In this document: one piece after another, positions 1 through 64,000 of the stretch
Layout of the letters: every line of letters starts with the position of its first letter
Numbering within the stretch: the first letter of the stretch is position 1
From: a virus
Reading direction: 5' to 3' (one strand)
IMG/VR virus record: IMGVR_UViG_3300018080_000138
Coordinates: 32,709-96,708 of that record
DNA: 64,000 nucleotides
Program-made: the position numbers and the translations under genes
The notes under the pieces: model-generated
Databases searched by the model: none
Told to the model about the DNA's origin: nothing
What the model saw: only the letters and a program-made list of their open reading frames with translations

Positions 1-10
1 AGTTACAGAT

Positions 11-418
11 ATGGTAGTTAGTATTCGTGAGAATATTCAACGCTTAATAGTGGTTATTGGTAGGTCGATTATAATAAGAGATAAGATTGAAAGTTCTCTT
101 ACTATTAAGCGAAGAATAATGAAAGAAAAGGTAGATTATTTATTGATAAATGATGCTGAAGTACAAGGTGGAAAAAGTAAGGGTGAAAGAGAAAGTATTG
201 CAGAGAGTAAACTTAAGAAGTTTAACCAGGAAATTGATGATATATCCGCATTATTTATTAGAATAAAAAGTTTTATTTCGGTTGCTATGTTAGTACATGA
301 AAATTTAAGGCATGGTAGAAGAGATATGGATTTTATTTATAACGCAGAATTATTTCGTAGAAATATTGGAATTAATGATAATAAGTTTAAAAAGGATACA
401 AAAGTATCATTTAATTAA
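11..418 (+). CDS. hypothetical helical protein, probably 5'-truncated by the window edge
   Basis: ORF track; frame stays open upstream of position 11; sits at the head of the replication module. Confidence 0.55.
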   Translation: MVVSIRENIQRLIVVIGRSIIIRDKIESSLTIKRRIMKEKVDYLLINDAEVQGGKSKGERESIAESKLKKFNQEIDDISALFIRIKSFISVAMLVHENLRHGRRDMDFIYNAELFRRNIGINDNKFKKDTKVSFN

Positions 419-451
419 AATAATATTAATATAATTTTTGGAGTAAAGTAA

Positions 452-1120
452 ATGGCGTCACAAATCAATGGATCAATAACTAAAATTGCAAAGAAGCTTA
501 ATATTCCAAGGCGGACAGTAAAGCTCGTTGTTAGAGCTTTGATGCAAGATATTTTAGTTACATTACCAAAAGAAGGAATTTTTCGTTTTGGAAATTTGTT
601 TACTTTAAAGGTAAAGAAACTTGCAGCAAAGAAGTATTGGAATAATTTTAAGTCTGAGTTTGGTAAGGTTGGTGAAAGAAATACGGTTCGTATTAAGGGA
701 GGTACGGCCTTAATAACTGCTGTTAATGATGGAACACATCCAAAGAAGGATAGGTTGGCTAAAAGAAAAAAAGAGAAGGCAGAAAAACCTGTAGCTGAGA
801 AGAAAAAGAAGAAGAGTGAAGCTAAATCAAAGAAACAAAAAACGAAGAAAGTTGTAGCTGAGAAGAAAACCAAGAAGAGTGAAGCTAAATCAAAGAAACA
901 AAAAACGAAGAAAGTTGCGGCTGAGAAGAAAACCAAGGCAAAAAAAGGAAAAAAAGTAAAAGAAGAAGTAATTGAACCTGATGTTAATGATGATCTTTTA
1001 ATTGAGGAAGATCTTGGTTTGGAAGATCTTGGTTTGGAAGATGATAATGATGGTAGTGAAATTTCCGACGATGACGATGACTTGGATGGTTTAGATGATC
1101 TCGATCTCGGTGATATTTAG
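452..1120 (+). CDS. HU/IHF-like DNA-binding protein with Lys/Ala-rich histone-H1-like repeats and an acidic C-terminal tail
   Basis: N-terminal ~90 aa follow the HU pattern (FRFGNLFTLKVKKLAAKKYWNN...ERNTVRIKGG); then 21-aa K-rich repeats and a D/E/L tail; RBS GGAG. Confidence 0.7.
   Translation: MASQINGSITKIAKKLNIPRRTVKLVVRALMQDILVTLPKEGIFRFGNLFTLKVKKLAAKKYWNNFKSEFGKVGERNTVRIKGGTALITAVNDGTHPKKDRLAKRKKEKAEKPVAEKKKKKSEAKSKKQKTKKVVAEKKTKKSEAKSKKQKTKKVAAEKKTKAKKGKKVKEEVIEPDVNDDLLIEEDLGLEDLGLEDDNDGSEISDDDDDLDGLDDLDLGDI
791..937 (+). repeat. 63-bp coding tandem repeat, about 2.3 copies (VAEKKxKKSEAKSKKQKTKKV)
   Basis: units start at 791, 854 and 917 (partial); near-identical DNA. Confidence 0.9.
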
Positions 1121-1132
1121 TTAGGAGACGAT

Positions 1133-1852
1133 ATGAAAGTAAATTGGGATGATGATTCTGTAAAAGATGATAATCAGTTTGGCACAAAGTATAAGGTGAA
1201 AGCTGGTAAAATGGATAGAATTTTTATTGTCGATAAAAATGCTGTACTTGTAATGCGGCATTATAAAAATAGTTATTTCGTATGTACAAAAGAATCAGGA
1301 AAGTGTGTTGGTTGTAGTAGAGGTTTAAAGGCGACTAAAAGTTTTGTTGCCCGTGTTGTACAATACTCAACGGAGTCTGACGGAAAGTTATCAAAACCAT
1401 TTAAGATGGAGTTAAAAACATGGGTATTTGGCTACGATAAGTTTGCGACATTAAGGTCAAAAGCTAAAGTTCATGGTAGTCTGCAAAAGATTGATTTAAT
1501 GACCACATGTAACACAAAACGAGATGAAAAATTTCAAGATATTGATATTGATGTTGCACCGAAGTGTTTGTTTGCAACTAATGCAAAGGTAAAGAAAAAA
1601 GTACTTGAACTTGTCAAGAAATCAGATATTGATTTAAAATCCCAAGCCGCAAGAACATTGACATTGAAGGAGCAAGCAAAATTATTCTTGGAAGGTAGTC
1701 AAGAAGATGAATCTTTCTCAGAACTTGATGATGATAGTTCAGTTTCTGAGCTTGAGAATGATTTGTTTGGTGACGATACGGGTGATAACCTTGAGGACAA
1801 TGATGAGATTAATGACTCGGGCGAACTTGATGACTTGCTTGATAATTTATAG
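1133..1852 (+). CDS. gp32-like single-stranded DNA-binding protein
   Basis: H...C...CVGC zinc ligands, strongly acidic tail ending LDDLLDNL, position before ruvC/recA, RBS AGGAG. Confidence 0.65.
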   Translation: MKVNWDDDSVKDDNQFGTKYKVKAGKMDRIFIVDKNAVLVMRHYKNSYFVCTKESGKCVGCSRGLKATKSFVARVVQYSTESDGKLSKPFKMELKTWVFGYDKFATLRSKAKVHGSLQKIDLMTTCNTKRDEKFQDIDIDVAPKCLFATNAKVKKKVLELVKKSDIDLKSQAARTLTLKEQAKLFLEGSQEDESFSELDDDSSVSELENDLFGDDTGDNLEDNDEINDSGELDDLLDNL

Positions 1853-1865
1853 TAGACATTACTTT

Positions 1866-1910
1866 AACCACCAACCATGTATTATATATATATGGTTGGT
1901 TGGTTTTTTT
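1866..1910 (+). terminator. intrinsic terminator after SSB
   Basis: ACCAACCAT...ATGGTTGGT stem followed by a T-tract. Confidence 0.75.
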
Positions 1911-2496
1911 CATTTTTAGTATAATAGTAGGTATTATCATAGAAAAAGAAATAAAATTTATTGGGATTGATTACTCATTAAGTAAGACAGGATTAGTTAT
2001 ACTGTGTCCGGATGGTAGATATGAGGCATCTTTGATTAAAGTTACTGGAAAAGGTATTAAAAGGACTAAGGATTTGGCCGATACTATAGTTGATACTTGT
2101 GGTGAAAGGAATATTATTATGATTGAAGATGTTTTTGCCGGTAGGAGTCCTGGTAATGCCATGAAGATTGCTAAAGGATGGGGAATGATTGTATGTAGTT
2201 TAATAAATAATGGTAATACAGTAATTTCTATGCCACCAAGTAGGTTAAGGTCATTTATACATAAAGGAAACCTTGGAAAATGGAAAGAATATATCCCAAG
2301 GGTTAGAAAGCAGTGGAATGTTGATGAGTATCAAGAAGATATTGTTGCTGCCTATGCATTGGCAAGGGCCGCAATGCTTTGGGAAATTAATAGGGTAAGA
2401 CCTACTGCAATAAAGTTAATTTCCAAAGGATTATCAAAGAAATTTACACCTCAGCAGGTATTAGTAATAAAAAGGCAATTTGATTTATATGAGTAA
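1900..2496 (+). CDS. ruvC: RuvC-like Holliday junction resolvase (start uncertain)
   Basis: IGIDYSLSKTG, MIEDVF, and C-terminal EDIVAAYALA motifs. Confidence 0.75.
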   Translation: MVFFIFSIIVGIIIEKEIKFIGIDYSLSKTGLVILCPDGRYEASLIKVTGKGIKRTKDLADTIVDTCGERNIIMIEDVFAGRSPGNAMKIAKGWGMIVCSLINNGNTVISMPPSRLRSFIHKGNLGKWKEYIPRVRKQWNVDEYQEDIVAAYALARAAMLWEINRVRPTAIKLISKGLSKKFTPQQVLVIKRQFDLYE

Positions 2497-3397
2497 AAAG
2501 AAGAATAGTGTTGGGAAGGTAGAACTTGATCAATGTATTTCATTTTTAGAGAATAAACTTTATCCAAATATTATCCAAGGGTTAACTGATGACATGGTCG
2601 AGGTTTATGATGTATGGAAAACAGGTTTACCTACTTTTAACTCAATCTCAGGAATTGGTGGTTTACCGAAGGGTAGACTTATTGAGATATTTGGTTCAGA
2701 AGGTGTTGGAAAATCATCACTTGCATTAAAATTTATAAAGGTTGTACAACAAGCTGGTGGTGTTGCGTTATACCTTGATTATGAGCATAGTTTTTCTACG
2801 AGATATGCAAGGATAAATGGTGTATCTTGTACAAAGGATAAATTTTTATTTTCTCAACCGGAATGCCTTGAAGATGGTTGGGACATTATAGATGCACTTA
2901 TTACTAATAATTTAGTTGATTTAATTGTCTTAGATAGTCTTGCGTCGGCACCAACAAGGGCAGAAGTAGAGGGTGATATTGGTGACTCACAAATTGCTGT
3001 CCATGCAAGAGCAGTATCTCATGCACTTCGAAAATTAACATCGAAATTAGGTAAATCAAATACAACGTTGATTTTTATAAATCAGATAAGATCAAAAATA
3101 CAGACAATGGGATATGGTAGAAAAGAAACAACTCCTGGTGGAAAGTCTGTAAAATTTTATGCATCTATGCGGTTTAGGATGGTAAGAACGAAGGGAATTA
3201 GAAGGAATATAAATATTGATGGGTTATCACAAAAAATTGAAGTAGTTAGTGAGATTAAAGTGATTGCTGCAAAAAATAAAATGGCACCTCCATTTAAGGA
3301 AGGTTATTTATATCTTGTACATGGTGCTGGAGTTTTTGAGAAGGTATCTGTTGATAAAGTATTAAAAGAATTGAAGAGAAGAGAAAATGTTAAATAG
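2489..3397 (+). CDS. recA: RecA recombinase
   Basis: GGLPKGRLIEIFGSEGVGKS, YLDYEH, IVLDSLA, FINQIR, ETTPGGKSVKFYAS, KNKMAPPFK. Confidence 0.95.
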   Translation: MSKKKNSVGKVELDQCISFLENKLYPNIIQGLTDDMVEVYDVWKTGLPTFNSISGIGGLPKGRLIEIFGSEGVGKSSLALKFIKVVQQAGGVALYLDYEHSFSTRYARINGVSCTKDKFLFSQPECLEDGWDIIDALITNNLVDLIVLDSLASAPTRAEVEGDIGDSQIAVHARAVSHALRKLTSKLGKSNTTLIFINQIRSKIQTMGYGRKETTPGGKSVKFYASMRFRMVRTKGIRRNINIDGLSQKIEVVSEIKVIAAKNKMAPPFKEGYLYLVHGAGVFEKVSVDKVLKELKRRENVK

Positions 3398-4364
3398 AGT
3401 AGTAATCAAAAATTTTCAGAGTTTAGAGCATATCGAGTTTGTACTTGGTAATATTACAGTAATTACCGGCGAGACTGACCATGGTAAGTCAGCAATTATT
3501 CGTGCAATTGATATGTGTAGTTCAGGAAGATTAGTAGGTGAGCATGTTACATTTGATAAAGAATTCTCTGAGACTCACTTGTTTTTTGATGATATTTCTA
3601 TAAGTTGTGTGAAAGGTAAAAGGATAAATTCTTATATAGTTGGTAGTAAAAAGTATAGTTCTGTTGGTCGTACATTACCAGTAGAAGTAATAAATGGACT
3701 AAACATGAAACCTATAAGTGGAATTAAAAAAGAAGTGTATTTTCCTCATATAGCTACTCAAAAACAATCACCTTTTATACTTTCTACATCTTCATCCGCT
3801 GCTAATAGAATAATAGGCAATTTGACTGGTATTGATGTTTTAACCAATGCTACTTATGATAATCAGAGTGAGATCTTGAAGCTTAAAAGAAAAAGAAGAT
3901 TTCATTTGGAAGAGGTACAGAGGTTAAAACAAGAGTATGATCCAAAAAAATTTTTAGTATTAAAGAAATTATTATTAAAAGTTCGTAAGTTAGAGGATAG
4001 TTATATAAAAGCCATTAAAAAGCGGTCTGTATTGTTGGAAAAGGAAAAGTTGACTAAACATGTTAAGAGTATTAGATGTAAATTGCAAAGTTTAAAGAAA
4101 CAATTGGCAATAGTTAATAAATTACCAAATGTTGATAATAAAATTAATGAGATAAGTGCAAAGAATGATGAGTGTGTATTGGTAGAAAATATTTTTAAGA
4201 GATTGTCTTTAGCTGAAGAAAATCTTAGTAAAATAAATAAATCCTTTAAGCAAGCATTAAAGGATTTAAAAGTTAAGTTGGATGGTTTAAAAGTTTGCCC
4301 ATTTTGCCTGTCAAGTATAGATACTAAGAAGATAAACAAAATTGTAAGGGAATTAATAAGATGA
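3387..4364 (+). CDS. SbcC/Rad50 ATPase, N-terminal half (Walker A, coiled coil, zinc hook)
   Basis: IKNFQS, GETDHGKS Walker A, coiled coil, CPFC hook near the C-terminus; no Walker B. Confidence 0.85.
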   Translation: MLNRVVIKNFQSLEHIEFVLGNITVITGETDHGKSAIIRAIDMCSSGRLVGEHVTFDKEFSETHLFFDDISISCVKGKRINSYIVGSKKYSSVGRTLPVEVINGLNMKPISGIKKEVYFPHIATQKQSPFILSTSSSAANRIIGNLTGIDVLTNATYDNQSEILKLKRKRRFHLEEVQRLKQEYDPKKFLVLKKLLLKVRKLEDSYIKAIKKRSVLLEKEKLTKHVKSIRCKLQSLKKQLAIVNKLPNVDNKINEISAKNDECVLVENIFKRLSLAEENLSKINKSFKQALKDLKVKLDGLKVCPFCLSSIDTKKINKIVRELIR

Positions 4365-5284
4365 TACTTATGTTTATAAATGATATACACCTTACATTGA
4401 CATCACCTGCAAAAAGGAAGCAAACATATTTTAAAGAAATTTGTGCGAAGTTAGAAGAAATAAAGGAGGTTGCAGAAAGAATTGGTAGTACTGCGATAGT
4501 ATTAACAGGTGATATTTTTCATAGGAGAAATGAGGATTACCTTACATTAAATTGGTTTTTGAATTGGATAAAAGAATGCCCATGTCCTGTTCATGCAGTT
4601 ATTGGAAATCATGATTATGTAGGTAATTTGGCAAATATTAGGTATAAACCAATGGGATCATTAATATGGTCGGGATTGTGTAATGTGAATAACGCATTTA
4701 TTGAAAGTGAGAATACTTCATGCATGTTATTTAAAAAGCATTGGAAGTATTCTAATGATGTAGAATACTATAAGGTTAAGAAAAGTTCTGCAAGGTATAA
4801 TATACTCGCAACACATGCACCATTTATTCCTGATGGTGTAAAGGGATTTGGAACAGTATTTAAGTATTCACAGATAAAGATGACCGTCGACTATATTTTT
4901 CATGGGCATCACCATAATGATTATGGTATTCAAGCAGTTAATGGAATACGATTTGTTAATCTTGGTGCATTATCAAGAGGATCGTTGGTTGAGAGAGATT
5001 TAAAGCGAGAAATAAAGATCCCAATTCTTTATTTAGGAAATAAGGCTACGGTAAAACAGTATAAGTTAAAAAATGTTTTACCAATTCACGAGGTCATATC
5101 TTCATCTGAGGAACAGTTATATGATATTGAGCGGTTGGATAAAGAAAAGGTAGATTTGTTTTTAAGTGAAGTTGGTATGACAAGAAAGGATACAATAGAT
5201 TTTTCTTGGGTATATGAAGATGTAGGTGACCCTGTTAAAACGTGTGTTAAGAATTATATAGAAAGACATATTTATGGACATTGA
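4361..5284 (+). CDS. SbcD/Mre11 metallophosphoesterase nuclease
   Basis: DIH, GDIFH, GNHD, ATH, GHHH, VNLGAL motifs. Confidence 0.9.
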   Translation: MILMFINDIHLTLTSPAKRKQTYFKEICAKLEEIKEVAERIGSTAIVLTGDIFHRRNEDYLTLNWFLNWIKECPCPVHAVIGNHDYVGNLANIRYKPMGSLIWSGLCNVNNAFIESENTSCMLFKKHWKYSNDVEYYKVKKSSARYNILATHAPFIPDGVKGFGTVFKYSQIKMTVDYIFHGHHHNDYGIQAVNGIRFVNLGALSRGSLVERDLKREIKIPILYLGNKATVKQYKLKNVLPIHEVISSSEEQLYDIERLDKEKVDLFLSEVGMTRKDTIDFSWVYEDVGDPVKTCVKNYIERHIYGH

Positions 5285-5507
5285 TAAACTTAAAAAGAAA
5301 ATTCTTGAAATAAAAACCAGGAAGAATATATTAGAAACTAAGATAGAAACTTTGGCCGTTGAACTACAAGCATTGCAGGAAAAGACAGGATTAATTAGTA
5401 CTGATGATATAGCAGCTCAGATTAAGCAGAATAACAATGAGATTAGAACAATAATATCGGTTGCTGATAAAATTTTATTAAAGGTAAAAGAAAACGATGG
5501 AATTTAA
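5274..5507 (+). CDS. small coiled-coil protein, possibly a third SbcC segment
   Basis: heptad pattern; overlaps both neighbours. Confidence 0.6.
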   Translation: MDIDKLKKKILEIKTRKNILETKIETLAVELQALQEKTGLISTDDIAAQIKQNNNEIRTIISVADKILLKVKENDGI

Positions 5508-6573
5508 AATACATAGCCAGATATTGAGTAGTATAGTAAAAAAATTTAGTCCAATATTGGCAAGTAAGGGCATGATAGAAGGACATGGGAATATTTTTTT
5601 AAATGCAAAAGGTAATAAGTTGCAGGTATTTGGAGAGAATACTTCAGTTGGGTTACTATTAAATGAATGTGATGTATCAATTATTAAAGATGGTAAAGTA
5701 GTAATAGATTTTTTAGTATTAAAAGAAATTTCAAGTCATACAAAAGATAATGTATTATTTAAAACTTCTGATAAGTTAGAAATAGTAAATAAAAGTACAA
5801 AATGGAAATTTGAGTTATTACAACAAAAATCTAAATTTCCTGGATTCCCAAAAAATAATACGAATAAAGTTGTACTAAAAACGAATGAACTTAATATTGC
5901 AATTAATCATACTTCGTATTCTGTTTGTAAAGATATGGCAAGGGTTGAGTTAAATCAGCTTGCGACATCTTCGGGATATTTGGTTGGGACAGATGGTATT
6001 AGATGTAGTATGTATAAAACAAAACTTGATTTAGCCATTCCTGAGGTTGCTATACAGTCATTGGTAACTTTATTAGACATTTTTGATGATAAAGACGTTT
6101 CTATCATAAGCTCTAAAAGTCATACATATTTTCTTTTTCCGTCTAATGTGTATTATTTTAGGAAGTATAATGCAAATTTTCCTGATATAAAGGAATCCGT
6201 ACTTAATTTAGTAAAAGATTATGACATGTATATCGAAGTAAATAGAGAACGTTTTATTGATACACTTGGTAGAATTGATATAGCAATTTATAAGGATCCT
6301 ACAACACCAGTTGATATTATTGTGTCCAATGGTAAACATTTAATAGTAAAAAGTGTAAGTAATACTGTGAAAAGTGTTGCTAAGATACCTGTAAGATTAG
6401 AAGGAATTAGTATTAATATTCGTGTTCGTTTAAAACATCTTACCGACGCATTAAATAAGTTATCGTCTAAGAATGTGAAGATATTTTATGCGGGATCTTC
6501 TAAACCTTTGTATATAAAGGCCGATAAGTATAAGATAGTAATTTTACCAATGGAAAAGGAAGATGAGAAATAG
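5497..6573 (+). CDS. dnaN: DNA polymerase III beta sliding clamp
   Basis: 358 aa; LVGTDGIR, NFPD and C-terminal VILPM motifs. Confidence 0.85.
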   Translation: MEFKIHSQILSSIVKKFSPILASKGMIEGHGNIFLNAKGNKLQVFGENTSVGLLLNECDVSIIKDGKVVIDFLVLKEISSHTKDNVLFKTSDKLEIVNKSTKWKFELLQQKSKFPGFPKNNTNKVVLKTNELNIAINHTSYSVCKDMARVELNQLATSSGYLVGTDGIRCSMYKTKLDLAIPEVAIQSLVTLLDIFDDKDVSIISSKSHTYFLFPSNVYYFRKYNANFPDIKESVLNLVKDYDMYIEVNRERFIDTLGRIDIAIYKDPTTPVDIIVSNGKHLIVKSVSNTVKSVAKIPVRLEGISINIRVRLKHLTDALNKLSSKNVKIFYAGSSKPLYIKADKYKIVILPMEKEDEK

Positions 6574-7180
6574 ATTAAAACATTCTATTGAGAGAATAGA
6601 AAAACAATTAAATATGTATAATAGTATGAGAATGAGTATTAAATATCATGAAGTTGAGTTAGAAAAAATTAACTCAGAATTATTGATTCAAGAAAAGAGT
6701 TTTTCCGTACTAAAGAAGGCACAAGAGGGAGTTACGGATATCCATAGTAGGCTTGAGGCAATGCAGTCGTATGCCTTAAGTTATATTTTAGAGCAGAATG
6801 TAAAATTTTCTTTTAACTTTTCTTCTGCAAAGTCTGGTTCAATGAGGTTTAAATTGTCATTGGATAATTCTAAACAGAAGACAGATATCTGTGGGTCAAG
6901 GGGTGGCGGTGTTGAAGACATAATGAGTTTTTTGTTTCGTGTGATTTGTGTATTAACACGAAAACAACGAAAATTTATAGCATTAGATGAACCATTTACT
7001 GCGATATCACAGAATAAATTTGAACGTTTGATGGAATTTATTGCCATGATAGTAAAAAAAACAGGTTTACAGCTTTTAATTGTTACACATAAAAAACAAT
7101 TATTAGACATAGCCGATGTTAAGTATAAGGTAAATCTTATAGATGGGAGTACTAAAATAAAAAGGTTAAAAAATGGTTAA
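6563..7180 (+). CDS. SbcC/Rad50 ATPase, C-terminal half (signature, Walker B, H-loop)
   Basis: GSRGGG signature, IALDEPF Walker B, LIVTH H-loop. Confidence 0.85.
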   Translation: MRNRLKHSIERIEKQLNMYNSMRMSIKYHEVELEKINSELLIQEKSFSVLKKAQEGVTDIHSRLEAMQSYALSYILEQNVKFSFNFSSAKSGSMRFKLSLDNSKQKTDICGSRGGGVEDIMSFLFRVICVLTRKQRKFIALDEPFTAISQNKFERLMEFIAMIVKKTGLQLLIVTHKKQLLDIADVKYKVNLIDGSTKIKRLKNG

Positions 7181-8294
7181 TCTTGCAATAAAGTACAGAC
7201 CGGTAACATTTGATAAAGTAATTGGACAAGAAGTAACTGTAAAAATACTTAAAAATATGGTAAAAACAAAGGACATATGCTTATCCTATGTATTTTCTGG
7301 ATCGTTTGGTACTGGAAAGACAACGTTAGCACGTATTTTTTCACGGGCTATAAATTGTGAGAATAAAGAATTTGGGTATAATCCCTGTAATAAATGCCAT
7401 ACATGTAAAAGTATTAGTTCAGATACTGCAATGGATGTTGTAGAAATGGATGCAGCATCCAATGGTCTTGTTAATGATATTAGAAATTTATCAGAGGCCG
7501 CAAAGTATAAACCAATTATTAATTATAAGGTTTTTATACTTGATGAAGCACATAGTATAAGTAATACGGCATTTCAGGTGTTTTTAAAGATGCTTGAGGT
7601 ACAGGGAAAAGCCGTATTTATTTTTTGTACAACAAGAAAAGATAAGATTCCTGAGACAATTTTATCAAGAAGTAGTGTTCATGATTTTTACCCTGTATCT
7701 GATGTGGATATTTTTTCTTTACTTAAAGATATAGCAGGTAAAGAAAATTTAAAATATGATGAGAAGGCATTGAAAATTATAAGTAAGTTGTCAGATGGAT
7801 CAGTCAGAAATGCATTGACTGTATTGAGTGATTTATCAACAATTGAAATAAGTGTGGCAAATACAGTAAAGTTATATGGATTGGTAACTAATAAATATTC
7901 TGATAGTATTTTTGAGTATTTATTCTCAGGAAGTGTAAACAATGCACTTAGATTGACTGTAAATGAGATAAATAAAGGAAGTGACATTAAAAATATGATT
8001 AAGTCGTTATCAAACACGTTACTTGATATTGTAAGTGCAAAATATAAGTGTTACCAGAGAATAAACGGATCATTAGAAAGAAAGAAAAGAATCTCAAAGT
8101 TAGCCCTAAAATTAAAAAATGGTATACCTTCTAAGTTATTTACGGAATTTTGTAATGCTGATTTTAATCTTCGTTCATTAATCCCAAGTAATATAACTAT
8201 GTTATTATTAATTTCATCAATGGCAGAAGTAATTGGAGTTGAGCAGAGAAATATATTGGATGTTTCTGATATTGAGAGGTTAATAAATGAGTGA
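7173..8294 (+). CDS. dnaX: DNA polymerase III gamma/tau clamp-loader subunit
   Basis: KYRPVTFDKVIGQE, GTGKTT, PCNKCHTC, EMDAASN, ILDEAH, ETILSR, DGSVRNA. Confidence 0.93.
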   Translation: MVNLAIKYRPVTFDKVIGQEVTVKILKNMVKTKDICLSYVFSGSFGTGKTTLARIFSRAINCENKEFGYNPCNKCHTCKSISSDTAMDVVEMDAASNGLVNDIRNLSEAAKYKPIINYKVFILDEAHSISNTAFQVFLKMLEVQGKAVFIFCTTRKDKIPETILSRSSVHDFYPVSDVDIFSLLKDIAGKENLKYDEKALKIISKLSDGSVRNALTVLSDLSTIEISVANTVKLYGLVTNKYSDSIFEYLFSGSVNNALRLTVNEINKGSDIKNMIKSLSNTLLDIVSAKYKCYQRINGSLERKKRISKLALKLKNGIPSKLFTEFCNADFNLRSLIPSNITMLLLISSMAEVIGVEQRNILDVSDIERLINE

Positions 8295-8826
8295 TATAAT
8301 AAAAAGAAATGAACTTATTTTAGCAATGATCCCAAAAGGTAGAGGGATGGTAGCAAAGTCAGAATATTTTAAGAAAATAATTAAGTTTTTTCTTCAAGGT
8401 TATAGCCCTGAGGTGATAGCCAGAATACTTCGTTTAAAACATGGAAGTAAGATTACAGCCGATTCTATAAGAAAGTATGTAAAGAGATATATTGATCCAA
8501 AGTTATTAAAATATCATTTAATTCTAAGAAACAAACTGAGAAAAAACTCAGTATATGTCGCAATAGAAGAGTTGTCTGCAATACAAGAGAATAGATTGTA
8601 TAATTTACTTAGACTTGAGAAAAAAAGTAAGGACAAATATATATCTGACGCAAGGTTTGAGATAGGTACACTGTTAAATCTTTATAAAGCATTAAATTCA
8701 ATGGACGTTATTGTTACTGAGGATGAGATTACTGCTAAGCAAGATTTAAGTTTTTCAAGTGATGGTGTTAGAGTTGATAAGGTAGTATCTCTTGCTAAAA
8801 GGATAAAACAAATAAGAGGTTATTAG
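8287..8826 (+). CDS. putative terminase small subunit (HTH)
   Basis: N-terminal HTH-like GYSPEVIARIL...ITADSIRKY; directly upstream of TerL. Confidence 0.5.
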   Translation: MSDIIKRNELILAMIPKGRGMVAKSEYFKKIIKFFLQGYSPEVIARILRLKHGSKITADSIRKYVKRYIDPKLLKYHLILRNKLRKNSVYVAIEELSAIQENRLYNLLRLEKKSKDKYISDARFEIGTLLNLYKALNSMDVIVTEDEITAKQDLSFSSDGVRVDKVVSLAKRIKQIRGY

Positions 8827-9992
8827 TGAGTGTTAGACGTGAGGTAGAAAATCTTACTGATTCTGAGAAACAACTATTGAGAAAGATGTTGGATGATGAG
8901 ATTTTTTATAAGGAAGTAATAGATAATATTTATATTTGTGATAAGGTGGGAATTCAGCAATTTATTGAAGATGAAAATTATCTTGGAAGTGGTGATGAGA
9001 TTTGGCCGGCAATAAAAAACGATCTTATTAAGATATATGAGTTGGGGGTTCGAGAAGCATTTATGGTGGAGGGTATAGGTGCTGGTAAATCAACAAAGAC
9101 GGCTCTTGCGTTGTGTTATGAGTTATTTAAATTAGGGAGGTTAAAAAATCCACAAAGATACTATGGTTTACGTTCAAAAACAAAAATTGCTGTTATTAAT
9201 ATGTCAATTAGAGCAACACAGGCAAAGGATGTGTTGTTTGATGATATCCAAAGTTTAATAGGAATGTCACCTTGGTTTAATAAATTTTTTAAGCCAGATC
9301 AGAAAGTCCATTCAAAACTTAAATTTCCTAATAATATTTTTGCTATTCCTGGAAATTCACAGGAATCACTTCCAATAGGATTTACGTTAAAAGCCGCAGC
9401 ATTGGATGAAGCGGCACATTTTATGACTAAATTTCATATTGGTGATGATATGGATCAAAGTAGAAATGTTTACCTTTCATTATTGAAGAGATTAAGATCA
9501 AGATTTATGGATTATTTATTAATTGTTTGTACATCTCCGAGATTGGTAGAAGATTTGACTGAGAAGATGAGGGAAAAAGCACTAAAATCCAATGGTGACA
9601 TGTTTTGGATAAGAAGACCACTATGGAAAGCAAAACCAAAAGGATATTATGCAAATGATTATTTTGTCTATGATGAGAGGCATCAAAAAATAATTGGTTC
9701 GGCAAAGGATGTTATTGAGTGTGTGTTTGGTAAAATAGATGGATTTGAGAAACTATGTCTTGAGGAGGTTCAGTACTTGGTTAATTTAATGTATAATTAT
9801 AAGCCTGAAGCGGTTAGTGATTATGTTATTGACGAGACATTGGAGGTAGTAGACCCTGGATTAGGAATAACAAGGGCCGATGCTGATCTAAGTGTTGTTA
9901 ATATTCTTGATAGTATTAGTAACCTTGAGAAAGATGATGAGTTCGATTCTATTGAAGATATTTCCGAGAGCGCTGAGGTGCTCACTATATGA
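8826..9992 (+). CDS. terminase large subunit, ATPase part
   Basis: GIGAGKST Walker A, AAALDEAAHF Walker B, CTSP coupling motif; acidic C-terminal extension. Confidence 0.85.
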   Translation: MSVRREVENLTDSEKQLLRKMLDDEIFYKEVIDNIYICDKVGIQQFIEDENYLGSGDEIWPAIKNDLIKIYELGVREAFMVEGIGAGKSTKTALALCYELFKLGRLKNPQRYYGLRSKTKIAVINMSIRATQAKDVLFDDIQSLIGMSPWFNKFFKPDQKVHSKLKFPNNIFAIPGNSQESLPIGFTLKAAALDEAAHFMTKFHIGDDMDQSRNVYLSLLKRLRSRFMDYLLIVCTSPRLVEDLTEKMREKALKSNGDMFWIRRPLWKAKPKGYYANDYFVYDERHQKIIGSAKDVIECVFGKIDGFEKLCLEEVQYLVNLMYNYKPEAVSDYVIDETLEVVDPGLGITRADADLSVVNILDSISNLEKDDEFDSIEDISESAEVLTI

Positions 9993-10738
9993 AAATTGAA
10001 AGTATAAAAATTCATTCAGACTCAATATTAACTGTTATCCCAAGTCATTTCCTTCCAGATTACCAGGAAGATGCTGGTAAGGCACATAGAGATTTTGGTG
10101 CAAAAACACATAGAGAATCAATAAGATTTATAAGAGATGAGTTATTAGTTGATTCTATGTTTGATCAGTCAGTTAGTAGACCAATAACAGATAATCTTGT
10201 ACTTTACCGGTGGTTTTTACCTAAGAAAAATTGTTATTACCATGCGCATATTGATCTTGGGTTTAACCATTGTAGTTGTGGTATTGCACTTGCTCACCAA
10301 GAGGGTTGGGGAACAGTAATTGATTTGGCCGAGTCATTATCGCCTAAGTTATTTGGTGGTGAGATAGATTTTGAAGAAATTAGGCAAATAGTAAAATCTC
10401 TTGTTTTAAGAAGATTTAATGTCACTGTCACATACGACAGTTTTCAGTCATTTGATAGTATACAACAGTTAAGACAAGGTGGGATAATTGCTGATTTATT
10501 TTCAGTAGATAGAGATATGAGAGCATATATTTCGTTGAGAAGAGGGTTATATGAGAAGTCTATCAAATGTTATTTTTCTGAGAAGTTAAGAAATGAGCTT
10601 CTTGGTTTAGTAAGAAGTGGTGATAAAATTGATAAGCCTGTTAATGGTTCAAAGGATCTTTCTGATGCTGTTGCAGCAGCAGTATACCATTGCAGAGAGT
10701 TTTCAAATAGATTAATCACAGAAGGGAAGGTGGTATAA
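9989..10738 (+). CDS. terminase large subunit, nuclease part
   Basis: AHIDLG, VTYDSFQS, KIDKP..GSKDLSDAVA RNase H-like motifs. Confidence 0.85.
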   Translation: MKIESIKIHSDSILTVIPSHFLPDYQEDAGKAHRDFGAKTHRESIRFIRDELLVDSMFDQSVSRPITDNLVLYRWFLPKKNCYYHAHIDLGFNHCSCGIALAHQEGWGTVIDLAESLSPKLFGGEIDFEEIRQIVKSLVLRRFNVTVTYDSFQSFDSIQQLRQGGIIADLFSVDRDMRAYISLRRGLYEKSIKCYFSEKLRNELLGLVRSGDKIDKPVNGSKDLSDAVAAAVYHCREFSNRLITEGKVV

Positions 10739-10740
10739 GT

Positions 10741-11040
10741 ATGAAAAATATTAAAAAGTCTGCAAAAAAAGTTACGGGAAATATTTTTTGTAAGTATTGT
10801 AGAAAAATTACCTCACATAGGGTATCAATAGACATAGGGTACGGAAAAGTGGTGGTTATGTGTCTGAGCTGTTTAAGAATAGTACATTCTGTTTCATTAC
10901 AGACATTTGATAAATATATTCAGGAAAAAAAAGATAGTATAAAAAAGATAAAGATTGCAGTGCTTGATGATATAAAGTCGTTGGATAGTGCCAAGCAAGA
11001 TTTAATCAATAAATTTATTGAGAAAGTAGATGGAAAATGA
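10741..11040 (+). CDS. zinc-ribbon protein
   Basis: CKYC...CLSC. Confidence 0.55.
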   Translation: MKNIKKSAKKVTGNIFCKYCRKITSHRVSIDIGYGKVVVMCLSCLRIVHSVSLQTFDKYIQEKKDSIKKIKIAVLDDIKSLDSAKQDLINKFIEKVDGK

Positions 11041-11327
11041 AAAGAAGTACTAAGTTACATCAAAGAATTAGTTTAATTGCTGACGAAGTCCATCAAATAG
11101 CCATTAAACAGGCAGAGGTAAAAGGATTATTTGATTCTTTAAAGGCAAATATATTAAAAGATTTTAACGAAGCTATTTCTGAGATCCGTGTATTGTATGA
11201 TGTAAAATTACAGAAGCATGATGATGAGTTAGAGGAATTACACTCAAAGTTTAAGATAAGAACAACACTTTTTGTTATTTTTATGATAGTAATTGAAGCA
11301 GTTGCCGTTGTGTTGAAGACATCATAA
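11037..11327 (+). CDS. coiled-coil protein with C-terminal transmembrane helix
   Basis: hydrophobic TLFVIFMIVIEAVAVVL at C-terminus. Confidence 0.55.
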   Translation: MKRSTKLHQRISLIADEVHQIAIKQAEVKGLFDSLKANILKDFNEAISEIRVLYDVKLQKHDDELEELHSKFKIRTTLFVIFMIVIEAVAVVLKTS

Positions 11328-11352
11328 TATATTTTATTAAGTATTGGTGATA

Positions 11353-12291
11353 ATGGTACGTGATAATCAGATTGGTTTGCTACAGTTTTGCAGTGAGCAA
11401 AGAAAAATTCTTATACTAAGATCGATAGGTGGTATTGGTGACATTATTAATACACGGCCTTTATTTAAACAGATAGCCGAGTTGTCTAATGGAAGTGAAA
11501 TAACTTATGGATTACCGAGGGAATATATCTCATTAGTTATTGATCATCCGTATATTGATGCTGTATTGCCAATAGATTTAATAGATCAGGATGAGTATGC
11601 CTGGGTCGGTGATACAACTAATAAGGCTGGAAATTATGAATATAAGCATTTACCTAATATTAGTTTACATCGGTCAGAGATTTGGGCAAGATATCTTGGA
11701 TTTAATTTAGAAAACCATGACTATAATATTACCTTTTATAATAATGAAAAAAAATTGCAGGAAGAATTTATTGACGATTATTCTAATAAGGAGATTTTTA
11801 TTGGATTAATGACTAAGACATCACATCCATCTAAGGATTGGTTTGATCATAGATGGATTGAACTTATAGATAGAATAAAAAGTGAGTATAATAATATACA
11901 TGTATTTAGGTTTGGTATGAAAAAGCCAAAAATGAGTAATGTTATAGATGTTGATACAAGAGGTAATCTTAGAAAATGGATGTATCTTACTGCTACAATG
12001 AATCTTATTATTACTCCGGCGACGTCCATGTTTTGTCTTGCCAACGCATTACATATACCAACTGTCGCAATTTTTGGCGTCGAAGATGGTCTTGTTTACG
12101 GCAAATATTTTAATGAATGTATTGTAGTAGAAAGAAGGAAAAAGGATGGTATTAAGTGGAGTAGTTGTCCATGTTGGGGCAGTCAGTATTGTTCTCATAG
12201 ATTAGTAGATGGGATGGTAGAATGTATGCGGAGTATAACCGTTAATGAGGTATTATCTACACTTAGGAAAAAGTTAGATGCACTTATCTAA
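11353..12291 (+). CDS. GT9 (heptosyltransferase-like) glycosyltransferase
   Basis: ILRSIGGIGDII, HPYID, SKDW, ANALHIPTVAIFG, CPCW...C...CM. Confidence 0.85.
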   Translation: MVRDNQIGLLQFCSEQRKILILRSIGGIGDIINTRPLFKQIAELSNGSEITYGLPREYISLVIDHPYIDAVLPIDLIDQDEYAWVGDTTNKAGNYEYKHLPNISLHRSEIWARYLGFNLENHDYNITFYNNEKKLQEEFIDDYSNKEIFIGLMTKTSHPSKDWFDHRWIELIDRIKSEYNNIHVFRFGMKKPKMSNVIDVDTRGNLRKWMYLTATMNLIITPATSMFCLANALHIPTVAIFGVEDGLVYGKYFNECIVVERRKKDGIKWSSCPCWGSQYCSHRLVDGMVECMRSITVNEVLSTLRKKLDALI

Positions 12292-12574
12292 GAATAAAAT
12301 AAAAAAGATATTGAAGTATAAATCCGGAGATTTATTTGATATAAAAAAATTACAACCTGTGGTATTGGGATTACTTAGAAAAATACGATTTGAAGGCGAT
12401 GTTATTGTTTCAAAAGAAGTATTTCTTGAGTGTTCGGTCTGTAATGAAAGTATAGAATTTTTATTAGAATTTTTATGTTATGTATTTGAACTTGATTTTG
12501 TGTTTGAGAAAGAAAATATAAGGATAAAGATAAAAAGTGACAGTAGGACAAATAATAGTAATAGTAAAAAATAA
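12278..12574 (+). CDS. hypothetical protein
   Basis: ORF track; overlaps neighbours. Confidence 0.5.
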   Translation: MHLSKNKIKKILKYKSGDLFDIKKLQPVVLGLLRKIRFEGDVIVSKEVFLECSVCNESIEFLLEFLCYVFELDFVFEKENIRIKIKSDSRTNNSNSKK

Positions 12575-12740
12575 GGGTAGAGTAAAAGTTACTTTTAGGT
12601 CGTTAAGAAAATTAGTACCAAATAAACAGGCAACACAGACTGCAAGATCAATTGCGAAAAGGTACAATCTTTTGGTAAGGATAGACATAAAAGGAAAATT
12701 TGTTGTGTTTACAAGTAAAAAACAAAAGAGGAAAGGTTGA
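12537..12740 (+). CDS. small basic hypothetical protein
   Basis: ORF track; coupled to next gene. Confidence 0.45.
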   Translation: MTVGQIIVIVKNKGRVKVTFRSLRKLVPNKQATQTARSIAKRYNLLVRIDIKGKFVVFTSKKQKRKG

Positions 12741-14170
12741 GTATAATGTCATTTATTAAATCAGTAGTTACTGATGATATTAAAAAAGTTTTAGATAAAG
12801 TAGTGACAGGAAAAATATTATTAATTTATGGTAAGAATAAAACCATTACCACACAAGCAACTAATATTATATTAGGTAATACATTTGGATTATTTGACAA
12901 ATTTGAAGTAACAGATATTTTCTATAAAGATTTAGAAGGCCATATACAAAAATATGGAAAAGGTGGCTTTGATATTGTTCTAATGCTTGACTACGATCCT
13001 GATATGGATACAAATAAGATATATTCTCTTTGTATTGCAGGTGGGTATATTGTTATTGCTGTCAATAAGTGTACCATGGTAAATGATTATAGTATAAAGA
13101 AATTTGAGGATGCGCACTGTGAACACTATCCAAAGTATGATTCTTATACCTTTGTTATAAGAAAAAATAAATTTTATACTGATTTATTGGATAAAAAGGT
13201 TGCGATGATTTGTCCAGTGGATGATCACCCATTGCGAAAGATAGATAGACCAAAAACTCCTGCTCATTCATGGACTGAGTATATAAAGATAGTACCATTG
13301 GACGGGTTTTATGGTGTTCCAAGCCATAGACATTATAATGAACTTAGTAAATATGACATTATAATAGTAGTGTCATTTATTAATTACGCAAGTTCAATTA
13401 TATCCATGCTAAAGACATGGTTTCCAGAGAAAAAAATTGGATTATATGCAGATTCCTATTTACTTAGTATGTTTAATGCGGGTGAAGGAAATTGGCCTAT
13501 TGCTGAGTTTTTGCATAATGCTAAGTTTTGTGACTTTTATGCGTATAATAGACCTGATGGTGATAGATTTTGGAAGTCATTTGTTCCCGAGCATAGTGAT
13601 AGATCTGTTTTTTTATCCTTTCCTATAGATGTTGGGTATATTAGAAAGAATTATTGTAGCAAGAATGTTGATAACTCAGTATTTGTTGCTGGTGATCATT
13701 TGTGTTCTTCTTCGGTGGCTTTTGTTGAAAAAAATTCTCCTGGTTCAATTATAAAGATGGTTGATTACCGTATCGGTAACCAACGTCCGCAGATAGAACA
13801 ATTTAAAATACATAAGGAAATTTTTCCTAAAGTATCACAGGATGAGTTTTATAGGATAATTTCAAATAGTAAGTTCTGTGTTTATTTTGATACAAAAGGA
13901 TCAGTTGGTAGAATTCCAAGAGATATGGCTGCACTACGTATTCCTTGTGTTGGATTTTCATGTACAGGTTATCAGCAGCAACTTTTTCCAAGTATGACGA
14001 TCGAAAATCTTACGGAACTTGGTAGGTTAGCAAATAGATTACATACCCTGGAAAAGGAAATTATAAGAGAAGATGTATTGAGTGTATCTGATAAATGGAT
14101 AAAGGAATATGATATTGAAGAAAGTATTAAAAGATTTTATAAGTTCGTAGAATTTGTTACTAATTTATAA
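12737..14170 (+). CDS. GT-B-like glycosyltransferase with a degenerate methyltransferase-like N-terminus; paralog of 44015-44986
   Basis: shared AMICP, LSFPID, PKVSQDEFY, VYFDxKGxVGR, IPCVG, QQLFP blocks; N-terminal FDIVL...AGGYIVI. Confidence 0.55.
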   Translation: MSIMSFIKSVVTDDIKKVLDKVVTGKILLIYGKNKTITTQATNIILGNTFGLFDKFEVTDIFYKDLEGHIQKYGKGGFDIVLMLDYDPDMDTNKIYSLCIAGGYIVIAVNKCTMVNDYSIKKFEDAHCEHYPKYDSYTFVIRKNKFYTDLLDKKVAMICPVDDHPLRKIDRPKTPAHSWTEYIKIVPLDGFYGVPSHRHYNELSKYDIIIVVSFINYASSIISMLKTWFPEKKIGLYADSYLLSMFNAGEGNWPIAEFLHNAKFCDFYAYNRPDGDRFWKSFVPEHSDRSVFLSFPIDVGYIRKNYCSKNVDNSVFVAGDHLCSSSVAFVEKNSPGSIIKMVDYRIGNQRPQIEQFKIHKEIFPKVSQDEFYRIISNSKFCVYFDTKGSVGRIPRDMAALRIPCVGFSCTGYQQQLFPSMTIENLTELGRLANRLHTLEKEIIREDVLSVSDKWIKEYDIEESIKRFYKFVEFVTNL

Positions 14171-14190
14171 CTGAGAGGTAGGAGGTAGGT

Positions 14191-14808
14191 ATGATACCAT
14201 TTGATATTAATAGTAGTACATTAGATAATAATAATAAAGATAAGGTAGTTATTGAAGAACCGACAGTATTGGAAGTATCTGGGAATAAAATTTTCTTTTA
14301 TTCGGAAATTGATAGGTCATCTATTCTAACCTTAAATAAGACGATAACAAATAAAAGTTCTGGTTATATGGCAGAGCAGGCTGATTACCAAGCAAATGAA
14401 CCATATCCGATTTATCTCCATATTAATAGTTATGGTGGTGGTGTGTTTCAAGGATTGGCTGGTATGGATAGGATATTGGCAGTTCGTAAGGATACACCAA
14501 TTAATACAGTAATTGATGGTTGTTGTGCATCTGCAGCGACTCTTTTAAGTATTGTTGGTAGTAAAAGATATATTTATAAGCATGCATTTATGTTGATCCA
14601 TCAGTTATCCTCATTTTCATTTGGAAAATATTATGAAATTAAGGATAATATGGATAATCTTGACCGAATTATGGATATATTGAGAGAAATTTACTTGGAA
14701 TATACAAAAATTCCAAAGGAAAAGTTGGAAGAAATCTTAAAGCATGATTTATGGTTTGATGCAAAACAATGCTATGAGTATGGTCTTGTAGATGCAGTAT
14801 TGGGGTAA
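14191..14808 (+). CDS. ClpP-like serine protease (S14)
   Basis: HINSYGG, CASAA, MLIHQ, DLWFDA..YGLVD; RBS AGGAGG. Confidence 0.9.
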   Translation: MIPFDINSSTLDNNNKDKVVIEEPTVLEVSGNKIFFYSEIDRSSILTLNKTITNKSSGYMAEQADYQANEPYPIYLHINSYGGGVFQGLAGMDRILAVRKDTPINTVIDGCCASAATLLSIVGSKRYIYKHAFMLIHQLSSFSFGKYYEIKDNMDNLDRIMDILREIYLEYTKIPKEKLEEILKHDLWFDAKQCYEYGLVDAVLG

Positions 14809-14852
14809 TGACTATAATATTTTATATTTATTTTTAATGTGTTGAAAATAAG

Positions 14853-14861
14853 TGGTATAAT
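14853..14861 (+). promoter_or_regulatory. extended -10 sigma70-type promoter element
   Basis: TGGTATAAT upstream of RBS GGGAGG and ATG 14878. Confidence 0.5.
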
Positions 14862-14877
14862 AGTCAAGGGAGGATTG

Positions 14878-15066
14878 ATGAATAGTGATTATATTAGAAA
14901 GTGCAAGAGAAAAAAAATATTTTATGATGAACTTGATGCTAAATTGGCCGGCCTTAGAATGTCATTGATACATAAAACTAATCTGAGTAATTATGTATGT
15001 AAATATTGTGGTAATTGGCATATTGGAAGAAGTGATAAGATAAATTTTTATGGAGGATTAAAATAA
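14878..15066 (+). CDS. small zinc-binding protein (YxCxxCxxWH type)
   Basis: CKRKK..., YVCKYCGNWHIG. Confidence 0.6.
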   Translation: MNSDYIRKCKRKKIFYDELDAKLAGLRMSLIHKTNLSNYVCKYCGNWHIGRSDKINFYGGLK

Positions 15067-15067
15067 T

Positions 15068-15946
15068 ATGTTTATCCCATATCAGGACGTTGAGAGGTTG
15101 GGTAACAGTGAAGTTGAGGGAATTCTCAATGGAAAATGTTATATTTTTCCAAAGTTGGATGGTACATGTTCATCATTGTGGTATAATAATGGTATACAGG
15201 CTGGCAGTAGAAGAAGGCAGTTAAGTATTCATAGTGATAATAGAGGATTTTATAAATCCACCTCTACTAATATTAGATTCATGAAATTGTTTAAAGAATA
15301 CCCTAATCTCATGTTATATGGTGAGTGGTTAGTTCTGCATACTATTAAGGATTACCTTGACTCTGCATGGGGAAAGTTTTATGTGTTTGATATATTGAAA
15401 GTCGGTGCTTCAACACTAACCTATTTGCCATATATTCTATACGAGGATATCCTTGTAAAGTTTGGTATTGATTTTATTCCATGTATTGGTGTGTTGGTTG
15501 ACCCAACAATTGATGATGTGAAAAAATATCTTGATAAAAATACATATTTAATGAAGAAGGGGTATGGGGAAGGTATTGTCATTAAAAATTATGATTTTGT
15601 CAATAGGTATGGAAGGACGACATGGGCAAAATTAGTTAGGGATGAGTATAGTCATGAAAATCGCAGAAAAAAGAAAAAAGTGGATAAGTCCTTTGTGGAA
15701 GAAATGATAGTTGAGAAGTTTGTTTCTCGTCATCTTATCGATAAAGTCTATGCTAAGATATGTAGTGATAATGGTGGGTGGAGTAGTAAATTTACCCAAC
15801 AATTGTTGAATACGATATTTTATGATTTAGTGAGGGAAGAATCATGGAATATGGTTAAAAAATTTAAATATCCAACAATTAATTATAAGGTATTAAAGGC
15901 TGTAACATTTAGTAGGATAAAAGTAATTAAAAAAGAATTGTTTTAA
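15068..15946 (+). CDS. ATP-dependent RNA ligase (Rnl2-like)
   Basis: KLDGT, LYGEW, FYVFDI, GEGIVIK, AKLV nucleotidyltransferase motifs. Confidence 0.8.
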   Translation: MFIPYQDVERLGNSEVEGILNGKCYIFPKLDGTCSSLWYNNGIQAGSRRRQLSIHSDNRGFYKSTSTNIRFMKLFKEYPNLMLYGEWLVLHTIKDYLDSAWGKFYVFDILKVGASTLTYLPYILYEDILVKFGIDFIPCIGVLVDPTIDDVKKYLDKNTYLMKKGYGEGIVIKNYDFVNRYGRTTWAKLVRDEYSHENRRKKKKVDKSFVEEMIVEKFVSRHLIDKVYAKICSDNGGWSSKFTQQLLNTIFYDLVREESWNMVKKFKYPTINYKVLKAVTFSRIKVIKKELF

Positions 15947-15964
15947 TATATAAGGAAATATATT

Positions 15965-16270
15965 GTGGAAAAAGATCAATTTTATTTTTCGTCATTTTAT
16001 ATTGATGATTTATTGGTGACAGAATGTGAGTTGCATGTTCATTATGATAAGATAAATGCGGAGTATAACCAACAGATTATATTTAAAGGTCGTGCAGTAA
16101 AGCATCCGAGTGATCAATTATATAGGGCATTTGGTAGAAAATTGGCATTGAGGAGAGCAACTGAAAATGCCATGGTTAAAGTTCCTAATTTTGATAAATG
16201 TAGAAGAAAAGCACTTTGGGATAAGTTTTATTCGTATAAATCTAACAAATCTTTATTGAAGAGGAAATGA
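15965..16270 (+). CDS. hypothetical protein
   Basis: HPSDQ..RAFGRKLALRRA motif typical of small phage proteins. Confidence 0.55.
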   Translation: MEKDQFYFSSFYIDDLLVTECELHVHYDKINAEYNQQIIFKGRAVKHPSDQLYRAFGRKLALRRATENAMVKVPNFDKCRRKALWDKFYSYKSNKSLLKRK

Positions 16271-16650
16271 TGTTAATACTTGTTCAGAGAGAGAATTTTG
16301 TTGATCCTCAGGGCGCATCATTTACTCCAACTTCATTGAAAGAAAATGATGGGAAGGAAGTATCTATAACAGATAATTTTAATAAGGTTTCTGTATTTGG
16401 AACAGGTAAGTTGAAGGCAATTGGCGAAGGAAAAGGTTTATATATAGATATAGATGATTCGTTGGCCGGTACATTATTTGGATCCATGCCAATTGGATTT
16501 ATGACTAATGTAAATGACATACAGAATGTTGATGGACGAAGAGTTTTTACGTCAATAGATGTTACTGAAGTTGCCTGCATAAAAAATCCCGTAGATGATA
16601 CATTACCAAAAATTGAAGATATATTGGACATGGAAATGGTGAAAAAATGA
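16267..16650 (+). CDS. short, degenerate HK97 prohead-protease-like protein
   Basis: VDPQG..F, GLY, PIGF, VTEVACIKNP resemble the protease fold; catalytic His/Ser not evident. Confidence 0.4.
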   Translation: MMLILVQRENFVDPQGASFTPTSLKENDGKEVSITDNFNKVSVFGTGKLKAIGEGKGLYIDIDDSLAGTLFGSMPIGFMTNVNDIQNVDGRRVFTSIDVTEVACIKNPVDDTLPKIEDILDMEMVKK

Positions 16651-16850
16651 GTGATTGGAAATTAGTTGAAGAGAGTTTACCACCAGTAATAGAAGGATTT
16701 CCTTTTTCCCAGATGAGTATCCGGGTATTTGTAAAGGATGGTAATAATTATACATCTGGTTTTTACATGTATAGGTTTAATAAATGGTATGGTATTAATA
16801 CAAATGATGAGTTATCCAATGTTAAGTGTTGGATGTTTATCCCCGAATAA
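16647..16850 (+). CDS. DUF551-like protein
   Basis: W..VEESLP ... VKCWMFIPE. Confidence 0.65.
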   Translation: MSDWKLVEESLPPVIEGFPFSQMSIRVFVKDGNNYTSGFYMYRFNKWYGINTNDELSNVKCWMFIPE

Positions 16851-16868
16851 AATTATAGAGAGGATAGG

Positions 16869-17141
16869 ATGTTTACACATGTAGAACGTAACGAAATAGG
16901 TTATAGGAATACTATTCATATAAGTCATTTACACAGGTATATTTCAGCGTATGAAACATGTAAATATACTATAGATGAACTTATTAATAGCATTGAGAAT
17001 GCATTAGTTGAGGCAGAAAAAACAAAAAAAACAGTGATAGTTGATCAAGATGGTGAGTTTTGCTTTCATGTATCTCCAGTTGGTTATATTACATTAATGA
17101 TACCTTGGAAAATGTTTACTGTAGTAAGGGATAAGAAATGA
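16869..17141 (+). CDS. hypothetical protein
   Basis: ORF track with RBS GAGG. Confidence 0.55.
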   Translation: MFTHVERNEIGYRNTIHISHLHRYISAYETCKYTIDELINSIENALVEAEKTKKTVIVDQDGEFCFHVSPVGYITLMIPWKMFTVVRDKK

Positions 17142-17221
17142 TAAAGATTCCTGTTAAATACAAAAAGGATGCATGGGCTGTTTTGAAAGATAAGGGAGTT
17201 GTGGTAGAATGGACAGAGTAG
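17138..17221 (+). pseudogene. internally deleted relic of the Cys-rich KIP...W family (MIKIPVKYKK...VEWTE)
   Basis: N- and C-termini match 24431-24781 but the Cys core is absent. Confidence 0.4.
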
Positions 17222-17284
17222 GCAGCTTTTATCTCTGACATTAAAAAGAATATGTAAATCGATTATTTTTGGATTGATAAAATA

Positions 17285-17482
17285 ATGAGAGTAATAATAG
17301 ATTTAGAAATTGAAACACCTGATTATGAAGGCGTAAAATTTATGGTAGAAATTAATAAACTTCTTTCAGATATACGGAAAGATATGGGGGATAATGAGAA
17401 GAATTTACGTTTGGTAAAGTTTAAAATGCGCGATAAATATGGCGATTTATCTGATAGTAGAGATTTTGAATGGACAGAATAG
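17285..17482 (+). CDS. hypothetical protein
   Basis: ORF track. Confidence 0.5.
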   Translation: MRVIIDLEIETPDYEGVKFMVEINKLLSDIRKDMGDNEKNLRLVKFKMRDKYGDLSDSRDFEWTE

Positions 17483-17495
17483 ATTGGAGGATTAG

Positions 17496-17828
17496 ATGAC
17501 TACCTTCTTATTGGGTATGAGTATTGGATTTTTGTTAGTTTGTTTGCTGATTAGAAGATGGGTAAAAGTGGAGGATTTAATAGACACTGCAATCAAATCT
17601 TTTGTGGTTTTGTTGATAACAAAGTTATTTTATTTTATAGTTTTTGGTTTGACTATATACCATTTTGAGCACCTTCAAAAGTTGAATACTGATGATAGTC
17701 GCCCAAAAGTAAATCAGGAGTATTTTGAGGGGGTTAGAGATACGGTGGATATTTTGAAGAATTTGAATTCTACTTGGTGGTTTGGTGATTTAGTTCCGGA
17801 TAGAGTTGATAAACTTGAACTATGGTGA
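17496..17828 (+). CDS. membrane protein with two TM helices
   Basis: two hydrophobic segments; RBS GGAGG. Confidence 0.55.
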   Translation: MTTFLLGMSIGFLLVCLLIRRWVKVEDLIDTAIKSFVVLLITKLFYFIVFGLTIYHFEHLQKLNTDDSRPKVNQEYFEGVRDTVDILKNLNSTWWFGDLVPDRVDKLELW

Positions 17829-17855
17829 GGTTATAGAAAATAGTAGGGGTACTTT

Positions 17856-18059
17856 GTGAAATTGAATATAAGCATAGAAATAGATGACTTAGATGATCGA
17901 ACCTGTGGTGAGCATTGTCCATTTTTGCAGGATGATGAGTGTTTACTTTTTTCCTGTGATTTAGAAGAAACTATCTTACCTAAGAATCATGTTTGGCAAG
18001 ATGGTGTTAGTCCAACCAGGCAGAGAACTTATCGATGTTTAACATTTGGAGTAGAGTAA
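17856..18059 (+). CDS. Cys-rich hypothetical protein
   Basis: CGEHCPF...C.LF...C. Confidence 0.5.
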   Translation: MKLNISIEIDDLDDRTCGEHCPFLQDDECLLFSCDLEETILPKNHVWQDGVSPTRQRTYRCLTFGVE

Positions 18060-18496
18060 TGTATAAGATTCCAATTTATTTTAGAAGCAAGTTAAAAAGA
18101 AGGTTTAATGAGAATTTATTAATCTATACAGAGGGTGTAGTTAGGCGGATTGATGGACAATGTCCTTTATGTAAGGTTTATCGTAAGTTAGGATATTGTC
18201 AATTATGCCCATTTGTTACTGGGCATAATTGTGCGCATTTTGTAGTTGCTAATGTAAAGAAGGATTATACTGATGGTAAGATATTAATTAAACTTAACCT
18301 TGATGGATTTTCCATTCCAAATGCTTCTATGGAAGAAGGGAAAAAGATGATAATAAGTTTGAAGAAAAATGCAAAGAAGCAAATTAGATGGACATTTGGT
18401 AGAGAGTCACTAAGATTATATTTTAAGGATTTTGTAAGTTTTGTAGAAAAACTTATGGATTGGATAAGTTATGATATACCGGCACGTTATACGTAG
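18059..18496 (+). CDS. Cys-rich zinc-binding protein, family member 1
   Basis: KIP, CPLC...CQLCPF...C; paralog of 24431 and 28112. Confidence 0.6.
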   Translation: MYKIPIYFRSKLKRRFNENLLIYTEGVVRRIDGQCPLCKVYRKLGYCQLCPFVTGHNCAHFVVANVKKDYTDGKILIKLNLDGFSIPNASMEEGKKMIISLKKNAKKQIRWTFGRESLRLYFKDFVSFVEKLMDWISYDIPARYT

Positions 18497-18519
18497 TTTA
18501 GTATATATATAACAATGAA

Positions 18520-20210
18520 TTAAAGTAAAAAAAAAATGATTAGGCACTAAGATATTGATTTGTATTTATTCCTATTCTTATACAAGATAGTTTTAGGTCG
18601 TTCATTAACATGACCCGGAAAATTTAATAGAAATCGGACAGTAGTATTAATGTAAATTGAGACATTAGTACACTAAGAATATTTCCGGGTCATACTATTA
18701 TAGTGCATCTAATAGTAGTTGGATGGTAAAGAAAGTTAACGGTAAACATAGCGAGTAGTCAATGCTGATCAAAGTAAAGAATTTTTTATACATAATTAAA
18801 ATGTATTGTAAAAATGAGTGTATTGAGTATATCCATGTAAAGGAAATTTTAGTGGATGCTATACGTTTTGTTTTTAGGTCTCCTGTACAAGATAGATTGT
18901 TACGTTATCAAAGAAGGAATATAAGATCACCTGGTAGATAGGGATATGGATAAGATTTATAAAAATAGAATTGGTAGAGTACCAGTCGATATAGAGAATT
19001 AAACAGATAAATAGTCAGTTGGTAGCCCATTAAAAAATTAAGGTATAGTGATGGTGCACCGGCTGGCTATTTTTTATTTATACCTGGCCCGATGGTTAGT
19101 AATGGTAAAGTAAAAGTAAAGTTAGAAAATAATGTATAAGAAGAAAGGAAATAGGAATGAGTAAGTGTAAGATAAATAAAACAAGTAAAAGTATAGATAA
19201 AAAAACCAAGATTACCAAGCATAGCAGTCATAGGATATAGGAGTAACAGACAGAGACATGGTGAGGAGGGGGAAAAAGCCAACCGCGTTTACCTGGGGGC
19301 GGCGGTTAATCGAGTTATCAGTAATCTTTCCTACTCAGCATCATACTATCCTACCAAGTATTAAACCAGAGATAGCAAAGAAAATACTTACCCCGCATAT
19401 TAATGTAAAAGATCAGGTAAGACAAATAAACCAAATAGGTACTGCAACTTTACCATAGTTGAGGTTGATTTCAATACGAAGTTGACACACTACTAAAGAG
19501 AAGATGCAATAAGCGTGAAGTCAATAGCAAAAGTGGTATATAGTAAATAGAGTTGCCAAGTACGGTAAAAACTATATCATTTATTATAGATACAATATCT
19601 TAAAATCCTATATATTGTAGTAGTTTCTATATAATCAGGCAATATCTTAGATAGTTTTAGTGAACTTTCCGAGTATTTAGGCATTTTTAGGCATTTTTAG
19701 CGGAAAAACACGGTTATTCAGTAGAAATTAGCGGAAATAGTAGTATTTAGAGGGAATGTAGCAGTTTTAGCCTTAGAAATCCGCCTTAACTTGCTTTGGA
19801 GGGCATTTTTATAGGGTTGGTGGTTCAGTCGGTTACCATTAGGAATAGTAGTCGCTGATCAAAATTTTAGGCAATGGGATTTTTTAAGAATTTTAGGCAA
19901 GTTACGGCGGATTAGTCCACTTTTGTTACTTATTGTGAATAGTACAAGTATTCAGGCATGTATCTAAGAATGTTTTAGCATAAATGGTAGTTGGTCGTGT
20001 AAAATATAGAGTGGTTGAGGTAAGTCGGGTATATTGCCACTTGTTAACTTAAATGTAATAAGGTAGTTTGGTTCTCCAGAGTGATGTTATGATTAGTAGT
20101 GAGTAGAAATTGGCGCTCATTGGATGGGTATGTATGATTAAGTGTGGTAGGGAGGTATTATGTGAGTTTTATACTTGGTAATGTATCATGGGGTTAAGTC
20201 ATCATCACAT
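18520..20210 (+). ncRNA. candidate large structured non-coding RNA (alternatively a terminus/origin region)
   Basis: nearly ORF-free; nested imperfect inverted repeats with many G.T pairs at 18610-18693, 19009-19072, 19439-19563, 19567-19658, 19778-19913 and 20081-20208. Confidence 0.4.
19672..19776. repeat. 10-bp-phased TTTAG / GCATTTTTAG repeats
   Basis: TTTAG ends at 19680, 19690, 19700, 19750 and 19770. Confidence 0.55.
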
Positions 20211-20262
20211 ATAAAGGAAAGAGAAGTGAGAAAGTTGAATAAGTTATATGAGTAGGTGTTTG

Positions 20263-20278
20263 TGGGATGATTTTTGCA
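20263..20278 (+). promoter_or_regulatory. repeated promoter core, copy 0 (sigma54-like GG-N10-GC)
   Basis: TGGGATGATTTTTGCA, 37 nt before ATG 20315. Confidence 0.55.
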
Positions 20279-20314
20279 CTATATTTTTATGAATTAAACA
20301 AATGAGGTGACAAA

Positions 20315-20482
20315 ATGAAATATACAAAACGACCTTATGATAGAAAAACGATGATTTTCAAGGCCAATTATATACTATGCACTGCAATGCAAGACTACAC
20401 AGCCTTAAAGGAGGTCTTGTTGGAGGCCGTGGCCGATGGTATTATTTACCCTGAAAAAACTACAACTGATTCAATTATATAA
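20315..20482 (+). CDS. small early-like protein, 55 aa (MKYTKRPYDRK...), below the ORF-track cutoff
   Basis: RBS GAGGTGA; follows a promoter core; same MKYTK start as 20701. Confidence 0.6.
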   Translation: MKYTKRPYDRKTMIFKANYILCTAMQDYTALKEVLLEAVADGIIYPEKTTTDSII

Positions 20483-20503
20483 CATTTCATCGACTTAGTA
20501 AAA

Positions 20504-20683
20504 GTATGGAGTAAACTCCATACATTTTAGTCAAGAATCGGGCAGAGATTACATATTTTTCGGCTTATATAATATACCATAGTTATATATGGTCGTTAGG
20601 GGTCCTCTGTCTCATAAGGGAAAAAACTTCCTTTTCTTAGAAGGTTTGGGATGATTCTTGCAATATAATATAATGAAAATAAA
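20504..20683 (+). promoter_or_regulatory. promoter module, copy 1: palindrome plus core
   Basis: GTATGGAGTAAACTCCATAC at 20504-20523; TGGGATGATTCTTGCA at 20647-20662. Confidence 0.75.
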
Positions 20684-20700
20684 GATAAAGGAGTAAGAAA

Positions 20701-20895
20701 ATGAAATATACAAAGATCAAAATTAGGTTTACTGACAAAGACGGGAGTCTTGGAAAAACGGCAACTAAAACATTGTATAATGATAGTTACGATATGTATG
20801 AAAAAATTGTTGCCTATGCAGCTAAGCTACACAAACAACGGTTATTAGATGATGCATTGATTGCACAGTTGATGCAAGAGACCCCTTATAAATGA
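20701..20895 (+). CDS. hypothetical early-like protein
   Basis: RBS AAGGAG; downstream of promoter copy 1. Confidence 0.6.
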   Translation: MKYTKIKIRFTDKDGSLGKTATKTLYNDSYDMYEKIVAYAAKLHKQRLLDDALIAQLMQETPYK

Positions 20896-20917
20896 GTTAA
20901 ATGAGTACAAAATACCC

Positions 20918-21016
20918 GCCATCGAAGCCCAATAACTGGCAGAAATGTTAGCACATTTGGGTGGTATGGAAAGGTCGTAATAAGGCGGCAAGCCGGTTCG
21001 ATTCCGACCGATGGCA
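20918..21016 (+). ncRNA. tRNA-like RNA or degenerate tRNA
   Basis: perfect 7-bp acceptor stem GCCATCG/CGATGGC+A, GGTTCGATTCC T-loop, GCC/GGC D-like arm; 6-nt anticodon-like loop and ~30-nt variable region are non-canonical. Confidence 0.5.
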
Positions 21017-21040
21017 CAAAAAAACAAATGAGGTAATAAA

Positions 21041-21208
21041 ATGAGATGTAAACCGGGAACAAGAGTAAAATTTTATGACTATGATTTAGAAGTGGTACAG
21101 ATAGGAGTATATCTAAAACATTTTGCACCTTGTGTAATGTCAATTTATGTACCACTTGACGATAAGGTATACTATGTCAATGAAAATGATACTACACCTA
21201 TTAAATGA
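21041..21208 (+). CDS. small protein, 55 aa (MRCKPGTRVKFY...), below the ORF-track cutoff
   Basis: RBS GAGGT; open frame to TGA at 21206. Confidence 0.55.
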   Translation: MRCKPGTRVKFYDYDLEVVQIGVYLKHFAPCVMSIYVPLDDKVYYVNENDTTPIK

Positions 21209-21227
21209 TATACTCAGGAGGTATTAA

Positions 21228-21470
21228 ATGACGAATACTGATAAAGCATATATTAGTGCCAGGATGAGGATTAATTTTCCTGGTATAAAGCATAAAGATT
21301 TGGATAATGGCGTGGTGTTTCCAACACTGAGGTTTAGAGTGACTCAAAAAAATGAAAAATTTTATTTGGAGAGCGCAGCACGTGGATTATATTTTACTGT
21401 CAGAAGTTCGGAAAATGTTGTGCGAATTATGGATGAGTTAGTTGATGAAGTAAAATTTTGGACTGAGTAA
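21228..21470 (+). CDS. hypothetical protein
   Basis: RBS AGGAGG. Confidence 0.6.
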   Translation: MTNTDKAYISARMRINFPGIKHKDLDNGVVFPTLRFRVTQKNEKFYLESAARGLYFTVRSSENVVRIMDELVDEVKFWTE

Positions 21471-21526
21471 CTTGAAAAAAGGGGCTTAAAGGAACGTTGT
21501 ATAGAAATTGACCAAGAAAAGTAAAA

Positions 21527-21665
21527 GTATGGAGTTTATCCCATACAATTTGGTCAATAGTTAAGGATATTTCTCTATATGTTATTTTATGTGTGAGTGT
21601 GATTGTCCTCTCTGAGTTATTAACGGGAGTTACTATTACCCAGGAGGTTTGGGATGATTTTTGCA
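21527..21665 (+). promoter_or_regulatory. promoter module, copy 2
   Basis: GTATGGAGTTTATCCCATAC at 21527-21546; TGGGATGATTTTTGCA at 21650-21665. Confidence 0.7.
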
Positions 21666-21703
21666 TTATATTAATGTGAAAACAAAGACAAAGGAGTAAT
21701 AAA

Positions 21704-21892
21704 ATGAGAGTATATGTTAATACTGATAAATATAGATGGTCACACGGTAAAAAACCTCGTGGCAAAGGCCAATGGTGGTTTGAAATTGGTAGTGATGATT
21801 TTGGATTAAATGCAACTTATGGTGAGGCCGTAAAAGCTGCGAGGAAAAAAGCTGAGTTAGAAGGAGTTAATGAAATATATGTACTTCCATAA
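21704..21892 (+). CDS. small phage protein (SHGKKPRGKGQWWF motif)
   Basis: RBS AAGGAG; downstream of promoter copy 2. Confidence 0.65.
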   Translation: MRVYVNTDKYRWSHGKKPRGKGQWWFEIGSDDFGLNATYGEAVKAARKKAELEGVNEIYVLP

Positions 21893-21943
21893 ATGAAGCG
21901 ATAAGATGAAATACAATCGGCTGGAAAAAAGGAGTGTGGAATA

Positions 21944-22210
21944 ATGTCAGTAACAAGGGAACAAATAAAAGAGGCATTACACGCAGTATTAGCACAGAGG
22001 GAAAGGGATGATTTGAATAAATTGTTTATTACAGATGTTAAGAATCATCTTTCACAGGCTAATAAAAATGGTGAAACGTTAACATACATTAAATGGCGGA
22101 ATAGAACGGAATTCAAACTGAAAGCATCTATCACAGCAATCATGGCACAGTTTTCGGCAGCAGGATTTAATGTTGAGTGGTGTGGTACACATAATTTTGA
22201 AATTTGGTAG
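21944..22210 (+). CDS. hypothetical protein
   Basis: RBS AAGGAG. Confidence 0.6.
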   Translation: MSVTREQIKEALHAVLAQRERDDLNKLFITDVKNHLSQANKNGETLTYIKWRNRTEFKLKASITAIMAQFSAAGFNVEWCGTHNFEIW

Positions 22211-22440
22211 ATGTACTATGTCAATATAAATGATGTCATAGTCCTTTAGTAGTGTACTCAGGAGGTATTAATGGATGAAGTGTTATTTTGTTGTAAGTGG
22301 TGTAAGCATTTAAACCTATTAATTGGGATTTACAAAGATTACTTAGTTAATACCTTAAAAATAAGGAAAGAAGAATATTAGATGTTGGCAGGGAATACAT
22401 AAAGATCAGAAACAGTCATAATCTATTTAAAGGTGATGAA

Positions 22441-22887
22441 ATGCAAGGTGAAATCAGTAGACAGAATGCTCTTCGGTATATATTAGCGGGTAATGCAATC
22501 ATTACCATGAAGAACATTAGCACTGGTAATAGGTTCACTTATAAAATAAGTAAATTGAAAAAGAAATATCAGCAAACGAATAAGTCAACCGATATTTATT
22601 GGGTAAGAGTGTTAACATGCCCAAATAATACAAGGGGGTATCGGTTTTTCGGAACAGTATTTGTTAATGGTTCAGTTAATTTTAAAGTATCAAATAAAAG
22701 TAAAATTTCAAAAGATGCGCAAAGTGTTCGTGTTTTTCATTATTGTTTATATCATCTAACTAAGAATGATTTATCTGATGATGTAAAATTTTACCATGAA
22801 GGGTATTGTGGTCGTTGTGGTCGATTGTTAACTGTCCCTGAGAGTATTGTTGCAGGATATGGACCAATCTGCATTAATTTAATTTAA
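22441..22887 (+). CDS. DUF6011-like zinc-finger protein
   Basis: TGNRFTYKI; C-terminal CGRCGRLLTVPESIVAGYGPIC. Confidence 0.75.
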   Translation: MQGEISRQNALRYILAGNAIITMKNISTGNRFTYKISKLKKKYQQTNKSTDIYWVRVLTCPNNTRGYRFFGTVFVNGSVNFKVSNKSKISKDAQSVRVFHYCLYHLTKNDLSDDVKFYHEGYCGRCGRLLTVPESIVAGYGPICINLI

Positions 22888-22907
22888 TAATATAATGAGG
22901 TATTGAG

Positions 22908-23114
22908 ATGTTTAATTTTCCAACTGAAGAAGAAATTAATGAATTTTATGCAGAAAGAAAAAATTCAACACTTGTTAAATCCGAGAATGAAAAAGTCCTT
23001 AGAGAACTTGCGATAATGTATAAACAAAGTCCATTTACATTAGATGTATTTAAAAAAATGGTTTTGAATAATTTAAACATTCTGACCACCGTCTATAAGG
23101 ATATAGTCGGATAA
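22908..23114 (+). CDS. hypothetical protein; paralog of 24220
   Basis: FPTEEEINEFYA vs LPTKKEVDEFYA. Confidence 0.6.
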   Translation: MFNFPTEEEINEFYAERKNSTLVKSENEKVLRELAIMYKQSPFTLDVFKKMVLNNLNILTTVYKDIVG

Positions 23115-23130
23115 TAAATGAGGTGATAAA

Positions 23131-23325
23131 ATGGGCAGTTTAGTTGTTTTAAAACGTTATAAAGAGCCGGATGCTGAGTGGTTTCCAACAACACTTGCCG
23201 AGTGCATTGAGCATACAGAGGGTTCAGGTTATTGGGGAAAAGACACAGTAACCTATTTACTAAGTACTGGTAATGTTGTATGGACTCCATTTGCAGAGTA
23301 TAAAAGAGGAGAAACAGATGCATAA
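23131..23325 (+). CDS. hypothetical protein
   Basis: RBS GAGGTGA. Confidence 0.6.
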   Translation: MGSLVVLKRYKEPDAEWFPTTLAECIEHTEGSGYWGKDTVTYLLSTGNVVWTPFAEYKRGETDA

Positions 23326-23575
23326 AGTAATAAAAAATGCTAAGCTGGTAGAAATAAGGAGTGATGGTGCTCAAAAATATGAGTATGATGATCCAACAGA
23401 GGAGTTTCCAGCGGTGTGGCTAACAGGGATTCAACGAGCAAGTAATCCGGAGATAGGAATGGTTGGCGACCTCGTTTATAGGAAATTTAGGTCAGGTGCA
23501 TGGTTTATGTTTAGAAGGTATCCTATAAAAAGAGTGAAGGAGAATGAAGATGATACGGATGGTAGTATTAACTAA
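23318..23575 (+). CDS. hypothetical protein
   Basis: RBS AGGAG before ATG 23318. Confidence 0.55.
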   Translation: MHKVIKNAKLVEIRSDGAQKYEYDDPTEEFPAVWLTGIQRASNPEIGMVGDLVYRKFRSGAWFMFRRYPIKRVKENEDDTDGSIN

Positions 23576-23600
23576 GAAACGTCTCATGGAAATTAAAAAA

Positions 23601-23834
23601 ATGTCAAAAGTAAAAGTCAACACGGATGAATATAAAAAGGTTCATGGTAAATGTCCGGATAATAATACGGATGCTATTTAGACGGTTAGTATAGATGGTA
23701 TAGTGAAAGATAGATCATTTTCAGTATATCTAAATTGTTTAACTATAAATAATAAGAAAGCTACGGTAAAAGAATTAGAGCCGTTACGTAGAGGCGCAAA
23801 AAATGGATTAGATGGGTTAAAAAGGAAAATATAA
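23601..23834 (+). pseudogene. paralog of 21704-21892 interrupted by an in-frame TAG
   Basis: KVKVNTDEYKKVHGKCP matches RVYVNTDKYRWSHGKKP; TAG at 23679-23681, then the frame continues to TAA at 23832. Confidence 0.5.
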
Positions 23835-23835
23835 A

Positions 23836-24204
23836 ATGAACATATATGTTGAAACTATTGTACCTAATAAGTATAGTGTTAAGTTATTAGGCTATAATGC
23901 AGTATTACATTATAAGGTAGTTGATAATCCTATGGATATAATTAATGAAATATTTACAGGTATTGGGTGGTATTTAGATATGAAAGAAATGTTTAATGAT
24001 GATCCTGAAAGTATTTGTGTCAACCAAGATAAGTTACAGGGTGAACAGATTGTAGGGCGGACTGTTGAAATAAAAGATGGTTTTTGGAATGCTGGTTACC
24101 GTGGGATGGTTACTGAGTATGAAGGCATTGTTGGCTGGTACACGGTTATCATTAATGAAATTAGTTTTATCTATGTACGTGACGAATTTGTTGTACTTAA
24201 TTAG
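23836..24204 (+). CDS. hypothetical protein with a C-terminal KOW/SH3-like segment
   Basis: VGRTVEIKDG..AGYRGMV. Confidence 0.55.
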   Translation: MNIYVETIVPNKYSVKLLGYNAVLHYKVVDNPMDIINEIFTGIGWYLDMKEMFNDDPESICVNQDKLQGEQIVGRTVEIKDGFWNAGYRGMVTEYEGIVGWYTVIINEISFIYVRDEFVVLN

Positions 24205-24219
24205 ATAAGGAGATTTTTA

Positions 24220-24416
24220 ATGAAGACATTACCTACAAAGAAAGAAGTCGATGAGTTTTATGCCGCATATGGTACTACTAATTTTTATGTAATGGATGCC
24301 GATAAAAAAGTAAAAGAAATTCTTACACAGCTATATAAAGAGGGTTTTTAACCAAGGCCTCATTTACAAAGGTTGTACTGAAAAATATTAGGGATATGAA
24401 CGGTTAAATAGTATAG
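24220..24416 (+). pseudogene. paralog of 22908 split by a -1 frameshift (or programmed slip)
   Basis: frame 0 ends GAG GGT TTT TAA at 24351; -1 frame gives FLTKASFTKVVLKNI, matching FTLDVFKKMVLNNL. Confidence 0.45.
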
Positions 24417-24430
24417 TTAGTGGAGATGGT

Positions 24431-24781
24431 ATGAGAAAAATAAAAATACCTATAAAGTATAAGGAACAATTAGAGGCAAGATTTGATCCAAAAAACCTTA
24501 TTTGTGATTTTTCAACAAATAATTATTACATTAGAATTCCATGTCCATTATGCGAGGATTATGGAGGTAATTTGGTTTGTAGTAATTGTCCATTTCGTGA
24601 ACCTATAGATTTATGCAAAGTTGATAGTTCTTGCGGGGGTTTTGTTGAAGACATTATTGGTTTACCTAAATTTTCTTGGACAAAAGCAGACATAATAATA
24701 CATAAGACATTATATAATCAGGCTGTTGAGCAATTAATTGAACTCAGAAGTAAAGCAAAGGAGTACATTGAGTGGGTATAA
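24431..24781 (+). CDS. Cys-rich zinc-binding protein, family member 2
   Basis: KIP, CPLC...CSNCPF...C. Confidence 0.6.
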   Translation: MRKIKIPIKYKEQLEARFDPKNLICDFSTNNYYIRIPCPLCEDYGGNLVCSNCPFREPIDLCKVDSSCGGFVEDIIGLPKFSWTKADIIIHKTLYNQAVEQLIELRSKAKEYIEWV

Positions 24782-24783
24782 AA

Positions 24784-24962
24784 GTATGGAGTATACCCCA
24801 TATAATTTGGTTAAAAGTATGGGATAAACTCCATACTTTTGTAATAAAATAAACAACTAATTTTATAGAGCCGGTATATTCCCGGCAAACCCTTACAATA
24901 AAAATGCTCATTTCTTAGAAGGTTTGGGATGATTCTTGCAATATAATATAATGAAAATAAAG
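24784..24962 (+). promoter_or_regulatory. promoter module, copy 3 (two palindromes)
   Basis: palindromes at 24784-24803 and 24817-24836; TGGGATGATTCTTGCA at 24925-24940. Confidence 0.75.
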
Positions 24963-24997
24963 ACAAAAAATAACAATTTAAAATATGAGGCATTAAA

Positions 24998-25183
24998 ATG
25001 AAACGCAAGGTCAGTAAAAAAGAAATGGAATTATATATAGAGCCAGCAGAAAAAATATATAATTCGATGTCAGTAGTAGAGTTTGACTTATTAATTCAAG
25101 CCGCAAAAAATCGAGCAGACAAGTTTAATAAAGGAACAGTTGCAAAAGATACATTGAGATCAATTGTAGTTCCAGAAGATTGA
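24998..25183 (+). CDS. hypothetical early-like protein
   Basis: downstream of promoter copy 3. Confidence 0.6.
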   Translation: MKRKVSKKEMELYIEPAEKIYNSMSVVEFDLLIQAAKNRADKFNKGTVAKDTLRSIVVPED

Positions 25184-25296
25184 AGCCATCTGACCTTTAT
25201 AATAATGAAGTCGGGGAGTGGCGTGGGCATGGTTATTGTACACAATAAGTAGGTTAGATTTCGGTCAATGACGTTAAAGTAGAGGAGTATGATAAG

Positions 25297-25521
25297 ATGA
25301 ATAATCAAACATTCATTAATAATCATATAGGGGTACAACAGCATAAAAGTAAGTACAAAGATTTATATGTTGTTACTGTTAGGTCTAAACTTGTTGTTAG
25401 ATTATTGAAGGAACGATTTGAGATTTCCACTAAGCGGGGTAAAGTAGTAAAATTTGATCAAGGTGAACTTGACATATTAAAGCGACTGATACTACAACAT
25501 TATTTAGATAATAACTATTAA
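25297..25521 (+). CDS. hypothetical protein
   Basis: RBS GAGGAG. Confidence 0.55.
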   Translation: MNNQTFINNHIGVQQHKSKYKDLYVVTVRSKLVVRLLKERFEISTKRGKVVKFDQGELDILKRLILQHYLDNNY

Positions 25522-25546
25522 CCATAAAATTGGATGAGGTGATAGA

Positions 25547-25900
25547 GTGGTACAGCAGTTGAGTTCGATTGAGAAGCGGTTAACAATACAATATAATAGT
25601 TCGATGTTGCATGAGCTTAAGACAGAATTGGAATCAAGAGGGATTACATTAAGTGTTATTGAGTTTAATGTAAAATTGGCGGATTATATCATTAAACCAT
25701 TACCGTTAGCGTTGTTATGCTCGTTTAATACGGAGGAGAAGGTATATAAATACAGGGTGACGGTTGCCGATAATAAGTATGTTATTGTTGATGGTGATGG
25801 TTTGGCAGTTGCAAGGACTTCGGCGGTTGATTATGCAGTTGATGAGATAATTGATGATGTTGTTTTTAGTGTAACATCAATAAAAGGAAAAGATAAATGA
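25547..25900 (+). CDS. hypothetical protein
   Basis: RBS GAGGTGA; GTG start. Confidence 0.55.
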   Translation: MVQQLSSIEKRLTIQYNSSMLHELKTELESRGITLSVIEFNVKLADYIIKPLPLALLCSFNTEEKVYKYRVTVADNKYVIVDGDGLAVARTSAVDYAVDEIIDDVVFSVTSIKGKDK

Positions 25901-26382
25901 ATGAACTTAGTAGACAAAAAAAGGTGGAAGTATTATATCAACTACAATATGTTGAACCTGTTATTGTACGGGATAAGACAGTGGCAAGTAAAACTGTGGG
26001 GTGTCCTGAGGATATAGTAAATATTTTACGTGAGCTGAAGTATGCTGCAGTTGAAAAGTTTATTGGTGTATATCTTGACTCAAGAAATCATGTTTTAGCG
26101 GTATCAATTTTACATGTTGGCGGTATTACGGAAACAGTAGTTGATCCTAAAATAGTATTTGGAATGGCATTTTTATGCAATGCTACTGCATTGGTGGTAG
26201 TACATAACCATCCATCCGGGAATAATGCGCCAAGTGACAAAGATAAAGAAATGACAAGAAAACTTGTTACATGTGGTGATTTTTTAGATATAAAGTTATT
26301 TGATCATATTATAATAGGTAGTGATGGATATTATTCATTTGCTGAATCTTTGGGCGATGAATTACTCATTGGTCGACATTGA
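25897..26382 (+). CDS. RadC-like JAB-domain protein
   Basis: EKF..YLD, VHNHPSG..PS..D, LFDHIIIG, YYSF. Confidence 0.9.
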   Translation: MNELSRQKKVEVLYQLQYVEPVIVRDKTVASKTVGCPEDIVNILRELKYAAVEKFIGVYLDSRNHVLAVSILHVGGITETVVDPKIVFGMAFLCNATALVVVHNHPSGNNAPSDKDKEMTRKLVTCGDFLDIKLFDHIIIGSDGYYSFAESLGDELLIGRH

Positions 26383-26409
26383 TTTAGTAGTAATAGATTG
26401 GAGGATGTA

Positions 26410-26628
26410 ATGGCAGCAAAGTTGAATAAGTTGCTTAGTGGTAGTATTAGGCAGTCAGATTATACCCCTGGTACATTGAAGCGATTGGCAAAAAAGACTG
26501 CAAATGATTTTAACGCAATTCAATACAATTACGCAATTAGACATTCTGCAAAAACACATCAAATGTTATTAGTGGTTGACATGATGCTAAAAAGTTTGAA
26601 ATTAGTCACACATACAGTAGTTTTATAG
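26410..26628 (+). CDS. hypothetical protein
   Basis: RBS GGAGG before ATG 26410. Confidence 0.55.
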   Translation: MAAKLNKLLSGSIRQSDYTPGTLKRLAKKTANDFNAIQYNYAIRHSAKTHQMLLVVDMMLKSLKLVTHTVVL

Positions 26629-26643
26629 TAAAAGGAATGTATT

Positions 26644-27051
26644 ATGAAACCAGAAAAAGTGTACTTGGTCGATGTGGATGATGTTTTTTTGGCGGGTTTA
26701 TCAAGATCACAGAGGTCTCGTATTAAATCAAGGGGATATATTATTTTTGGCTATCATAGACAACAAATTAACGTGAATTATGATAACATTGATTTTGAGA
26801 TAAAAGATATAAGAAAAATTGTTGGTAGTGAACTTCATAAGTATATTTCCTATGGCCATTATTATTTTGATGACATTGTGTCGGAGGTAGTCTATAATTT
26901 TCTAAGAAAGTCGGGAAAAATAAAGAAAAATGCCATAGGTTTTTTAAGATCAATAACAAAATCAACATGTATGAATTTTTGTAAAAAGTCATGGGCTGTG
27001 AAGGAATATCCAATGACAGGAGTTGGAATAGATGAAAGAAATATACAATAA
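26644..27051 (+). CDS. protein with a sigma70/ECF region-2-like segment and no region 4
   Basis: DDIVSEVVYNFL...GFLRSITKSTCMNFCKK resembles the ECF region 2 pattern. Confidence 0.4.
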   Translation: MKPEKVYLVDVDDVFLAGLSRSQRSRIKSRGYIIFGYHRQQINVNYDNIDFEIKDIRKIVGSELHKYISYGHYYFDDIVSEVVYNFLRKSGKIKKNAIGFLRSITKSTCMNFCKKSWAVKEYPMTGVGIDERNIQ

Positions 27052-27068
27052 GGAATAGTATAATTATT

Positions 27069-27287
27069 ATGAAAAAAATAAAAATAACGAACAATGTTCA
27101 TTTTATATTGGAACATGAGCTATTAGTAGTTTCATTTCCGTCGGGAACAATAGTCGGTTATAGAAGGTATCCAAAAGAATTGGATAAAACGGTTATTATT
27201 GATTGGTTGGAAAAGAATTTTGGTACAAAGATAGCCCATGATTACTTGGATAAAATTTTAAGTGACCAGGATTTGGAATGGGAATAA
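27069..27287 (+). CDS. hypothetical protein; paralog of 27653
   Basis: TIVG/TILG and WL...FG...A shared. Confidence 0.55.
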   Translation: MKKIKITNNVHFILEHELLVVSFPSGTIVGYRRYPKELDKTVIIDWLEKNFGTKIAHDYLDKILSDQDLEWE

Positions 27288-27299
27288 TTTAGTCATGTT

Positions 27300-27482
27300 A
27301 ATGTATGGAGTATACTCCATACATTTTAGTCAAGAATTGGGCATAGATTACATACTTTTGTGCCTATATGACATGTTATAGTTATATATAGTAGGTGTGA
27401 GCCTTTTGTCCCATGTTAGAAAAAACTTCCTTTTCTTAGAAGGTTTGGGATGATTCTTGCAATATAATATAATGAAAATAAA
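27300..27482 (+). promoter_or_regulatory. promoter module, copy 4
   Basis: perfect 26-bp palindrome AATGTATGGAGTATACTCCATACATT at 27300-27325; core at 27446-27461; 64 bp identical to copy 1. Confidence 0.75.
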
Positions 27483-27498
27483 AAGGTAAGTTAAAATA

Positions 27499-27612
27499 AT
27501 GCAGAAAAAATATGAGGAATTAATTAAGCGATTGGATGCCATGTATTTGGCGGCAATAGAATTATCAAAGAGGTATGATAAAATTTTATCATATATTTTG
27601 GATGAGAAATGA
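27499..27612 (+). CDS. 37-aa peptide (MQKKYEELIKRL...) directly after promoter copy 4
   Basis: ATG at the same spacing from the core as in copies 0-2. Confidence 0.4.
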   Translation: MQKKYEELIKRLDAMYLAAIELSKRYDKILSYILDEK

Positions 27613-27652
27613 GGGGTATTAATTATAACGCAAATTAAATCAGGCATGAGAA

Positions 27653-27865
27653 ATGAAAACATATGAGCAAGTAATTCATGTTACAGATACAGTTTATATT
27701 ATCCCGGCACTTAGACGGTGTGTGTACCATAAATTGGATACAATTCTTGGTGTAAAATATATTGATTCTCATACATCAACCGATGAAATTGTAGTCTGGT
27801 TAAAAACTTATTTTGGTGAGGCTGAGGCCCAAAAATTTCAAGATGTAGTAGTAGGGAGGTTATGA
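27653..27865 (+). CDS. hypothetical protein; paralog of 27069
   Basis: shared motifs. Confidence 0.55.
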   Translation: MKTYEQVIHVTDTVYIIPALRRCVYHKLDTILGVKYIDSHTSTDEIVVWLKTYFGEAEAQKFQDVVVGRL

Positions 27866-28111
27866 TATTAATTATTGTTTATTAGTTGAGTGAGGGGTAG
27901 TATGCTGTTACTCAGCCATTTATTTTATTATTATTTATAGGGTGGTAAAATGAAATTCAAACATGGTTTGTATCTCATGAAAAAATTGGAACTGCTACGA
28001 CTTAACAGTAGTAAGAATAAAAAACAAATTCGTCGGGTTGAAACCGCATTATATGTAAAAATTATGAGGTAGTGATAAAAGTATTAATTATATTACTAAA
28101 GAGTAAATAAG

Positions 28112-28459
28112 ATGACTAAGCTAATTTTACCGAGTAATTTTAGAAGTATTACCATAAAAAGATATGACCCAGTATTTTCTGTAAAGGTGTACGATGATTT
28201 ATTGGGTATAAAAATTAGATCATCTATATGTGATTTGTATTTAAGGGATGTCAATTGTTCGTTATGTCCTTTTAATCAGTTTGTTGTACAAAGAACTGGT
28301 TGTATAGAGTTATTTAGGACTATTTTGGGTGAAAAGTTGGCATTTAGTGATAGATTATCCGGGGTATTTTGGTTTAGTTATATGTCGGATAAGGTTATTC
28401 CACAACTTGAAGTAATAAGAAATTTTTTTGAGTATGATGTTGTATGGTATAAGGTATAG
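28112..28459 (+). CDS. Cys-rich zinc-binding protein, family member 3
   Basis: LILP, ICDLY...CSLCPF...GC, C-terminal VW. Confidence 0.55.
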   Translation: MTKLILPSNFRSITIKRYDPVFSVKVYDDLLGIKIRSSICDLYLRDVNCSLCPFNQFVVQRTGCIELFRTILGEKLAFSDRLSGVFWFSYMSDKVIPQLEVIRNFFEYDVVWYKV

Positions 28460-28651
28460 AAATATTTATGGAAGATTATATAGGGAAAAAGTTAAATTTT
28501 AATTATTTTGCATTATTTCAAAGTATTGCAGTATCATGGTGGATTGCAAGGTATGTGTCCTGGATAGTTGGATATGTAATAGAAGCAACTAAGGTTTGCC
28601 TTGATTATGGATTTGATATTCTTATAATAAAAATTTAGTTGGAGGAGTTTT

Positions 28652-28843
28652 ATGTTTGGATTAGGCGATACATCATTATGCACGAGAATTCCGTGTCCTG
28701 GATATCATCATATACCTTTACCAGATTTTTGGAGAATTAAAAAGAGGGAATTGGTAAAAGTAAAACTTAGAAAGGAAGTAGTTAGAAAAGTTAGGTATTC
28801 AAGAAGAATGATGCTAATTAAAACCAGAAAGGTTAGTGAGTAG
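28652..28843 (+). CDS. small basic hypothetical protein
   Basis: RBS GGAGGAG. Confidence 0.45.
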   Translation: MFGLGDTSLCTRIPCPGYHHIPLPDFWRIKKRELVKVKLRKEVVRKVRYSRRMMLIKTRKVSE

Positions 28844-29357
28844 AATAATGCTAAAAAGAATGTGGAAATATATTACGGCACAAGGTACAATAAGTATTTT
28901 GTTTGGTTGCCATAGTATAGTACATTCAATTTCTATTTTAATAAGATGGTATCAAATCTATGGAAAATGGCCAGAGTTTTGGGAAATAGTTTGTATTTTT
29001 CTTCATGATATAGGCCATATTGGAAGAGATTATCTAAGTAAGGAAATTGAAAAAGATAATCATTGGAAGTTAGGTGCAAGAATAGCATGTTCTTTATTTG
29101 GGCCAAGAGGAATGATTTTTATAGCCGCACATTATCCAAAAGTTGGTTTTGATAAGAATAAATTGTTCTATGCGGATGTTCGTAGTTATGAGATTGTTCC
29201 ACGATGGTGGGTAGTTTCAAATGCTATTTTTGAACCTAAGTTAAAAAAAGGGAAGACGATTAGGGAAGCGGTTGATACGTTTATTAAAGATGTCAGAAAA
29301 AGAGAACAAACGGGTATATATGTCGGTAACCATGACCTTTATTTAACGAGGAAATAA
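28836..29357 (+). CDS. HD-domain phosphohydrolase-like protein
   Basis: H...LHDIGH...H...H...YAD. Confidence 0.6.
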   Translation: MSRIMLKRMWKYITAQGTISILFGCHSIVHSISILIRWYQIYGKWPEFWEIVCIFLHDIGHIGRDYLSKEIEKDNHWKLGARIACSLFGPRGMIFIAAHYPKVGFDKNKLFYADVRSYEIVPRWWVVSNAIFEPKLKKGKTIREAVDTFIKDVRKREQTGIYVGNHDLYLTRK

Positions 29358-29588
29358 ATGGATAGGGAAAGTATTAACGGTATTATTTTATCGTATAAAA
29401 ATACATTAGAAATGTACCAGGCATCATTGCTAAGTTATGGGCAATTTGAAGATAACATTATGTGTTTATATGGGTATGTGATGGAAGAATTTGATACTAT
29501 TGAATCCTTTAGAGAGTATGGAATATCCATTAATAAAGAAGTAGATGAGCTATGCAGTTTATTTATAACATTAATGGATGAAGATTAA
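29358..29588 (+). CDS. hypothetical protein
   Basis: ORF track. Confidence 0.5.
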   Translation: MDRESINGIILSYKNTLEMYQASLLSYGQFEDNIMCLYGYVMEEFDTIESFREYGISINKEVDELCSLFITLMDED

Positions 29589-29689
29589 AAATTTTTAAGA
29601 AATGCCTGTTATCAGTATTATAATAAAGGATAGTAATTATACAAAAAACTTTTCATGGTATTGCCAAATAAAAAAGGAAGGAGTATAGA

Positions 29690-30007
29690 ATGCAAGAAAG
29701 AAGTAAGGAAACCAAAATAGGCAAACGAGTGACAGTTAATTGTATTAAAGCATTAAGTCCTGATACATTAGTTATTGGAAGATTAAATAACTCAATATTT
29801 ATTGGTAGAGTTAGGGTTATAAAGTTAGTTAGGGGTAGAAAAAGAGTAAGAAAGGTAAAATATATTGAGACAATTAGAAGAATTGGTTTTAAAAAAACAA
29901 GATTAAATTTAGTAACTTTTCTTAAGAGTGAAGGTATTGTGTATATGGTGGATGAAGGTGACCAGGAATCGTTGTTGAAAGCATTTTTTAGGGAGACTTA
30001 TGATTAG
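29690..30007 (+). CDS. basic hypothetical protein
   Basis: RBS AAGGAG. Confidence 0.55.
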   Translation: MQERSKETKIGKRVTVNCIKALSPDTLVIGRLNNSIFIGRVRVIKLVRGRKRVRKVKYIETIRRIGFKKTRLNLVTFLKSEGIVYMVDEGDQESLLKAFFRETYD

Positions 30008-30647
30008 TATATTAACCGCAACAATTGGAAGAAATGTATTGCATGATTTGTTTATTTCGTTAGCAAACCAAGTATCACCTAATTGGGAATGGGTAGTAGT
30101 ATTTGATGGTAATTGCTCATATAATAGATATTTTTCTGATTATATTAATTTATATAAAACTTCATCAGGAAAGATAAAGATTAGTATTGAAGAGACACCA
30201 CATAATTTTGGGAGACCACAGAGAAAGGCTGCTGTTAGTATAATGTCGGGTGGTTTTGGAATGTATGTTGACGACGACGATATTTTATACCCCCATGCTA
30301 TTAGTACACTTGAGAAATATATAAAGTATCATGATTTTATAATTTTTCGTACTTGGTGTGATTGGTTAGGTAGATCAATTCCAGCATCTTTGCATCTACC
30401 TAAGATTACTTGTGGAGAGGTTGCATCTTGTAGTTATGCTGTTAGTAATGAGTTATTGAAGGCATTGCCATGGCCACAACAGACTGGTAGGGAGGTTGGT
30501 GGGACTGCCGCAGATTATTATTGGTTTAGAGAGATGAAGAAATTGGCAAAAAGGCCGGTAGTAATACCGGATGTCCTTGCATATGCAAGGCATTATTATG
30601 TAGAAAGAGGGTGTGAACCTTCTTGGGTTTCTCGTTTTGGGCATTAG
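30000..30647 (+). CDS. GT2 glycosyltransferase
   Basis: ISILTAT, EWVVVFDG, YVDDDD DxD, ADY. Confidence 0.85.
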   Translation: MISILTATIGRNVLHDLFISLANQVSPNWEWVVVFDGNCSYNRYFSDYINLYKTSSGKIKISIEETPHNFGRPQRKAAVSIMSGGFGMYVDDDDILYPHAISTLEKYIKYHDFIIFRTWCDWLGRSIPASLHLPKITCGEVASCSYAVSNELLKALPWPQQTGREVGGTAADYYWFREMKKLAKRPVVIPDVLAYARHYYVERGCEPSWVSRFGH

Positions 30648-30689
30648 AGGTAGTTGTTGTATAGGAGATAAATAAATGGAAAGAGATGT

Positions 30690-30956
30690 ATGTTTAAAGA
30701 AATAGTGAGTTTTGTCATAGTTGTGTTAATAGTAGGATTATTACTTGATTGGCTTAGTACGCCTCATTATCTGGCTAATGAAGATGAGATGAAGGTACAT
30801 TATTGTGATTATATTGTAGTTGATAAAAATGCATCTTTTATTGGTGGAAATAAAATAGTAGTGAAGAACGACACCATATACTGTTCGTTTCGGTGTTATG
30901 ATATTTTATACGAAAAGTATTTAGTAGGTGATATAATAGGAGAAGAAAATAGATAA
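30690..30956 (+). CDS. membrane-anchored hypothetical protein
   Basis: N-terminal TM helix. Confidence 0.55.
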   Translation: MFKEIVSFVIVVLIVGLLLDWLSTPHYLANEDEMKVHYCDYIVVDKNASFIGGNKIVVKNDTIYCSFRCYDILYEKYLVGDIIGEENR

Positions 30957-31435
30957 TGTTTCATATAAAACATAAAAATCATGGGAAGAATAAGGATGAA
31001 AAGTATCGTATAATGCGATCGTATTCTTCTTATAAGGAAGCAGTATGGGGTTTATGTGCACATGAACTGAGAGCGTATTTTTCCCTCTCCGGTATAATGG
31101 AAAATGATGAGTTAACAGAGGTGGGTATTTTTGAGAATGATAAATGGGTAGATTGGAGGAATATAGATTTTTCACGTTCATCTTTTGCCTTAGAATGTAT
31201 ATGTTGCGATTCGGTTGACCATCCAAACCATTATAATGAGAACCTGAGTGGAGTAGAATGCATAGAGGTAGTTGAGCGTATGAATTTTAATCTTGGAAAC
31301 GCAGTAAAGTATATTTGGAGGGCTGGGTTAAAAGAAAATATAGAAGAGAATTTAAAAAAAGCAGTGTGGTATATTAAAAGAGAATTAATTAGAATGGAGA
31401 AGTTAAATGCCAGCAAGAGCAGGAAAGAAAAATAG
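30956..31435 (+). CDS. DUF3310 protein with an N-terminal extension
   Basis: VDHPNHY, ECIEV, FNLGNAVKYIWRAGLK, LKKAVWY. Confidence 0.8.
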   Translation: MFHIKHKNHGKNKDEKYRIMRSYSSYKEAVWGLCAHELRAYFSLSGIMENDELTEVGIFENDKWVDWRNIDFSRSSFALECICCDSVDHPNHYNENLSGVECIEVVERMNFNLGNAVKYIWRAGLKENIEENLKKAVWYIKRELIRMEKLNASKSRKEK

Positions 31436-31619
31436 AAAGTGGGGGAGACGGAAAAATAAACCATGCCAACAGCGGTACACGAAGCAATGTCGTTGGATAC
31501 TGAATAAAGCAAAGAGAATTGTAAGGCACTTGAGAAAGCATCCGAATTTTTGGACATATTCTAAGTTACCATCTGCCGCAGTCTTGGAGAAAGTTTCAGA
31601 GCTGCGTAAGAATCGATAA
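31407..31619 (+). CDS. highly basic small protein
   Basis: R/K-rich ORF. Confidence 0.5.
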   Translation: MPARAGKKNRKWGRRKNKPCQQRYTKQCRWILNKAKRIVRHLRKHPNFWTYSKLPSAAVLEKVSELRKNR

Positions 31620-31639
31620 AAATAAAAAGGAGAAAACAA

Positions 31640-32020
31640 ATGGATTATTGGTTAGTATATTTGATTGGACAGGTTGATATTTGGATTGATATTTGCGAGG
31701 TTTTTAGTATTATCTCAGGAATAACTTTGTTGGTCCGTATTTTTATTAATACATATTCTTTTGCCAGTGAAGAGAGAAGAGATGAGGACGAGAGAGAGCT
31801 TTTTGCTTTTAAGACGAGGTGGTTAAAATGGATTTTTTTAATTATGTTTGTTTTTTCTACGACGGTCTCTTCATTGATGCCAAATAAAAAAGTATTAGTT
31901 GCAATGGTCATTGCCTCAAAAGTTGATAGAGAGTCTTTTAATAAGCTTCTTTTATTAAAAGAAGAGGTGAAAAGAGATATAATTGATATTGTAAAAGAAT
32001 TAAATGAGAATGATAAGTAA
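31640..32020 (+). CDS. membrane protein
   Basis: two TM segments; RBS AAGGAG. Confidence 0.6.
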   Translation: MDYWLVYLIGQVDIWIDICEVFSIISGITLLVRIFINTYSFASEERRDEDERELFAFKTRWLKWIFLIMFVFSTTVSSLMPNKKVLVAMVIASKVDRESFNKLLLLKEEVKRDIIDIVKELNENDK

Positions 32021-32355
32021 TGGAAGCAATAACTAAGAAGATCTTAAGACGGTATTCTTTAACATTATGTATGATAGTATTGATAATAAGCCTTATTTTG
32101 GGTATAGTACATAATATCAAAGGATTAAGTGATAGTAATATAACTAAACCACTGACTTTGGATATTGTGTATAATGATGGTGAGACGATAATAACTTTTG
32201 ATGAGAAGGATTCTGGTGTTTTAGTTTATGAAGAATTTAGTTTGATAGGTGGTGGGAATCTATTTTTAAGAGGGGATAGTTTGGTTATAGAGTTTATTTA
32301 TTCCAAGACGAATTCAGATGTAATTTGTATTGAGAATTTAAGGGGTCCGTTGTGA
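32020..32355 (+). CDS. membrane-anchored protein
   Basis: N-terminal TM helix. Confidence 0.55.
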   Translation: MEAITKKILRRYSLTLCMIVLIISLILGIVHNIKGLSDSNITKPLTLDIVYNDGETIITFDEKDSGVLVYEEFSLIGGGNLFLRGDSLVIEFIYSKTNSDVICIENLRGPL

Positions 32356-32759
32356 AAAAGTATATAGGTATTTTATTTTTGATTTTATTATTACCTGGTT
32401 GTTCTTTAATTAGGAAGACAGTTATCATGTCACCATTACAGAAGTCAGTAACGAAGTTGGAGTTTAGGGGTGTCGGCCCATTAACATTTTCTTTGAAGAA
32501 TTGGTCTGATGTTACTGTTAGATGGGTGATGTATTTACCTGGGACATATAGTTGGATTTTGATAAAACCAGCTGAAGGAAAAATAGAGCCTGGTGAAAGT
32601 CAGTTGATATGGGTTAGAGTTGATCCTAAATCCATTAAAGGTGAAGGGATGCATATGGGAGTAATAACATTGCTTTCGGATGTAAATGATGTGATGATAC
32701 CCGTTTTTTACTTTAAAATAAGTAGTGGTGAGTTTGATTGGAAATCGGAGGAGATTTGA
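32352..32759 (+). CDS. putative lipoprotein with a BACON/Ig-like domain
   Basis: lipobox LPGC; W...SWI.I.P..G.I.PGESQ.I.V.VD pattern. Confidence 0.6.
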   Translation: MKKYIGILFLILLLPGCSLIRKTVIMSPLQKSVTKLEFRGVGPLTFSLKNWSDVTVRWVMYLPGTYSWILIKPAEGKIEPGESQLIWVRVDPKSIKGEGMHMGVITLLSDVNDVMIPVFYFKISSGEFDWKSEEI

Positions 32760-32769
32760 GGGTATAAAG

Positions 32770-32991
32770 ATGTGGAATATAGGAGATAAATGTTATGTTA
32801 TTTTTCCTGAGGGTATTGTACAGGGAAAAATTATTAGTGAGGGGGTATATACACATACATACGTTGTTGAGTTTTGTACAGAAATAGATTTATTGGGGAA
32901 TAATATTGGAATGGTTGTTAATCATTCATTAATGACCAGGGATGAGGCATTTAAACTGCAAAATCTTACAATAATAGAAGAGGAGGTTTAA
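32770..32991 (+). CDS. SH3-like small protein
   Basis: WNIGDKCYV...GKI. Confidence 0.5.
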   Translation: MWNIGDKCYVIFPEGIVQGKIISEGVYTHTYVVEFCTEIDLLGNNIGMVVNHSLMTRDEAFKLQNLTIIEEEV

Positions 32992-32997
32992 GTAATA

Positions 32998-34059
32998 ATG
33001 CTAAAAATATTATTGCTAAGAGTAGTTTCTGATAATAAAGGTGATGATATGATTGCCGAGGCCATTAAACAGGGATTTAGGCAGTCAATGGTTAAAATAT
33101 CGTTTACAGAAATATCAGTAAAGGAAAAAGTCGGATGTAACGCAGTTAATTATATAAATACATTTGATGCAGTTATCTTAGGGGGTAGTGGATTATTTGT
33201 GAACCATAAGTTTGACTCAGGATTTTATTTTAATTGTAGACCTGAGTTTTTTGATAGAATAAAAATTCCATTATACATTATTGGGGTTGGTAGTAACGAT
33301 AATTTTAAATACTCAAGTTATGGCAAGTTAAAGGAAAGAACAATAGCCAATATTAAAAAACTTATTGGGCGTGCTAAGTTTACATGGGTTAGGGATAATC
33401 AAACAAAAAATTTGTTACTTAGTAATGGAATTAGTGATGTAGTGTATATTCCTTGTCCTGTTCTTGCAATGGGTAGTTTATTTGGTAGTTCAGTAGATAC
33501 TGATAGTCCTATGTCTGTGTCTATATCTTTTGGAAAGCATGGAAAGTATGTAAGTAGTGTGCATGATTATTTGGTGGTGTGTTATGCAAAAATATTAAGA
33601 AGGGTATTAAATGAGTTTGATATTAATATTAATTTTATTGCACATAGAGATATAGATTATGATTCCTATAATGATTTGGTTAATAGAAAAGAATTTAGAG
33701 ATGATAAGGAAAAATTTAAATTTACATTAACTAATTCGCCTTATATAATGAATAAACTTTACTCAGAGAGTATGTGCCATATAGGAGTATATTTACACTC
33801 AAATATTATTGCATTTAGTAATGGATGTCCTGTGAATATACTTGGTTATGATAAGAAGTGTAAAGCATTTTATGAAGATATTGTAAAGGATAATGAGTTA
33901 TGTACATATAATTTGCTTCATAATATTAATATTAGTATGATTTATAGAGCAGTTATCAGTAGTTTACATAGGTGTAGAGGGAGCTTGTATGCTATAAAAG
34001 AACAAGATAAGATTATCCAGACATTATCGGGCATCGCAAGGAAAATTTATTTGTCATAA
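32998..34059 (+). CDS. polysaccharide pyruvyl transferase family protein
   Basis: NKGDDMI, ILGGSG, IGVG, WVRD, YLHSNI, GYDKK. Confidence 0.85.
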   Translation: MLKILLLRVVSDNKGDDMIAEAIKQGFRQSMVKISFTEISVKEKVGCNAVNYINTFDAVILGGSGLFVNHKFDSGFYFNCRPEFFDRIKIPLYIIGVGSNDNFKYSSYGKLKERTIANIKKLIGRAKFTWVRDNQTKNLLLSNGISDVVYIPCPVLAMGSLFGSSVDTDSPMSVSISFGKHGKYVSSVHDYLVVCYAKILRRVLNEFDININFIAHRDIDYDSYNDLVNRKEFRDDKEKFKFTLTNSPYIMNKLYSESMCHIGVYLHSNIIAFSNGCPVNILGYDKKCKAFYEDIVKDNELCTYNLLHNINISMIYRAVISSLHRCRGSLYAIKEQDKIIQTLSGIARKIYLS

Positions 34060-34079
34060 GTATAATTAGGGATAGATTT

Positions 34080-34400
34080 TTGAATGCTAAGAAGATTATA
34101 TTGGATAAGATAGAAAAATATGAAAAAGATAAAGACGTTCTATCTTTAGTGATGCTTAGTAAGACTTTATTGGATAGGTTAAAAAAAATCTCAGGCAGAG
34201 TAGAAAATATAGATGTTAGTAGTAAGGTTAAAACCTTTCCAAAACTTTATAGTACATGGCGGCATAAAAAGATAAATATTATACTAAGAGTAAATTCAAT
34301 AAAAAATAATAGTATCATACTTATGGAGGATAAAATAGGGGGGTTTAGTTGGAATGGCAGTATTAATCAGTTTTTTAAAGAGTGGAGAGTATCTAAGTGA
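34080..34400 (+). CDS. hypothetical protein
   Basis: ORF track. Confidence 0.5.
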   Translation: MNAKKIILDKIEKYEKDKDVLSLVMLSKTLLDRLKKISGRVENIDVSSKVKTFPKLYSTWRHKKINIILRVNSIKNNSIILMEDKIGGFSWNGSINQFFKEWRVSK

Positions 34401-34825
34401 TAAATTTAAATAGATTGCACGAAGTTGCTCTTGGAATAAGAAATGAAAGAGGATGTGGAAAAACAACATTTGATATTTCCTGTATCCAGGGCAGTTTTGA
34501 TTTAGATAATACATTAGTAATTGTGCTGGTAAATAAGTATAGTGATGTTTCTGTATATATCTCAAAAATAGTAAGTTATTTTGGTGAGAATGTTGTATAT
34601 CATAAATTTAAAAAAATAGCATATTTGAGATATAATAAAGTGAAAAGACAAATAATATTTAAAGTATTAAATCTTAATGCAGGTGATTTTAATTTGAGTA
34701 GTGTATTAGACGGGTTTAGTAAAAATATTCCAATTGTTGATTTTAGATATATAGAATATCCAAGTTACCAGAAATTAAAGGAGTATACAGATTGCAGAAA
34801 GAATATGAGCTTTCTCAATGGGTAA
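34397..34825 (+). CDS. short P-loop-containing protein
   Basis: RGCGKTT. Confidence 0.45.
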   Translation: MINLNRLHEVALGIRNERGCGKTTFDISCIQGSFDLDNTLVIVLVNKYSDVSVYISKIVSYFGENVVYHKFKKIAYLRYNKVKRQIIFKVLNLNAGDFNLSSVLDGFSKNIPIVDFRYIEYPSYQKLKEYTDCRKNMSFLNG

Positions 34826-35895
34826 GAAGTAATACATGGGCAAAATCAATACCATTTAAGGTAGCATTTAGAATTGGGGGTGGTCTTGGTGACATGCTGC
34901 ATACAGCAGCTACAGGGCATACGTTTACACGGATAAAGAGTTTTAAAGAAATTTTTAAAAGTTGCAAGATTGTTTTGTGGGTAAACTCACATGATGAGAA
35001 AATAGCGACTGATTTATGGTCAACATCACAGTACATTGATGAAGTATTGTGGCGGCAGGAGGAAACTATTTTTAGAGGATACCTTCGTGAGTTTTTTGGT
35101 AAAAATATGTTGTCTGATTGGACAAATCTACCGATATATGACACGAATCCTTGGGAAATGGTGTATAATAATACACGGTTTAAAGAAAGTGGTGGTATAC
35201 CGATATATGAGTTTTTGCGCCAGGTACATCTACCGATAAATTTATTATTGCAAGAAGAGTTTGAACCAAAGTGCATGCCTGAAGATATTGAGTGGGGAAT
35301 AAGGAATATTCCTAATATGACAGTTGGAATAAGTTTTTTTTCAAGCCACAAAACAATAGACATAAAAGTATGGAAAAGTATAATAAAAAAATTATTGGCT
35401 AATGGACTTAATGTAGCTTTCTTTGGTAATGAGTATGAGAGAAGAGTAATAAAAGTGGATAAGAAGAATAGATCATTATCTGCAATTGCCAATAGGGCAT
35501 GGAAGAAGGGTGGATTAGGAATATTTTATAAAGAGTTGATTGAGAGTAACATGACTGGGATAATTGATCTTGTTGGAAAGTCAAATAATATAAGGCAGAC
35601 ACTTGTTGCGATGAAGCAGTGTATAGGACATATTACTGTTAATAGTGGTTTATGCAATGTTCCGTGGTTGTACAGGATACCATCCGTTATGCTTTTTATA
35701 AAGAGCGCAAAGATGACGAATAGTTATGTACATAAAGAAAATGGATATTTTTGGGGTGTTACAAATCCAGATTACGTAAAACCTTATAGTACTCGAATAA
35801 TTATCCCGGAAGCAAATATAACAAAGGATATATCGGATAGTATTGTTACTGATTTAATGCGCAATATATCATTTATCCATGATACGAAAAGATGA
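34792..35895 (+). CDS. GT9-like glycosyltransferase
   Basis: GGLGDML, IDLVGK, ITVNSGL, RIPSVMLF. Confidence 0.75.
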   Translation: MQKEYELSQWVRSNTWAKSIPFKVAFRIGGGLGDMLHTAATGHTFTRIKSFKEIFKSCKIVLWVNSHDEKIATDLWSTSQYIDEVLWRQEETIFRGYLREFFGKNMLSDWTNLPIYDTNPWEMVYNNTRFKESGGIPIYEFLRQVHLPINLLLQEEFEPKCMPEDIEWGIRNIPNMTVGISFFSSHKTIDIKVWKSIIKKLLANGLNVAFFGNEYERRVIKVDKKNRSLSAIANRAWKKGGLGIFYKELIESNMTGIIDLVGKSNNIRQTLVAMKQCIGHITVNSGLCNVPWLYRIPSVMLFIKSAKMTNSYVHKENGYFWGVTNPDYVKPYSTRIIIPEANITKDISDSIVTDLMRNISFIHDTKR

Positions 35896-36143
35896 TAGTT
35901 TATATAACACAGACAATAGATGGAAAGAAAATAACAAGAGACATTGAAGATATGGTAGATGGAAGTTATTGTGGTATAAGGTCTGTAAAGAATTATGGTA
36001 CGATACTTGGTGCTGCAAAACTTATTAGATTTGGTGGTAATTTGGTTGCAAACATTTATACCACTAAAAATGAAGGTATGCGGTATAATTATTATTTATC
36101 AGTAAAAGAAAGGGTATCATTAATTGCAGTCAAAAAAGCTTAA
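35892..36143 (+). CDS. hypothetical protein
   Basis: ORF track. Confidence 0.5.
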   Translation: MIVYITQTIDGKKITRDIEDMVDGSYCGIRSVKNYGTILGAAKLIRFGGNLVANIYTTKNEGMRYNYYLSVKERVSLIAVKKA

Positions 36144-36960
36144 GAGAAGAAGAACGAAATTGGCCGGTTATACATCTATTGGAATAGGTGGTAGTGCACC
36201 TTTATATATTCCCAAGTCATTAGATGAATTAAAAAGGTTTATCGATTTACATAGACATTATAGGTGCATCGGTAGCGGAACAAATATTTTATTGACATTT
36301 GATAAAAGTAATATCCCATTTATTAGTTTAGGAAACTTTAGTGAGATAAAGAAGTATGGTGATATTTTTTGTGTTGGAGCTGGTTGTTTGTTATCCGTTT
36401 TTGCAAAATATACCACATTAATGGGATATACTGGATTGGAGTGGGCTGTTTATGCATATGGAACAGTTGGTGGTGCAATAATTGGAAATGCAGCAATGTA
36501 TCGTAATAATCCAATAAGTAGTAAACTTGCAGTTGTCACCACATTACGAGGTGGATCACAAGATTTTACTATGTATATTAAAGATGAGTTGAAGTTTCGT
36601 TACCGTGAGTGTAGTTTACCATGTAATGATATAATTGTAAACGCAACATTTTGTCTTACTAAAGGTAGTAGTAGTGTAATAGAAAAAAAATTGAGGTTAG
36701 CAAAAAATGTTAGACGGGCACAATTGTTTTGGTGTAAGGGGTATAAAAGGTTTGGTAATTTTTGGAAGGATTATCATATAATAAAAGAAAATATATTAGA
36801 TATACAGGTTTTAGAAACAGACAAGTTACTTATGCCTACAATGTTACCTGGTTGGATATTGAATAAAGGTAGTGCAACTGCCAAGGACATTCTTTTATTT
36901 GCTGATGCTGTTGAGAAAGATATACAGGTTAAGTTAAGAAGAGAAGTAATAGTGTATTGA
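36124..36960 (+). CDS. divergent MurB-like FAD-dependent enolpyruvyl-sugar reductase
   Basis: YTSIGIGGSA, IGSGTNIL, VGAG, GLEW..YGTVGGA..GNA, FRYR, NKGSATAKD, LRREV. Confidence 0.8.
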   Translation: MQSKKLKRRRTKLAGYTSIGIGGSAPLYIPKSLDELKRFIDLHRHYRCIGSGTNILLTFDKSNIPFISLGNFSEIKKYGDIFCVGAGCLLSVFAKYTTLMGYTGLEWAVYAYGTVGGAIIGNAAMYRNNPISSKLAVVTTLRGGSQDFTMYIKDELKFRYRECSLPCNDIIVNATFCLTKGSSSVIEKKLRLAKNVRRAQLFWCKGYKRFGNFWKDYHIIKENILDIQVLETDKLLMPTMLPGWILNKGSATAKDILLFADAVEKDIQVKLRREVIVY

Positions 36961-37913
36961 TGAGAATAGTGTTTATAAATTGTATTAATAGTTTTAAGAA
37001 TGAAGCCAGTTCACATAGGTTTTGGGCTGAAGAATTTTTAAACCAGGCATCAGATATATTATTCTTAACAAAACATAATTGGAATATTAATGAGATAGTA
37101 AATTTTAAACCACAACATATTCATTTTGCAAGTGACGCGTTGCCAAGAAGTGTGTGGATGCCGGTAAATAAAATTAAGAAATTAAGAAATAAATTAAATA
37201 GTGCTAAATTAAACACAGTGATCACTTCATATAGGGGTGGTGTTGGAAAGGAAGGTGAACTACTTGAGGTATTAAATGGTTTAGTGGATAAAGCTTTTGG
37301 TTCAACAGATTTTTACAGTAATCAGGAGTGGTTACCAACGGCGTCAAATCCATTATTTTGGAATGGGGTGAGAAGGGGCGGTTTATGTGGTATCATATAT
37401 ATTGGACATGCTTCAGAGGAGCATATAAAGATAATGCGAAAAAGAGGTATTTATTTTACAAAACATAAGTATTTAAAGGCATTACAAGGGCGGACAAAAT
37501 TAACCGTAGTTGGATCTGGATGGAAACGATTTGGTATAAGGCATGAGATACCAACTAATACGTATGAGCAGAATAGAAATTATTATTTAAACTCGACGAT
37601 CGGATTGAATATAGTTCATGATGATTTACGAAAATATACAAAATACTTTTCTAATAGATTAATTCACATGATGCAAACAGGACTTCCATGTATTACACCA
37701 TACCAACCTAACTTAGAAAAAGTGTTTAAATATGGTGAAGTCATTATGTATAAGAACATTAATGATTTATTATTAAAGGTTATTTATTATTTGGATGAGA
37801 CAAATAGAGATGAGTTACGTAGAATAGCCGCAAAAGGAAAGCATCTTGTATCTACTGTTTGGAATCCGAAAAACTTAGTTAGAAAAATATTAAGTGTTGA
37901 GAGGAAGCAATGA
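36957..37913 (+). CDS. CgeB-like (Glyco_trans_1_2) glycosyltransferase, paralog 1
   Basis: KPQHIHF, VVGSGW, IGLN, YFSNRL..MMQTG, IAAKG. Confidence 0.8.
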   Translation: MMRIVFINCINSFKNEASSHRFWAEEFLNQASDILFLTKHNWNINEIVNFKPQHIHFASDALPRSVWMPVNKIKKLRNKLNSAKLNTVITSYRGGVGKEGELLEVLNGLVDKAFGSTDFYSNQEWLPTASNPLFWNGVRRGGLCGIIYIGHASEEHIKIMRKRGIYFTKHKYLKALQGRTKLTVVGSGWKRFGIRHEIPTNTYEQNRNYYLNSTIGLNIVHDDLRKYTKYFSNRLIHMMQTGLPCITPYQPNLEKVFKYGEVIMYKNINDLLLKVIYYLDETNRDELRRIAAKGKHLVSTVWNPKNLVRKILSVERKQ

Positions 37914-38065
37914 GAAAAATATATAAAGTTTTATTACTACTTAAGTTAGGTTTGTTTATTATGTTATATTATATTATTCATTTTGTATTTAAGTGGTTTA
38001 AAAGATGTTATTATAAAATTTTTACTTTAGTGAGAGGTAGTAATGAAGGTAGTATACATAAATAA
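37910..38065 (+). CDS. 51-aa membrane peptide, below the ORF-track cutoff
   Basis: ATGA overlap with the previous gene; hydrophobic stretch. Confidence 0.4.
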   Translation: MRKIYKVLLLLKLGLFIMLYYIIHFVFKWFKRCYYKIFTLVRGSNEGSIHK

Positions 38066-38969
38066 AGATTTGGTATTAAGTAATAATGTATTTTTAAAGA
38101 AGGAGTTTGTAAGGCAAAGTACAAATTTTAAGCATATAAACACATCTGCATGGTCTCCAAAACGAATAGCAATATTAAAGCCAGATCATATTCATTTTAG
38201 TTCTGCCGCACAACCGGTAGAAAAATGGATTAAGATTGAAAAAATAATGGAGTTGCGGAAGTTGTTACCAGGTTGTGTGATAACTCATTTTTATGCAGAC
38301 GCACTTAAATCATCAGATTACAGAAAGAAACTTATACAGTTAATGGATAAATCTTTTTACAGTTATGATTATCCAGGAGCTGAGTGGATGCCAGTTCCGA
38401 CTGCAATAGATTTTTGGAACAGAGAAAGACAGACAGGAAGGTATGGAATTATTTTTGTTGGGAATGTATATGAGAAACATCTACAGAAGTATAAAATAAA
38501 GTATGATAGACAATTATATTTAAAGGAAGTATTAAGACATCATCGTGTTACTGTGGTTGGTAATAAATGGGATAAATATTATGGGATACCTCAAAAGAAG
38601 AGAACAGTAAACTATGAGCAAACAAGGGATTATTACTTAAACTCAACGGTTGGATTAAATTTAATAGTATCAGGTTTATGGAATCTTTCAAGATGTTGGT
38701 CTGCAAGACTTACACATATGATGTTGGTAGGATTGCCATGCTTTACACCAAGAGTTAAAGGTATTGACTCTGTATTTACTACTGGTGAAGAGGTTATTTT
38801 ATATGATTCGATAGATGATTTGATTATGAAGATGGATTATTTTATGAAGAGGTCAAAATTGTTAGAACATATAGGAATTAAAGGAAGAATAAAAATGATG
38901 TCACTTGCCGATGTAAGGTTGGCTGTGATGAAAATTTTAGATACAAGGAGGGATTATGATAAGAGGTAG
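38043..38969 (+). CDS. CgeB-like glycosyltransferase, paralog 2
   Basis: KPDHIHF, FVGN, VGLN, WSARL. Confidence 0.8.
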   Translation: MKVVYINKDLVLSNNVFLKKEFVRQSTNFKHINTSAWSPKRIAILKPDHIHFSSAAQPVEKWIKIEKIMELRKLLPGCVITHFYADALKSSDYRKKLIQLMDKSFYSYDYPGAEWMPVPTAIDFWNRERQTGRYGIIFVGNVYEKHLQKYKIKYDRQLYLKEVLRHHRVTVVGNKWDKYYGIPQKKRTVNYEQTRDYYLNSTVGLNLIVSGLWNLSRCWSARLTHMMLVGLPCFTPRVKGIDSVFTTGEEVILYDSIDDLIMKMDYFMKRSKLLEHIGIKGRIKMMSLADVRLAVMKILDTRRDYDKR

Positions 38970-41409
38970 TCTTGATGTGACGTTTGACAGTACGAGATGT
39001 TTATTAACTGTAGTGCATAGTGGTAATACATGGGTGTCTGGTGGTAATTTTTTGATACGATCAGTAGATGGTATGGAGTATGGAATAGACGATATTACTA
39101 TAGAATCGTCCACCTTATTGGTAGATACAGATAGTACTTCATTTGATATTTTTATTTATAGTAATGGCAGCAGTTTGCTTGTATCAGTCACAATAGTTGC
39201 TTGTGAAGATGGTACACTTATCATTAAATATAATAAATCAGTTACTGTTATGGATGTTGAGTTACCTTTGACCATTGGTGCGTCAAAGGGGTGGGGGAAT
39301 ATGTTAATAGATCCGAGTAAATATTCAGGTACTGGTGGTATCAGACCACTTAATACTGATGTGAACATTTATGCAAGATTGTACGATAGTAATGAGTTAT
39401 ACTATCGTATGTGGGGAATAATAGATAATACAGTTGGCAATGGATTTGTTGCTATGACAGATAGTGTTGATTTTGACTTCGAGTGCAAGACAATAGATGG
39501 CCGTGTGTATCCTGGAGTAAGGTGGTTGCCAAGTATGGGGTCATTTATAGGTGGAACAATAGTGTATAAATTTGTGGATAAATTGTGTTTTAATACTGCT
39601 GCTAAGATATATGAGAAATTTTTAATAGAGAATAATTTAATAAAAACGTTGGATGAGAAGAAAAAAGAGTATCCGATTCCGCCTTGGGATGCTATTAAAA
39701 AATGCGTAGTATTTACACGTTATATTACTGAAGTTAATAAGGTGGATGGTCAGTGGAAGAGGAGATTTAGATTTACTTTCGATAAAGTTGCTGAGCAAGC
39801 AATTTGGTTTTCTAATCAATTAGGAAGTGGGTATAAAGTGCTTGTTCATATTAGAGAGTGGCATGAAGGTGAACTTGCAGATGGTGGGTCTTGTTATGAC
39901 TTGCGTTATAATGGCCCAAATGAACAAGCAGGTGGTTGGAATGGTTTTATTGATATGGCAAATAGAATTCATGCCTTTGGAGATTATCTTTATTTTTACG
40001 ATTGTTACGATGACGTTGCTATTAATAGTTATATTTATGATACATATCCGGAGATAGTTTTATTGGATGTGCATGGAAGAGAGGTTAGACATTCACATTG
40101 GAAAGGTGGTAATGGTCCGTTTGCAAAGGTTTGTCCAACACAGCGTTTAAATCTTTTAAAAAGAAATATTGAGTTTTTGAAGGATAAAGGTGTTAATATT
40201 AGTACAATTTATATTGATCTTGATGGTGGGAGGCAACTTTTAGAATGTTACTCAGAGTATCATGACCATGGTATTTATGGTGATAGTAAGACAGGAAGTT
40301 TATCAAGGCAAGGTGCACTTGAAGCTTTACAGGATACATATAGGTGGCTTGCATCTAATGGGGTTATTGGGTTTACTGAGCATCCATGTGATTGGATATG
40401 GCCAATTTTAGGTGGATCATTTTTTCATGGACCTTGGACAAAACATCTTGATAATGTAAGGAATGGTAGGTGTATTCCATTCATTCCATTAGTGGCTGGC
40501 AGTGCAATTACAGGTGGTGCATATGTTGATACTTATCATAATATGCCAAAAAATGATGCGTTATTGCAGATTTTATGGGGAGGGTACCCAATAGCCCGTG
40601 AAGCATTGGAGGGTGATGTTAGTTGGTCAAAAATGATTACCGATATCCATAAGAAGGTAGGGTTTAAAACACCAATATCATATTCATCTGATGGACATGG
40701 ACGGTGTACTATGGTGTATAATGATTGTACCGTTTATGTGGATTTTGGTAATGAAAGTTACTCGGTAACGGAGTATGTAGACCCGCCGGAAGACCCGCCG
40801 GAAGACCCGCCGGAAGACCCGCCGGAAGACCCGCCGGAAGACCCGCCGGAAGATGGTATTACAAAGGTGAAAGATATATTTGTTAAATATGATGGAAGTC
40901 TTTGTGGAGTGGCAGTAAAGTTTGAATCTATGTCTTCTGGTTTAAAAGAGATATGGGCAATGGTAAAGAATCATGGAGATATTTATTGGAATACAAAATA
41001 TTACCACCAGGTTGTTGATTCTGAGTTGGAAAGGAATTTTGGATTTAGGTATATTGGTGATACATTTCTTTTGAAATTGAGATTTAAACATGAGGATCAA
41101 ACAAAGACATTTTATTCGGATACAATAGAGGTAAGCAGAGAAAGTGAGTTTGATTTGGAGCTGTACTTTAGGAGAGAAGTACAGAAAACTATACAAGTTT
41201 TTTCAAATAAGGATGTAAGTGGAAAATTACATATAATAAATACTGATGGTATAGTTGTTTATGAGATAGTGGATAATTTAAATGTTGGGTGGAATCCATT
41301 TAGTATAGATAAATTAATAAGTAATGGTACATATTTTTGCGCATTTATTAGAAGTGAAAATAATCAAGTATATTACTTGGGTGCACTTATATTTTCCGGA
41401 AGTAATTGA
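38956..41409 (+). CDS. glycoside hydrolase-like protein (GH101/GH129/DUF5696-type barrel) with a DPPE linker and C-terminal Ig-like domains
   Basis: PNEQAGGWNGF, YIDLD, FTEHPCDW, IPFIPLV; C-terminal LHIINTDG.VV...G....I..L..GTYF. Confidence 0.55.
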   Translation: MIRGSLDVTFDSTRCLLTVVHSGNTWVSGGNFLIRSVDGMEYGIDDITIESSTLLVDTDSTSFDIFIYSNGSSLLVSVTIVACEDGTLIIKYNKSVTVMDVELPLTIGASKGWGNMLIDPSKYSGTGGIRPLNTDVNIYARLYDSNELYYRMWGIIDNTVGNGFVAMTDSVDFDFECKTIDGRVYPGVRWLPSMGSFIGGTIVYKFVDKLCFNTAAKIYEKFLIENNLIKTLDEKKKEYPIPPWDAIKKCVVFTRYITEVNKVDGQWKRRFRFTFDKVAEQAIWFSNQLGSGYKVLVHIREWHEGELADGGSCYDLRYNGPNEQAGGWNGFIDMANRIHAFGDYLYFYDCYDDVAINSYIYDTYPEIVLLDVHGREVRHSHWKGGNGPFAKVCPTQRLNLLKRNIEFLKDKGVNISTIYIDLDGGRQLLECYSEYHDHGIYGDSKTGSLSRQGALEALQDTYRWLASNGVIGFTEHPCDWIWPILGGSFFHGPWTKHLDNVRNGRCIPFIPLVAGSAITGGAYVDTYHNMPKNDALLQILWGGYPIAREALEGDVSWSKMITDIHKKVGFKTPISYSSDGHGRCTMVYNDCTVYVDFGNESYSVTEYVDPPEDPPEDPPEDPPEDPPEDPPEDGITKVKDIFVKYDGSLCGVAVKFESMSSGLKEIWAMVKNHGDIYWNTKYYHQVVDSELERNFGFRYIGDTFLLKLRFKHEDQTKTFYSDTIEVSRESEFDLELYFRREVQKTIQVFSNKDVSGKLHIINTDGIVVYEIVDNLNVGWNPFSIDKLISNGTYFCAFIRSENNQVYYLGALIFSGSN
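40780..40851 (+). repeat. perfect 12-bp tandem repeat GACCCGCCGGAA x6 (DPPE)
   Basis: read directly from the sequence. Confidence 0.95.
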
Positions 41410-41475
41410 TTAAGGTTGACTAAATATATTTTATAGTTGAAGTAAAAGGTATTTAATTTTAATTTAGGAGAATAA

Positions 41476-41958
41476 ATGAGTAGTAATAAAATTAAAATAG
41501 TAATCCCAAAATCTATGACAAAGTCTAATGAAGATGAAGAAAGAGAAGTAGAAGTGGAGAATTATTTATTTGATGTATTAGAAGTATTGGTTGCTAATGG
41601 TTTTAAGGGTGTACTTGGTAGTCAGGAAGGTGGATTACAGGCATTTTTATTGGAGGATGGAAGACTTTTGACAATATTTCCAAAAGGACATACAGAAAGT
41701 AATGATAATGGTGAGGAGGATGATAGTAATGCCTTAAGTGATCCTAATTATAGATGGAAGATGCCACTAAAATTTAATTATGGTGAGAATGTAAGAATTT
41801 TACCATTGAATTGTCCTGGTAGAGTGGTATTTATAATTATTACATCACAGGGAATAAAATATGGTGTTAGATATTTTGATAATTCTGTACCAATGACATT
41901 AGATTTTTTTCCGGATGAGTTGGAACTCACTAAAGTTAGTTATGTGTATAGTAAATGA
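41476..41958 (+). CDS. hypothetical protein with a C-terminal SH3-like domain
   Basis: FNYGENV...GRV...YGVRY...F.PDEL; RBS AGGAG. Confidence 0.55.
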   Translation: MSSNKIKIVIPKSMTKSNEDEEREVEVENYLFDVLEVLVANGFKGVLGSQEGGLQAFLLEDGRLLTIFPKGHTESNDNGEEDDSNALSDPNYRWKMPLKFNYGENVRILPLNCPGRVVFIIITSQGIKYGVRYFDNSVPMTLDFFPDELELTKVSYVYSK

Positions 41959-42875
41959 AATTAGTATTTATTAATCCCATATTGCCAAGAAGTAATGGAA
42001 GATTTTGGAAATTGGCATTTGTTAAACATGTAGATAGTATGTTACATATAAAAAATGAAAATTGGTCAGTAGATAGTATACTTAAGTTTAAGCCAGATCA
42101 TATTCATTTTAACTCAGCGGCTCAACCTGTTGAAAGATGGATACCTGTGAGTAAAATAAATATGATTAGAAGATCACTACCAAATATAGTAATAACAACT
42201 TATTATTGTGATGCATTAAAAAGTATTAGGTATCGGAAATTACTGAATACTATAGTAGATTGTGCATATTGCTCATATGATTTACCTAATTGTACGTGGA
42301 TGCCAGTACCTGCCGATATTAATTTTTGGAAACCTATGTTGGGGCCCGATAAAAAAACTATATTATTAGTATTTTTAGGTAATAATTATACTGACTTGGC
42401 AAATAGTCAAGGAATAGAGTTTACACGGGCAAGAACATTAAAACTTGTTAGTAAGTATTATGATATAAAAATTGTCGGGAGTAAGTGGTCACAATATGGG
42501 TTAAAGTATGACCGCCCAACCAATACGTATGAGCAAGCAAAAAGTTATTATGACAGATCATTTGCAGGCATTAATATTGTTAATAATGGTATAAAGCATC
42601 TGAGTAGGTGCTGGTCAAATAGACTTACCCATATGATGTTAATGGGACTCACTTGTTTTACACCAAATGTTAAGGGTATTAGAAATGTTTTTGGCAGTAA
42701 AGATGATATATTAGTAGTATATGATAATGATAATGATTTAGTAGAAAAGTTACATTTTTATATGTCTGATAAAAAGTTATTGGTAGACATTGGAAGTCGT
42801 GCAAGGAAATTTGCAGTAAAAAATTTTGATATTAATGTTGCAGTTAAAAAAATACTTACAAGGAAAAAGAATTGA
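41955..42875 (+). CDS. CgeB-like glycosyltransferase, paralog 3
   Basis: KPDHIHF, FLGN, WSNRL. Confidence 0.8.
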   Translation: MKLVFINPILPRSNGRFWKLAFVKHVDSMLHIKNENWSVDSILKFKPDHIHFNSAAQPVERWIPVSKINMIRRSLPNIVITTYYCDALKSIRYRKLLNTIVDCAYCSYDLPNCTWMPVPADINFWKPMLGPDKKTILLVFLGNNYTDLANSQGIEFTRARTLKLVSKYYDIKIVGSKWSQYGLKYDRPTNTYEQAKSYYDRSFAGINIVNNGIKHLSRCWSNRLTHMMLMGLTCFTPNVKGIRNVFGSKDDILVVYDNDNDLVEKLHFYMSDKKLLVDIGSRARKFAVKNFDINVAVKKILTRKKN

Positions 42876-43780
42876 TAAGGTTAGTATATGTACATCCAGA
42901 TATTAAGCATGAGTCACATAGATTTTGGTATGTCGCTTTTTCGTCAAATGTAGATCATATTTTATGGATTAAAAATAGTGATTGGACAACAAGAAAGATT
43001 GCACGGTTTAAACCAACGCATATTCATTTTGGTTCAAGAGCATCACCAAGAGAACGATGGATGCCTATAAATAAAATAATAAAATTAAGAAATTTATTAC
43101 CAAAAGTAGTGATCACTTCATATAGGGGTGGTGTTGGTACTGAAGTAGATTATCTTGAACGGTTAAATAAAATAATAGATTGTGCCTTTGGTGCAACCGA
43201 TTCTTATCGAGGACAAAGATGGATGCCGGGCGGATCAAGTTTTAATTTCTGGGCACGACCACGACAGGCTAATCCTAAGCAGCAATTAATTTTTATTGGT
43301 AGGGCATATAAAAATGACAGAGCAGAAAGGGCACACCTTGTCAAAGAAGTACAGAGTAGGTTTCCACTTACTGTGCTTGGTAATAATGCCTGGAAAAATT
43401 ACGGTGTTAAGGTTGCATCATATACAGGAACATTTGAAGAAAATCGTTTGTTTTATTGTACATCACTTATGGGTATAAACTTTGTTAGCAAAAAGTATTT
43501 ACACCTAAGTAAATATTTTTCAAGTAGATTAATTCACATGATGCAAACAGGACTTCCATGTATTACACCATACCAGCCAGGAATGGCACAGGTATTTAGA
43601 GATAAGGAAGATATATTTTATTACAGAAATAAACATGAGTTATTTAGTTTATTACGGTGTTATTTAAATCGTGAAAATAGGAATTTATTAGAAGTAGTAG
43701 GAAAAAGAGGTAAGTTGGTATCAAGAAAATATGATGTAAATAATCTTGTTAAACAAGTATTAAGCATAAGAAGGAGGTAG
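42872..43780 (+). CDS. CgeB-like glycosyltransferase, paralog 4
   Basis: KPTHIHF, FIGR, YFSSRL..MMQTG. Confidence 0.8.
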   Translation: MIRLVYVHPDIKHESHRFWYVAFSSNVDHILWIKNSDWTTRKIARFKPTHIHFGSRASPRERWMPINKIIKLRNLLPKVVITSYRGGVGTEVDYLERLNKIIDCAFGATDSYRGQRWMPGGSSFNFWARPRQANPKQQLIFIGRAYKNDRAERAHLVKEVQSRFPLTVLGNNAWKNYGVKVASYTGTFEENRLFYCTSLMGINFVSKKYLHLSKYFSSRLIHMMQTGLPCITPYQPGMAQVFRDKEDIFYYRNKHELFSLLRCYLNRENRNLLEVVGKRGKLVSRKYDVNNLVKQVLSIRRR

Positions 43781-43781
43781 T

Positions 43782-44018
43782 ATGAGTACAGATAGTTATA
43801 TAAGTAAGTTAGAGGATGAGAAGGTAGAAATGAAACTTAAACTTATTCGTAGTAGAGGACTAAGATGTAGTTCAAAGTGTAGTATATGTAATGGCACAGG
43901 TGGTACTATTATAAATGGTGAGGCCATTGTATGTCCACGGATTAAGTATAAACGTAGTAGGTTTGGTGCATCTCATAAGAATAATTTATTAATGTCTGTT
44001 AGGAGGTTAAAGAGGTGA
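43782..44018 (+). CDS. small zinc-finger protein
   Basis: CSICNGTG...CP. Confidence 0.55.
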   Translation: MSTDSYISKLEDEKVEMKLKLIRSRGLRCSSKCSICNGTGGTIINGEAIVCPRIKYKRSRFGASHKNNLLMSVRRLKR

Positions 44019-44986
44019 GTATAGCAATGATCTGTCCAAATGTTGAAGGTTATTTACATTGGATAAAGAAACCATTTCCTGAACCTCTAAACTCATGGCC
44101 TCAGTGGACACGTATTGTTGATGCATGGGTTGTTTATGGAAGTATTCTTAAGGATGAAGATATTGCTGAGTTGGCATTGTGTGATGATATAGTAATAATT
44201 ATTGCAAATCCAATACGTAGTAAATATATAAAGAAAATTATTCTTGATATAAAAGAGAGGTTGCCAAGGAAAAAAATAGTACTTTTTATTGATGGTCACC
44301 AAGAAACAATGTTTGATAGAATTCGAGCATGGGATTTTTATTGGTGTCTTAATAATGTTGATTTAATAGCCACTAATCGGAAGTATACTACTTACATTCA
44401 ATTGTTAACTAATGTTAAAACATATTGGTTATCATTTCCTGTAGATATTAGTTATTTTGCTGGCTTTAGGACTAATAAGAATGTGGGTACAGTAGCAGTA
44501 TGCGCAGCTTCAGGTGCATTGGAAGCAATTACTATCTTACATAGATTTAATAGTAATCTTAAATTTAAATTAACGGAAAGGGGAGGGTTCTTTACAAGAG
44601 AACAATTAGATTATCTTGGTATGCTTGATTTTGTTGATGTCCAACCAAAGGTAAACCAACAATTATTCTATGAAAGAATTTCTGATTGTGAAGTTGGTGT
44701 TTATTTGGATTATAAAGGACATCTTGGAAGGTTTCAAACAGACTGTGCAGTATTAGGTATACCTTGTATAGGTATGACATGTACAGATAGACAAAAAATG
44801 TTGTTTCCAAGGATAATGGTAGGTAATTATAATGAAATTTATAATGTTATTAGTAGCTATGCTATTTTAGTACATAATAAGAAATTTTATAAGGAAGTTA
44901 CAGATTATGCGAGGAATAAAGTATTAGAGTTTTCTACTGTAAAATCTATTGTGAGATGGAATAAAATGATTGAAATGTTATCATAG
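44015..44986 (+). CDS. GT-B-like glycosyltransferase; paralog of 12737
   Basis: GRFQTDCAVLGIPCIG and other shared blocks. Confidence 0.65.
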   Translation: MSIAMICPNVEGYLHWIKKPFPEPLNSWPQWTRIVDAWVVYGSILKDEDIAELALCDDIVIIIANPIRSKYIKKIILDIKERLPRKKIVLFIDGHQETMFDRIRAWDFYWCLNNVDLIATNRKYTTYIQLLTNVKTYWLSFPVDISYFAGFRTNKNVGTVAVCAASGALEAITILHRFNSNLKFKLTERGGFFTREQLDYLGMLDFVDVQPKVNQQLFYERISDCEVGVYLDYKGHLGRFQTDCAVLGIPCIGMTCTDRQKMLFPRIMVGNYNEIYNVISSYAILVHNKKFYKEVTDYARNKVLEFSTVKSIVRWNKMIEMLS

Positions 44987-44996
44987 GGAAAGATAA

Positions 44997-45191
44997 ATGA
45001 CAGGAATTGAGTATCAATATTTTAAGTTGAAAATAAATAATGCTTTAATAAGTTTGAATAGTGCAATTGGACAGCAACAACATAATCCCGGTGCAAACGT
45101 TGAAGCGTTATTACAAAAAAGTTCGGTAGAATTGTACGATATAGTTGAAGCATTGAAAGTTGAAAGAGAGTTTAGTAGTGGTACTAAGTAG
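44997..45191 (+). CDS. hypothetical protein
   Basis: ORF track. Confidence 0.5.
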   Translation: MTGIEYQYFKLKINNALISLNSAIGQQQHNPGANVEALLQKSSVELYDIVEALKVEREFSSGTK

Positions 45192-45816
45192 TGATTACTA
45201 TGATGAAGATTATTTCACTAAGCAAGGGTGTAAAGGTTGGTATAATAAGCATGCATTTATGTTAGAGCAGTCTTTTCATTTATATTGGGCATGTTTTATC
45301 ATTAATAGTCTTGAGATAGGACAACGTGCGAATGTATTAGATTTAGGATGTGCAAGAGGAAATGTTGTACATTGGTTAAGAGAATATAGTATTAATGGGT
45401 TTGGGGTGGATATTTCACAGTGGTCTATAGGTAATAGACATTGTGAGTATTGTATTAGAAGTGATATAATAAGTATTCCATTTAAAAAGAATACATTTGA
45501 TTTTGTTGTATGTAGAGAAGTAATTGAACATATTGATTGTAAGTTAGTTAATAAGGTGTTTAATGATGTAAGACGGGTACTAAAAAAGAATGGGATTTTT
45601 TTACTATCACCTGCAACCAATAGAGGACGAAAGGAGGATATTAAGCAAAGATCAAATAATGCCGATATATCCCATATTTGCATAAGAACACCTTATCAAT
45701 GGTCATCATTATTGGAGGACAGTGGATTTACTATCCTTTATAAAGAAACATTTAAAATAAACAGCATGAGATTTGTATTGTTTAATAATTGGGATATTAT
45801 AGTATGTAAAAAATAA
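45160..45816 (+). CDS. class I SAM-dependent methyltransferase
   Basis: VLDLGCARG, GVDIS, FDFVVCREVIEH, RVLKKNG. Confidence 0.9.
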   Translation: MKESLVVVLSSDYYDEDYFTKQGCKGWYNKHAFMLEQSFHLYWACFIINSLEIGQRANVLDLGCARGNVVHWLREYSINGFGVDISQWSIGNRHCEYCIRSDIISIPFKKNTFDFVVCREVIEHIDCKLVNKVFNDVRRVLKKNGIFLLSPATNRGRKEDIKQRSNNADISHICIRTPYQWSSLLEDSGFTILYKETFKINSMRFVLFNNWDIIVCKK

Positions 45817-45892
45817 TATTTTTATAAAAATATAAATAAAAAACTAAAAAATAATTATTTTTGCGTATTATAAGTAGATAGGAAAATGCTTT

Positions 45893-47335
45893 ATGAAAGA
45901 TGAAAAGAAAAATATAGTAGATGGTTATATTCTTGGTGATGGTAGTGTTGTATCGTCTAAGGATTTTGTTAAAAAAATAGTATCCGCTAAGAAAGTAACT
46001 AAAAAGGCATTGGTCGATTATTCAGCCGATAAGATAATAGAACCACCTTATAATTTTTCAAATTTGGTAGATTTACTTGATCAGGATACCACTCATGCAC
46101 GGTGTATATATGCAAAGGCAGCAGACTTGGCTGGTAATGGATGGCAGATTGTAAAGGATAAAAATCATAAAAAAACATATAAGCGGGATGCGTTGATCGC
46201 AAAAAATTTTTTTTTAAATTCCAGTGATATGGGTTTTATGGATACGTGTAGAAACACATCTCTTGATTTTTGGATAACTGGAAATGGATATATGGAAATG
46301 AAAAGATCATTAGATGGATATCCTGCAAAGTTATCGCATCTTGATAGTACTGGTATTTATATACGAGAGGATGACCTTGGTTATGCTAAAATTACTGATA
46401 GTGGTGATAATAGGTATTATATGAAGTATGGAAGTATGATAAAACGCGATAAGAATAGGATAGTTGACCGAACATTTATTGATCCTAAAACAGGTGAGAT
46501 AGATGATAAATTAGGAATTCAGAATTCAGCAACTGAGTTAATGCATTTTAAGTTATATCGACCAAAAAGTAAATTTTATGGTATTCCAGATTATATCTCA
46601 GGAATAAGACATTTACTTGGAAACAAGAATGCAAGTAATTATAACTTACAGTTTTTTGAGAATAATGCTGTTCCTCAATATGCTATTTTGGTAATGGGTG
46701 GACGTTTGGATAATGATTTGACCGCATTAATAGAACATTACTTTAAATCTGATATAAAGGGAAATTCTCATAAAACATTAGTTTTATCAGTCCCTTATAA
46801 AGATGTTGAGATAAAGTTTGTACCATTGTCCGTGGAAATGAAAGACCAATCATTTGCTGATTATAAAAAAGATAATAGAAATGATATTTTGGTTGCGCAT
46901 GGTGTTCCACCAATGCGGGTAGGTATTATTGAGACAGCACAGCTTGGTAGTGGTTCTGGAGAGAGTCAGGCAGAGAATTATAAAAGGACAATAATTGAAC
47001 CGAGTCAGGCAGTATTTGAAAATATATTAACAAGATTAATACTTCAGCGGGAATTTGGTATTTTTGGCTGGTTATTTGCCTTTGATGATATAGATTTTAG
47101 GGACAAGGATGCACTTTCAAAAATTGCTGCGGTATACCTTGAGAAAGGTGCCATCACATTAAATGAGGTGAGAACGGAGTATTTAGGAGTTGAACCATAT
47201 AAGAAAGGTGGAGATAAGGCATTTATTATTGCTGGTAATAGGATAGTATATATTGATACTATGGAAGAAGAAGAAGACAGAGAAATTGTTGATATATTAC
47301 GAAGTCATTATGAGGAGACAGTTAAGTTACTATGA
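45893..47335 (+). CDS. portal protein (HK97/PBSX type)
   Basis: IEPPY, TGNGY, FYGIPD, FFENNAVP, AHGVPP, ITLNEVR. Confidence 0.93.
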   Translation: MKDEKKNIVDGYILGDGSVVSSKDFVKKIVSAKKVTKKALVDYSADKIIEPPYNFSNLVDLLDQDTTHARCIYAKAADLAGNGWQIVKDKNHKKTYKRDALIAKNFFLNSSDMGFMDTCRNTSLDFWITGNGYMEMKRSLDGYPAKLSHLDSTGIYIREDDLGYAKITDSGDNRYYMKYGSMIKRDKNRIVDRTFIDPKTGEIDDKLGIQNSATELMHFKLYRPKSKFYGIPDYISGIRHLLGNKNASNYNLQFFENNAVPQYAILVMGGRLDNDLTALIEHYFKSDIKGNSHKTLVLSVPYKDVEIKFVPLSVEMKDQSFADYKKDNRNDILVAHGVPPMRVGIIETAQLGSGSGESQAENYKRTIIEPSQAVFENILTRLILQREFGIFGWLFAFDDIDFRDKDALSKIAAVYLEKGAITLNEVRTEYLGVEPYKKGGDKAFIIAGNRIVYIDTMEEEEDREIVDILRSHYEETVKLL

Positions 47336-48390
47336 TTGTTACCAGGAACGAATTTAATGAAGGAATTACTAATAAGATAGTTAGTAGTGCACTTACTAAA
47401 AAACGAAGATTGAATTTTTATCTTGAGAAAATAATAGAAAAAAGTTTTAAGAAGGTTTTTAGGCAGTGGAAAAATGATTTTTTAAAATTTTATGAGGATA
47501 ATAATGTAGCTGGATATTTATATGCTATAGCATCAGATAGATTTCCTAATAGACGAATAGAAATAGAAAAAGAATTTCATTTTATCTCTCCTTCCGATAT
47601 AGAGCATTGTACTGACTATGGTTCTCTTCTTTATAATATTGATGTTAATGAGTACCTTAAACATGTGTATGATGATTATCATATACATAATTATGGTATT
47701 GATTTATATACACCATATATTGTAGTAAAGGGAAAAGATCCTATAGTTGAGAATGTTTTTGTAGATTTTTCATTTAATGAAGGCATTCTTTTAAGTGCTT
47801 TTCTTTCAAATGATATATTGGTTGCAAATATGTTTGGTGGGTATTTGCTTAGGTGGTTAAAATTGAATGAAACATTTTCATTACAGAATAAAGAGATTTT
47901 GAGAGCAATTAAAAGTAGAGCAAATAAATTAGTAGGAAGAATATCGGATAGAGTATTTAATGAGATAAAAGATATTATAATGAAAGGTTTTTTTATTGAA
48001 GGAAAACATCCGATATTTTATACGTCAGTTGATGGTAAGAAATTAACACCAATTTCATTAGATATTGAGAAGTACTTAGATGGAAATATAAAAAGATCAA
48101 TAGTTACAGCAAGAACAGAGATAGCGGTAATACAAGGACAAATTTTGTATGAGTTTAATAAAAGAAGTAATATTAATAGACATGGTTGGCTTGCAACTGT
48201 TGGTAAACCTGTATTACCAAGGGAAATGCATCAATTAAACCATAAACATATAGTTACCATTGGTGATCCATTTCCATCCGGGCAATTTTATGTTGGTGAA
48301 GGTAGTGCAAGATTAGTCGTGAATTGTAGGTGTTCTAATTTTTCAGTAGTAGAGGATATTAAGGATATTAAAGCATGGTCAGGATTTTAA
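47332..48390 (+). CDS. head morphogenesis protein (Mu gpF/SPP1 gp7-like)
   Basis: ARTE, R.MH...H, VNCRC; follows portal. Confidence 0.8.
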   Translation: MIVTRNEFNEGITNKIVSSALTKKRRLNFYLEKIIEKSFKKVFRQWKNDFLKFYEDNNVAGYLYAIASDRFPNRRIEIEKEFHFISPSDIEHCTDYGSLLYNIDVNEYLKHVYDDYHIHNYGIDLYTPYIVVKGKDPIVENVFVDFSFNEGILLSAFLSNDILVANMFGGYLLRWLKLNETFSLQNKEILRAIKSRANKLVGRISDRVFNEIKDIIMKGFFIEGKHPIFYTSVDGKKLTPISLDIEKYLDGNIKRSIVTARTEIAVIQGQILYEFNKRSNINRHGWLATVGKPVLPREMHQLNHKHIVTIGDPFPSGQFYVGEGSARLVVNCRCSNFSVVEDIKDIKAWSGF

Positions 48391-48425
48391 TAATAGATTA
48401 ATAGTTTTTTAATTATGGAGGAAAC

Positions 48426-49457
48426 ATGAAACCAATTAGTGGTAAATTCGTATTTGATATTCTAAAGTACTATGCTGCGAAGGATGCAAATGGTACTGAG
48501 GAAAAATGGTACGTTGAAGGGTATGCCGTAACTACTGATCCTGATTATGCGGGTGATCAAATAAGTAAGGAAGCAATAAAGGCAGCTGCAAAAGATTTTA
48601 CTAAGAATTCTACTGTGCTACGAAACCATAATTTGGACGAAGAAATAGGTACAGTTGTAAAGACAAAAGTTGATGAGAAAGGTCTATTTGTTAAGGTACT
48701 CATCTCAAAAACAGTTCCAAATATATGGACAAAAATAACAGAAAAGGTATTGAATAAGTTTTCTGTAAGAATGAAGATTACTGAGGCAGTAAAGACTTAT
48801 AGTAAAAGTCTGAAAAGAATACTTAATGTTGTGAAAAGGATGGAGTTAGTAGAACTTAGTATTGTTTCTGTTGCAATGAACAGTAACGCGAAAGTGACTT
48901 CACATTATGTGTCGAAGATGATACGGGAGTATGAAGATGAAGGAAATTCCGTTGAAGTTGATATAAAGGATGAACATAAAAAGGATGTCGCAAAAATTTT
49001 ATTTGGTTCATTAGTAGATAGGTCAAAGAAGTTGGGTATTGATATTACGGACGCTGTGAAATTGTACTCAAAGAATAAAGATAATGATGCTGGTGGCAGT
49101 GGTTCGGATGCTTTAACAGAGGATACAGTAAATACAATTATTGAGAATAAACTTAAGAATTTTGAAGTATCAGATATTTTAATTAGTAAAATAAAAGAAT
49201 TTGACATTTTTAATGAGTTATCAACGAAAATAAATACTGCGATGGATACACTTACAGGTATTGAACAGAAACTCATATTATATGAGGATTATCCAAAATT
49301 AAAGGAAGAACTTGTGGAGCTTAGGCAGTTATTTGAGAATCTTGGTAGTAGAGTAGGATCAGTTGAGAAAAATGTTGGTATTATTGATACCAGCGACGAT
49401 ACTAATAAGGATGATCCAAAGAAATGGTCAAATGTATTCCCTACTATTATGCAATAA
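48426..49457 (+). CDS. HK97-type prohead protease with a scaffold-like C-terminus
   Basis: VEGYA, LRNH...IG, KGLFV, FSV, LVELSIVSVAMN. Confidence 0.88.
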   Translation: MKPISGKFVFDILKYYAAKDANGTEEKWYVEGYAVTTDPDYAGDQISKEAIKAAAKDFTKNSTVLRNHNLDEEIGTVVKTKVDEKGLFVKVLISKTVPNIWTKITEKVLNKFSVRMKITEAVKTYSKSLKRILNVVKRMELVELSIVSVAMNSNAKVTSHYVSKMIREYEDEGNSVEVDIKDEHKKDVAKILFGSLVDRSKKLGIDITDAVKLYSKNKDNDAGGSGSDALTEDTVNTIIENKLKNFEVSDILISKIKEFDIFNELSTKINTAMDTLTGIEQKLILYEDYPKLKEELVELRQLFENLGSRVGSVEKNVGIIDTSDDTNKDDPKKWSNVFPTIMQ

Positions 49458-49469
49458 AGGAGTAAAAAG

Positions 49470-50558
49470 ATGAAACAGGGATTGGATGAAATAAATGAAT
49501 TAATTAAAAAGGCAATTGATACTTCATTAATCGCTTCCGGTGGTGAGATGAATCCAGAGCAGGCCGATGAGTTTATAGACCTTGTTGTAGATGAGAGTGT
49601 TCTTTTACAGAATGGTGTTAGGGTTCATAGAACTAATAATCCAAAGGGTGAGATAGATAAATTAAATATTGGTGAGCCTGTAACAGAATATGCCGCTGAG
49701 TCCGGTGAAAATATTGTTGTTTATTCGAGTACACCAACAAATGCGCAAGGATATTTGTATGATCCGACATTTGATAAAATAGAATATACTGTGGTGAAAA
49801 CACGTTCAGCGTTTAACATCACAAAGGAAGCAACACAAAGTAATATTGAGAAAGAAAAACTTCGTGATACATTAGTTTCGTCTTTCGCTAAAAGAATGGG
49901 AACGGATTTAGAATTACTCGCATTAATGGGTGATCCTACAACTTATGCTGCGTCCTTTTCTAAAATTGGAAGGTTATTAAAATCTAATGTCGGTTGGTAT
50001 CGAATTATGAAAGGTGATTTAGCGCCTAATCCGGCTGCGGCACATATAATTAATGTTGGTGGGTATAATGTCAGTAAATATTTATTTTCTGAGATGATAA
50101 AGACATTGCCAAAGAAGTATTTAATGTCTTTTGATGATTTTAGATTTTTTGTGTCACCAACAATACATCAAAATTATTTAGAACAGCTTGGTGAGCGTTC
50201 AACTAATCTTGGTGATGCAGCACTTTCTGGAAAAATAGACCTTACAGCATGGGCAGTTCCGATAGTACGTGTTCCATTAATTAGTGAGACATTAGAAGGA
50301 TGTACTGATGGAACAACAGAATTGGATGATGCAACATTTATATTTTTAACTGTTCCGGAGAACTTAATTTTTGTCATGCTTAGATTATTTGATATTTATT
50401 GGGAGTTTAAACCAAGAAGTGATCGTTGGGAAAATACAACATATTCGCAGACGGATTTTCAGATTGAAAATACTGATATGGTTGTCTTGGCAGACTGTGT
50501 TGACCCGACAAGCTGTAATATATATAATCCATGTAATCGTTCGTTAACAAGAATTTAA
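49470..50558 (+). CDS. major capsid protein
   Basis: GGEMNPEQADEFID, NIE, LPKKY, LTVPENL; position after protease; RBS AAGGAG. Confidence 0.9.
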   Translation: MKQGLDEINELIKKAIDTSLIASGGEMNPEQADEFIDLVVDESVLLQNGVRVHRTNNPKGEIDKLNIGEPVTEYAAESGENIVVYSSTPTNAQGYLYDPTFDKIEYTVVKTRSAFNITKEATQSNIEKEKLRDTLVSSFAKRMGTDLELLALMGDPTTYAASFSKIGRLLKSNVGWYRIMKGDLAPNPAAAHIINVGGYNVSKYLFSEMIKTLPKKYLMSFDDFRFFVSPTIHQNYLEQLGERSTNLGDAALSGKIDLTAWAVPIVRVPLISETLEGCTDGTTELDDATFIFLTVPENLIFVMLRLFDIYWEFKPRSDRWENTTYSQTDFQIENTDMVVLADCVDPTSCNIYNPCNRSLTRI

Positions 50559-50576
50559 TTTAATTTAATAGAATTG

Positions 50577-50617
50577 AAGATAGTAGGTGCAATGTAGTAA
50601 TACACACCTACTATCTT
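50577..50617 (+). terminator. strong hairpin after the capsid gene (terminator, attenuator or mRNA stabiliser)
   Basis: 13-bp perfect stem AAGATAGTAGGTG/CACCTACTATCTT; no long U-tract. Confidence 0.6.
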
Positions 50618-50639
50618 AAAATTATAAAGGATAGTTTTT

Positions 50640-51833
50640 ATGGAAAGATATATTAAGCTAACAAATGCACGAAGTATTACAATAGATTTGTTTGGAGTTA
50701 CGAGAAAGTTTAGACAGGGTATTTGTTCGTTAGTTAGTGAAAGAGAATACTCTTATTTAATGCAAAATCAGTATGGAGTCCTTTTTACTGAGGTAAAGAA
50801 GAATGTCTTTGATGGTCAAGATAAAAAAATATATGATTTTGAGATGCTACAGTTTAATTCCCATAAAGAAATATTAAGTAGAAGAAATAAGGTAAAGAAG
50901 ATAGATATGAGTAGTTTGAAGGATAATAGAATATTGTTCGTTAGACCTGGTGGAATAGGTGATATTCTTTATACATTTTGCGTTGCTTCATATATTAAAA
51001 GTATAGAGAGTTCTGTGCGAATAGCATTGGCATCGGGAAAAAAATATCTAAAACTTTTACCTTTTACCAGGTCAATAGATTGGGGACTTGAGTATAATGG
51101 AAATATCTCAAGTGAAGAATTTGATCAGGTAGCAAGTTTTATTGGTGCGGTTGAAGCTAACAAGAAGGCAGAAAAATTACATTATGTCGATGCTTATTAT
51201 GATTGGTTAGGGATTGATTATAACAGTGTCCCGGAAGAATATAAAGTACCAAAATTATTTTTAACGGATACTGCGAAAAAAATTGCAGATGAGATATGGG
51301 AAAGATGGAGTCTGGATAAGCACATTACAATAGGACTTGCGTTACGTGCAAGTTCAAAGCTTAGATCATGGCATCCTGAGTATAATAAAAAACTTGCGTT
51401 GGCATTTGCTAAAAGGGGCATAAAAGTGTTATTATTTGATAGTATATCAACTCTTGAGTTTGGTGGGAAAAATATACTGTCATATTGTGGAAATCTTGGA
51501 TTAGAAGGATTAGTTGGCTGTGTTTCAAAACTTGACTTATTAATTGCGCCGGATACGGGGTTATTACATATTGCTGGTAGTTTAGGAATTCCTGCTGTTG
51601 GAATATACTCATCATTTAATCCTGAGTTGAGAGTAAGTAAGTATAAAAATGTTTTATATACAAAACCATCATTTAAGTGTGCACCATGTTATCATCATAT
51701 TGAGTCACAGTGTAAAAGTAAATCACTGGGTGATAACCCACCTTGTATGACGGGTATAACACCAAAAGAAGTATTTTTATTGGCAAGAAAATTAATACAT
51801 AATACAAGAAAGATTGATATTGCAAGACTTTAG
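50640..51833 (+). CDS. GT9 glycosyltransferase with an N-terminal YqbF-like domain
   Basis: RPGGIGDIL, LRSW, APDTGLLHIAGSLGIP, CAPC; N-terminal KL...G..F..G...V....Y.YL..N...F. Confidence 0.85.
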   Translation: MERYIKLTNARSITIDLFGVTRKFRQGICSLVSEREYSYLMQNQYGVLFTEVKKNVFDGQDKKIYDFEMLQFNSHKEILSRRNKVKKIDMSSLKDNRILFVRPGGIGDILYTFCVASYIKSIESSVRIALASGKKYLKLLPFTRSIDWGLEYNGNISSEEFDQVASFIGAVEANKKAEKLHYVDAYYDWLGIDYNSVPEEYKVPKLFLTDTAKKIADEIWERWSLDKHITIGLALRASSKLRSWHPEYNKKLALAFAKRGIKVLLFDSISTLEFGGKNILSYCGNLGLEGLVGCVSKLDLLIAPDTGLLHIAGSLGIPAVGIYSSFNPELRVSKYKNVLYTKPSFKCAPCYHHIESQCKSKSLGDNPPCMTGITPKEVFLLARKLIHNTRKIDIARL

Positions 51834-52506
51834 TAGTATATGCATTGTTATCCCGTACTATAATGCATTAACATATCTTAATAATGCAGTAAATAGTATT
51901 ATTGAAACCACAAATAATTCCATAAATATTTTAATAGTTGATAATAACTCAGATAAACCTTTTTCAGTTAAAGGAAGAAAGATAGAAGTTATTAGAAATG
52001 TTAATAATTTAGGTTTTACAAAGGCAATTAACCAAGGGATAAAGTTATATAGGAATTGTGATATAATTCCTTTTAACTCAGATAGCATTGCATTACCAAA
52101 TTGGATTGAGAATTTATATATAGCAGCATATTCAAGAAATAAGGTTGCTTTGGTGTGTCCAAGACACATTATTGGTAATGGTGTAAAGAAGAATACGGCA
52201 ATAAATAATTTAACATCTCCACAACCATTTTATGATAAAAATGGTTATCGACTAATGCGATGGGCAGGTTTTACATGTGTTTATATAAAAAGAAGTGCAT
52301 TAGAGGATGTTGGATTATTAGATGAGAAGTATTGGCACTTTTCATCAGATGAGGAATGGTGTAATAGAGCACGGATGAAAAACTGGAGTATTATTTATTG
52401 TAATACTGCAAGTGTTAAACATATAGGCGGTGTATCATATAACATACTTAAAAAAAGATCACCAAAGATTGTGCAGAATAAAATAGATAAAGGACTTAGA
52501 CTATAA
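51814..52506 (+). CDS. GT2 glycosyltransferase
   Basis: IVIPYYN, VDNNS, NLGF..AINQG, NSD, GLLDE. Confidence 0.9.
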   Translation: MILQDFSSICIVIPYYNALTYLNNAVNSIIETTNNSINILIVDNNSDKPFSVKGRKIEVIRNVNNLGFTKAINQGIKLYRNCDIIPFNSDSIALPNWIENLYIAAYSRNKVALVCPRHIIGNGVKKNTAINNLTSPQPFYDKNGYRLMRWAGFTCVYIKRSALEDVGLLDEKYWHFSSDEEWCNRARMKNWSIIYCNTASVKHIGGVSYNILKKRSPKIVQNKIDKGLRL

Positions 52507-52516
52507 TAGGTAGACT

Positions 52517-53233
52517 ATGAGAGAAAAAAAGATGGACGTTGCAATAGTTATACCATCAGCAGGTGGTGAGAGTACCTTAAGAAGGTGCGTGGAGAGTATT
52601 ATACGAAATACTAAGACACCATATAAAATTTTTATAGTAGATCAAGGAGAATTAGGTTGCTCATCCTATTGTTGTTTTTTAGAAAAAAAATATTCTAATA
52701 TCTTTATCCATTATAATAGTAAGAATGAACCTGGATCAAAAGGGTATAATAGAGGGATAAAGTCAGCCTATATAAAAAGTAATTTTACTCATCTTTGTTT
52801 TTTAGATGACGATATATTGGTATTAAAACCTGGGTGGTTAAGTACGTTGGTTGATGGTATGGATACTGATCCGGGTGTTGGTATAATAGGATATGAGATG
52901 TGTAGTACAATACCCCCAAATCTTGGTGGTTATGTTTTAGAATTTATGAGCTGTTGTATGCTTTGTAGTAGAGAGTTGATCGATACAATAGGCTTAATGG
53001 ATGAATCATTATTATGGCATTGTAATGACTCAGATTATTGCCGTCGGGCATGGCAAAATGATTTTAAGGTAAAGGTATTGTATGCTAATGATAATAAAGA
53101 TATGAGCAATGATTTTTTATATCACTCACACCAAGTAGGAACAAAAAGGTGTGAGGGGGAAAAATTATTGAGAGAAAAAACGTATAAGGTATTTGAGAAA
53201 AAATGGAATAATGTAATTATAGAAGCATTATGA
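52517..53233 (+). CDS. GT2 glycosyltransferase
   Basis: IVIP, IVDQG, FLDDD, IGLMDE, DSDYC. Confidence 0.9.
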   Translation: MREKKMDVAIVIPSAGGESTLRRCVESIIRNTKTPYKIFIVDQGELGCSSYCCFLEKKYSNIFIHYNSKNEPGSKGYNRGIKSAYIKSNFTHLCFLDDDILVLKPGWLSTLVDGMDTDPGVGIIGYEMCSTIPPNLGGYVLEFMSCCMLCSRELIDTIGLMDESLLWHCNDSDYCRRAWQNDFKVKVLYANDNKDMSNDFLYHSHQVGTKRCEGEKLLREKTYKVFEKKWNNVIIEAL

Positions 53234-53300
53234 AAAGATATTAGGATATATGATTTAGGATGGAAGTTAGGAGTTAATTTTATATTTTAGAAGGTGAAGA

Positions 53301-53540
53301 ATGCCGTATAGTTACCCAAAGAATATACCAGTATGGGTTAAGGATTTACCAAAGAATGCACAGAAGATAGCAATAAGAGTATTTAATAAGGTTTATAAAA
53401 AAACAAAAGATGAAGATAAGGCAAGACAAGCTGCATGGTCGGCAATAAAAGAAAAATATAAAAAGAATAAAAAAGGAATATGGATAAAGAAAATTTTAAG
53501 AAATGTGTTTTGGATACCAATTACCAATGATGGAGAATAA
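53301..53540 (+). CDS. ChaB-family protein
   Basis: MPY...P..V..LP..AQ.I....FN...A.QAAWSAIK..YKK. Confidence 0.85.
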   Translation: MPYSYPKNIPVWVKDLPKNAQKIAIRVFNKVYKKTKDEDKARQAAWSAIKEKYKKNKKGIWIKKILRNVFWIPITNDGE

Positions 53541-53541
53541 A

Positions 53542-53994
53542 ATGTATGTTTGTGCAAGTTGTCGTACAGGATATAGATATATTGATGTTGCAACGTGTTT
53601 AAAGTGCACAAGTCCTGTGCTCCCTGAGTATTTTAAGTATTATGAATCTGTATTAGATGAAATTAATGAGGTAACGAAGTCGTTTGGTATAATTTCAGCC
53701 AAAAAATTAGCTGTAGTATTAAAAAATATCTATGATGATAGTTTAGATGAATCCATAGATATTAGTGTTACTGGTGTTCGACTTGTACAGACATTAAAGA
53801 GGTATGTAGTTAATGATTATTTGAATAAAAAGGATAAAACCGCTGTAAGATTTGCGATTGTTTCGTTATCAAGGATAATGTTGAAGTATCAATTTAATAC
53901 AATACCTAAGAAGAAGTTATTGAATAAATGTCATAGTGTATTAGCATTAGCGATAACATTAGAATTAAAGAAAGCAAAAAAGAGATTTTATTGA
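53542..53994 (+). CDS. zinc-ribbon-containing hypothetical protein
   Basis: CASC...CLKC. Confidence 0.5.
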   Translation: MYVCASCRTGYRYIDVATCLKCTSPVLPEYFKYYESVLDEINEVTKSFGIISAKKLAVVLKNIYDDSLDESIDISVTGVRLVQTLKRYVVNDYLNKKDKTAVRFAIVSLSRIMLKYQFNTIPKKKLLNKCHSVLALAITLELKKAKKRFY

Positions 53995-55058
53995 TGAAAA
54001 TAATGCATATCGGTGGTTCACATAGCTTGCATGTTAAAGATATAGTATGTGAACTTAAAAAATTAGGTTATCAACAAACAATAGTATCTTATCGTAATAC
54101 TAAGATGACATGTCAAGATATAGAAACGTATTATTATAATTATACCAGGTATAATACAAAGTGGTGGAAAGATATTAATCTGAGAAATTTTATGGTTAAA
54201 TTACTTGTCGATAAAAGGCCAGATGTTGTTCATGGTCATTCATTAACCTATGCTTGTATTCCGACATGGATAGCGGCGGAGTTAGGTTACAAAACTTGTA
54301 TTACACCATGGAGTATTGACTCAATAATACATGAGAGAAGACGTTCAAAATTTTATGAGACAAAGTGTCTAAAAACTATCTCAGGATTTTTATATCCTTT
54401 ATCGTGTAAGCTATTTCAGAATTTTTATAGTGTTAAGTTGACACATAAGCAAGTTATATTTAGATCATTAGTTGATTTATCATTTAAGTCAAAGATAAGT
54501 GCTGATCCCGTAATTTTAGCACCACGTCCAACAACTGAAAATTATTACCAAGAATTTTTGATAAGATCAATACCTTATTTAAGAAAGATAAAAAATAATT
54601 TGTTAGTTATTTTTTTAATTGGTCAGTCAAGATCAGCAGGTTTGTCGTATATGAATAAACTAAAAAAAATTGCAAAGCAGAAGGATGTATTAAATAATTG
54701 TATTTTTATAGATAAAACTATGACCAGAAGATGGTTAGTAGATAAGATATGTGATTCAGCAATAGTATACTCAGTTGCTAAACATGATTCAGGATTTTCG
54801 GGTGTAACACTTCAGGCACTTGTGGCAGGTAAGGTTGTAGTAACACAAAAGACTAAGCAAAATGAGTTTTTAGATGGTAGGTGCCTAAGAGTGGACTTAA
54901 ATTTTAATGATATTAAAAATGCTCTTTTATATGCCGTTAGTAATTATGTCTCATCACAAACATTTTATATGAGAAAAAATAAAGATTTAAAAAGATATGA
55001 TAAAGAACAGATGATTAAGAATTTAGTAGGATTTTATAATGGAAGTTTACCTAAATAA
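53991..55058 (+). CDS. GT4 glycosyltransferase
   Basis: KIMHI, RPDVVHGH, FSGVTLQALVAGKVVV. Confidence 0.75.
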   Translation: MMKIMHIGGSHSLHVKDIVCELKKLGYQQTIVSYRNTKMTCQDIETYYYNYTRYNTKWWKDINLRNFMVKLLVDKRPDVVHGHSLTYACIPTWIAAELGYKTCITPWSIDSIIHERRRSKFYETKCLKTISGFLYPLSCKLFQNFYSVKLTHKQVIFRSLVDLSFKSKISADPVILAPRPTTENYYQEFLIRSIPYLRKIKNNLLVIFLIGQSRSAGLSYMNKLKKIAKQKDVLNNCIFIDKTMTRRWLVDKICDSAIVYSVAKHDSGFSGVTLQALVAGKVVVTQKTKQNEFLDGRCLRVDLNFNDIKNALLYAVSNYVSSQTFYMRKNKDLKRYDKEQMIKNLVGFYNGSLPK

Positions 55059-55539
55059 CATTTGTAGTAAGCATATGACATATTTTCTTGATCTGAATAA
55101 TTTTGAAGAAAATAGAATGTTATTAATGAGAAAAAGAAAACTTAGTAGGGATTGGTTCAATAGATATATAAATAACTTGGCATTGTATATAGAGTATGGT
55201 TTTTCAATAGTTGCTGATGGAAATGTTTCTGGGTTTTGTGGGATATTTGATATTAGTATAGATGCAAAAAATGCATGGATTTGGATATTGATAGATAAAA
55301 AGCAAAGAAGAAAAAGAATTGGTATTGCAGCATTACGTAAATTATTATTTTTTTCATTTGATATATATGGATTTAAAATAGTATATTTAAAGGTGCTTAG
55401 TAATAATACTCCGGCGATAGATTTGTATAAATCAGTTGGGTTTGCTGTTGTTGGAAAATTAACTGATAATTTCGTTTATAAAAATAGTTTAGTCGATACA
55501 TTGATAATGGAATTGCAGTCAATTGATTATAGTAGTTAA
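55039..55539 (+). CDS. GNAT acetyltransferase (RimJ/PseH-like)
   Basis: QRRKRIG, VLSNNTPAIDLYKSVGF. Confidence 0.85.
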   Translation: MEVYLNNICSKHMTYFLDLNNFEENRMLLMRKRKLSRDWFNRYINNLALYIEYGFSIVADGNVSGFCGIFDISIDAKNAWIWILIDKKQRRKRIGIAALRKLLFFSFDIYGFKIVYLKVLSNNTPAIDLYKSVGFAVVGKLTDNFVYKNSLVDTLIMELQSIDYSS

Positions 55540-55556
55540 TTTAATATGGGTATTAT

Positions 55557-56444
55557 ATGAGAAAATTAACAAACATTGATACTGAGTTTCCAAAAGTTAT
55601 TTTAATAGATAATTTTTCTGGATGTAATTTAAAATGCTCAATATGTGACCATAAAAATATTACCAGGTATAGAAAAGTTGAAAGGATGAAGTTAACCCTG
55701 TTTTCTAAGATAATTAATGAAATTTCGGATATAGATAAAGATACAAGAGTATGGATGATTTATTTTGGTGATCCATTTTTATGTTATGATATGCCTGAAA
55801 GAATAAGGTATGCAAAGAAAGAAGGATTGACCGATGTTGTTTTAAATACTAATGGTGTCGCGTTGACTACATCTAAAGCAATTGATTATATAAATGCTGG
55901 ACTGGATACATTATATGTTGGTATTGATGCATTTTTACCATTAACTTATAAAAAAATACGGGTTGGTGGTGATTATATGTTAGTGGTAAGAAATGTACTT
56001 GAGTATAGAGATTTATTGGAGGAGTATGGAACTGGCACACAAAAACTTTATGTTCAGTTTGTTGAGACATCTCTTAATATTGGTGAGAAGGATAGATTTT
56101 GTGCATTTTGGAAAGAATTTGGTGTTGCTGTAAAGGTAAGACCAATGGTGTCGTGGGGCGGGCTTATAGCAAATGGTATTAAACCTTTAAAGGATAGAGT
56201 ACCATGTGGTTGGGTAATGGATACATTACCAATTCTTTCTGATGGTAGAGTAGCCGCATGTGCTACAGATGTTCATGGACGATTGATACTTGGTAATATA
56301 AAGAATAAAACAATTAGGGAAATATGGAATGGTAGTCATAAATTAGTAAGAAAATTGCATTATAATAAATATTGGGATAAGTTACCAAGATTGTGCAAAA
56401 AATGTACAGATTGGAATAGTTATAGTAGTGAGGTAGTTGAGTGA
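55557..56444 (+). CDS. radical SAM/SPASM protein
   Basis: CNLKCSIC, GDPF, NTNG; C-terminal C...DGRV..C..D...C..C. Confidence 0.9.
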   Translation: MRKLTNIDTEFPKVILIDNFSGCNLKCSICDHKNITRYRKVERMKLTLFSKIINEISDIDKDTRVWMIYFGDPFLCYDMPERIRYAKKEGLTDVVLNTNGVALTTSKAIDYINAGLDTLYVGIDAFLPLTYKKIRVGGDYMLVVRNVLEYRDLLEEYGTGTQKLYVQFVETSLNIGEKDRFCAFWKEFGVAVKVRPMVSWGGLIANGIKPLKDRVPCGWVMDTLPILSDGRVAACATDVHGRLILGNIKNKTIREIWNGSHKLVRKLHYNKYWDKLPRLCKKCTDWNSYSSEVVE

Positions 56445-56524
56445 TACCGCATTAGAACAACTAACAATAAAAAGGTTGAATTCCAAGTAATTTTTGAAAT
56501 TAAGTATATTTTTAGGAGAATTAG

Positions 56525-57244
56525 ATGAGGATAGGGATATTACAGCCTGGGTATTTGCCATGGCTTGGATTTTTTGATCAAATGGATAAAGTCGATTTAT
56601 TTATTCTTTTGGATACTGTCCAGTATACAAAAAATGACTGGAGAAACCGTAATAGAATTAAAACTTTTCAAGGTATGCAGTGGTTAACTGTGCCAATATC
56701 TTTTAAGCTTGGTGATACAATAGCAGAGGCATTAGTTGTTGATTCTAATTGGAGAAGAAAACATTTGAGAGCGTTAGAACTTAATTATGGTAGTGCAAAA
56801 TATTTTGATTGGTTATTTCCGGATTTGAAGATACTTTTACAAGCAAGATGGACATCGTTAAGTAAATTAAATTTTATGTTATTATCATTTTTAAAGAAAA
56901 AATTGAGTATCAGTACGAAATTGGTTTTAATGTCGTATTATATCGATAACAAAGCAAGCATACATACTTATATTACTGATAAAAGTAAAGATATTAAACC
57001 AAATATGAGATTGGTTAATATTTGTAAGGAGTTTGGTGCAACAGAGTTTTTAGAAGGAAAAAGTGGTTGTAATTATATGGATATAAAGTTATTTGAAAAA
57101 AATGGTATACATGTAGAATTTCATGATTTTAAGCATCCGGTATATCCACAGTTACATGGTGAGTTTATACCATATTTATCAATAGTAGATTTATTATTTA
57201 ATTGTGGTGATAAGTCATTATATTATCTAAGAGGAAATAGATGA
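56525..57244 (+). CDS. WbqC-family protein (putative sugar N-aminoacyl/glycyl transferase)
   Basis: QPGYLPWLGFF, QY..NDWRNRNRI, WLTVP, YPQ, LSIVDLLFN. Confidence 0.92.
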   Translation: MRIGILQPGYLPWLGFFDQMDKVDLFILLDTVQYTKNDWRNRNRIKTFQGMQWLTVPISFKLGDTIAEALVVDSNWRRKHLRALELNYGSAKYFDWLFPDLKILLQARWTSLSKLNFMLLSFLKKKLSISTKLVLMSYYIDNKASIHTYITDKSKDIKPNMRLVNICKEFGATEFLEGKSGCNYMDIKLFEKNGIHVEFHDFKHPVYPQLHGEFIPYLSIVDLLFNCGDKSLYYLRGNR

Positions 57245-58230
57245 GAATATTAGTAGCAGGTGGTGCTGGATTTATAGGATCAGATTTTGTTCGATTATTG
57301 TTTAATCAGACAAATCATAATATAGTAATTGTAGATAAATTAACTTATGCGTCAGATTTAAGAAATATCGAAGATATTTTAGCTTCTGAAAGGATACAGT
57401 TTTTTCAAGGTGACATAAGAGACTTTGGTTTTATGTATGATATTATCACTAATGTAGATTATATAATAAATTTTGCCGCAGAAACACATGTTGCAAGATC
57501 AATTTTTACAACATTAAATTTTGCAGAAACGGATTTTATGGGTACTCAAGTTATCTGTGACTGTCTTGTTAGAAATAGACATATTAAGAGGTTTATTCAT
57601 GTATCTACATCAGAAGTATATGGAACGGCATTAACAGAGTATATGCATGAGGATCATCAATTAAATCCAAGATCACCATATGCCGCTGCAAAGGCAGCAG
57701 CGGATAGGTTGGTATATTCGTACATAAAAACATATAATATTCCAGCCTTAATTGTTAGGCCATTTAATAATTATGGAATAAGACAACATCCGGAGAAGCT
57801 TATACCAAGGTTTATAACTAATTCAATTCTTGGAAGAGAGTCATTAATCCATGGCGATGGAAATGCACTAAGAGACTGGGTATCAGTCAGAGATACATCA
57901 TCCGCAATATTATTGTTACTTACTTATGAAGATATTGATGGTGAGGTATTTAATATAGGAACAGGAAGATCATTATCAATAAAATACATTGCTAAAAGAA
58001 TAGAGGGTAAATATAGGTATGTTGAAGATAGACCTGGTCAGGTTAGTCGACATACAGCACATGTGGGTAAATTATGGAAGCTTGGTTGGCAACCATCTTA
58101 TAGTTTTGATGATCATCTAAAAGTTATTTTTGATTGGTATTCTAAAAATAAAGAATGGTGGATAGATAAAATTGAATATGCCAATGTTCCAATAAAAAAT
58201 GGTAATGGGACTGGTTTAATTTATAGGTAG
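57241..58230 (+). CDS. rmlB: dTDP-glucose 4,6-dehydratase (RmlB-like)
   Basis: GGAGFIGS, DKLTYA, AAETHV, STSEVYG, SPYAAAK, NNYG.RQHPEKLIP. Confidence 0.88.
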   Translation: MRILVAGGAGFIGSDFVRLLFNQTNHNIVIVDKLTYASDLRNIEDILASERIQFFQGDIRDFGFMYDIITNVDYIINFAAETHVARSIFTTLNFAETDFMGTQVICDCLVRNRHIKRFIHVSTSEVYGTALTEYMHEDHQLNPRSPYAAAKAAADRLVYSYIKTYNIPALIVRPFNNYGIRQHPEKLIPRFITNSILGRESLIHGDGNALRDWVSVRDTSSAILLLLTYEDIDGEVFNIGTGRSLSIKYIAKRIEGKYRYVEDRPGQVSRHTAHVGKLWKLGWQPSYSFDDHLKVIFDWYSKNKEWWIDKIEYANVPIKNGNGTGLIYR

Positions 58231-58239
58231 GAAAAATTT

Positions 58240-58965
58240 ATGGTATGTAGAATTTGCAGTAGTAATGATACTGTGCTTGAGTTATCAGTTACTAAAAGAA
58301 TAATGGGTCAGACAATTTTTAAGGTGTTTAAGTGTAATAGATGTCGTGGGTGGTTTGTTGGAAATAATATTTCAGAACAGGCATGGAGGACATTTGTTCT
58401 TCAAAATAAAGTTTCTATAGGAACAACAAGGACAGATTCTAATAGCAGAATAAAAAATGTATACCCAGTTTATTTGGCACACATGGAAAAGGTAATTCCA
58501 TTAGAAAGTGTTTCTACTTTATTAGATATTGGATGTTATACAGGTGGTTTTATGGATGTTTTATCAAAAAAATATCCATTAATACTTTTTAAAGGTATTG
58601 AACCAAATAAGCGGTTTTATGACATTGCTTTAGAAAAAAGGTTTGATGTTGATAATAAATTTTTTGATACTTGGAGTTCAACGATTTGCTATGATATAGT
58701 CGTACTTAACCAGGTATTAGAACATGTTTGCTATCCTGCAACTATATTAACTAAAGCAATAGATTATTTATCAGATGATGGGTATATGCTTATTACAATA
58801 CCTAATGTTAGTTCGATTTTGGATTCTATTTCGATTCCACAACACCTTAGTTATTTTAACCAAGAAAGCATTGATGCTTTATGTGATATATGTGGTATTG
58901 ATATTATTTATGATGCCGTGTACTTAAATTCAGGAAGATTACTTGTATGTAAAAAAGGTGTGTGA
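58240..58965 (+). CDS. class I methyltransferase with an N-terminal zinc site
   Basis: CRIC...CNRC, LLDIGCYTG, IEPN, QVLEH. Confidence 0.85.
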   Translation: MVCRICSSNDTVLELSVTKRIMGQTIFKVFKCNRCRGWFVGNNISEQAWRTFVLQNKVSIGTTRTDSNSRIKNVYPVYLAHMEKVIPLESVSTLLDIGCYTGGFMDVLSKKYPLILFKGIEPNKRFYDIALEKRFDVDNKFFDTWSSTICYDIVVLNQVLEHVCYPATILTKAIDYLSDDGYMLITIPNVSSILDSISIPQHLSYFNQESIDALCDICGIDIIYDAVYLNSGRLLVCKKGV

Positions 58966-60110
58966 GATTAATGAATGTAAAATTTCATAGGCATAATTTA
59001 GGTAATTATGAACTTTCAGCAGTAGGCAGTGTTTTTAAGTCTGATTTTTTAACTACGGGTGAGAATGTGAAGGTATTTGAGCGGGAGTTTGCAATGCTTA
59101 CAAAAATGAAGCATTGTGTTGGTCTTAGTTCATGTACTGCTGCATTACACCTTGGTTTAGAGTATGTAAGATATATTATGGGGAATAATAAGTTTGTGGT
59201 TGCAACAACTCCGTTGACATATGTCGCAACCGTGTTGCCGGTAATAGCAACTGGTAGAAGATTATTATTTATTGATGTCGAAGAAAATACAGGATTATTA
59301 TCTACTAATGAATTACTTAAAGTTGCAGATGATGTTGATTTAGTAATTCCAATACATTTATATGGACAGGTATGTGATATGGTTCAGATAGGCGCAATTG
59401 CTGAACACTTTGATTTTTTAATCATGGAAGACAGTGCACATGTAATACATGGTATGGGGCATGGAAATTATCCTGGATATGAGTTTAATAGTATTGGTGC
59501 TGCGTATAGTTTTTATGCAACAAAGGCAATAACATGTGGTGAGGGTGGGGCATTTTGTACAAACAATTTGATGGTTACCGATTTTATTAGAAAGATGGCA
59601 CAACATGGTATTAATAAAACTGCATATGAGAGGTATAATGGTATTGATAGTTGGGATTTAGAGTATATTGGTTGGAAGTATAATATGTCAGATATTCAGG
59701 CAAGTATTTTACTTGCTCAATTAAAAAGAGAATTGGATTTTTGGGATAGAAGAAAATTAAATGAGTTTGCATACAGGAATTCATTGGATGATATTGTTGA
59801 TTTTCCTGAGATAAGTGATTCGCATGCGCATGATTACTTAATGACAACTATGTGGGTTGATCCTGGTAAGAGAGACAAGATAATGGAAGAATTAAGGAAA
59901 TTAGGTATTGGTATTAGTATGCATTACAAACCATTACATCTAATACGTAAGATTGCTGTGTATAAGGATTTGATAAACAGAACTTTGGCATTTCCAAATG
60001 CTGAGTTAATAGGGAGCAGAACAATTTCACTACCAAATTATCCATTATTGACCAAGAAGGAAATCGAGTATGTTATTGACTCAGTAAGAAAGGTAGTAAG
60101 ATCGGTATGA
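58962..60110 (+). CDS. DegT/DnrJ/EryC1/StrS sugar aminotransferase
   Basis: SSCTAALH, IHLYGQ, EDSAH, SFYATKAITCGEGG, SLP.YP. Confidence 0.93.
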   Translation: MRLMNVKFHRHNLGNYELSAVGSVFKSDFLTTGENVKVFEREFAMLTKMKHCVGLSSCTAALHLGLEYVRYIMGNNKFVVATTPLTYVATVLPVIATGRRLLFIDVEENTGLLSTNELLKVADDVDLVIPIHLYGQVCDMVQIGAIAEHFDFLIMEDSAHVIHGMGHGNYPGYEFNSIGAAYSFYATKAITCGEGGAFCTNNLMVTDFIRKMAQHGINKTAYERYNGIDSWDLEYIGWKYNMSDIQASILLAQLKRELDFWDRRKLNEFAYRNSLDDIVDFPEISDSHAHDYLMTTMWVDPGKRDKIMEELRKLGIGISMHYKPLHLIRKIAVYKDLINRTLAFPNAELIGSRTISLPNYPLLTKKEIEYVIDSVRKVVRSV

Positions 60111-61330
60111 TAGAAATAAGAACAAACATTAAAAAAAATGTAATAGAGTATACAATGTCTAAGAAGTTGAGGTATATGAAAAATCAAAGGTTTGTTATTA
60201 GTTATACTTTTGATTTAAAATCATTTCCTTTACATCTTGCGAATTTTATGGTAGGAATTTTATTATCTGAGCATATTAGTTGGACAGGTGAGGATGTGCT
60301 GTTTTCTTCATTAACAAAGAAGGAAGTTAAATGTATCAATAAACATATCTTAAATAATTTTATTGCTAATCCGTATAAAAGAGTAATAAATAAATGTCCT
60401 GAGGTTCATTCTAAAAATATTAGTAAGTCTGAGTTAAACTTTGATGGTGGTCCAGTAATTACAATGAACGGGATGGGAAAGGATGGATTAGCACTTGCAA
60501 GCTTAGTAAGAGAACTTAATATTGAGCTGGTGAGTTGTGTAGTTGCCAATCAGTATAAAAATATGTCCTTATGGAAAGATAGGGCAAGAGCAATGAAAAA
60601 GTTTTATTCATCGAAGGGAATAATTCCGGCCTGGGTTGGAACATCTTATTTTCGAGGAAATAGTTATAAAATAATTCCTTGGCAAGTGTTTGCTTTTCCT
60701 GTTGCTTGGTTTTATAGCTCACGTGATATATTAATTGGATTTAATCTTGGAGACTCAAAGTTTTACTTAGGAAATGGATATTCACCAAGACCTAATGTTA
60801 CTGTGTTTTCATTTGACGCAATATCAAAGGCAACGGGATTTAGGATTGGAAATCCATTTTGGGGAGTAAGTCATTTAGTGATACAAAGATTGATTTTAGA
60901 AAGGTATCCTGAGGTTGCGCAGTTTCAAAGGAGTTGTATGCGTGGAATTCCTTGGTGTGGTAGGTGTGGAAAGTGTCTTGGAATAAATATTCTTGCACGT
61001 GCAGGCGGTAATACTACTAAAAAGTTGAGTCTTAGGAATATGAGAATTCACTGTGATACGTCTCATTGGAGGAGAGCGAATCCTCTTTCTGCTGATGTTT
61101 ATATGGAAGCAGAAAAAAAATTACGTGGTGAAGAATATCAGTTGTGGATAGAAAAATTAAACTTAAATGCACAAAAGTTTGCGTGGCATCCTACTAAGGT
61201 AATGAAGATATTAAAGGAACATGTATCTTGTACTAAAGTTGATCCGGGAAAGAATGGTTTGGGTTATACAAATGTACCATCTATATGGTCGAATATATGT
61301 CTAAAAGATAAATGGAGTATAAATGTCTAA
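60107..61330 (+). CDS. PP-loop (N-type ATP pyrophosphatase) protein, MurL/QueC-like
   Basis: NGMGKDG (SGGKDS-like); RSC...WCGRCGKC. Confidence 0.55.
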   Translation: MIEIRTNIKKNVIEYTMSKKLRYMKNQRFVISYTFDLKSFPLHLANFMVGILLSEHISWTGEDVLFSSLTKKEVKCINKHILNNFIANPYKRVINKCPEVHSKNISKSELNFDGGPVITMNGMGKDGLALASLVRELNIELVSCVVANQYKNMSLWKDRARAMKKFYSSKGIIPAWVGTSYFRGNSYKIIPWQVFAFPVAWFYSSRDILIGFNLGDSKFYLGNGYSPRPNVTVFSFDAISKATGFRIGNPFWGVSHLVIQRLILERYPEVAQFQRSCMRGIPWCGRCGKCLGINILARAGGNTTKKLSLRNMRIHCDTSHWRRANPLSADVYMEAEKKLRGEEYQLWIEKLNLNAQKFAWHPTKVMKILKEHVSCTKVDPGKNGLGYTNVPSIWSNICLKDKWSINV

Positions 61331-62093
61331 AGTTACATTATCAGTTGCATTACCATTGTATGAAAGTAAGGATTCAGCATGGATAGCACTTGAGTCATTA
61401 TGTTATCAACGCAATGGTGGTGGACCATCTTGGGAATTATTGGTGGCTGAAGAAATAACAAACAATATGGTTGGTGCGGAGAACATACTTTCCTATAAAG
61501 ATAGACTTAGATTAGTTGGTTGTGAGCGAATTAGTTATACCCCACTTACTGAGTGGATACCATTGCCAAAGAAATGGAAATTACTTGCTAATAAAACATC
61601 AAGTACATCTGAAGTATTTTGCTTACAGGCAAGTGATTGCTACAGCCAGCCTTGGCGTATTTTTGAAAGTTATAAGCTGATAAAGAAAGGGAATGACTGG
61701 GTACAAAAAGGAAAAGGTATTTTTTATGATTTATTTACTGGTATAGTGGTATTATTTATTAGGGGTAAAAAAACGTATCGTCCAGCATTGGATATGTGTT
61801 TTAGAACTCAATATGCAAGGCAGTTGGAATCAAGTTCGTTGAAATCCAATATTGATGGTTGGTTATTTAGACAGTGTGCCAAATCTAAAAAAGGAAAGTT
61901 AAGAATTGGATGGACGTTATCTAATTCATGGATGTATGGTATTGATACCAATGGATTAAATAGGATATCAAAGAGTAGATTAACACAAATGAGAAAGAAA
62001 AGACCTCCATTTTATAGATGTACTTTAGATTGGAGGAAAAATTTACCTAATAAGGTAGTTGAAAGATTATTAAGTTACAAGGAGAAAAAATGA
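61323..62093 (+). CDS. GT2/GT-A-like glycosyltransferase
   Basis: LSVALPLY, WELLVAEE, ASDCYS..WRI, NIDGW. Confidence 0.6.
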   Translation: MSKVTLSVALPLYESKDSAWIALESLCYQRNGGGPSWELLVAEEITNNMVGAENILSYKDRLRLVGCERISYTPLTEWIPLPKKWKLLANKTSSTSEVFCLQASDCYSQPWRIFESYKLIKKGNDWVQKGKGIFYDLFTGIVVLFIRGKKTYRPALDMCFRTQYARQLESSSLKSNIDGWLFRQCAKSKKGKLRIGWTLSNSWMYGIDTNGLNRISKSRLTQMRKKRPPFYRCTLDWRKNLPNKVVERLLSYKEKK

Positions 62094-62470
62094 GTATACC
62101 ATATGTTAGTCCGGCATACGATGATTTGACAACACGGGTTGCTGAGACTAATTTTCACAATAGGTTTTTAACACTTACTGTAACAGTCCCAGCTAATGAC
62201 TCAACTCAGATAAATGTTCTTCAAAGATTAGGTGGATGCGCAAACCGTATTATAGGATATATTACAGATGTAACAGATTTGGTATCAATTAGATTTAATG
62301 ATATAAATACAAGTGATTATCCATTATCAACTGTTGATAGTAAGTTGTACCTGGACAAGGTATTAATAAATCAGGTAGATATTATTAATACTGACGTTGT
62401 TGCAAGAACTGCTGTAATTTTACTTAGTAGGTATCAAAATGCACCAAGAACAAAGCAGGCGGGGATGTAA
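62090..62470 (+). CDS. putative virion protein
   Basis: beta-rich, low Lys; RBS AAGGAG; precedes fibre gene. Confidence 0.5.
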   Translation: MSIPYVSPAYDDLTTRVAETNFHNRFLTLTVTVPANDSTQINVLQRLGGCANRIIGYITDVTDLVSIRFNDINTSDYPLSTVDSKLYLDKVLINQVDIINTDVVARTAVILLSRYQNAPRTKQAGM

Positions 62471-62474
62471 TTAG

Positions 62475-64000
62475 ATGGCAACGATAAATAGAGCTTATTT
62501 TGCTACTTCCCTGACAGGAGGTGGCGATGGTGCGTTAGATGAGATTTCCGGAGCTGTTTTAAGTGATCTTGATGCTGTGTTAGGAATAACAGGGGATACC
62601 GGTTATCTATATACTCTCGATGCCACTTCTGGAGCAGCGGAATCCTCACCTGATATAGTATCTCCGGATACCAGTCCGGGAACAAAAAGATGGACGTTGG
62701 TGAACCTTAATACTCCAAGATTAGAGACGGATAAGGTTAGGGCAAGGACATCTTCTGGTCTAAAGTTGGAAGATGATGGTGGAAATCTTGGTATTTTTAT
62801 TGAGGATGGAGGCCAAGTTGGAATAAATAATTTGACCCCATCCCAAGCTCTGGATGTTGTGGGTAATTTGGAGTTAGAAGATACTACCAGTTCTTTGATG
62901 GGTGTTGTGTGTAAAGGAGCAGATGTATTTATACACAATTTCCACCACCCAACTGGAGGTGGAGCTGTACCTAATGGAATGAATTTATTTTTTGGTGTGG
63001 ACGCAGGTAATTTTACTATGGGTGCGACAGCTACAGCTATAGATGAGTCCTCCTATAATATAGGAATAGGGAGGACTGTGCTGTCAGAAAATACTTTAGG
63101 TCTTGGTAATGTTGGTGTAGGTCCGTTTACGCTTTCGGAAAATACTGAGGGTAACCAAAATGTTGCTATTGGGTTAAATTCTCTTAGGAGGAACACAACC
63201 GGTTATCGTAATACTGCCATTGGTGGTGGAATGCAGTATAGTACTACAGCACATGATAATGTAGCAATTGGGGCATGTTTGAATACCAATGTCGATGGAA
63301 GCTATAATGTTGCAATAGGAAGGGATTCGTTGGAGGAGAATATTTCTGGTGAGTTTAATATTGCGGTTGGATATCTTGCACTAAACAAAAATTTAGCAAA
63401 TACAAACATAGCAATTGGTTCAAGTACACTCATGGAGAATACCACAGGTATATATAACATAGCAATTGGTTCGAGTGCACTTAATGCTAATACTATAGCA
63501 GATTCAAATATTGGTATTGGTATAGATGCTTTAATGAATAATACTACTGGGCAATGGGGGACTGCTATTGGTACAGATGCATTGCAGTTTAATGTGGACG
63601 GGAGTTTTAATACGGCTCTTGGAATGCGTGCTGCACGGGATAATGTTTCCGGTAGTAATAATGTTTGTTTGGGTTATTATGCCTGTAAAAGTGGTCTTGG
63701 TTCGGATACGGTTGGTGTTGGAGTTGAATCTTTATACAATAGTACTGTTGGCGACAATGTCGCTGTTGGTTTTAGGGCTGGATATACTGGAACTACTGGG
63801 ACCCCAAATGTTATTGTAGGAAAAGAGGCATTATTTAGTAATGTTTCTGGTAATAATAATACTATAATTGGTTACCGGGCTGGCTATAATGTTTTAAGTT
63901 CAAATAATGTCTTAATTGGTCACCAAGCTGGTGACCTAATAACTACAGGCACAGATAATATTATTATAGGGCATGATGAAGATCCCCCACTTGCTACAAC
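62475..64000 (+). CDS. fibre/receptor-binding-like protein with 14-aa NxAIGxxALxxNTTG beta-roll repeats (3'-truncated; absent from ORF track)
   Basis: MATINRAYFATSLTGGGDGALDEISG..., VGINNLTPSQALDV, repeated NVAIG/NIAIG/NTTG; frame appears to run off the window. Confidence 0.8.
   Translation, partial: MATINRAYFATSLTGGGDGALDEISGAVLSDLDAVLGITGDTGYLYTLDATSGAAESSPDIVSPDTSPGTKRWTLVNLNTPRLETDKVRARTSSGLKLEDDGGNLGIFIEDGGQVGINNLTPSQALDVVGNLELEDTTSSLMGVVCKGADVFIHNFHHPTGGGAVPNGMNLFFGVDAGNFTMGATATAIDESSYNIGIGRTVLSENTLGLGNVGVGPFTLSENTEGNQNVAIGLNSLRRNTTGYRNTAIGGGMQYSTTAHDNVAIGACLNTNVDGSYNVAIGRDSLEENISGEFNIAVGYLALNKNLANTNIAIGSSTLMENTTGIYNIAIGSSALNANTIADSNIGIGIDALMNNTTGQWGTAIGTDALQFNVDGSFNTALGMRAARDNVSGSNNVCLGYYACKSGLGSDTVGVGVESLYNSTVGDNVAVGFRAGYTGTTGTPNVIVGKEALFSNVSGNNNTIIGYRAGYNVLSSNNVLIGHQAGDLITTGTDNIIIGHDEDPPLAT

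Follow-up and report, generated by a model that had tools for sequence, protein, structure and literature searches.

A repeated layout of stem-loop, promoter-like motif and small genes lies between positions 20,263 and 27,482 of the window that we analysed, which is a 64,000-nucleotide stretch (positions 32,709 to 96,708) of IMGVR_UViG_3300018080_000138, an uncultured sediment phage with a whole genome of 96,708 bp (96.7 kb). This 97 kb virus is a virulent-type tailed phage with no detectable integrase in its genome, and no close relatives were found in the collections searched. The same strain is present in other samples, with 1 difference in 8.6 kb, and the assemblies from those samples break at the cassette repeats; the runs that contain the phage are DNA assemblies only. 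Ribosome-binding sites together with purine skew suggest a Bacillota-like host. The features of the region are listed below in window coordinates, with "promoter" standing for a putative promoter.

20263..20293, + strand: promoter copy 0, core TGGGATGATTTTTGCA, then C, TATATT and N3-ATGAA; ATG at 20315
20315..27287, + strand: gene blocks served, 20315-20482 (one gene), 20701-21470, 21704-24781 and 24998-27287; onward from 27500
20498..20683, + strand: cassette 1 with its palindrome, AT-rich spacer and promoter; duplicated at 27297-27482 (cassette 4)
20504..20523, no strand: palindrome S1, GTATGGAG-TAAA-CTCCATAC with AAAA and ATTTT flanks, 143 bp before promoter 1
20647..20677, + strand: promoter copy 1, core TTGGGATGATTCTTGCA, then A and TATAAT; ATG at 20701
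21527..21546, no strand: palindrome S2, GTATGGAG-TTTA-TCCCATAC, imperfect, 123 bp before promoter 2
21650..21680, + strand: promoter copy 2, core TTGGGATGATTTTTGCA, then T and TATATT; ATG at 21704
24784..24836, no strand: palindromes S3a (24784-24803) and S3b (24817-24836), 141 and 108 bp before promoter 3
24925..24955, + strand: promoter copy 3, core same as copy 1; ATG at 24998
27303..27322, no strand: palindrome S4, GTATGGAG-TATA-CTCCATAC, perfect and extending to 26 bp, 143 bp before promoter 4
27336..27355, no strand: degenerate second site, ATTGGGCATAGATTACATAC, 13/20 to the consensus, 33 bp after S4
27446..27476, + strand: promoter copy 4, core same as copy 1; next ATG at 27500, a 37-codon frame

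The products of these gene blocks are nearly all without a known family, the exceptions being a DUF6011 protein (22441-22887) and a RadC-like JAB protein (25897-26382). Judging from gene size and the lack of homologues, the blocks may be expressed early and serve in host takeover. Four units of stem-loop plus promoter are repeated between these small variable genes. Cassettes 1 and 4 make up repeat family D2 (186 nt, 85% identity), and the duplication reaches into the start of the first two genes, both beginning with MKYTK (D2, D12).

A preliminary description of the region had claimed five copies of TGGGATGATTYTTGCA, each 37-58 nt before an ATG. Both claims hold: the motif is found without mismatches on the + strand at 20263, 20647, 21650, 24925 and 27446, and the distances from its end to the next ATG are 37, 39, 39, 58 and 39 nt. 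A whole-genome search found it nowhere else in the 96,708 bp, even with 1 mismatch allowed. With 2 mismatches allowed, 0.12 matches are expected in shuffled sequence and five were reached in 0/100 shuffles. All five copies are on the coding strand and each heads a gene block. Copy 0, a member of repeat family D6 with a predicted sigma-54 start at ~20289, stands at the end of 856 bp of non-coding sequence, and no palindrome precedes it.

The motif core is under constraint and kept far better than its flanks: copies agree at 15-16/16 core positions, compared to 71% identity across 68 nt for copy 2 and still greater divergence for copy 0. The conserved block spans ~35 nt (core, TATAWT and N3-RTGAA) and extends through the start region. 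All five motifs derive from a common ancestor and represent a single promoter module, so that their resemblance to sigma-54 promoters is in effect one observation and not five.

We regard it as very improbable that the motifs are something other than promoters, such as signals for recombination or RNA processing, or remnants of a small mobile element dispersed among intergenic spaces. Such an origin would agree with the duplicated cassettes and with a repeat element in two bacterial assemblies that has the same palindromic core and is otherwise unrelated. Nevertheless, that element has only the 16 specified bases in common with the phage palindromes and sits in 45-52% GC DNA, and the phage motifs all lie on the coding strand, at a fixed distance before a Shine-Dalgarno-bearing start, at the head of gene blocks.

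In 5/5 copies the GG and GC doublets are 10 nt apart and read TGG-N8-TTGC, and the sole variable position of the 16-mer (Y) falls within the N4 spacer of the sigma-54 consensus. The genome was scored with a matrix made from 12 Bacillus thuringiensis (Bt) sigma-54 promoters (PMC4428206 Table 2). Four of the cores score 17.3-18.8 bits, higher than any other site on either strand of the genome; the training promoters themselves score 17.1-26.7 bits with their own matrix. Copy 2 is the highest-scoring site (18.8 bits), followed by copy 1 (17.3 bits) and copies 3 and 4, which share its core, while copy 0 ranks 6th in the genome with 13.6 bits. Sites of at least 17.3 bits occur ~2 times per million positions in unrelated low-GC phage DNA and ~0.15 times per shuffled genome. 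Copy 2 is identical at 16/17 positions to the Bt sarcosine-operon (sox) promoter TTGGCATGATTTTTGCA. The lone deviation from the Bt promoters is the G after GG in all copies, where Bt has C (10/12) or T (2/12); this G places the phage copies at the low end of real sigma-54 promoter scores. On balance we favour reading the motifs as sigma-54 (RpoN/SigL) -24/-12 promoters that would be used by the host sigma-54 RNA polymerase.

Early transcription in phages is usually described as relying on the main sigma factor of the host or on a phage polymerase. In keeping with normal use of the main host factor by early phage genes, the motifs might be ordinary host sigma-70/SigA promoters in terminator-promoter cassettes of the PeSL type (described below), with TTGGGA as -35 and TATAAT as -10. 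The match to TTGGGA-N17-TATAAT is 10/12 at copies 20647, 24925 and 27446 (hexamers from 20646, 24924 and 27445), placing these sites with the closest intergenic fits to sigma-70 that the genome contains, and a -10-like TATAWT lies one base past TTGCA in every copy. The preliminary description had noted this fit at copies 1 and 4 and its failure at copy 0, correctly in each case; it had also counted copy 3 as failing, which in fact fits. The cassettes are moreover duplicated into gene starts, as recombining cassettes do (PMC4122927).

Several observations nonetheless make a sigma-70 origin rather unlikely in our view. Copies 0 (20263) and 2 (21650) have no acceptable sigma-70 hexamer pair, yet their 16-mer is perfect. 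Eleven conserved bases would belong to the spacer, for which sigma-70 has no sequence requirement. The sigma-54 likeness would have to be a coincidence kept by duplication and gene conversion, and from base composition we estimate the chance that a sigma-70 promoter also bears G4, Y7, G8 and TTGCW in the sigma-54 register at ~1e-5, an estimate that the matrix scores and the counts in unrelated phage DNA support. The sigma-70 fit is itself partly a consequence of the resemblance of TTGGCA to TTGACA.

Next, we looked for phage proteins that could act on the motif. The GAFTGA AAA+ activator or sigma-54 homologue for which a search had been proposed was not found in the phage: GAFTGA is absent from every frame, and the only PF00158 match (10.8 bits) falls in the clamp-loader gene. 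Likewise, no frame encodes a detectable sigma-54, sigma-70 region 2 or 4, T7-like polymerase or DxDGD motif, and neither an RNA polymerase nor a sigma-70-family factor is detectable in the phage. Since no activator ATPase is detectable in the phage, firing of a sigma-54 promoter would need an enhancer-binding protein of the host.

These searches also bear on the idea of a phage-specific promoter class, in which a phage protein of unknown family would direct host core polymerase, or sigma-70 holoenzyme through TATAWT, to the 16-mer. Such a protein, a divergent sigma or a MotA/AsiA-like appropriator, would be made from earlier genes, for example those behind the TTGAAA-N16-TGgTAGAAT promoter at 17183. 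The ~35-nt block conserved through the start region resembles those of phage-specific promoter classes, an undetected factor could be hidden among the region's products without known family, and in phage YuA nine promoters with a phage-specific motif are silent without phage factors (10.1101/2023.10.13.562163). We nevertheless find this improbable, given the lack of any of the above polymerase and sigma signatures in any frame and the 16/17 identity to a Bacillus sigma-54 promoter, which it leaves unexplained.

Upstream of four of the motif copies lie GTATGG-N8-CCATAY palindromes, found as described at 143, 123, 141 + 108 and 143 bp before the motif, and the palindrome at 24817 is indeed the exact reverse complement of that at 21527 (S3b and S2, respectively). 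The offsets had been said to differ by roughly whole helical turns. This has no statistical weight: modulo 10.5 they cover a range of 4.5 bp, and of the four cassettes, 1 and 4 are duplicates of one another. A loose palindrome pattern gives 15 matches versus 9 expected, which is not above chance; the five perfect or near-perfect palindromes are a real family, with common flanks and homologous cassettes. The starts of S3a and S3b are separated by 33 bp. The degenerate stretch at 27336..27355 has the same register relative to S4 as S3b has to S3a and may be a decayed second site. Its homologue in cassette 1 (20537-20556) matches the palindrome consensus at 10/20 positions, and a MAFFT alignment sets both stretches under S3b.

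What the palindromes do is the part of the sigma-54 reading that fared less well. By matrix score no other group of sites in the genome fits sigma-54 as well as the motifs do. Activator sites of sigma-54 promoters, usually dyads, lie some 80-150 bp or further upstream, and the palindromes stand at such distances. The proposed enhancers may by place and shape be equally well the terminator or 3'-end hairpin of the preceding gene block, as a sigma-70/SigA cassette would have them. The palindromes are 2-56 nt behind stop codons and have A-run and T-run flanks, as in terminators. As RNA, S1 (21 nt past the stop codon at 20482) forms a hairpin of -13 kcal/mol (z -6.0) followed by four U and is flagged as terminator-like on both strands. 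S4 (15 nt past the stop at 27287) forms one of -14.1 kcal/mol, also followed by four U, and S3a and S3b pair with each other in a -30 kcal/mol hairpin followed by UUUUGU.

Against termination, S2 folds poorly (-7.5 kcal/mol, z -1.8), and the palindrome hairpins have AT-rich stem bases with only 3-4 U after them. They look unlike a canonical terminator, of which the genome has one clear case (window 1868-1910, -18.8 kcal/mol, seven T). Furthermore, the variant half-sites GTATGGGA (twice) and ATATGGGG (once) break the pairing without compensation, and T9 and A12 at the palindrome centre are invariant. This result suggests that the sequence of the palindrome is kept rather than its pairing as RNA. 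A check of bacterial genomes, also proposed earlier, came back negative: in a collection of 185,579 species, no genome pairs the exact palindrome with a sigma-54-like box. We tentatively retain the palindromes as candidate enhancers, that is, activator sites, at somewhat less than even confidence.

Taken together, we propose that each motif would start a block of small genes in a variable, early-looking region. TGG would lie at -26 to -24 and TTGCA at -15 to -11, with the start ~12 nt after GC and predicted leaders of 26-47 nt carrying strong Shine-Dalgarno sites. Activation would be supplied by an enhancer-binding protein of the host, for which the GTATGGAG-N4-CTCCATAC palindromes, centred at about -125 to -160, are the only conserved upstream candidates. 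Because its four palindrome-bearing units are duplicated cassettes, the array also behaves like the PeSLs of T4-like phages.

A broader and more speculative picture, which we put forward with reserve, is that the whole block of small takeover or accessory genes is placed under host sigma-54, with a host protein at the palindromes, so that infection would be gated by a metabolic or stress signal. Through duplication the cassettes would spread as a mobile regulatory unit for sigma-54, in a host that would probably be a Gram-positive-type sediment bacterium. To open DNA, sigma-54 needs an ATP-driven activator, which responds to a cellular signal. If our reading is true, sigma-54 promoters heading early or accessory genes would for this reason make part of the phage programme conditional on the state of the host. 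At the level of sequence the phage is a clear further example, from an AT-rich lineage unrelated to that of phage YuA, in arrayed and duplicated cassette form, and its value as a single case is limited since it comes from the sequence of one phage without relatives found.

The paired sites S3a and S3b have a parallel in enterobacterial glnAp2, where two NtrC sites lie about three helical turns apart, roughly at -140 and -108. S3a and S3b show a similar layout, standing 33 bp from each other some 100-130 bp upstream of the -24 box. Unlike glnAp2, the other phage cassettes keep only a single good site, and the half-sites, as putative binding sites, are unrelated in sequence.

The cassettes also resemble PeSLs, the small composite terminator/promoter cassettes of T4-like phages whose name marks an early promoter (PMC2839356, PMC4122927). 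Both are repeated units of stem-loop and promoter that part small variable genes, with A-run and T-run flanks on the stem-loop and duplication within the genome. In the present phage, by contrast, 108-143 bp separate the hairpin from the promoter, and the core matches sigma-54.

Use of sigma-54 by a phage is rare but known, and the statement in the preliminary description that there is no well-described case is inaccurate. Strict dependence on the sigma-54 of the host is reported for Pseudomonas aeruginosa phage YuA, one cultured case on record (Ceyssens et al. 2008, cited by PMC5053324 and by 10.1101/2023.10.13.562163). Like our phage, YuA is tailed, of virulent type and without a sigma-54 of its own; it uses a host sigma-54-type promoter alongside other promoter classes, as our phage may. 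The citing text ties one YuA promoter region (P015) to sigma-54, compared to an array of five here, four with upstream palindromes. The host groups differ and the two phages are unrelated.

The phage copies also resemble the Bacillus SigL promoters. These differ from the phage copies in having C or T where the phage has G after GG; the phage in turn has five copies of one putative promoter sequence before unrelated small genes. Otherwise, a TTGG...TTGCA frame in which 10 nt separate GG from GC is common to the Bt sox promoter and the phage copies. The -12 box precedes the start codon by 32-55 nt in the first ten Bt operons of PMC4428206 Table 2 and by 37-58 nt in the phage, and both stand in an AT-rich setting rich in Shine-Dalgarno sites.

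A 16-nt motif occurs five times, at 20263, 20647, 21650, 24925 and 27446 (copies 0 to 4), always on the coding strand, and is absent from the rest of the phage genome. Each copy heads one block of genes, and we number the promoters accordingly:

20315-20482, + strand, gene block behind promoter 0, headed by copy 0
20701-21470, + strand, gene block behind promoter 1, headed by copy 1
21704-24781, + strand, gene block behind promoter 2, headed by copy 2
24998-27287, + strand, gene block behind promoter 3, headed by copy 3
From 27500 onward, + strand, gene block behind promoter 4, headed by copy 4

Nearly all products of these blocks lack a known family, the exceptions being a DUF6011 protein and a RadC-like JAB protein. 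Copies 1 to 4 sit in homologous cassettes of about 190 bp, each composed of a palindrome, an AT-rich spacer, the promoter and a leader; between cassettes 1 and 4, identity is 85% across 186 nt. Copy 0 lies at the end of an 856-bp non-coding stretch. The coordinates and distances reported for the motifs and palindromes in the preliminary description were all correct on re-checking, and its observation is confirmed; what we infer is that the palindromes act as enhancers, that the genes are early ones, and what kind of host the phage has.

The first genes of promoters 0 and 1 share the start ATGAAATATACAAA (MKYTK; 20315-20329 and 20701-20715), and the cassette duplication therefore extended into the coding start. 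In the non-coding stretch before promoter 0 (19459-20314), GGCATTTTTA occurs three times and AATTTTAGGCAA in two copies spaced by 26 bp, as iteron-like repeats. The stretch also contains an inverted repeat of 17 nt (94% complementary), with arms at 19778-19794 and 19897-19913, and could be an origin of replication or a region used in packaging. Within the intergenic space 20896-21040 we noted a tRNA-like 3′ half (GGTTCGATTCC) with an acceptor-like end, for which ARAGORN reports no tRNA and Rfam no match even at E = 1; no Rfam family was found in the window. A 265-bp intergenic space further upstream contains a 21-nt inverted repeat at 18610-18693 (81% complementary, arms 42 nt apart, core GACCCGGAAA / TTTCCGGGTC).

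The most likely reading of the five motifs, to which we give somewhat better than an even chance, is a predicted array of sigma-54-type promoter cassettes. We scored the genome on both strands with a weight matrix built from 12 sigma-54 promoters of Bacillus thuringiensis (Bt; PMC4428206 Table 2). Four of the phage cores are the genome's top four sites, with 17.3-18.8 bits compared to 17.1-26.7 bits for the training promoters, and copy 0 ranks sixth with 13.6 bits. In low-GC DNA of unrelated phages, a million positions contain about two sites this good. Copy 2 (TTGGGATGATTTTTGCA) differs by a single base from the promoter of the Bt sox operon (TTGGCATGATTTTTGCA). The distance from the -12 box to the ATG is alike as well, 37-58 nt in the phage and 32-55 nt in Bt operons (first ten rows of PMC4428206 Table 2). 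The sole deviation is a G, present in all five copies, where C stands in ten of the Bt promoters and T in the other two. The only variable base of the 16-mer falls within the four-base spacer, which sigma-54 does not read. TATAWT, located one base past TTGCA and kept in all copies, is unexplained by sigma-54.

The 16-mer core is constrained. Effectively, there are three independent versions of it: copy 0, copy 2, and copies 1, 3 and 4 as one group. Copy 2 shares 71% identity with copy 1 over 68 nt and copy 0 is further diverged; the 16-mer is identical across the versions save for one position. Conservation begins abruptly at TGG and resumes after TTGCA in a pattern of one free base, TATAWT, three free bases and RTGAA. 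By our binomial estimate, the chance of such a conserved block under even decay of the cassettes is about 1e-4. Gene conversion among the copies could have contributed to this conservation.

The main rival is an ordinary sigma-70 terminator-promoter cassette, which we consider unlikely. TTGGGA-N17-TATAAT, put forward earlier for copies 1 and 4, is real for three copies (10 of 12 positions), where it ranks among the genome's best intergenic sigma-70 matches, but it fails at copies 0 and 2, which nonetheless retain an intact core. The sigma-54 -24 box TTGGCA is on its own similar to TTGACA. Because of this similarity and of the AT-rich DNA past the -12 box, a sigma-54 promoter brings a sigma-70-like reading with it nearly for nothing, but a sigma-70 promoter does not bring a sigma-54 match in the same way. 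If TATAWT after TTGCA is instead taken as the -10 box, there is neither a -35 box nor a correctly placed TG, so that a sigma-70 reading there would need a helper. We also compared SigB, SigH, ECF, Bacteroidota-type and extended -10 readings by eye, and none fits the copies consistently. Elsewhere, among the intergenic sigma-70 matches of at least 10/12, only TTGAAA-N16-TAGAAT at 17183-17210 has a preceding TG (TGgTAGAAT); it could be a genuine early promoter, of SigA type, that serves the genes from 17285 on.

Six-frame profile searches of the phage genome did not bring up the phage-borne activator that had been allowed for: the Sigma54_activat domain is absent, the only AAA+ match (10.8 bits) lies in the clamp-loader gene, and GAFTGA occurs in no open frame. 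No sigma-54 domain was found; a single sub-threshold match to Sigma54_DBD (14.6 bits) lies inside the exonuclease gene and was treated as noise. The same searches found neither sigma-70 region 2 or 4 nor a T7-like polymerase (the control for the latter search was blank), and DxDGD occurs in no open frame. With no phage-encoded factor or polymerase found, transcription therefore relies on the host polymerase, which would work with factors of the host or with phage proteins whose family is unknown. The second rival, that the motifs form a phage-specific promoter class, appears improbable to us.

The palindromes upstream of promoters 1 (S1), 2 (S2), 3 (S3a and S3b) and 4 (S4) share the consensus AAAA-GTATGGAG-TWWA-CTCCATAC-(A)TTT. 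We regard them tentatively as candidate enhancers, at a little short of an even chance. Alternatively, they may be terminators or 3′-end hairpins, and the two roles are compatible with each other. In line with the latter role, the palindromes begin 2-56 nt past stop codons, are flanked by A and T runs and fold with -13, -14 and -30 kcal/mol (the last for the S3 pair); promoter 0, with no close preceding gene block, has no palindrome. As terminators, however, S2 is weak (z -1.8), the stem bases are AT-rich, the U runs are short, and the genome's one canonical terminator is unlike them. A protein site is supported by palindrome centers about 100-135 bp upstream of the -24 box, by two sites 33 bp apart at promoter 3, and by a decayed second site in the same register in cassettes 4 (13/20) and 1 (10/20). 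Furthermore, 7 of 10 half-sites are identical and the three variants disrupt pairing with no compensating change, T9 and A12 do not vary despite their would-be hairpin-loop position, and orientation is free, S3b being an inverted S2. The helical phasing proposed for the palindromes is not significant with three independent cassettes. The canonical terminator, the sole clear intrinsic one found on the coding strand, lies at 1868-1910 (36-nt hairpin, -18.8 kcal/mol, then seven T).

Across bacterial genomes of 185,579 species, the exact palindrome occurs in 113 stretches, which we estimate to be about the chance number, with no enrichment in any AT-rich genome and no instance near a sigma-54-like box. 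The only multi-copy matches belong to one repeat element in two assemblies of 45-52% GC (CAZMCW01 and JBCCOX01). This element, at least 80 bp long with the core GTATGGAGCTAGCTCCATAC, is found on at least 14 contigs of an uncultured-bacterium assembly and 6 of a Deinococcota assembly; apart from the 16 specified bases, it has no relation to the phage.

The window covers the final 64 kb of an IMG/VR virus record of 96,708 bp, which has identical 54-bp ends, from which the assembly is circular-type. All sizeable genes are on the + strand, which is strongly richer in G than C (G+C about 31%). The genome encodes a tape measure protein, a portal, a family A DNA polymerase, a DnaB-like helicase and an exonuclease; no integrase or resolvase was found in it. 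Strong GGAG/GAGG boxes precede the start codons in the promoter-cassette region. We infer that the phage is tailed and virulent and that its host, possibly one of the Bacillota, uses Shine-Dalgarno sites. As for host clues, no tRNA genes were found in the phage, its clamp protein groups with viral proteins, and an RmlB-seeded genome scan was uninformative. Two further features concern coding sequence: a 12-nt tandem repeat (AGACCCGCCGGA, about seven times, 40767-40862) within an 817-residue frame without family match, and several DNA stretches of 70-84% identity joining paralogous genes at 36.1-39.0 kb and 42.0-43.8 kb (37095-38765 / 42078-43644).

The same strain is present in sediment and seawater metagenomes. 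Contigs of four other runs are the same strain with a single difference, A to G at 19720, and therefore offer no usable microdiversity; among runs with the phage sequence, none was found to be an RNA run. Comparing the region by megablast with 50,697 phage records gave no match, and IMG/VR scans seeded with the ligase, DUF6011, RadC-like and portal proteins gave only one distant contig (43% identity, non-syntenic, without the 16-mer). An alignment-seeded scan returned 80 loci, each with at most 4 proteins in common with the phage; homologues exist on contigs of 92-99 kb. Searching IMG/VR for the 16-mer yielded 91 matches, all single and chance, and a 19-base version of the motif 6 matches in a metagenome collection, all unrelated.

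Phages that use sigma-54 are on record, though rare: the development of phage YuA is reported to be strictly dependent on the sigma-54 of its host, and one of its promoters is sigma-54-like (PMC5053324; 10.1101/2023.10.13.562163). The PeSLs of T4-like phages are composite terminator/promoter cassettes between variable small genes (PMC4122927). If our reading is true, the array described here would join sigma-54 use, as reported for YuA, with composite cassettes like those of the T4-like phages, and would belong to a known, rare kind of phage regulation.

Follow-up and report, generated by a model that had tools for sequence, protein, structure and literature searches.

Introduction

To our knowledge, glycosylation of its own particle by a phage has been demonstrated experimentally only in mycobacteriophages. 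In Che8, Rita and others, phage glycosyltransferases (GTs) glycosylate the capsid proteins of the phage, forming a shield (Freeman et al. 2023, Cell Host Microbe 31:1216, as cited in PMC11256854). Mimivirus encodes a 4,6-dehydratase, a 4-aminotransferase, an N-acyltransferase and a predicted methyltransferase that lead to the N-acetyl, 2-O-methyl viosamine of its fibrils, which also bear a second, pyruvylated polysaccharide (PMC9614988). The autotransporter heptosyltransferases TibC and Aah are GT9-related GT-B enzymes that glycosylate protein, not LPS, and have an extra N-terminal domain; TibC has a four-Cys metal finger near the C-terminus (C339, C342, C358 and C370; PMC4358343).

Here we describe a 64-kb window (the whole stretch of DNA analysed) from a marine, uncultured 97-kb phage, for which no cultured relative was found. 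This phage probably sugar-coats its own particle, because many distant relatives likewise encode a GT9 enzyme immediately after the capsid gene, and docking of this enzyme on the capsid protein is predicted. If true, this would be a phage-built sugar coat beyond the mycobacteriophages, with a capsid-docked first enzyme and a rare-sugar pathway around the head genes.

Compared with that of the mycobacteriophages, the proposed system is similar in that soluble phage GTs would act on the phage's own particle in the cytoplasm, with no membrane export parts. It differs in having about 11-14 GTs and a six-enzyme sugar pathway around the head genes, in a GT9-type first enzyme with a predicted capsid-docking domain, in its marine, uncultured phages, and in that no C-terminal tag common to the capsid and tail-tube proteins was found. 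The window shares with Mimivirus the enzyme classes listed above, and has a pyruvyl transferase in addition. That eukaryotic giant virus uses UDP-linked sugars, and its fibril glycans have been characterised chemically. The dehydratase of the pathway predicted here is nearest to enzymes specific for dTDP-glucose, and the window encodes WbqC and a radical-SAM enzyme besides.

Results

Gene layout

The window covers about two thirds of a 96.65-kb contig that is circular or terminally repeated, with ends overlapping by 54 nt and all genes on a single strand. GC content and GC skew were uniform across the glycan blocks, and 0.91 of the sampled words from 49470-53233 were present in runs from two other studies, so an assembly chimera is unlikely. 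QueC-, FolE- and QueE-like 7-deazaguanine genes are also encoded on the contig. Re-analysis bore out the gene list and coordinates of the preliminary description, including a block at 50.6-62.1 kb flanked by the major capsid gene and a fibre gene. This block occupies the capsid-to-connector interval, and the head genes from portal to major capsid protein separate it from a second glycan block upstream. The features are as follows.

11344-12291, + strand: GT9-like GT without an N-terminal docking domain, among early/middle genes (PF01075, 30.9 bits)
12737-14170, + strand: probable GT-B, paralogue of 44015-44986 (28% identity over 332 aa)
30000-30647, + strand: borderline GT2-like GT (PF00535, 23.9 bits vs 23.3 cut-off)
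32998-34059, + strand: CsaB-like polysaccharide pyruvyl transferase (PF04230, E 7e-26)
34792-35895, + strand: divergent third GT9-like protein (clade GT9 profile, E 6.4e-8 among 142 ORFs)
36124-36960, + strand: MurB-like FAD reductase (UDP-N-acetylenolpyruvoylglucosamine reductase family; PF01565)
36957-38969, + strand: two CgeB-like GTs, 36957-37913 and 38043-38969 (PF13524, E 1e-14 and 9e-15)
38956-41409, + strand: GH101/GH129/DUF5696-like glycoside-hydrolase-fold protein, 817 aa, within the CgeB array
41955-43780, + strand: two further CgeB-like GTs, 41955-42875 and 42872-43780 (PF13524; paralogy)
44015-44986, + strand: probable GT-B, GT1/GT4-like (ESM-Atlas clusters; paralogue 12737-14170)
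45160-45816, + strand: class I SAM methyltransferase, immediately 5' of the portal gene (PF13489/PF08241)
45893-50558, + strand: head genes, namely portal (starts 45893), MuF-like head morphogenesis protein (starts 47332), prohead protease (starts 48426) and HK97-type major capsid protein (49470-50558)
50640-51833, + strand: capsid-adjacent GT9, 397 aa (PF01075, 46.7 bits)
51814-53233, + strand: two GT2 GTs, 51814-52506 and 52517-53233 (PF00535, E 4e-19 and 2e-12)
53991-55058, + strand: GT4-like GT-B GT (marginally below the cut-offs of the GT4 N-domain and GT1 C-domain models)
55039-60110, + strand: amino-dideoxy-sugar pathway (GNAT, radical SAM/SPASM, WbqC, dTDP-glucose-4,6-dehydratase-like enzyme, methyltransferase, DegT/PseC-like 4-aminotransferase)
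60107-62093, + strand: two block genes without assigned function, 407 aa with a DUF6395 segment and 256 aa (61323-62093)
62475-64000, continuing across the contig junction, + strand: fibre-like virion protein, 598 aa in full (PHROG)

Glycosyltransferases and sugar-modifying enzymes

Two GT9, three GT2 and the four CgeB-like genes scored above the Pfam cut-off; the other GT calls are weaker. Of 14 GTs proposed in the preliminary description, 11 were supported (three GT9-like, three GT2, four CgeB-like and one GT4-like), two are probable GT-B enzymes, and 61323-62093, proposed as a fourth GT2-like gene, could not be confirmed as one. The third GT9-like protein (34792-35895) had no Pfam match and was found by a profile of the capsid-linked GT9 clade; it also matched the glycosyltransferase model TIGR04372 weakly. 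The four CgeB-like proteins are 33-43% identical in pairwise comparisons. Between the GT-B paralogues, 44015-44986 had no Pfam match, its nearest ESM-Atlas clusters being viral 'GT family 1 domain' proteins (0.99), and 12737-14170, with no Pfam or PHROG match, was assigned through it. The latter and 11344-12291 account for the two GTs placed at 11-14 kb; in an alignment, the C-terminal Cys motif of 11344-12291 is identical in type to that of the capsid-adjacent enzyme.

The modifying enzymes said to accompany the GTs were confirmed by profile matches, and two methyltransferases are present in the glycan blocks. The pyruvyl transferase matched TIGR03609 (CsaB) with E 8e-14 and the MurB-like reductase matched NF010480 (UDP-N-acetylmuramate dehydrogenase) with E 4e-31, each below the cut-off of the model. 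The 817-aa protein had no Pfam or PHROG match, and was assigned by an Atlas structure match (TM 0.65/0.83 over ~580 residues).

The capsid-adjacent GT9 enzyme

The structure model of 50640-51833 consists of a ~50-aa N-terminal beta domain, a low-confidence linker and a GT-B catalytic core (pLDDT 81). Like the LPS heptosyltransferases WaaC and WaaF, the protein is above the Pfam GT9 cut-off and retains the N-lobe Asp motif (GGIGD) and the D-[TS]-G-x-x-H donor-binding motif; across the family alignment G-x-G-D is invariant and D-[TS]-G near-invariant, and a GT4 E-x7-E-type motif is conserved in fusions. Unlike them, it has an extra N-terminal domain, a Cys motif and a head-module location, with no lipid A-core context. 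The best VIA structure matches were to GT9 3tov (Z 27.8), WaaF (Z 27.1), WaaC (Z 23.4) and TibC (Z 22.8).

The extra N-terminal domain, four cysteines near the C-terminus (C347, C350, C358 and C369) and a length of 397 aa (vs ~390-400) recall TibC. However, the N-domain does not align with that of TibC (model residue 83 is the first one matched), the cysteines are spaced differently and the fold match is no better than those to WaaF and WaaC; membership is not claimed. The GT9 core is structurally nearer the LPS heptosyltransferases (Z 27-28) than the protein heptosyltransferase TibC, which counts against self-glycosylation.

A small domain directly after an HK97-type capsid gene is also found in YqbF of the Bacillus subtilis skin/PBSX-like prophage (PDB 2hjq, PF14553). 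Within the first ~85 residues of the GT9, the PDB search gave a weak match (residues 14-84, E 0.18), as did Pfam (residues 23-45, 12.8 bits, genome-wide E 0.013); all the matches were below thresholds, and homology is therefore not established.

Predicted docking on the capsid protein

Complex prediction for the capsid protein and the capsid-adjacent GT9 gave an ipSAE of 0.63 (0.56-0.71 across runs; best control 0.00), with a partner pLDDT of at least 78 and at least 22% of contacts common to the runs. The score expresses the confidence of a model. In calibration, 58 of the 80 solved complexes attained this mark, as did 2 of the 110 mismatched pairs; these counts apply only roughly because our own, shallow alignments were used. 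The confident interface joins GT9 residues 8-48 to capsid residues 181-197, 208, 212, 277-282, 335-338 and 354, and the N-terminal domain is thus predicted to dock on the capsid A-domain region.

In the GT-less relatives L005-L009, stand-alone equivalents of the N-domain of the fusion family (70-135 aa) are encoded 3' of the capsid gene, and L032-L035 have extra copies, which marks this domain as an independent component of the head module; the window GT9's own N-domain did not score significantly with the HMM of the fusion family's N-domain. In the window and in close relatives that carry GTs, the capsid protein has a Ser/Thr-rich insertion (VYSSTPT), taken to sit at the E-loop tip, an A-domain insertion that overlaps the predicted GT9 interface and a C-terminal extension. 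GT-less relatives with 49% capsid identity have none of the three, but no capsid feature that cleanly separates GT-bearing from GT-less relatives was found.

Conservation of the capsid-GT linkage

Co-occurrence with the capsid clade, proposed as a check in the preliminary description, strongly favours a head-linked role of the capsid-adjacent block. Of 19 informative capsid-seeded IMG/VR loci, 10 had a GT9-domain gene in the interval from the capsid gene to the conserved head gene that follows; these span 32-75% capsid identity. In the reciprocal, GT-seeded search, all viral loci with a full-length N-domain-GT9-GT4-GT4 fusion (n = 12/12) had this capsid type upstream, at a distance of zero to two small genes; in these contigs the capsid-linked GT9 is often followed by GT2s, a dehydratase and methyltransferases. 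The genes downstream in L030 and L033 (a GDP-mannose-4,6-dehydratase-type enzyme, GT2s, methyltransferases and an epimerase) form a recipe that resembles the block of the window.

The close relatives L003 and L004 (capsid protein 75% identical), retain GT9-GT2-GT2 at 46-58% identity, with the two GT2 homologues of L004 in the same order (48% and 58%). L003 also has homologues of 44015-44986 (54% identical, upstream of portal) and of the methyltransferase 45160-45816 (48%), but most of the upstream block (30-45 kb) is absent beside its portal region, so that block may serve another target. The capsid-to-connector interval holds two small genes in the GT-less relatives L005-L008 (49% capsid identity) and one in Streptomyces BE-cluster phages (~32%). 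In L015 a LAGLIDADG gene lies directly behind the capsid gene; the site is an insertion hotspot too, which counts against self-glycosylation.

The fibre-like protein

The fibre ORF extends beyond the window; joined over the 54-nt overlap of the contig ends, it encodes a complete repeat protein, with 16 detected repeats of the type N-[IV]-A-[IV]-G...N-T-T-G spaced ~16-17 residues apart. It matches PHROG virion structural/tail spike families (E 1e-44) and is a candidate second acceptor; its N-x-S/T sites are not enriched (13 vs 10.5 +/- 2.8).

Discussion

We give a little better than even chances to self-glycosylation of the phage head, perhaps also of the 598-aa fibre, with the block behind the major capsid gene as the core of the system. 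A phage-built virion glycan had been proposed from the outset, and this reading is partly supported: co-occurrence strongly favours a head-linked function of the capsid-adjacent block, with docking predicted, while the acceptor (capsid, fibre or both) is inferred and neither the upstream block (30-45 kb) nor the two GTs at 11-14 kb are tied to the virion. The 'giant-virus scale' then suggested is fair for the gene content, not for a demonstrated glycan.

Since its N-domain is predicted to dock on the capsid A-domain, the GT9 would be brought to the capsid protein, free or in procapsids, in the cytoplasm of the cell at a late stage of infection, and is proposed to be a capsid-docked priming transferase adding the first sugar on the capsid protein. 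The glycan would then be lengthened by the GT4-like enzyme and both GT2s, possibly together with other GTs, while the downstream pathway would convert a host NDP-hexose to a 4-amino-4,6-dideoxyhexose, N-acylated by WbqC and GNAT and methylated. No sugar nucleotidyltransferase was found in the phage, and the starting donor is therefore most likely dTDP-glucose. The upstream block (pyruvyl transferase, MurB-like reductase, third GT9-like protein, four CgeB-like GTs, GH-like protein, GT-B and methyltransferase) may put pyruvylated or lactyl-type sugars on the same glycan or, alternatively, serve a second acceptor such as the fibre-like protein. Such a coat could serve to alter the surface properties of the particle, to mask it or to mediate adhesion.

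A hydropathy scan of 142 ORFs detected none with more than three hydrophobic segments, the sole ORF with three being the tape-measure protein, in agreement with the reported lack of Wzx/Wzy/GtrAB-type membrane proteins. Neither a flippase, polymerase or ligase-type membrane protein nor a phosphoglycosyl transferase was found in the phage, which upholds the earlier case against O-antigen conversion. A broader remodelling of the host envelope, in which LPS-core, capsule or wall-polymer intermediates on the cytoplasmic face of the infected cell would be the substrates and host flippases and ligases would do the rest (for example to block superinfection or to keep progeny from re-adsorbing to debris), is unlikely. 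Being peripheral and soluble, LPS-type GT9 enzymes would not need membrane proteins encoded by the phage, and their lack is compatible with this reading. The best-known GT9 members are LPS heptosyltransferases, and among solved folds WaaF, WaaC and a Veillonella GT9 are closest to the capsid-adjacent enzyme; a pyruvyl transferase and a MurB-like reductase are what wall or capsule polymers typically involve, two GTs (at 11-14 kb) lie among early/middle genes without a docking domain, and the upstream block is not kept beside the head genes in L003. However, envelope remodelling leaves unexplained both the GT9 fixed behind capsid genes across 32-75% capsid identity and in every GT-seeded locus, and a domain predicted to bind capsid protein. 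The phage would lack the initiating, flipping, polymerising and ligating enzymes, no integrase was found among the subset of ORFs scanned, and a late structural gene string fits poorly with an envelope change, which must act early.

We consider it quite improbable that the GT9, and the large GT fusions of relatives, are a capsid decoration, held on the finished head by the N-domain and acting outside the cell as a carbohydrate-binding adhesin, instead of or besides building a coat. The predicted binding of the N-domain to the A-domain region, its stand-alone occurrence at the decoration-gene position in GT-less relatives and its fusion to GT domains of up to 1,200 aa would suit such a role, but the family conserves motifs that match those for catalysis and donor binding in GT9, and the block further encodes several more GTs and a complete pathway for sugar modification, which is only sensible if sugars are transferred.

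DNA hypermodification, already held less likely in the preliminary description, has very little probability. The 7-deazaguanine genes suggest another DNA modification by the phage, and we know of no glycosylated 7-deazaguanine. Sugars are placed on DNA in T-even phages. In recently described phage clusters, which can occur close to structural genes, 5hmC is glycosylated by GTs akin to LPS enzymes, and heptose is one of the sugars used (bioRxiv 10.1101/2023.12.21.572611). However, the complete contig has no thymidylate-synthase/dCMP-hydroxymethylase homologue or TET/JBP dioxygenase, so no hydroxylated pyrimidine acceptor would be made, about a dozen GTs plus pyruvylation go far beyond the mono- to trisaccharides reported on DNA, and the docking prediction indicates the capsid protein.

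Glycan genes surrounding the head genes

The layout claimed in the preliminary description was recovered, with the head genes lying between two blocks of glycan genes, one at 30-45 kb before the portal gene (upstream block) and one at 50.6-62.1 kb, between the major capsid gene and a fibre gene (downstream block). Two further glycosyltransferase (GT) genes are located at 11-14 kb.

Glycan and head genes of the window (position, strand, assignment)
11344-12291, +, GT9 (PF01075, 29-31 bits, above cut-off)
12737 and 44015, +, probable GT-B paralogues (no family match; ESM Atlas neighbours are viral 'GT family 1 domain' clusters)
30000 (borderline), 51814 and 52517, +, GT2 genes above the Pfam cut-off
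32998, +, CsaB-like pyruvyl transferase
34792-35895, +, divergent third GT9-like gene (capsid-linked clade profile only, E 6e-8)
36124, +, MurB-like reductase
36957, 38043, 41955 and 42872, +, four CgeB-like paralogues (PF13524 above cut-off)
38956-41409, +, 817-aa protein with a predicted GH101/GH129/DUF5696-like fold
45160 and 58240, +, two class I methyltransferases
45893, +, portal
47332, +, MuF-like
48426, +, protease
49470, +, capsid
50640-51833, +, GT9 (PF01075, 46.7 bits against a cut-off of 22)
53991, +, GT4-like (N- and C-domain models, both just under their cut-offs)
55039, +, GNAT
55557-56444, +, radical SAM/SPASM (best NCBIfam match 'spiro-SPASM', far under cut-off)
56525, +, WbqC (E 9e-72)
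57241, +, dehydratase nearest dTDP-glucose 4,6-dehydratase (TIGR01181, E 7e-91, below the equivalog cut-off)
58962, +, DegT/PseC-like aminotransferase (PF01041, E 5e-76)
60107-61330, +, 407-aa protein (DUF6395 segment common with the QueC-like protein; no PDB sequence match)

Fourteen GT-like genes had been counted from the sequence, of which 11 were supported by our searches and two (12737 and 44015) are probable. The three GT9 genes and the four CgeB-like genes were found as described, although 34792 was reached through the clade profile and had no PDB sequence match. The two GT-B genes are paralogues, and the GT4-like gene matched both of its domain models just under their cut-offs. Three of the four proposed GT2-like genes were retrieved. 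The other one, 61323-62093, had no match in Pfam, PHROG, NCBIfam or PDB, a probability below 1% against phage GT2s in hhalign, and an unusable structure model (pLDDT 40); it was left out of the GT count.

The modifying enzymes reported alongside the GTs were all identified (pyruvyl transferase, reductase, methyltransferases, GNAT, WbqC, dehydratase and aminotransferase). A 4,6-dehydratase, a PLP 4-aminotransferase, an N-acyl transferase and a methyltransferase are encoded together, as in the NDP-4-amino-4,6-dideoxyhexose (viosamine/perosamine-type) pathway, and we infer a product sugar of that type. The radical SAM/SPASM protein could carry out a sugar change (C-methylation or epimerisation) or a peptide modification. 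The 817-aa protein is encoded mid-array among the four CgeB-like genes. Its predicted GH101/GH129-like fold is one that we take to be of the endo-alpha-N-acetylgalactosaminidase type, cleaving O-glycans from proteins, and its candidate roles are glycan trimming, transglycosylation or depolymerase activity.

Four small ORFs at 30690-32759 (88, 126, 111 and 135 aa), which separate the first GT2 gene from the gene for the pyruvyl transferase, carry N-terminal hydrophobic segments, one having a weak Ig-like match and a DUF3310 protein being among the group; they are possibly lysis or membrane-anchored proteins. Past the downstream block, the order is a 126-aa ORF, a fibre-like repeat protein (598 aa once the contig was closed), three small ORFs, a conserved 216-aa head-completion gene and the tail genes. 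The region of the fibre-like gene (62001-64000) has a GC content of 0.385, clearly above the value of about 0.31 elsewhere in the genome; this suggests that the gene, of receptor type, was exchanged more recently. Scans for promoters and terminators did not exceed the shuffled expectation, and co-transcription of the capsid and GT9 genes would follow only from their 81-nt gap and shared strand.

Conservation of the capsid-GT9 linkage in relatives

Capsid homologues were used to build a profile (A1), with which 21 IMG/VR loci were obtained, 19 of them informative. A GT9 gene was present in the interval between the capsid and head-completion genes in 10 of these 19 loci. In L003 and L004 (75% capsid identity), a GT9, two GT2 genes and a 79-aa ORF follow the capsid gene in the same order as in the window, with 46-58% identity, and L003 also keeps a GT-B gene of the 44015 type and a methyltransferase gene before the portal. 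No GT was found in L005-L008 (49% capsid identity), where the capsid gene is followed by two small genes and the head-completion gene. A GT9-domain gene occupies the interval again at 32-41% capsid identity (L011, L012, L014, L017, L018, L019 and L021), fused in several distant relatives to one or two GT4 domains (911-1,195 aa), and a divergent GT9 copy was detected there in L016. The post-capsid interval of Streptomyces phage Elmer was negative for a GT9 gene.

A profile searched against 1.8 billion representatives yielded more than 1,100 members at E < 1e-30, many of which are 1,140-1,236 aa long and consist of an N-domain followed by GT9, GT4 and GT4 domains. When IMG/VR was scanned with the fusion, an A1-type capsid gene was found zero to two small genes upstream in all the full-length loci (n = 12/12), which represent about seven distinct lineages, as two contigs were already in the capsid-seeded set and some were near-duplicates. 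The co-occurrence of GT9 with this capsid clade, which the preliminary description had proposed as a check, was apparent from both directions. Downstream of the fusion, L030 and L033 encode a GDP-mannose-4,6-dehydratase-type enzyme, GT2s, methyltransferases and an epimerase, a gene order indicating that the downstream block of the window is an enlarged version of a clade-wide module composed of the capsid gene, GT9, GT2s and sugar tailoring genes.

In L015 (11084-12310), and also in L013, L022 and L023, the gene directly after that of the capsid encodes a 408-aa protein in which a LAGLIDADG homing-endonuclease domain is combined with Cys-rich segments, indicating that this site is also targeted by mobile elements. 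A repeated pattern consisting of a ~340-aa gene, a ~130-aa gene, a ~766-aa GT4-containing protein and several ~300-340-aa genes was observed in the viral contigs L037-L042 (e.g. L037:2938-6722) and may represent another head-linked GT module, unrelated to the first; its ~340-aa protein did not match the A1 profile.

The capsid-adjacent GT9 enzyme

In the model of the enzyme encoded at 50640-51833 (pLDDT 81), a linker of low confidence separates a small beta-plus-helix domain (residues 1-50) from the GT-B core. Fold comparison (VIA) placed the enzyme nearest to 3tov (Z = 27.8, rmsd 2.6, 287 aligned), followed by WaaF 1psw (27.1), WaaC (23.4) and TibC (22.8), the next unrelated GT-B folds having Z values of 13 or less, and Foldseek matched it to GT9 structures at E 4e-16. 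In our GT9 alignment (A2), G105, G107 and D108 of the N-lobe G-G-I-G-D motif are invariant, and D305 of the C-lobe D-T-G-x-x-H motif (D-[ST]-G-x-x-H in the family) is nearly so; the GT9 motif of the enzyme aligns to those of 3tov and WaaF. The N-lobe Asp is presumably catalytic, as assigned from knowledge of WaaC. The PF01075 score, the GT-B fold of the model, and the Asp and donor-binding motifs all point to a GT9 family member, with ADP-heptose as a candidate donor.

A Cys motif, C-x2-C-x7-C-x10-C (C347, C350, C358 and C369), is conserved in the clade and in the fusions, in a segment modelled with low confidence. It is reminiscent of the iron finger that C339, C342, C358 and C370 form in the protein heptosyltransferase TibC (PMC4358343), but the spacing differs. 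The N-terminal beta domain of the window enzyme is a candidate counterpart of the beta-barrel domain that packs on the catalytic core in BAHT enzymes (TibC/Aah), but the structural alignment of the enzyme with TibC starts only at model residue 83, and TibC was absent from its phmmer PDB matches. Since the fold does not resemble TibC more closely than it does the LPS heptosyltransferases, membership in the BAHT family is not claimed.

Predicted docking of the enzyme on the capsid protein

Complex prediction for the capsid protein and the GT9 enzyme gave an ipSAE of 0.63 (three runs, 0.56-0.71), compared with 0.00 in all three controls, with a partner pLDDT of at least 78 and at least 22% of contacts common to the runs. 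Of 80 solved complexes used for calibration, 58 attained the docking mark, as did 2 of 110 mismatched pairs, figures that are rough since our own alignments were used. The confident predicted contacts would pair GT9 residues 8-16 in a strand-like manner with capsid residues 189-195, further contacts being predicted at capsid residues 181-186, 208-212, 277-282, 335-338 and 354. Residues 181-186 are in or beside an insertion limited to the capsid proteins of the window and of its GT-bearing close kin; these proteins further carry a C-terminal extension and a separate Ser/Thr-rich insertion (VYSSTPT) at what we take to be the tip of the E-loop. These predictions support, rather than demonstrate, binding of the GT9 N-domain to the capsid protein.

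The N-domain of the fusion family also exists as stand-alone proteins of 70-135 aa, encoded between the capsid and head-completion genes of GT-less relatives.

Stand-alone N-domain ORFs in GT-less relatives (locus and position)
L005:3946-4158
L006:2333-2587
L007:9600-9854
L008:6476-6730
L009:10973-11380

The L009 protein has a low-complexity linker preceding the domain, and extra copies of the domain were found in L032-L035. The fusion-family N-domain HMM gave no significant match to the N-domain of the window enzyme, though pattern and position align. The likeness of the latter to YqbF was sub-threshold (E 0.18 in PDB, 12.8 bits in Pfam) and is not established. Regarding possible acceptors, the C-termini of the capsid protein and of the major tail protein homologue (genome 2924-3469) have no tag in common, the Ser+Thr content of the capsid proteins did not separate GT-bearing from GT-less relatives, and N-x-S/T sites in the fibre were not above shuffles.

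Absent components and alternative acceptors

The earlier statement that the enzymes look soluble, with no Wzx/Wzy/GtrAB-type membrane proteins, was borne out by the complete contig. The hydropathy scan detected no polytopic membrane proteins (three hydrophobic segments were reached by the tape measure alone) and none of the GtrA/B/C, Wzx, Wzy or WaaL-type membrane components of O-antigen conversion or export; an initiating phosphoglycosyl transferase (Bac_transf, PF02397) and an NTP_transferase-type sugar nucleotidyltransferase were likewise absent. The enzymes must therefore begin from host nucleotide sugars. Among the ORFs that were scanned, none was recognised as a phage gene of a heptose pathway.

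Remodelling of the host envelope is a possible alternative, GT9 enzymes acting on LPS cores being likewise soluble, and it fits best where the upstream block and the pair of GTs at 11-14 kb are concerned, the latter having no docking domain; it leaves the capsid linkage and the docking domain unexplained. It is also possible that the GT proteins are shown on the capsid in a lectin-like role, although this agrees poorly with their conserved catalytic-type motifs and with the co-encoded sugar pathway. Placement of the sugars on DNA (T-even type, or 5hmC/5hmU-glycan clusters), known for LPS-like phage GTs (bioRxiv 10.1101/2023.12.21.572611) and already held to be less likely in the preliminary description, lacks its prerequisite here, as neither PF00303 (thymidylate synthase) nor PF12851 (TET/JBP) matched the complete contig at E <= 1.

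Proposed mechanism and comparison with known systems

Virion glycosylation is textbook knowledge for eukaryotic viruses, and to our knowledge has been demonstrated among phages in a few actinobacteriophages only. In the mechanism considered most likely for this phage, the N-domain would, late in infection, bring the GT9 enzyme to the capsid protein or to procapsids, where the first sugar would be added, and the GT2 and GT4 enzymes would lengthen the glycan. The host NDP-4-keto-6-deoxyhexose route would be diverted to an N-acylated, methylated 4-amino-4,6-dideoxyhexose, while the upstream block would add pyruvate ketals or lactyl-type sugars, or serve a second acceptor such as the fibre.

A broader joint reading, which we offer tentatively and regard as rather unlikely to hold in full, is that, among uncultured tailed phages of marine and sediment habitats, a broad clade counts a GT9-type (heptosyltransferase-like) protein glycosyltransferase among its core head genes. 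Recruitment of this enzyme by the capsid protein it glycosylates would go through a small beta domain, which is a free-standing head protein in GT-less relatives, and the enzyme itself or, in relatives, the three-GT fusions of 1,200 aa may stay on the finished head as an enzymatic decoration. Here a self-contained factory of ~25 genes would produce a pyruvylated, methylated, N-acyl-amino-dideoxyhexose coat, with a chemistry convergent with those of Mimivirus fibrils and Bacillus spore surfaces. If true, self-glycosylation would be an ancient, clade-wide head function of environmental phages, performed by enzymes whose family is known from LPS cores, with a dedicated capsid-binding module delivering the enzyme to its substrate, and hundreds to thousands of metagenomic phage 'LPS genes' would be possible virion-coat rather than host-conversion genes. 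It would also offer a new view of phage surfaces in adsorption, grazing, aggregation, marine particle sinking and immune recognition, and a compact, portable tag-and-enzyme pair for the glycoengineering of protein cages.

Among known systems, the glycosylation of mycobacteriophage virions comes closest (Freeman et al. 2023, via PMC11256854); in it, as in this phage, soluble GTs are phage-encoded, tied to virion genes and unaccompanied by export machinery, and a glycan bound covalently to capsid or tail proteins would be expected here as well. In contrast, the system described here comprises a GT9-type enzyme together with CgeB-like, GT2 and GT4 enzymes, a dedicated predicted capsid-binding module, and ~11-14 GTs with some ten tailoring enzymes; instead of a tag common to the capsid and tail-tube C-termini, there is a Ser/Thr loop and a C-terminal extension on the capsid protein, and habitat and host range differ. 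The chemistry of the glycan predicted here parallels that of Mimivirus fibrils, on which N-acetyl, 2-O-methyl viosamine occurs alongside a pyruvylated polysaccharide (PMC9614988). No paper linking GT9 enzymes to phage capsids was found in the literature. What sets the present case apart is the linkage of GT9 to the capsid gene, together with the predicted docking domain and the system's size.

Genome and surroundings

The window spans bases 32709-96708 of one viral contig of 96,708 nt. An overlap of 54 nt between the contig ends indicates a complete circular or terminally repeated genome of ~96.65 kb. Its GC content is 28-34%, with a strong positive GC skew all along, and every ORF of at least 80 aa left after overlap pruning is on the + strand. 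The first 15 kb of the window are devoted to replication and repair (RecA, split SbcC/SbcD, beta clamp, clamp loader, ClpP and RNA ligase), followed by small early-type ORFs and then by the glycan/head region. The remaining genome contains DnaB, primase, PolA, the QueC-, FolE- and QueE-like 7-deazaguanine genes, and a tail module that includes the major tail protein homologue, a 796-aa tape measure and a 1,414-aa protein.

The nearest deposited phages belong to the Streptomyces BE cluster, with portal and capsid identities of only 30-33%. Among 50,697 deposited phage records, neither the region nor the GT9 enzyme nor the GT fusion had a relative, whether near-identical or at the protein level, except for one weak match (uncultured megaphage). 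The segment 49470-53233 was recovered with nearly all its words in metagenome runs from sediment and seawater, produced by two other studies, its independent occurrence being judged by word shares; no RNA dataset was listed among those containing it. Scans of genome contigs gave no host clue: the sole match of the capsid profile was a 27%-identical element in a Bryobacterales MAG, and the fusion profile retrieved generic GT4-motif matches only. The search for tRNAs in the window was negative.

No terminase large subunit was detected in the complete contig with PF03237 or PF03354, and the presumed terminases of relatives (517-564 aa, directly upstream of the portals) have no homologue in this genome; 38956-41409 and 44015-44986 were ruled out as candidates. 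The usual place of the terminase, upstream of the portal, is occupied by glycan genes.

The QueE-like radical SAM, QueC-like and GTP cyclohydrolase I genes adjoin a 267-aa gene (L002:8421-11415, a locus from the same genome; genome ~26.4-29.4 kb), and the phage DNA probably carries 7-deazaguanine. A 132-aa ORF in the replication region (genome 25363-25761, L002:7363-7761) is 38% identical over 50 residues to capsid residues 51-100 (E 3e-6) and may be a copied fragment of the capsid N-arm/E-loop.
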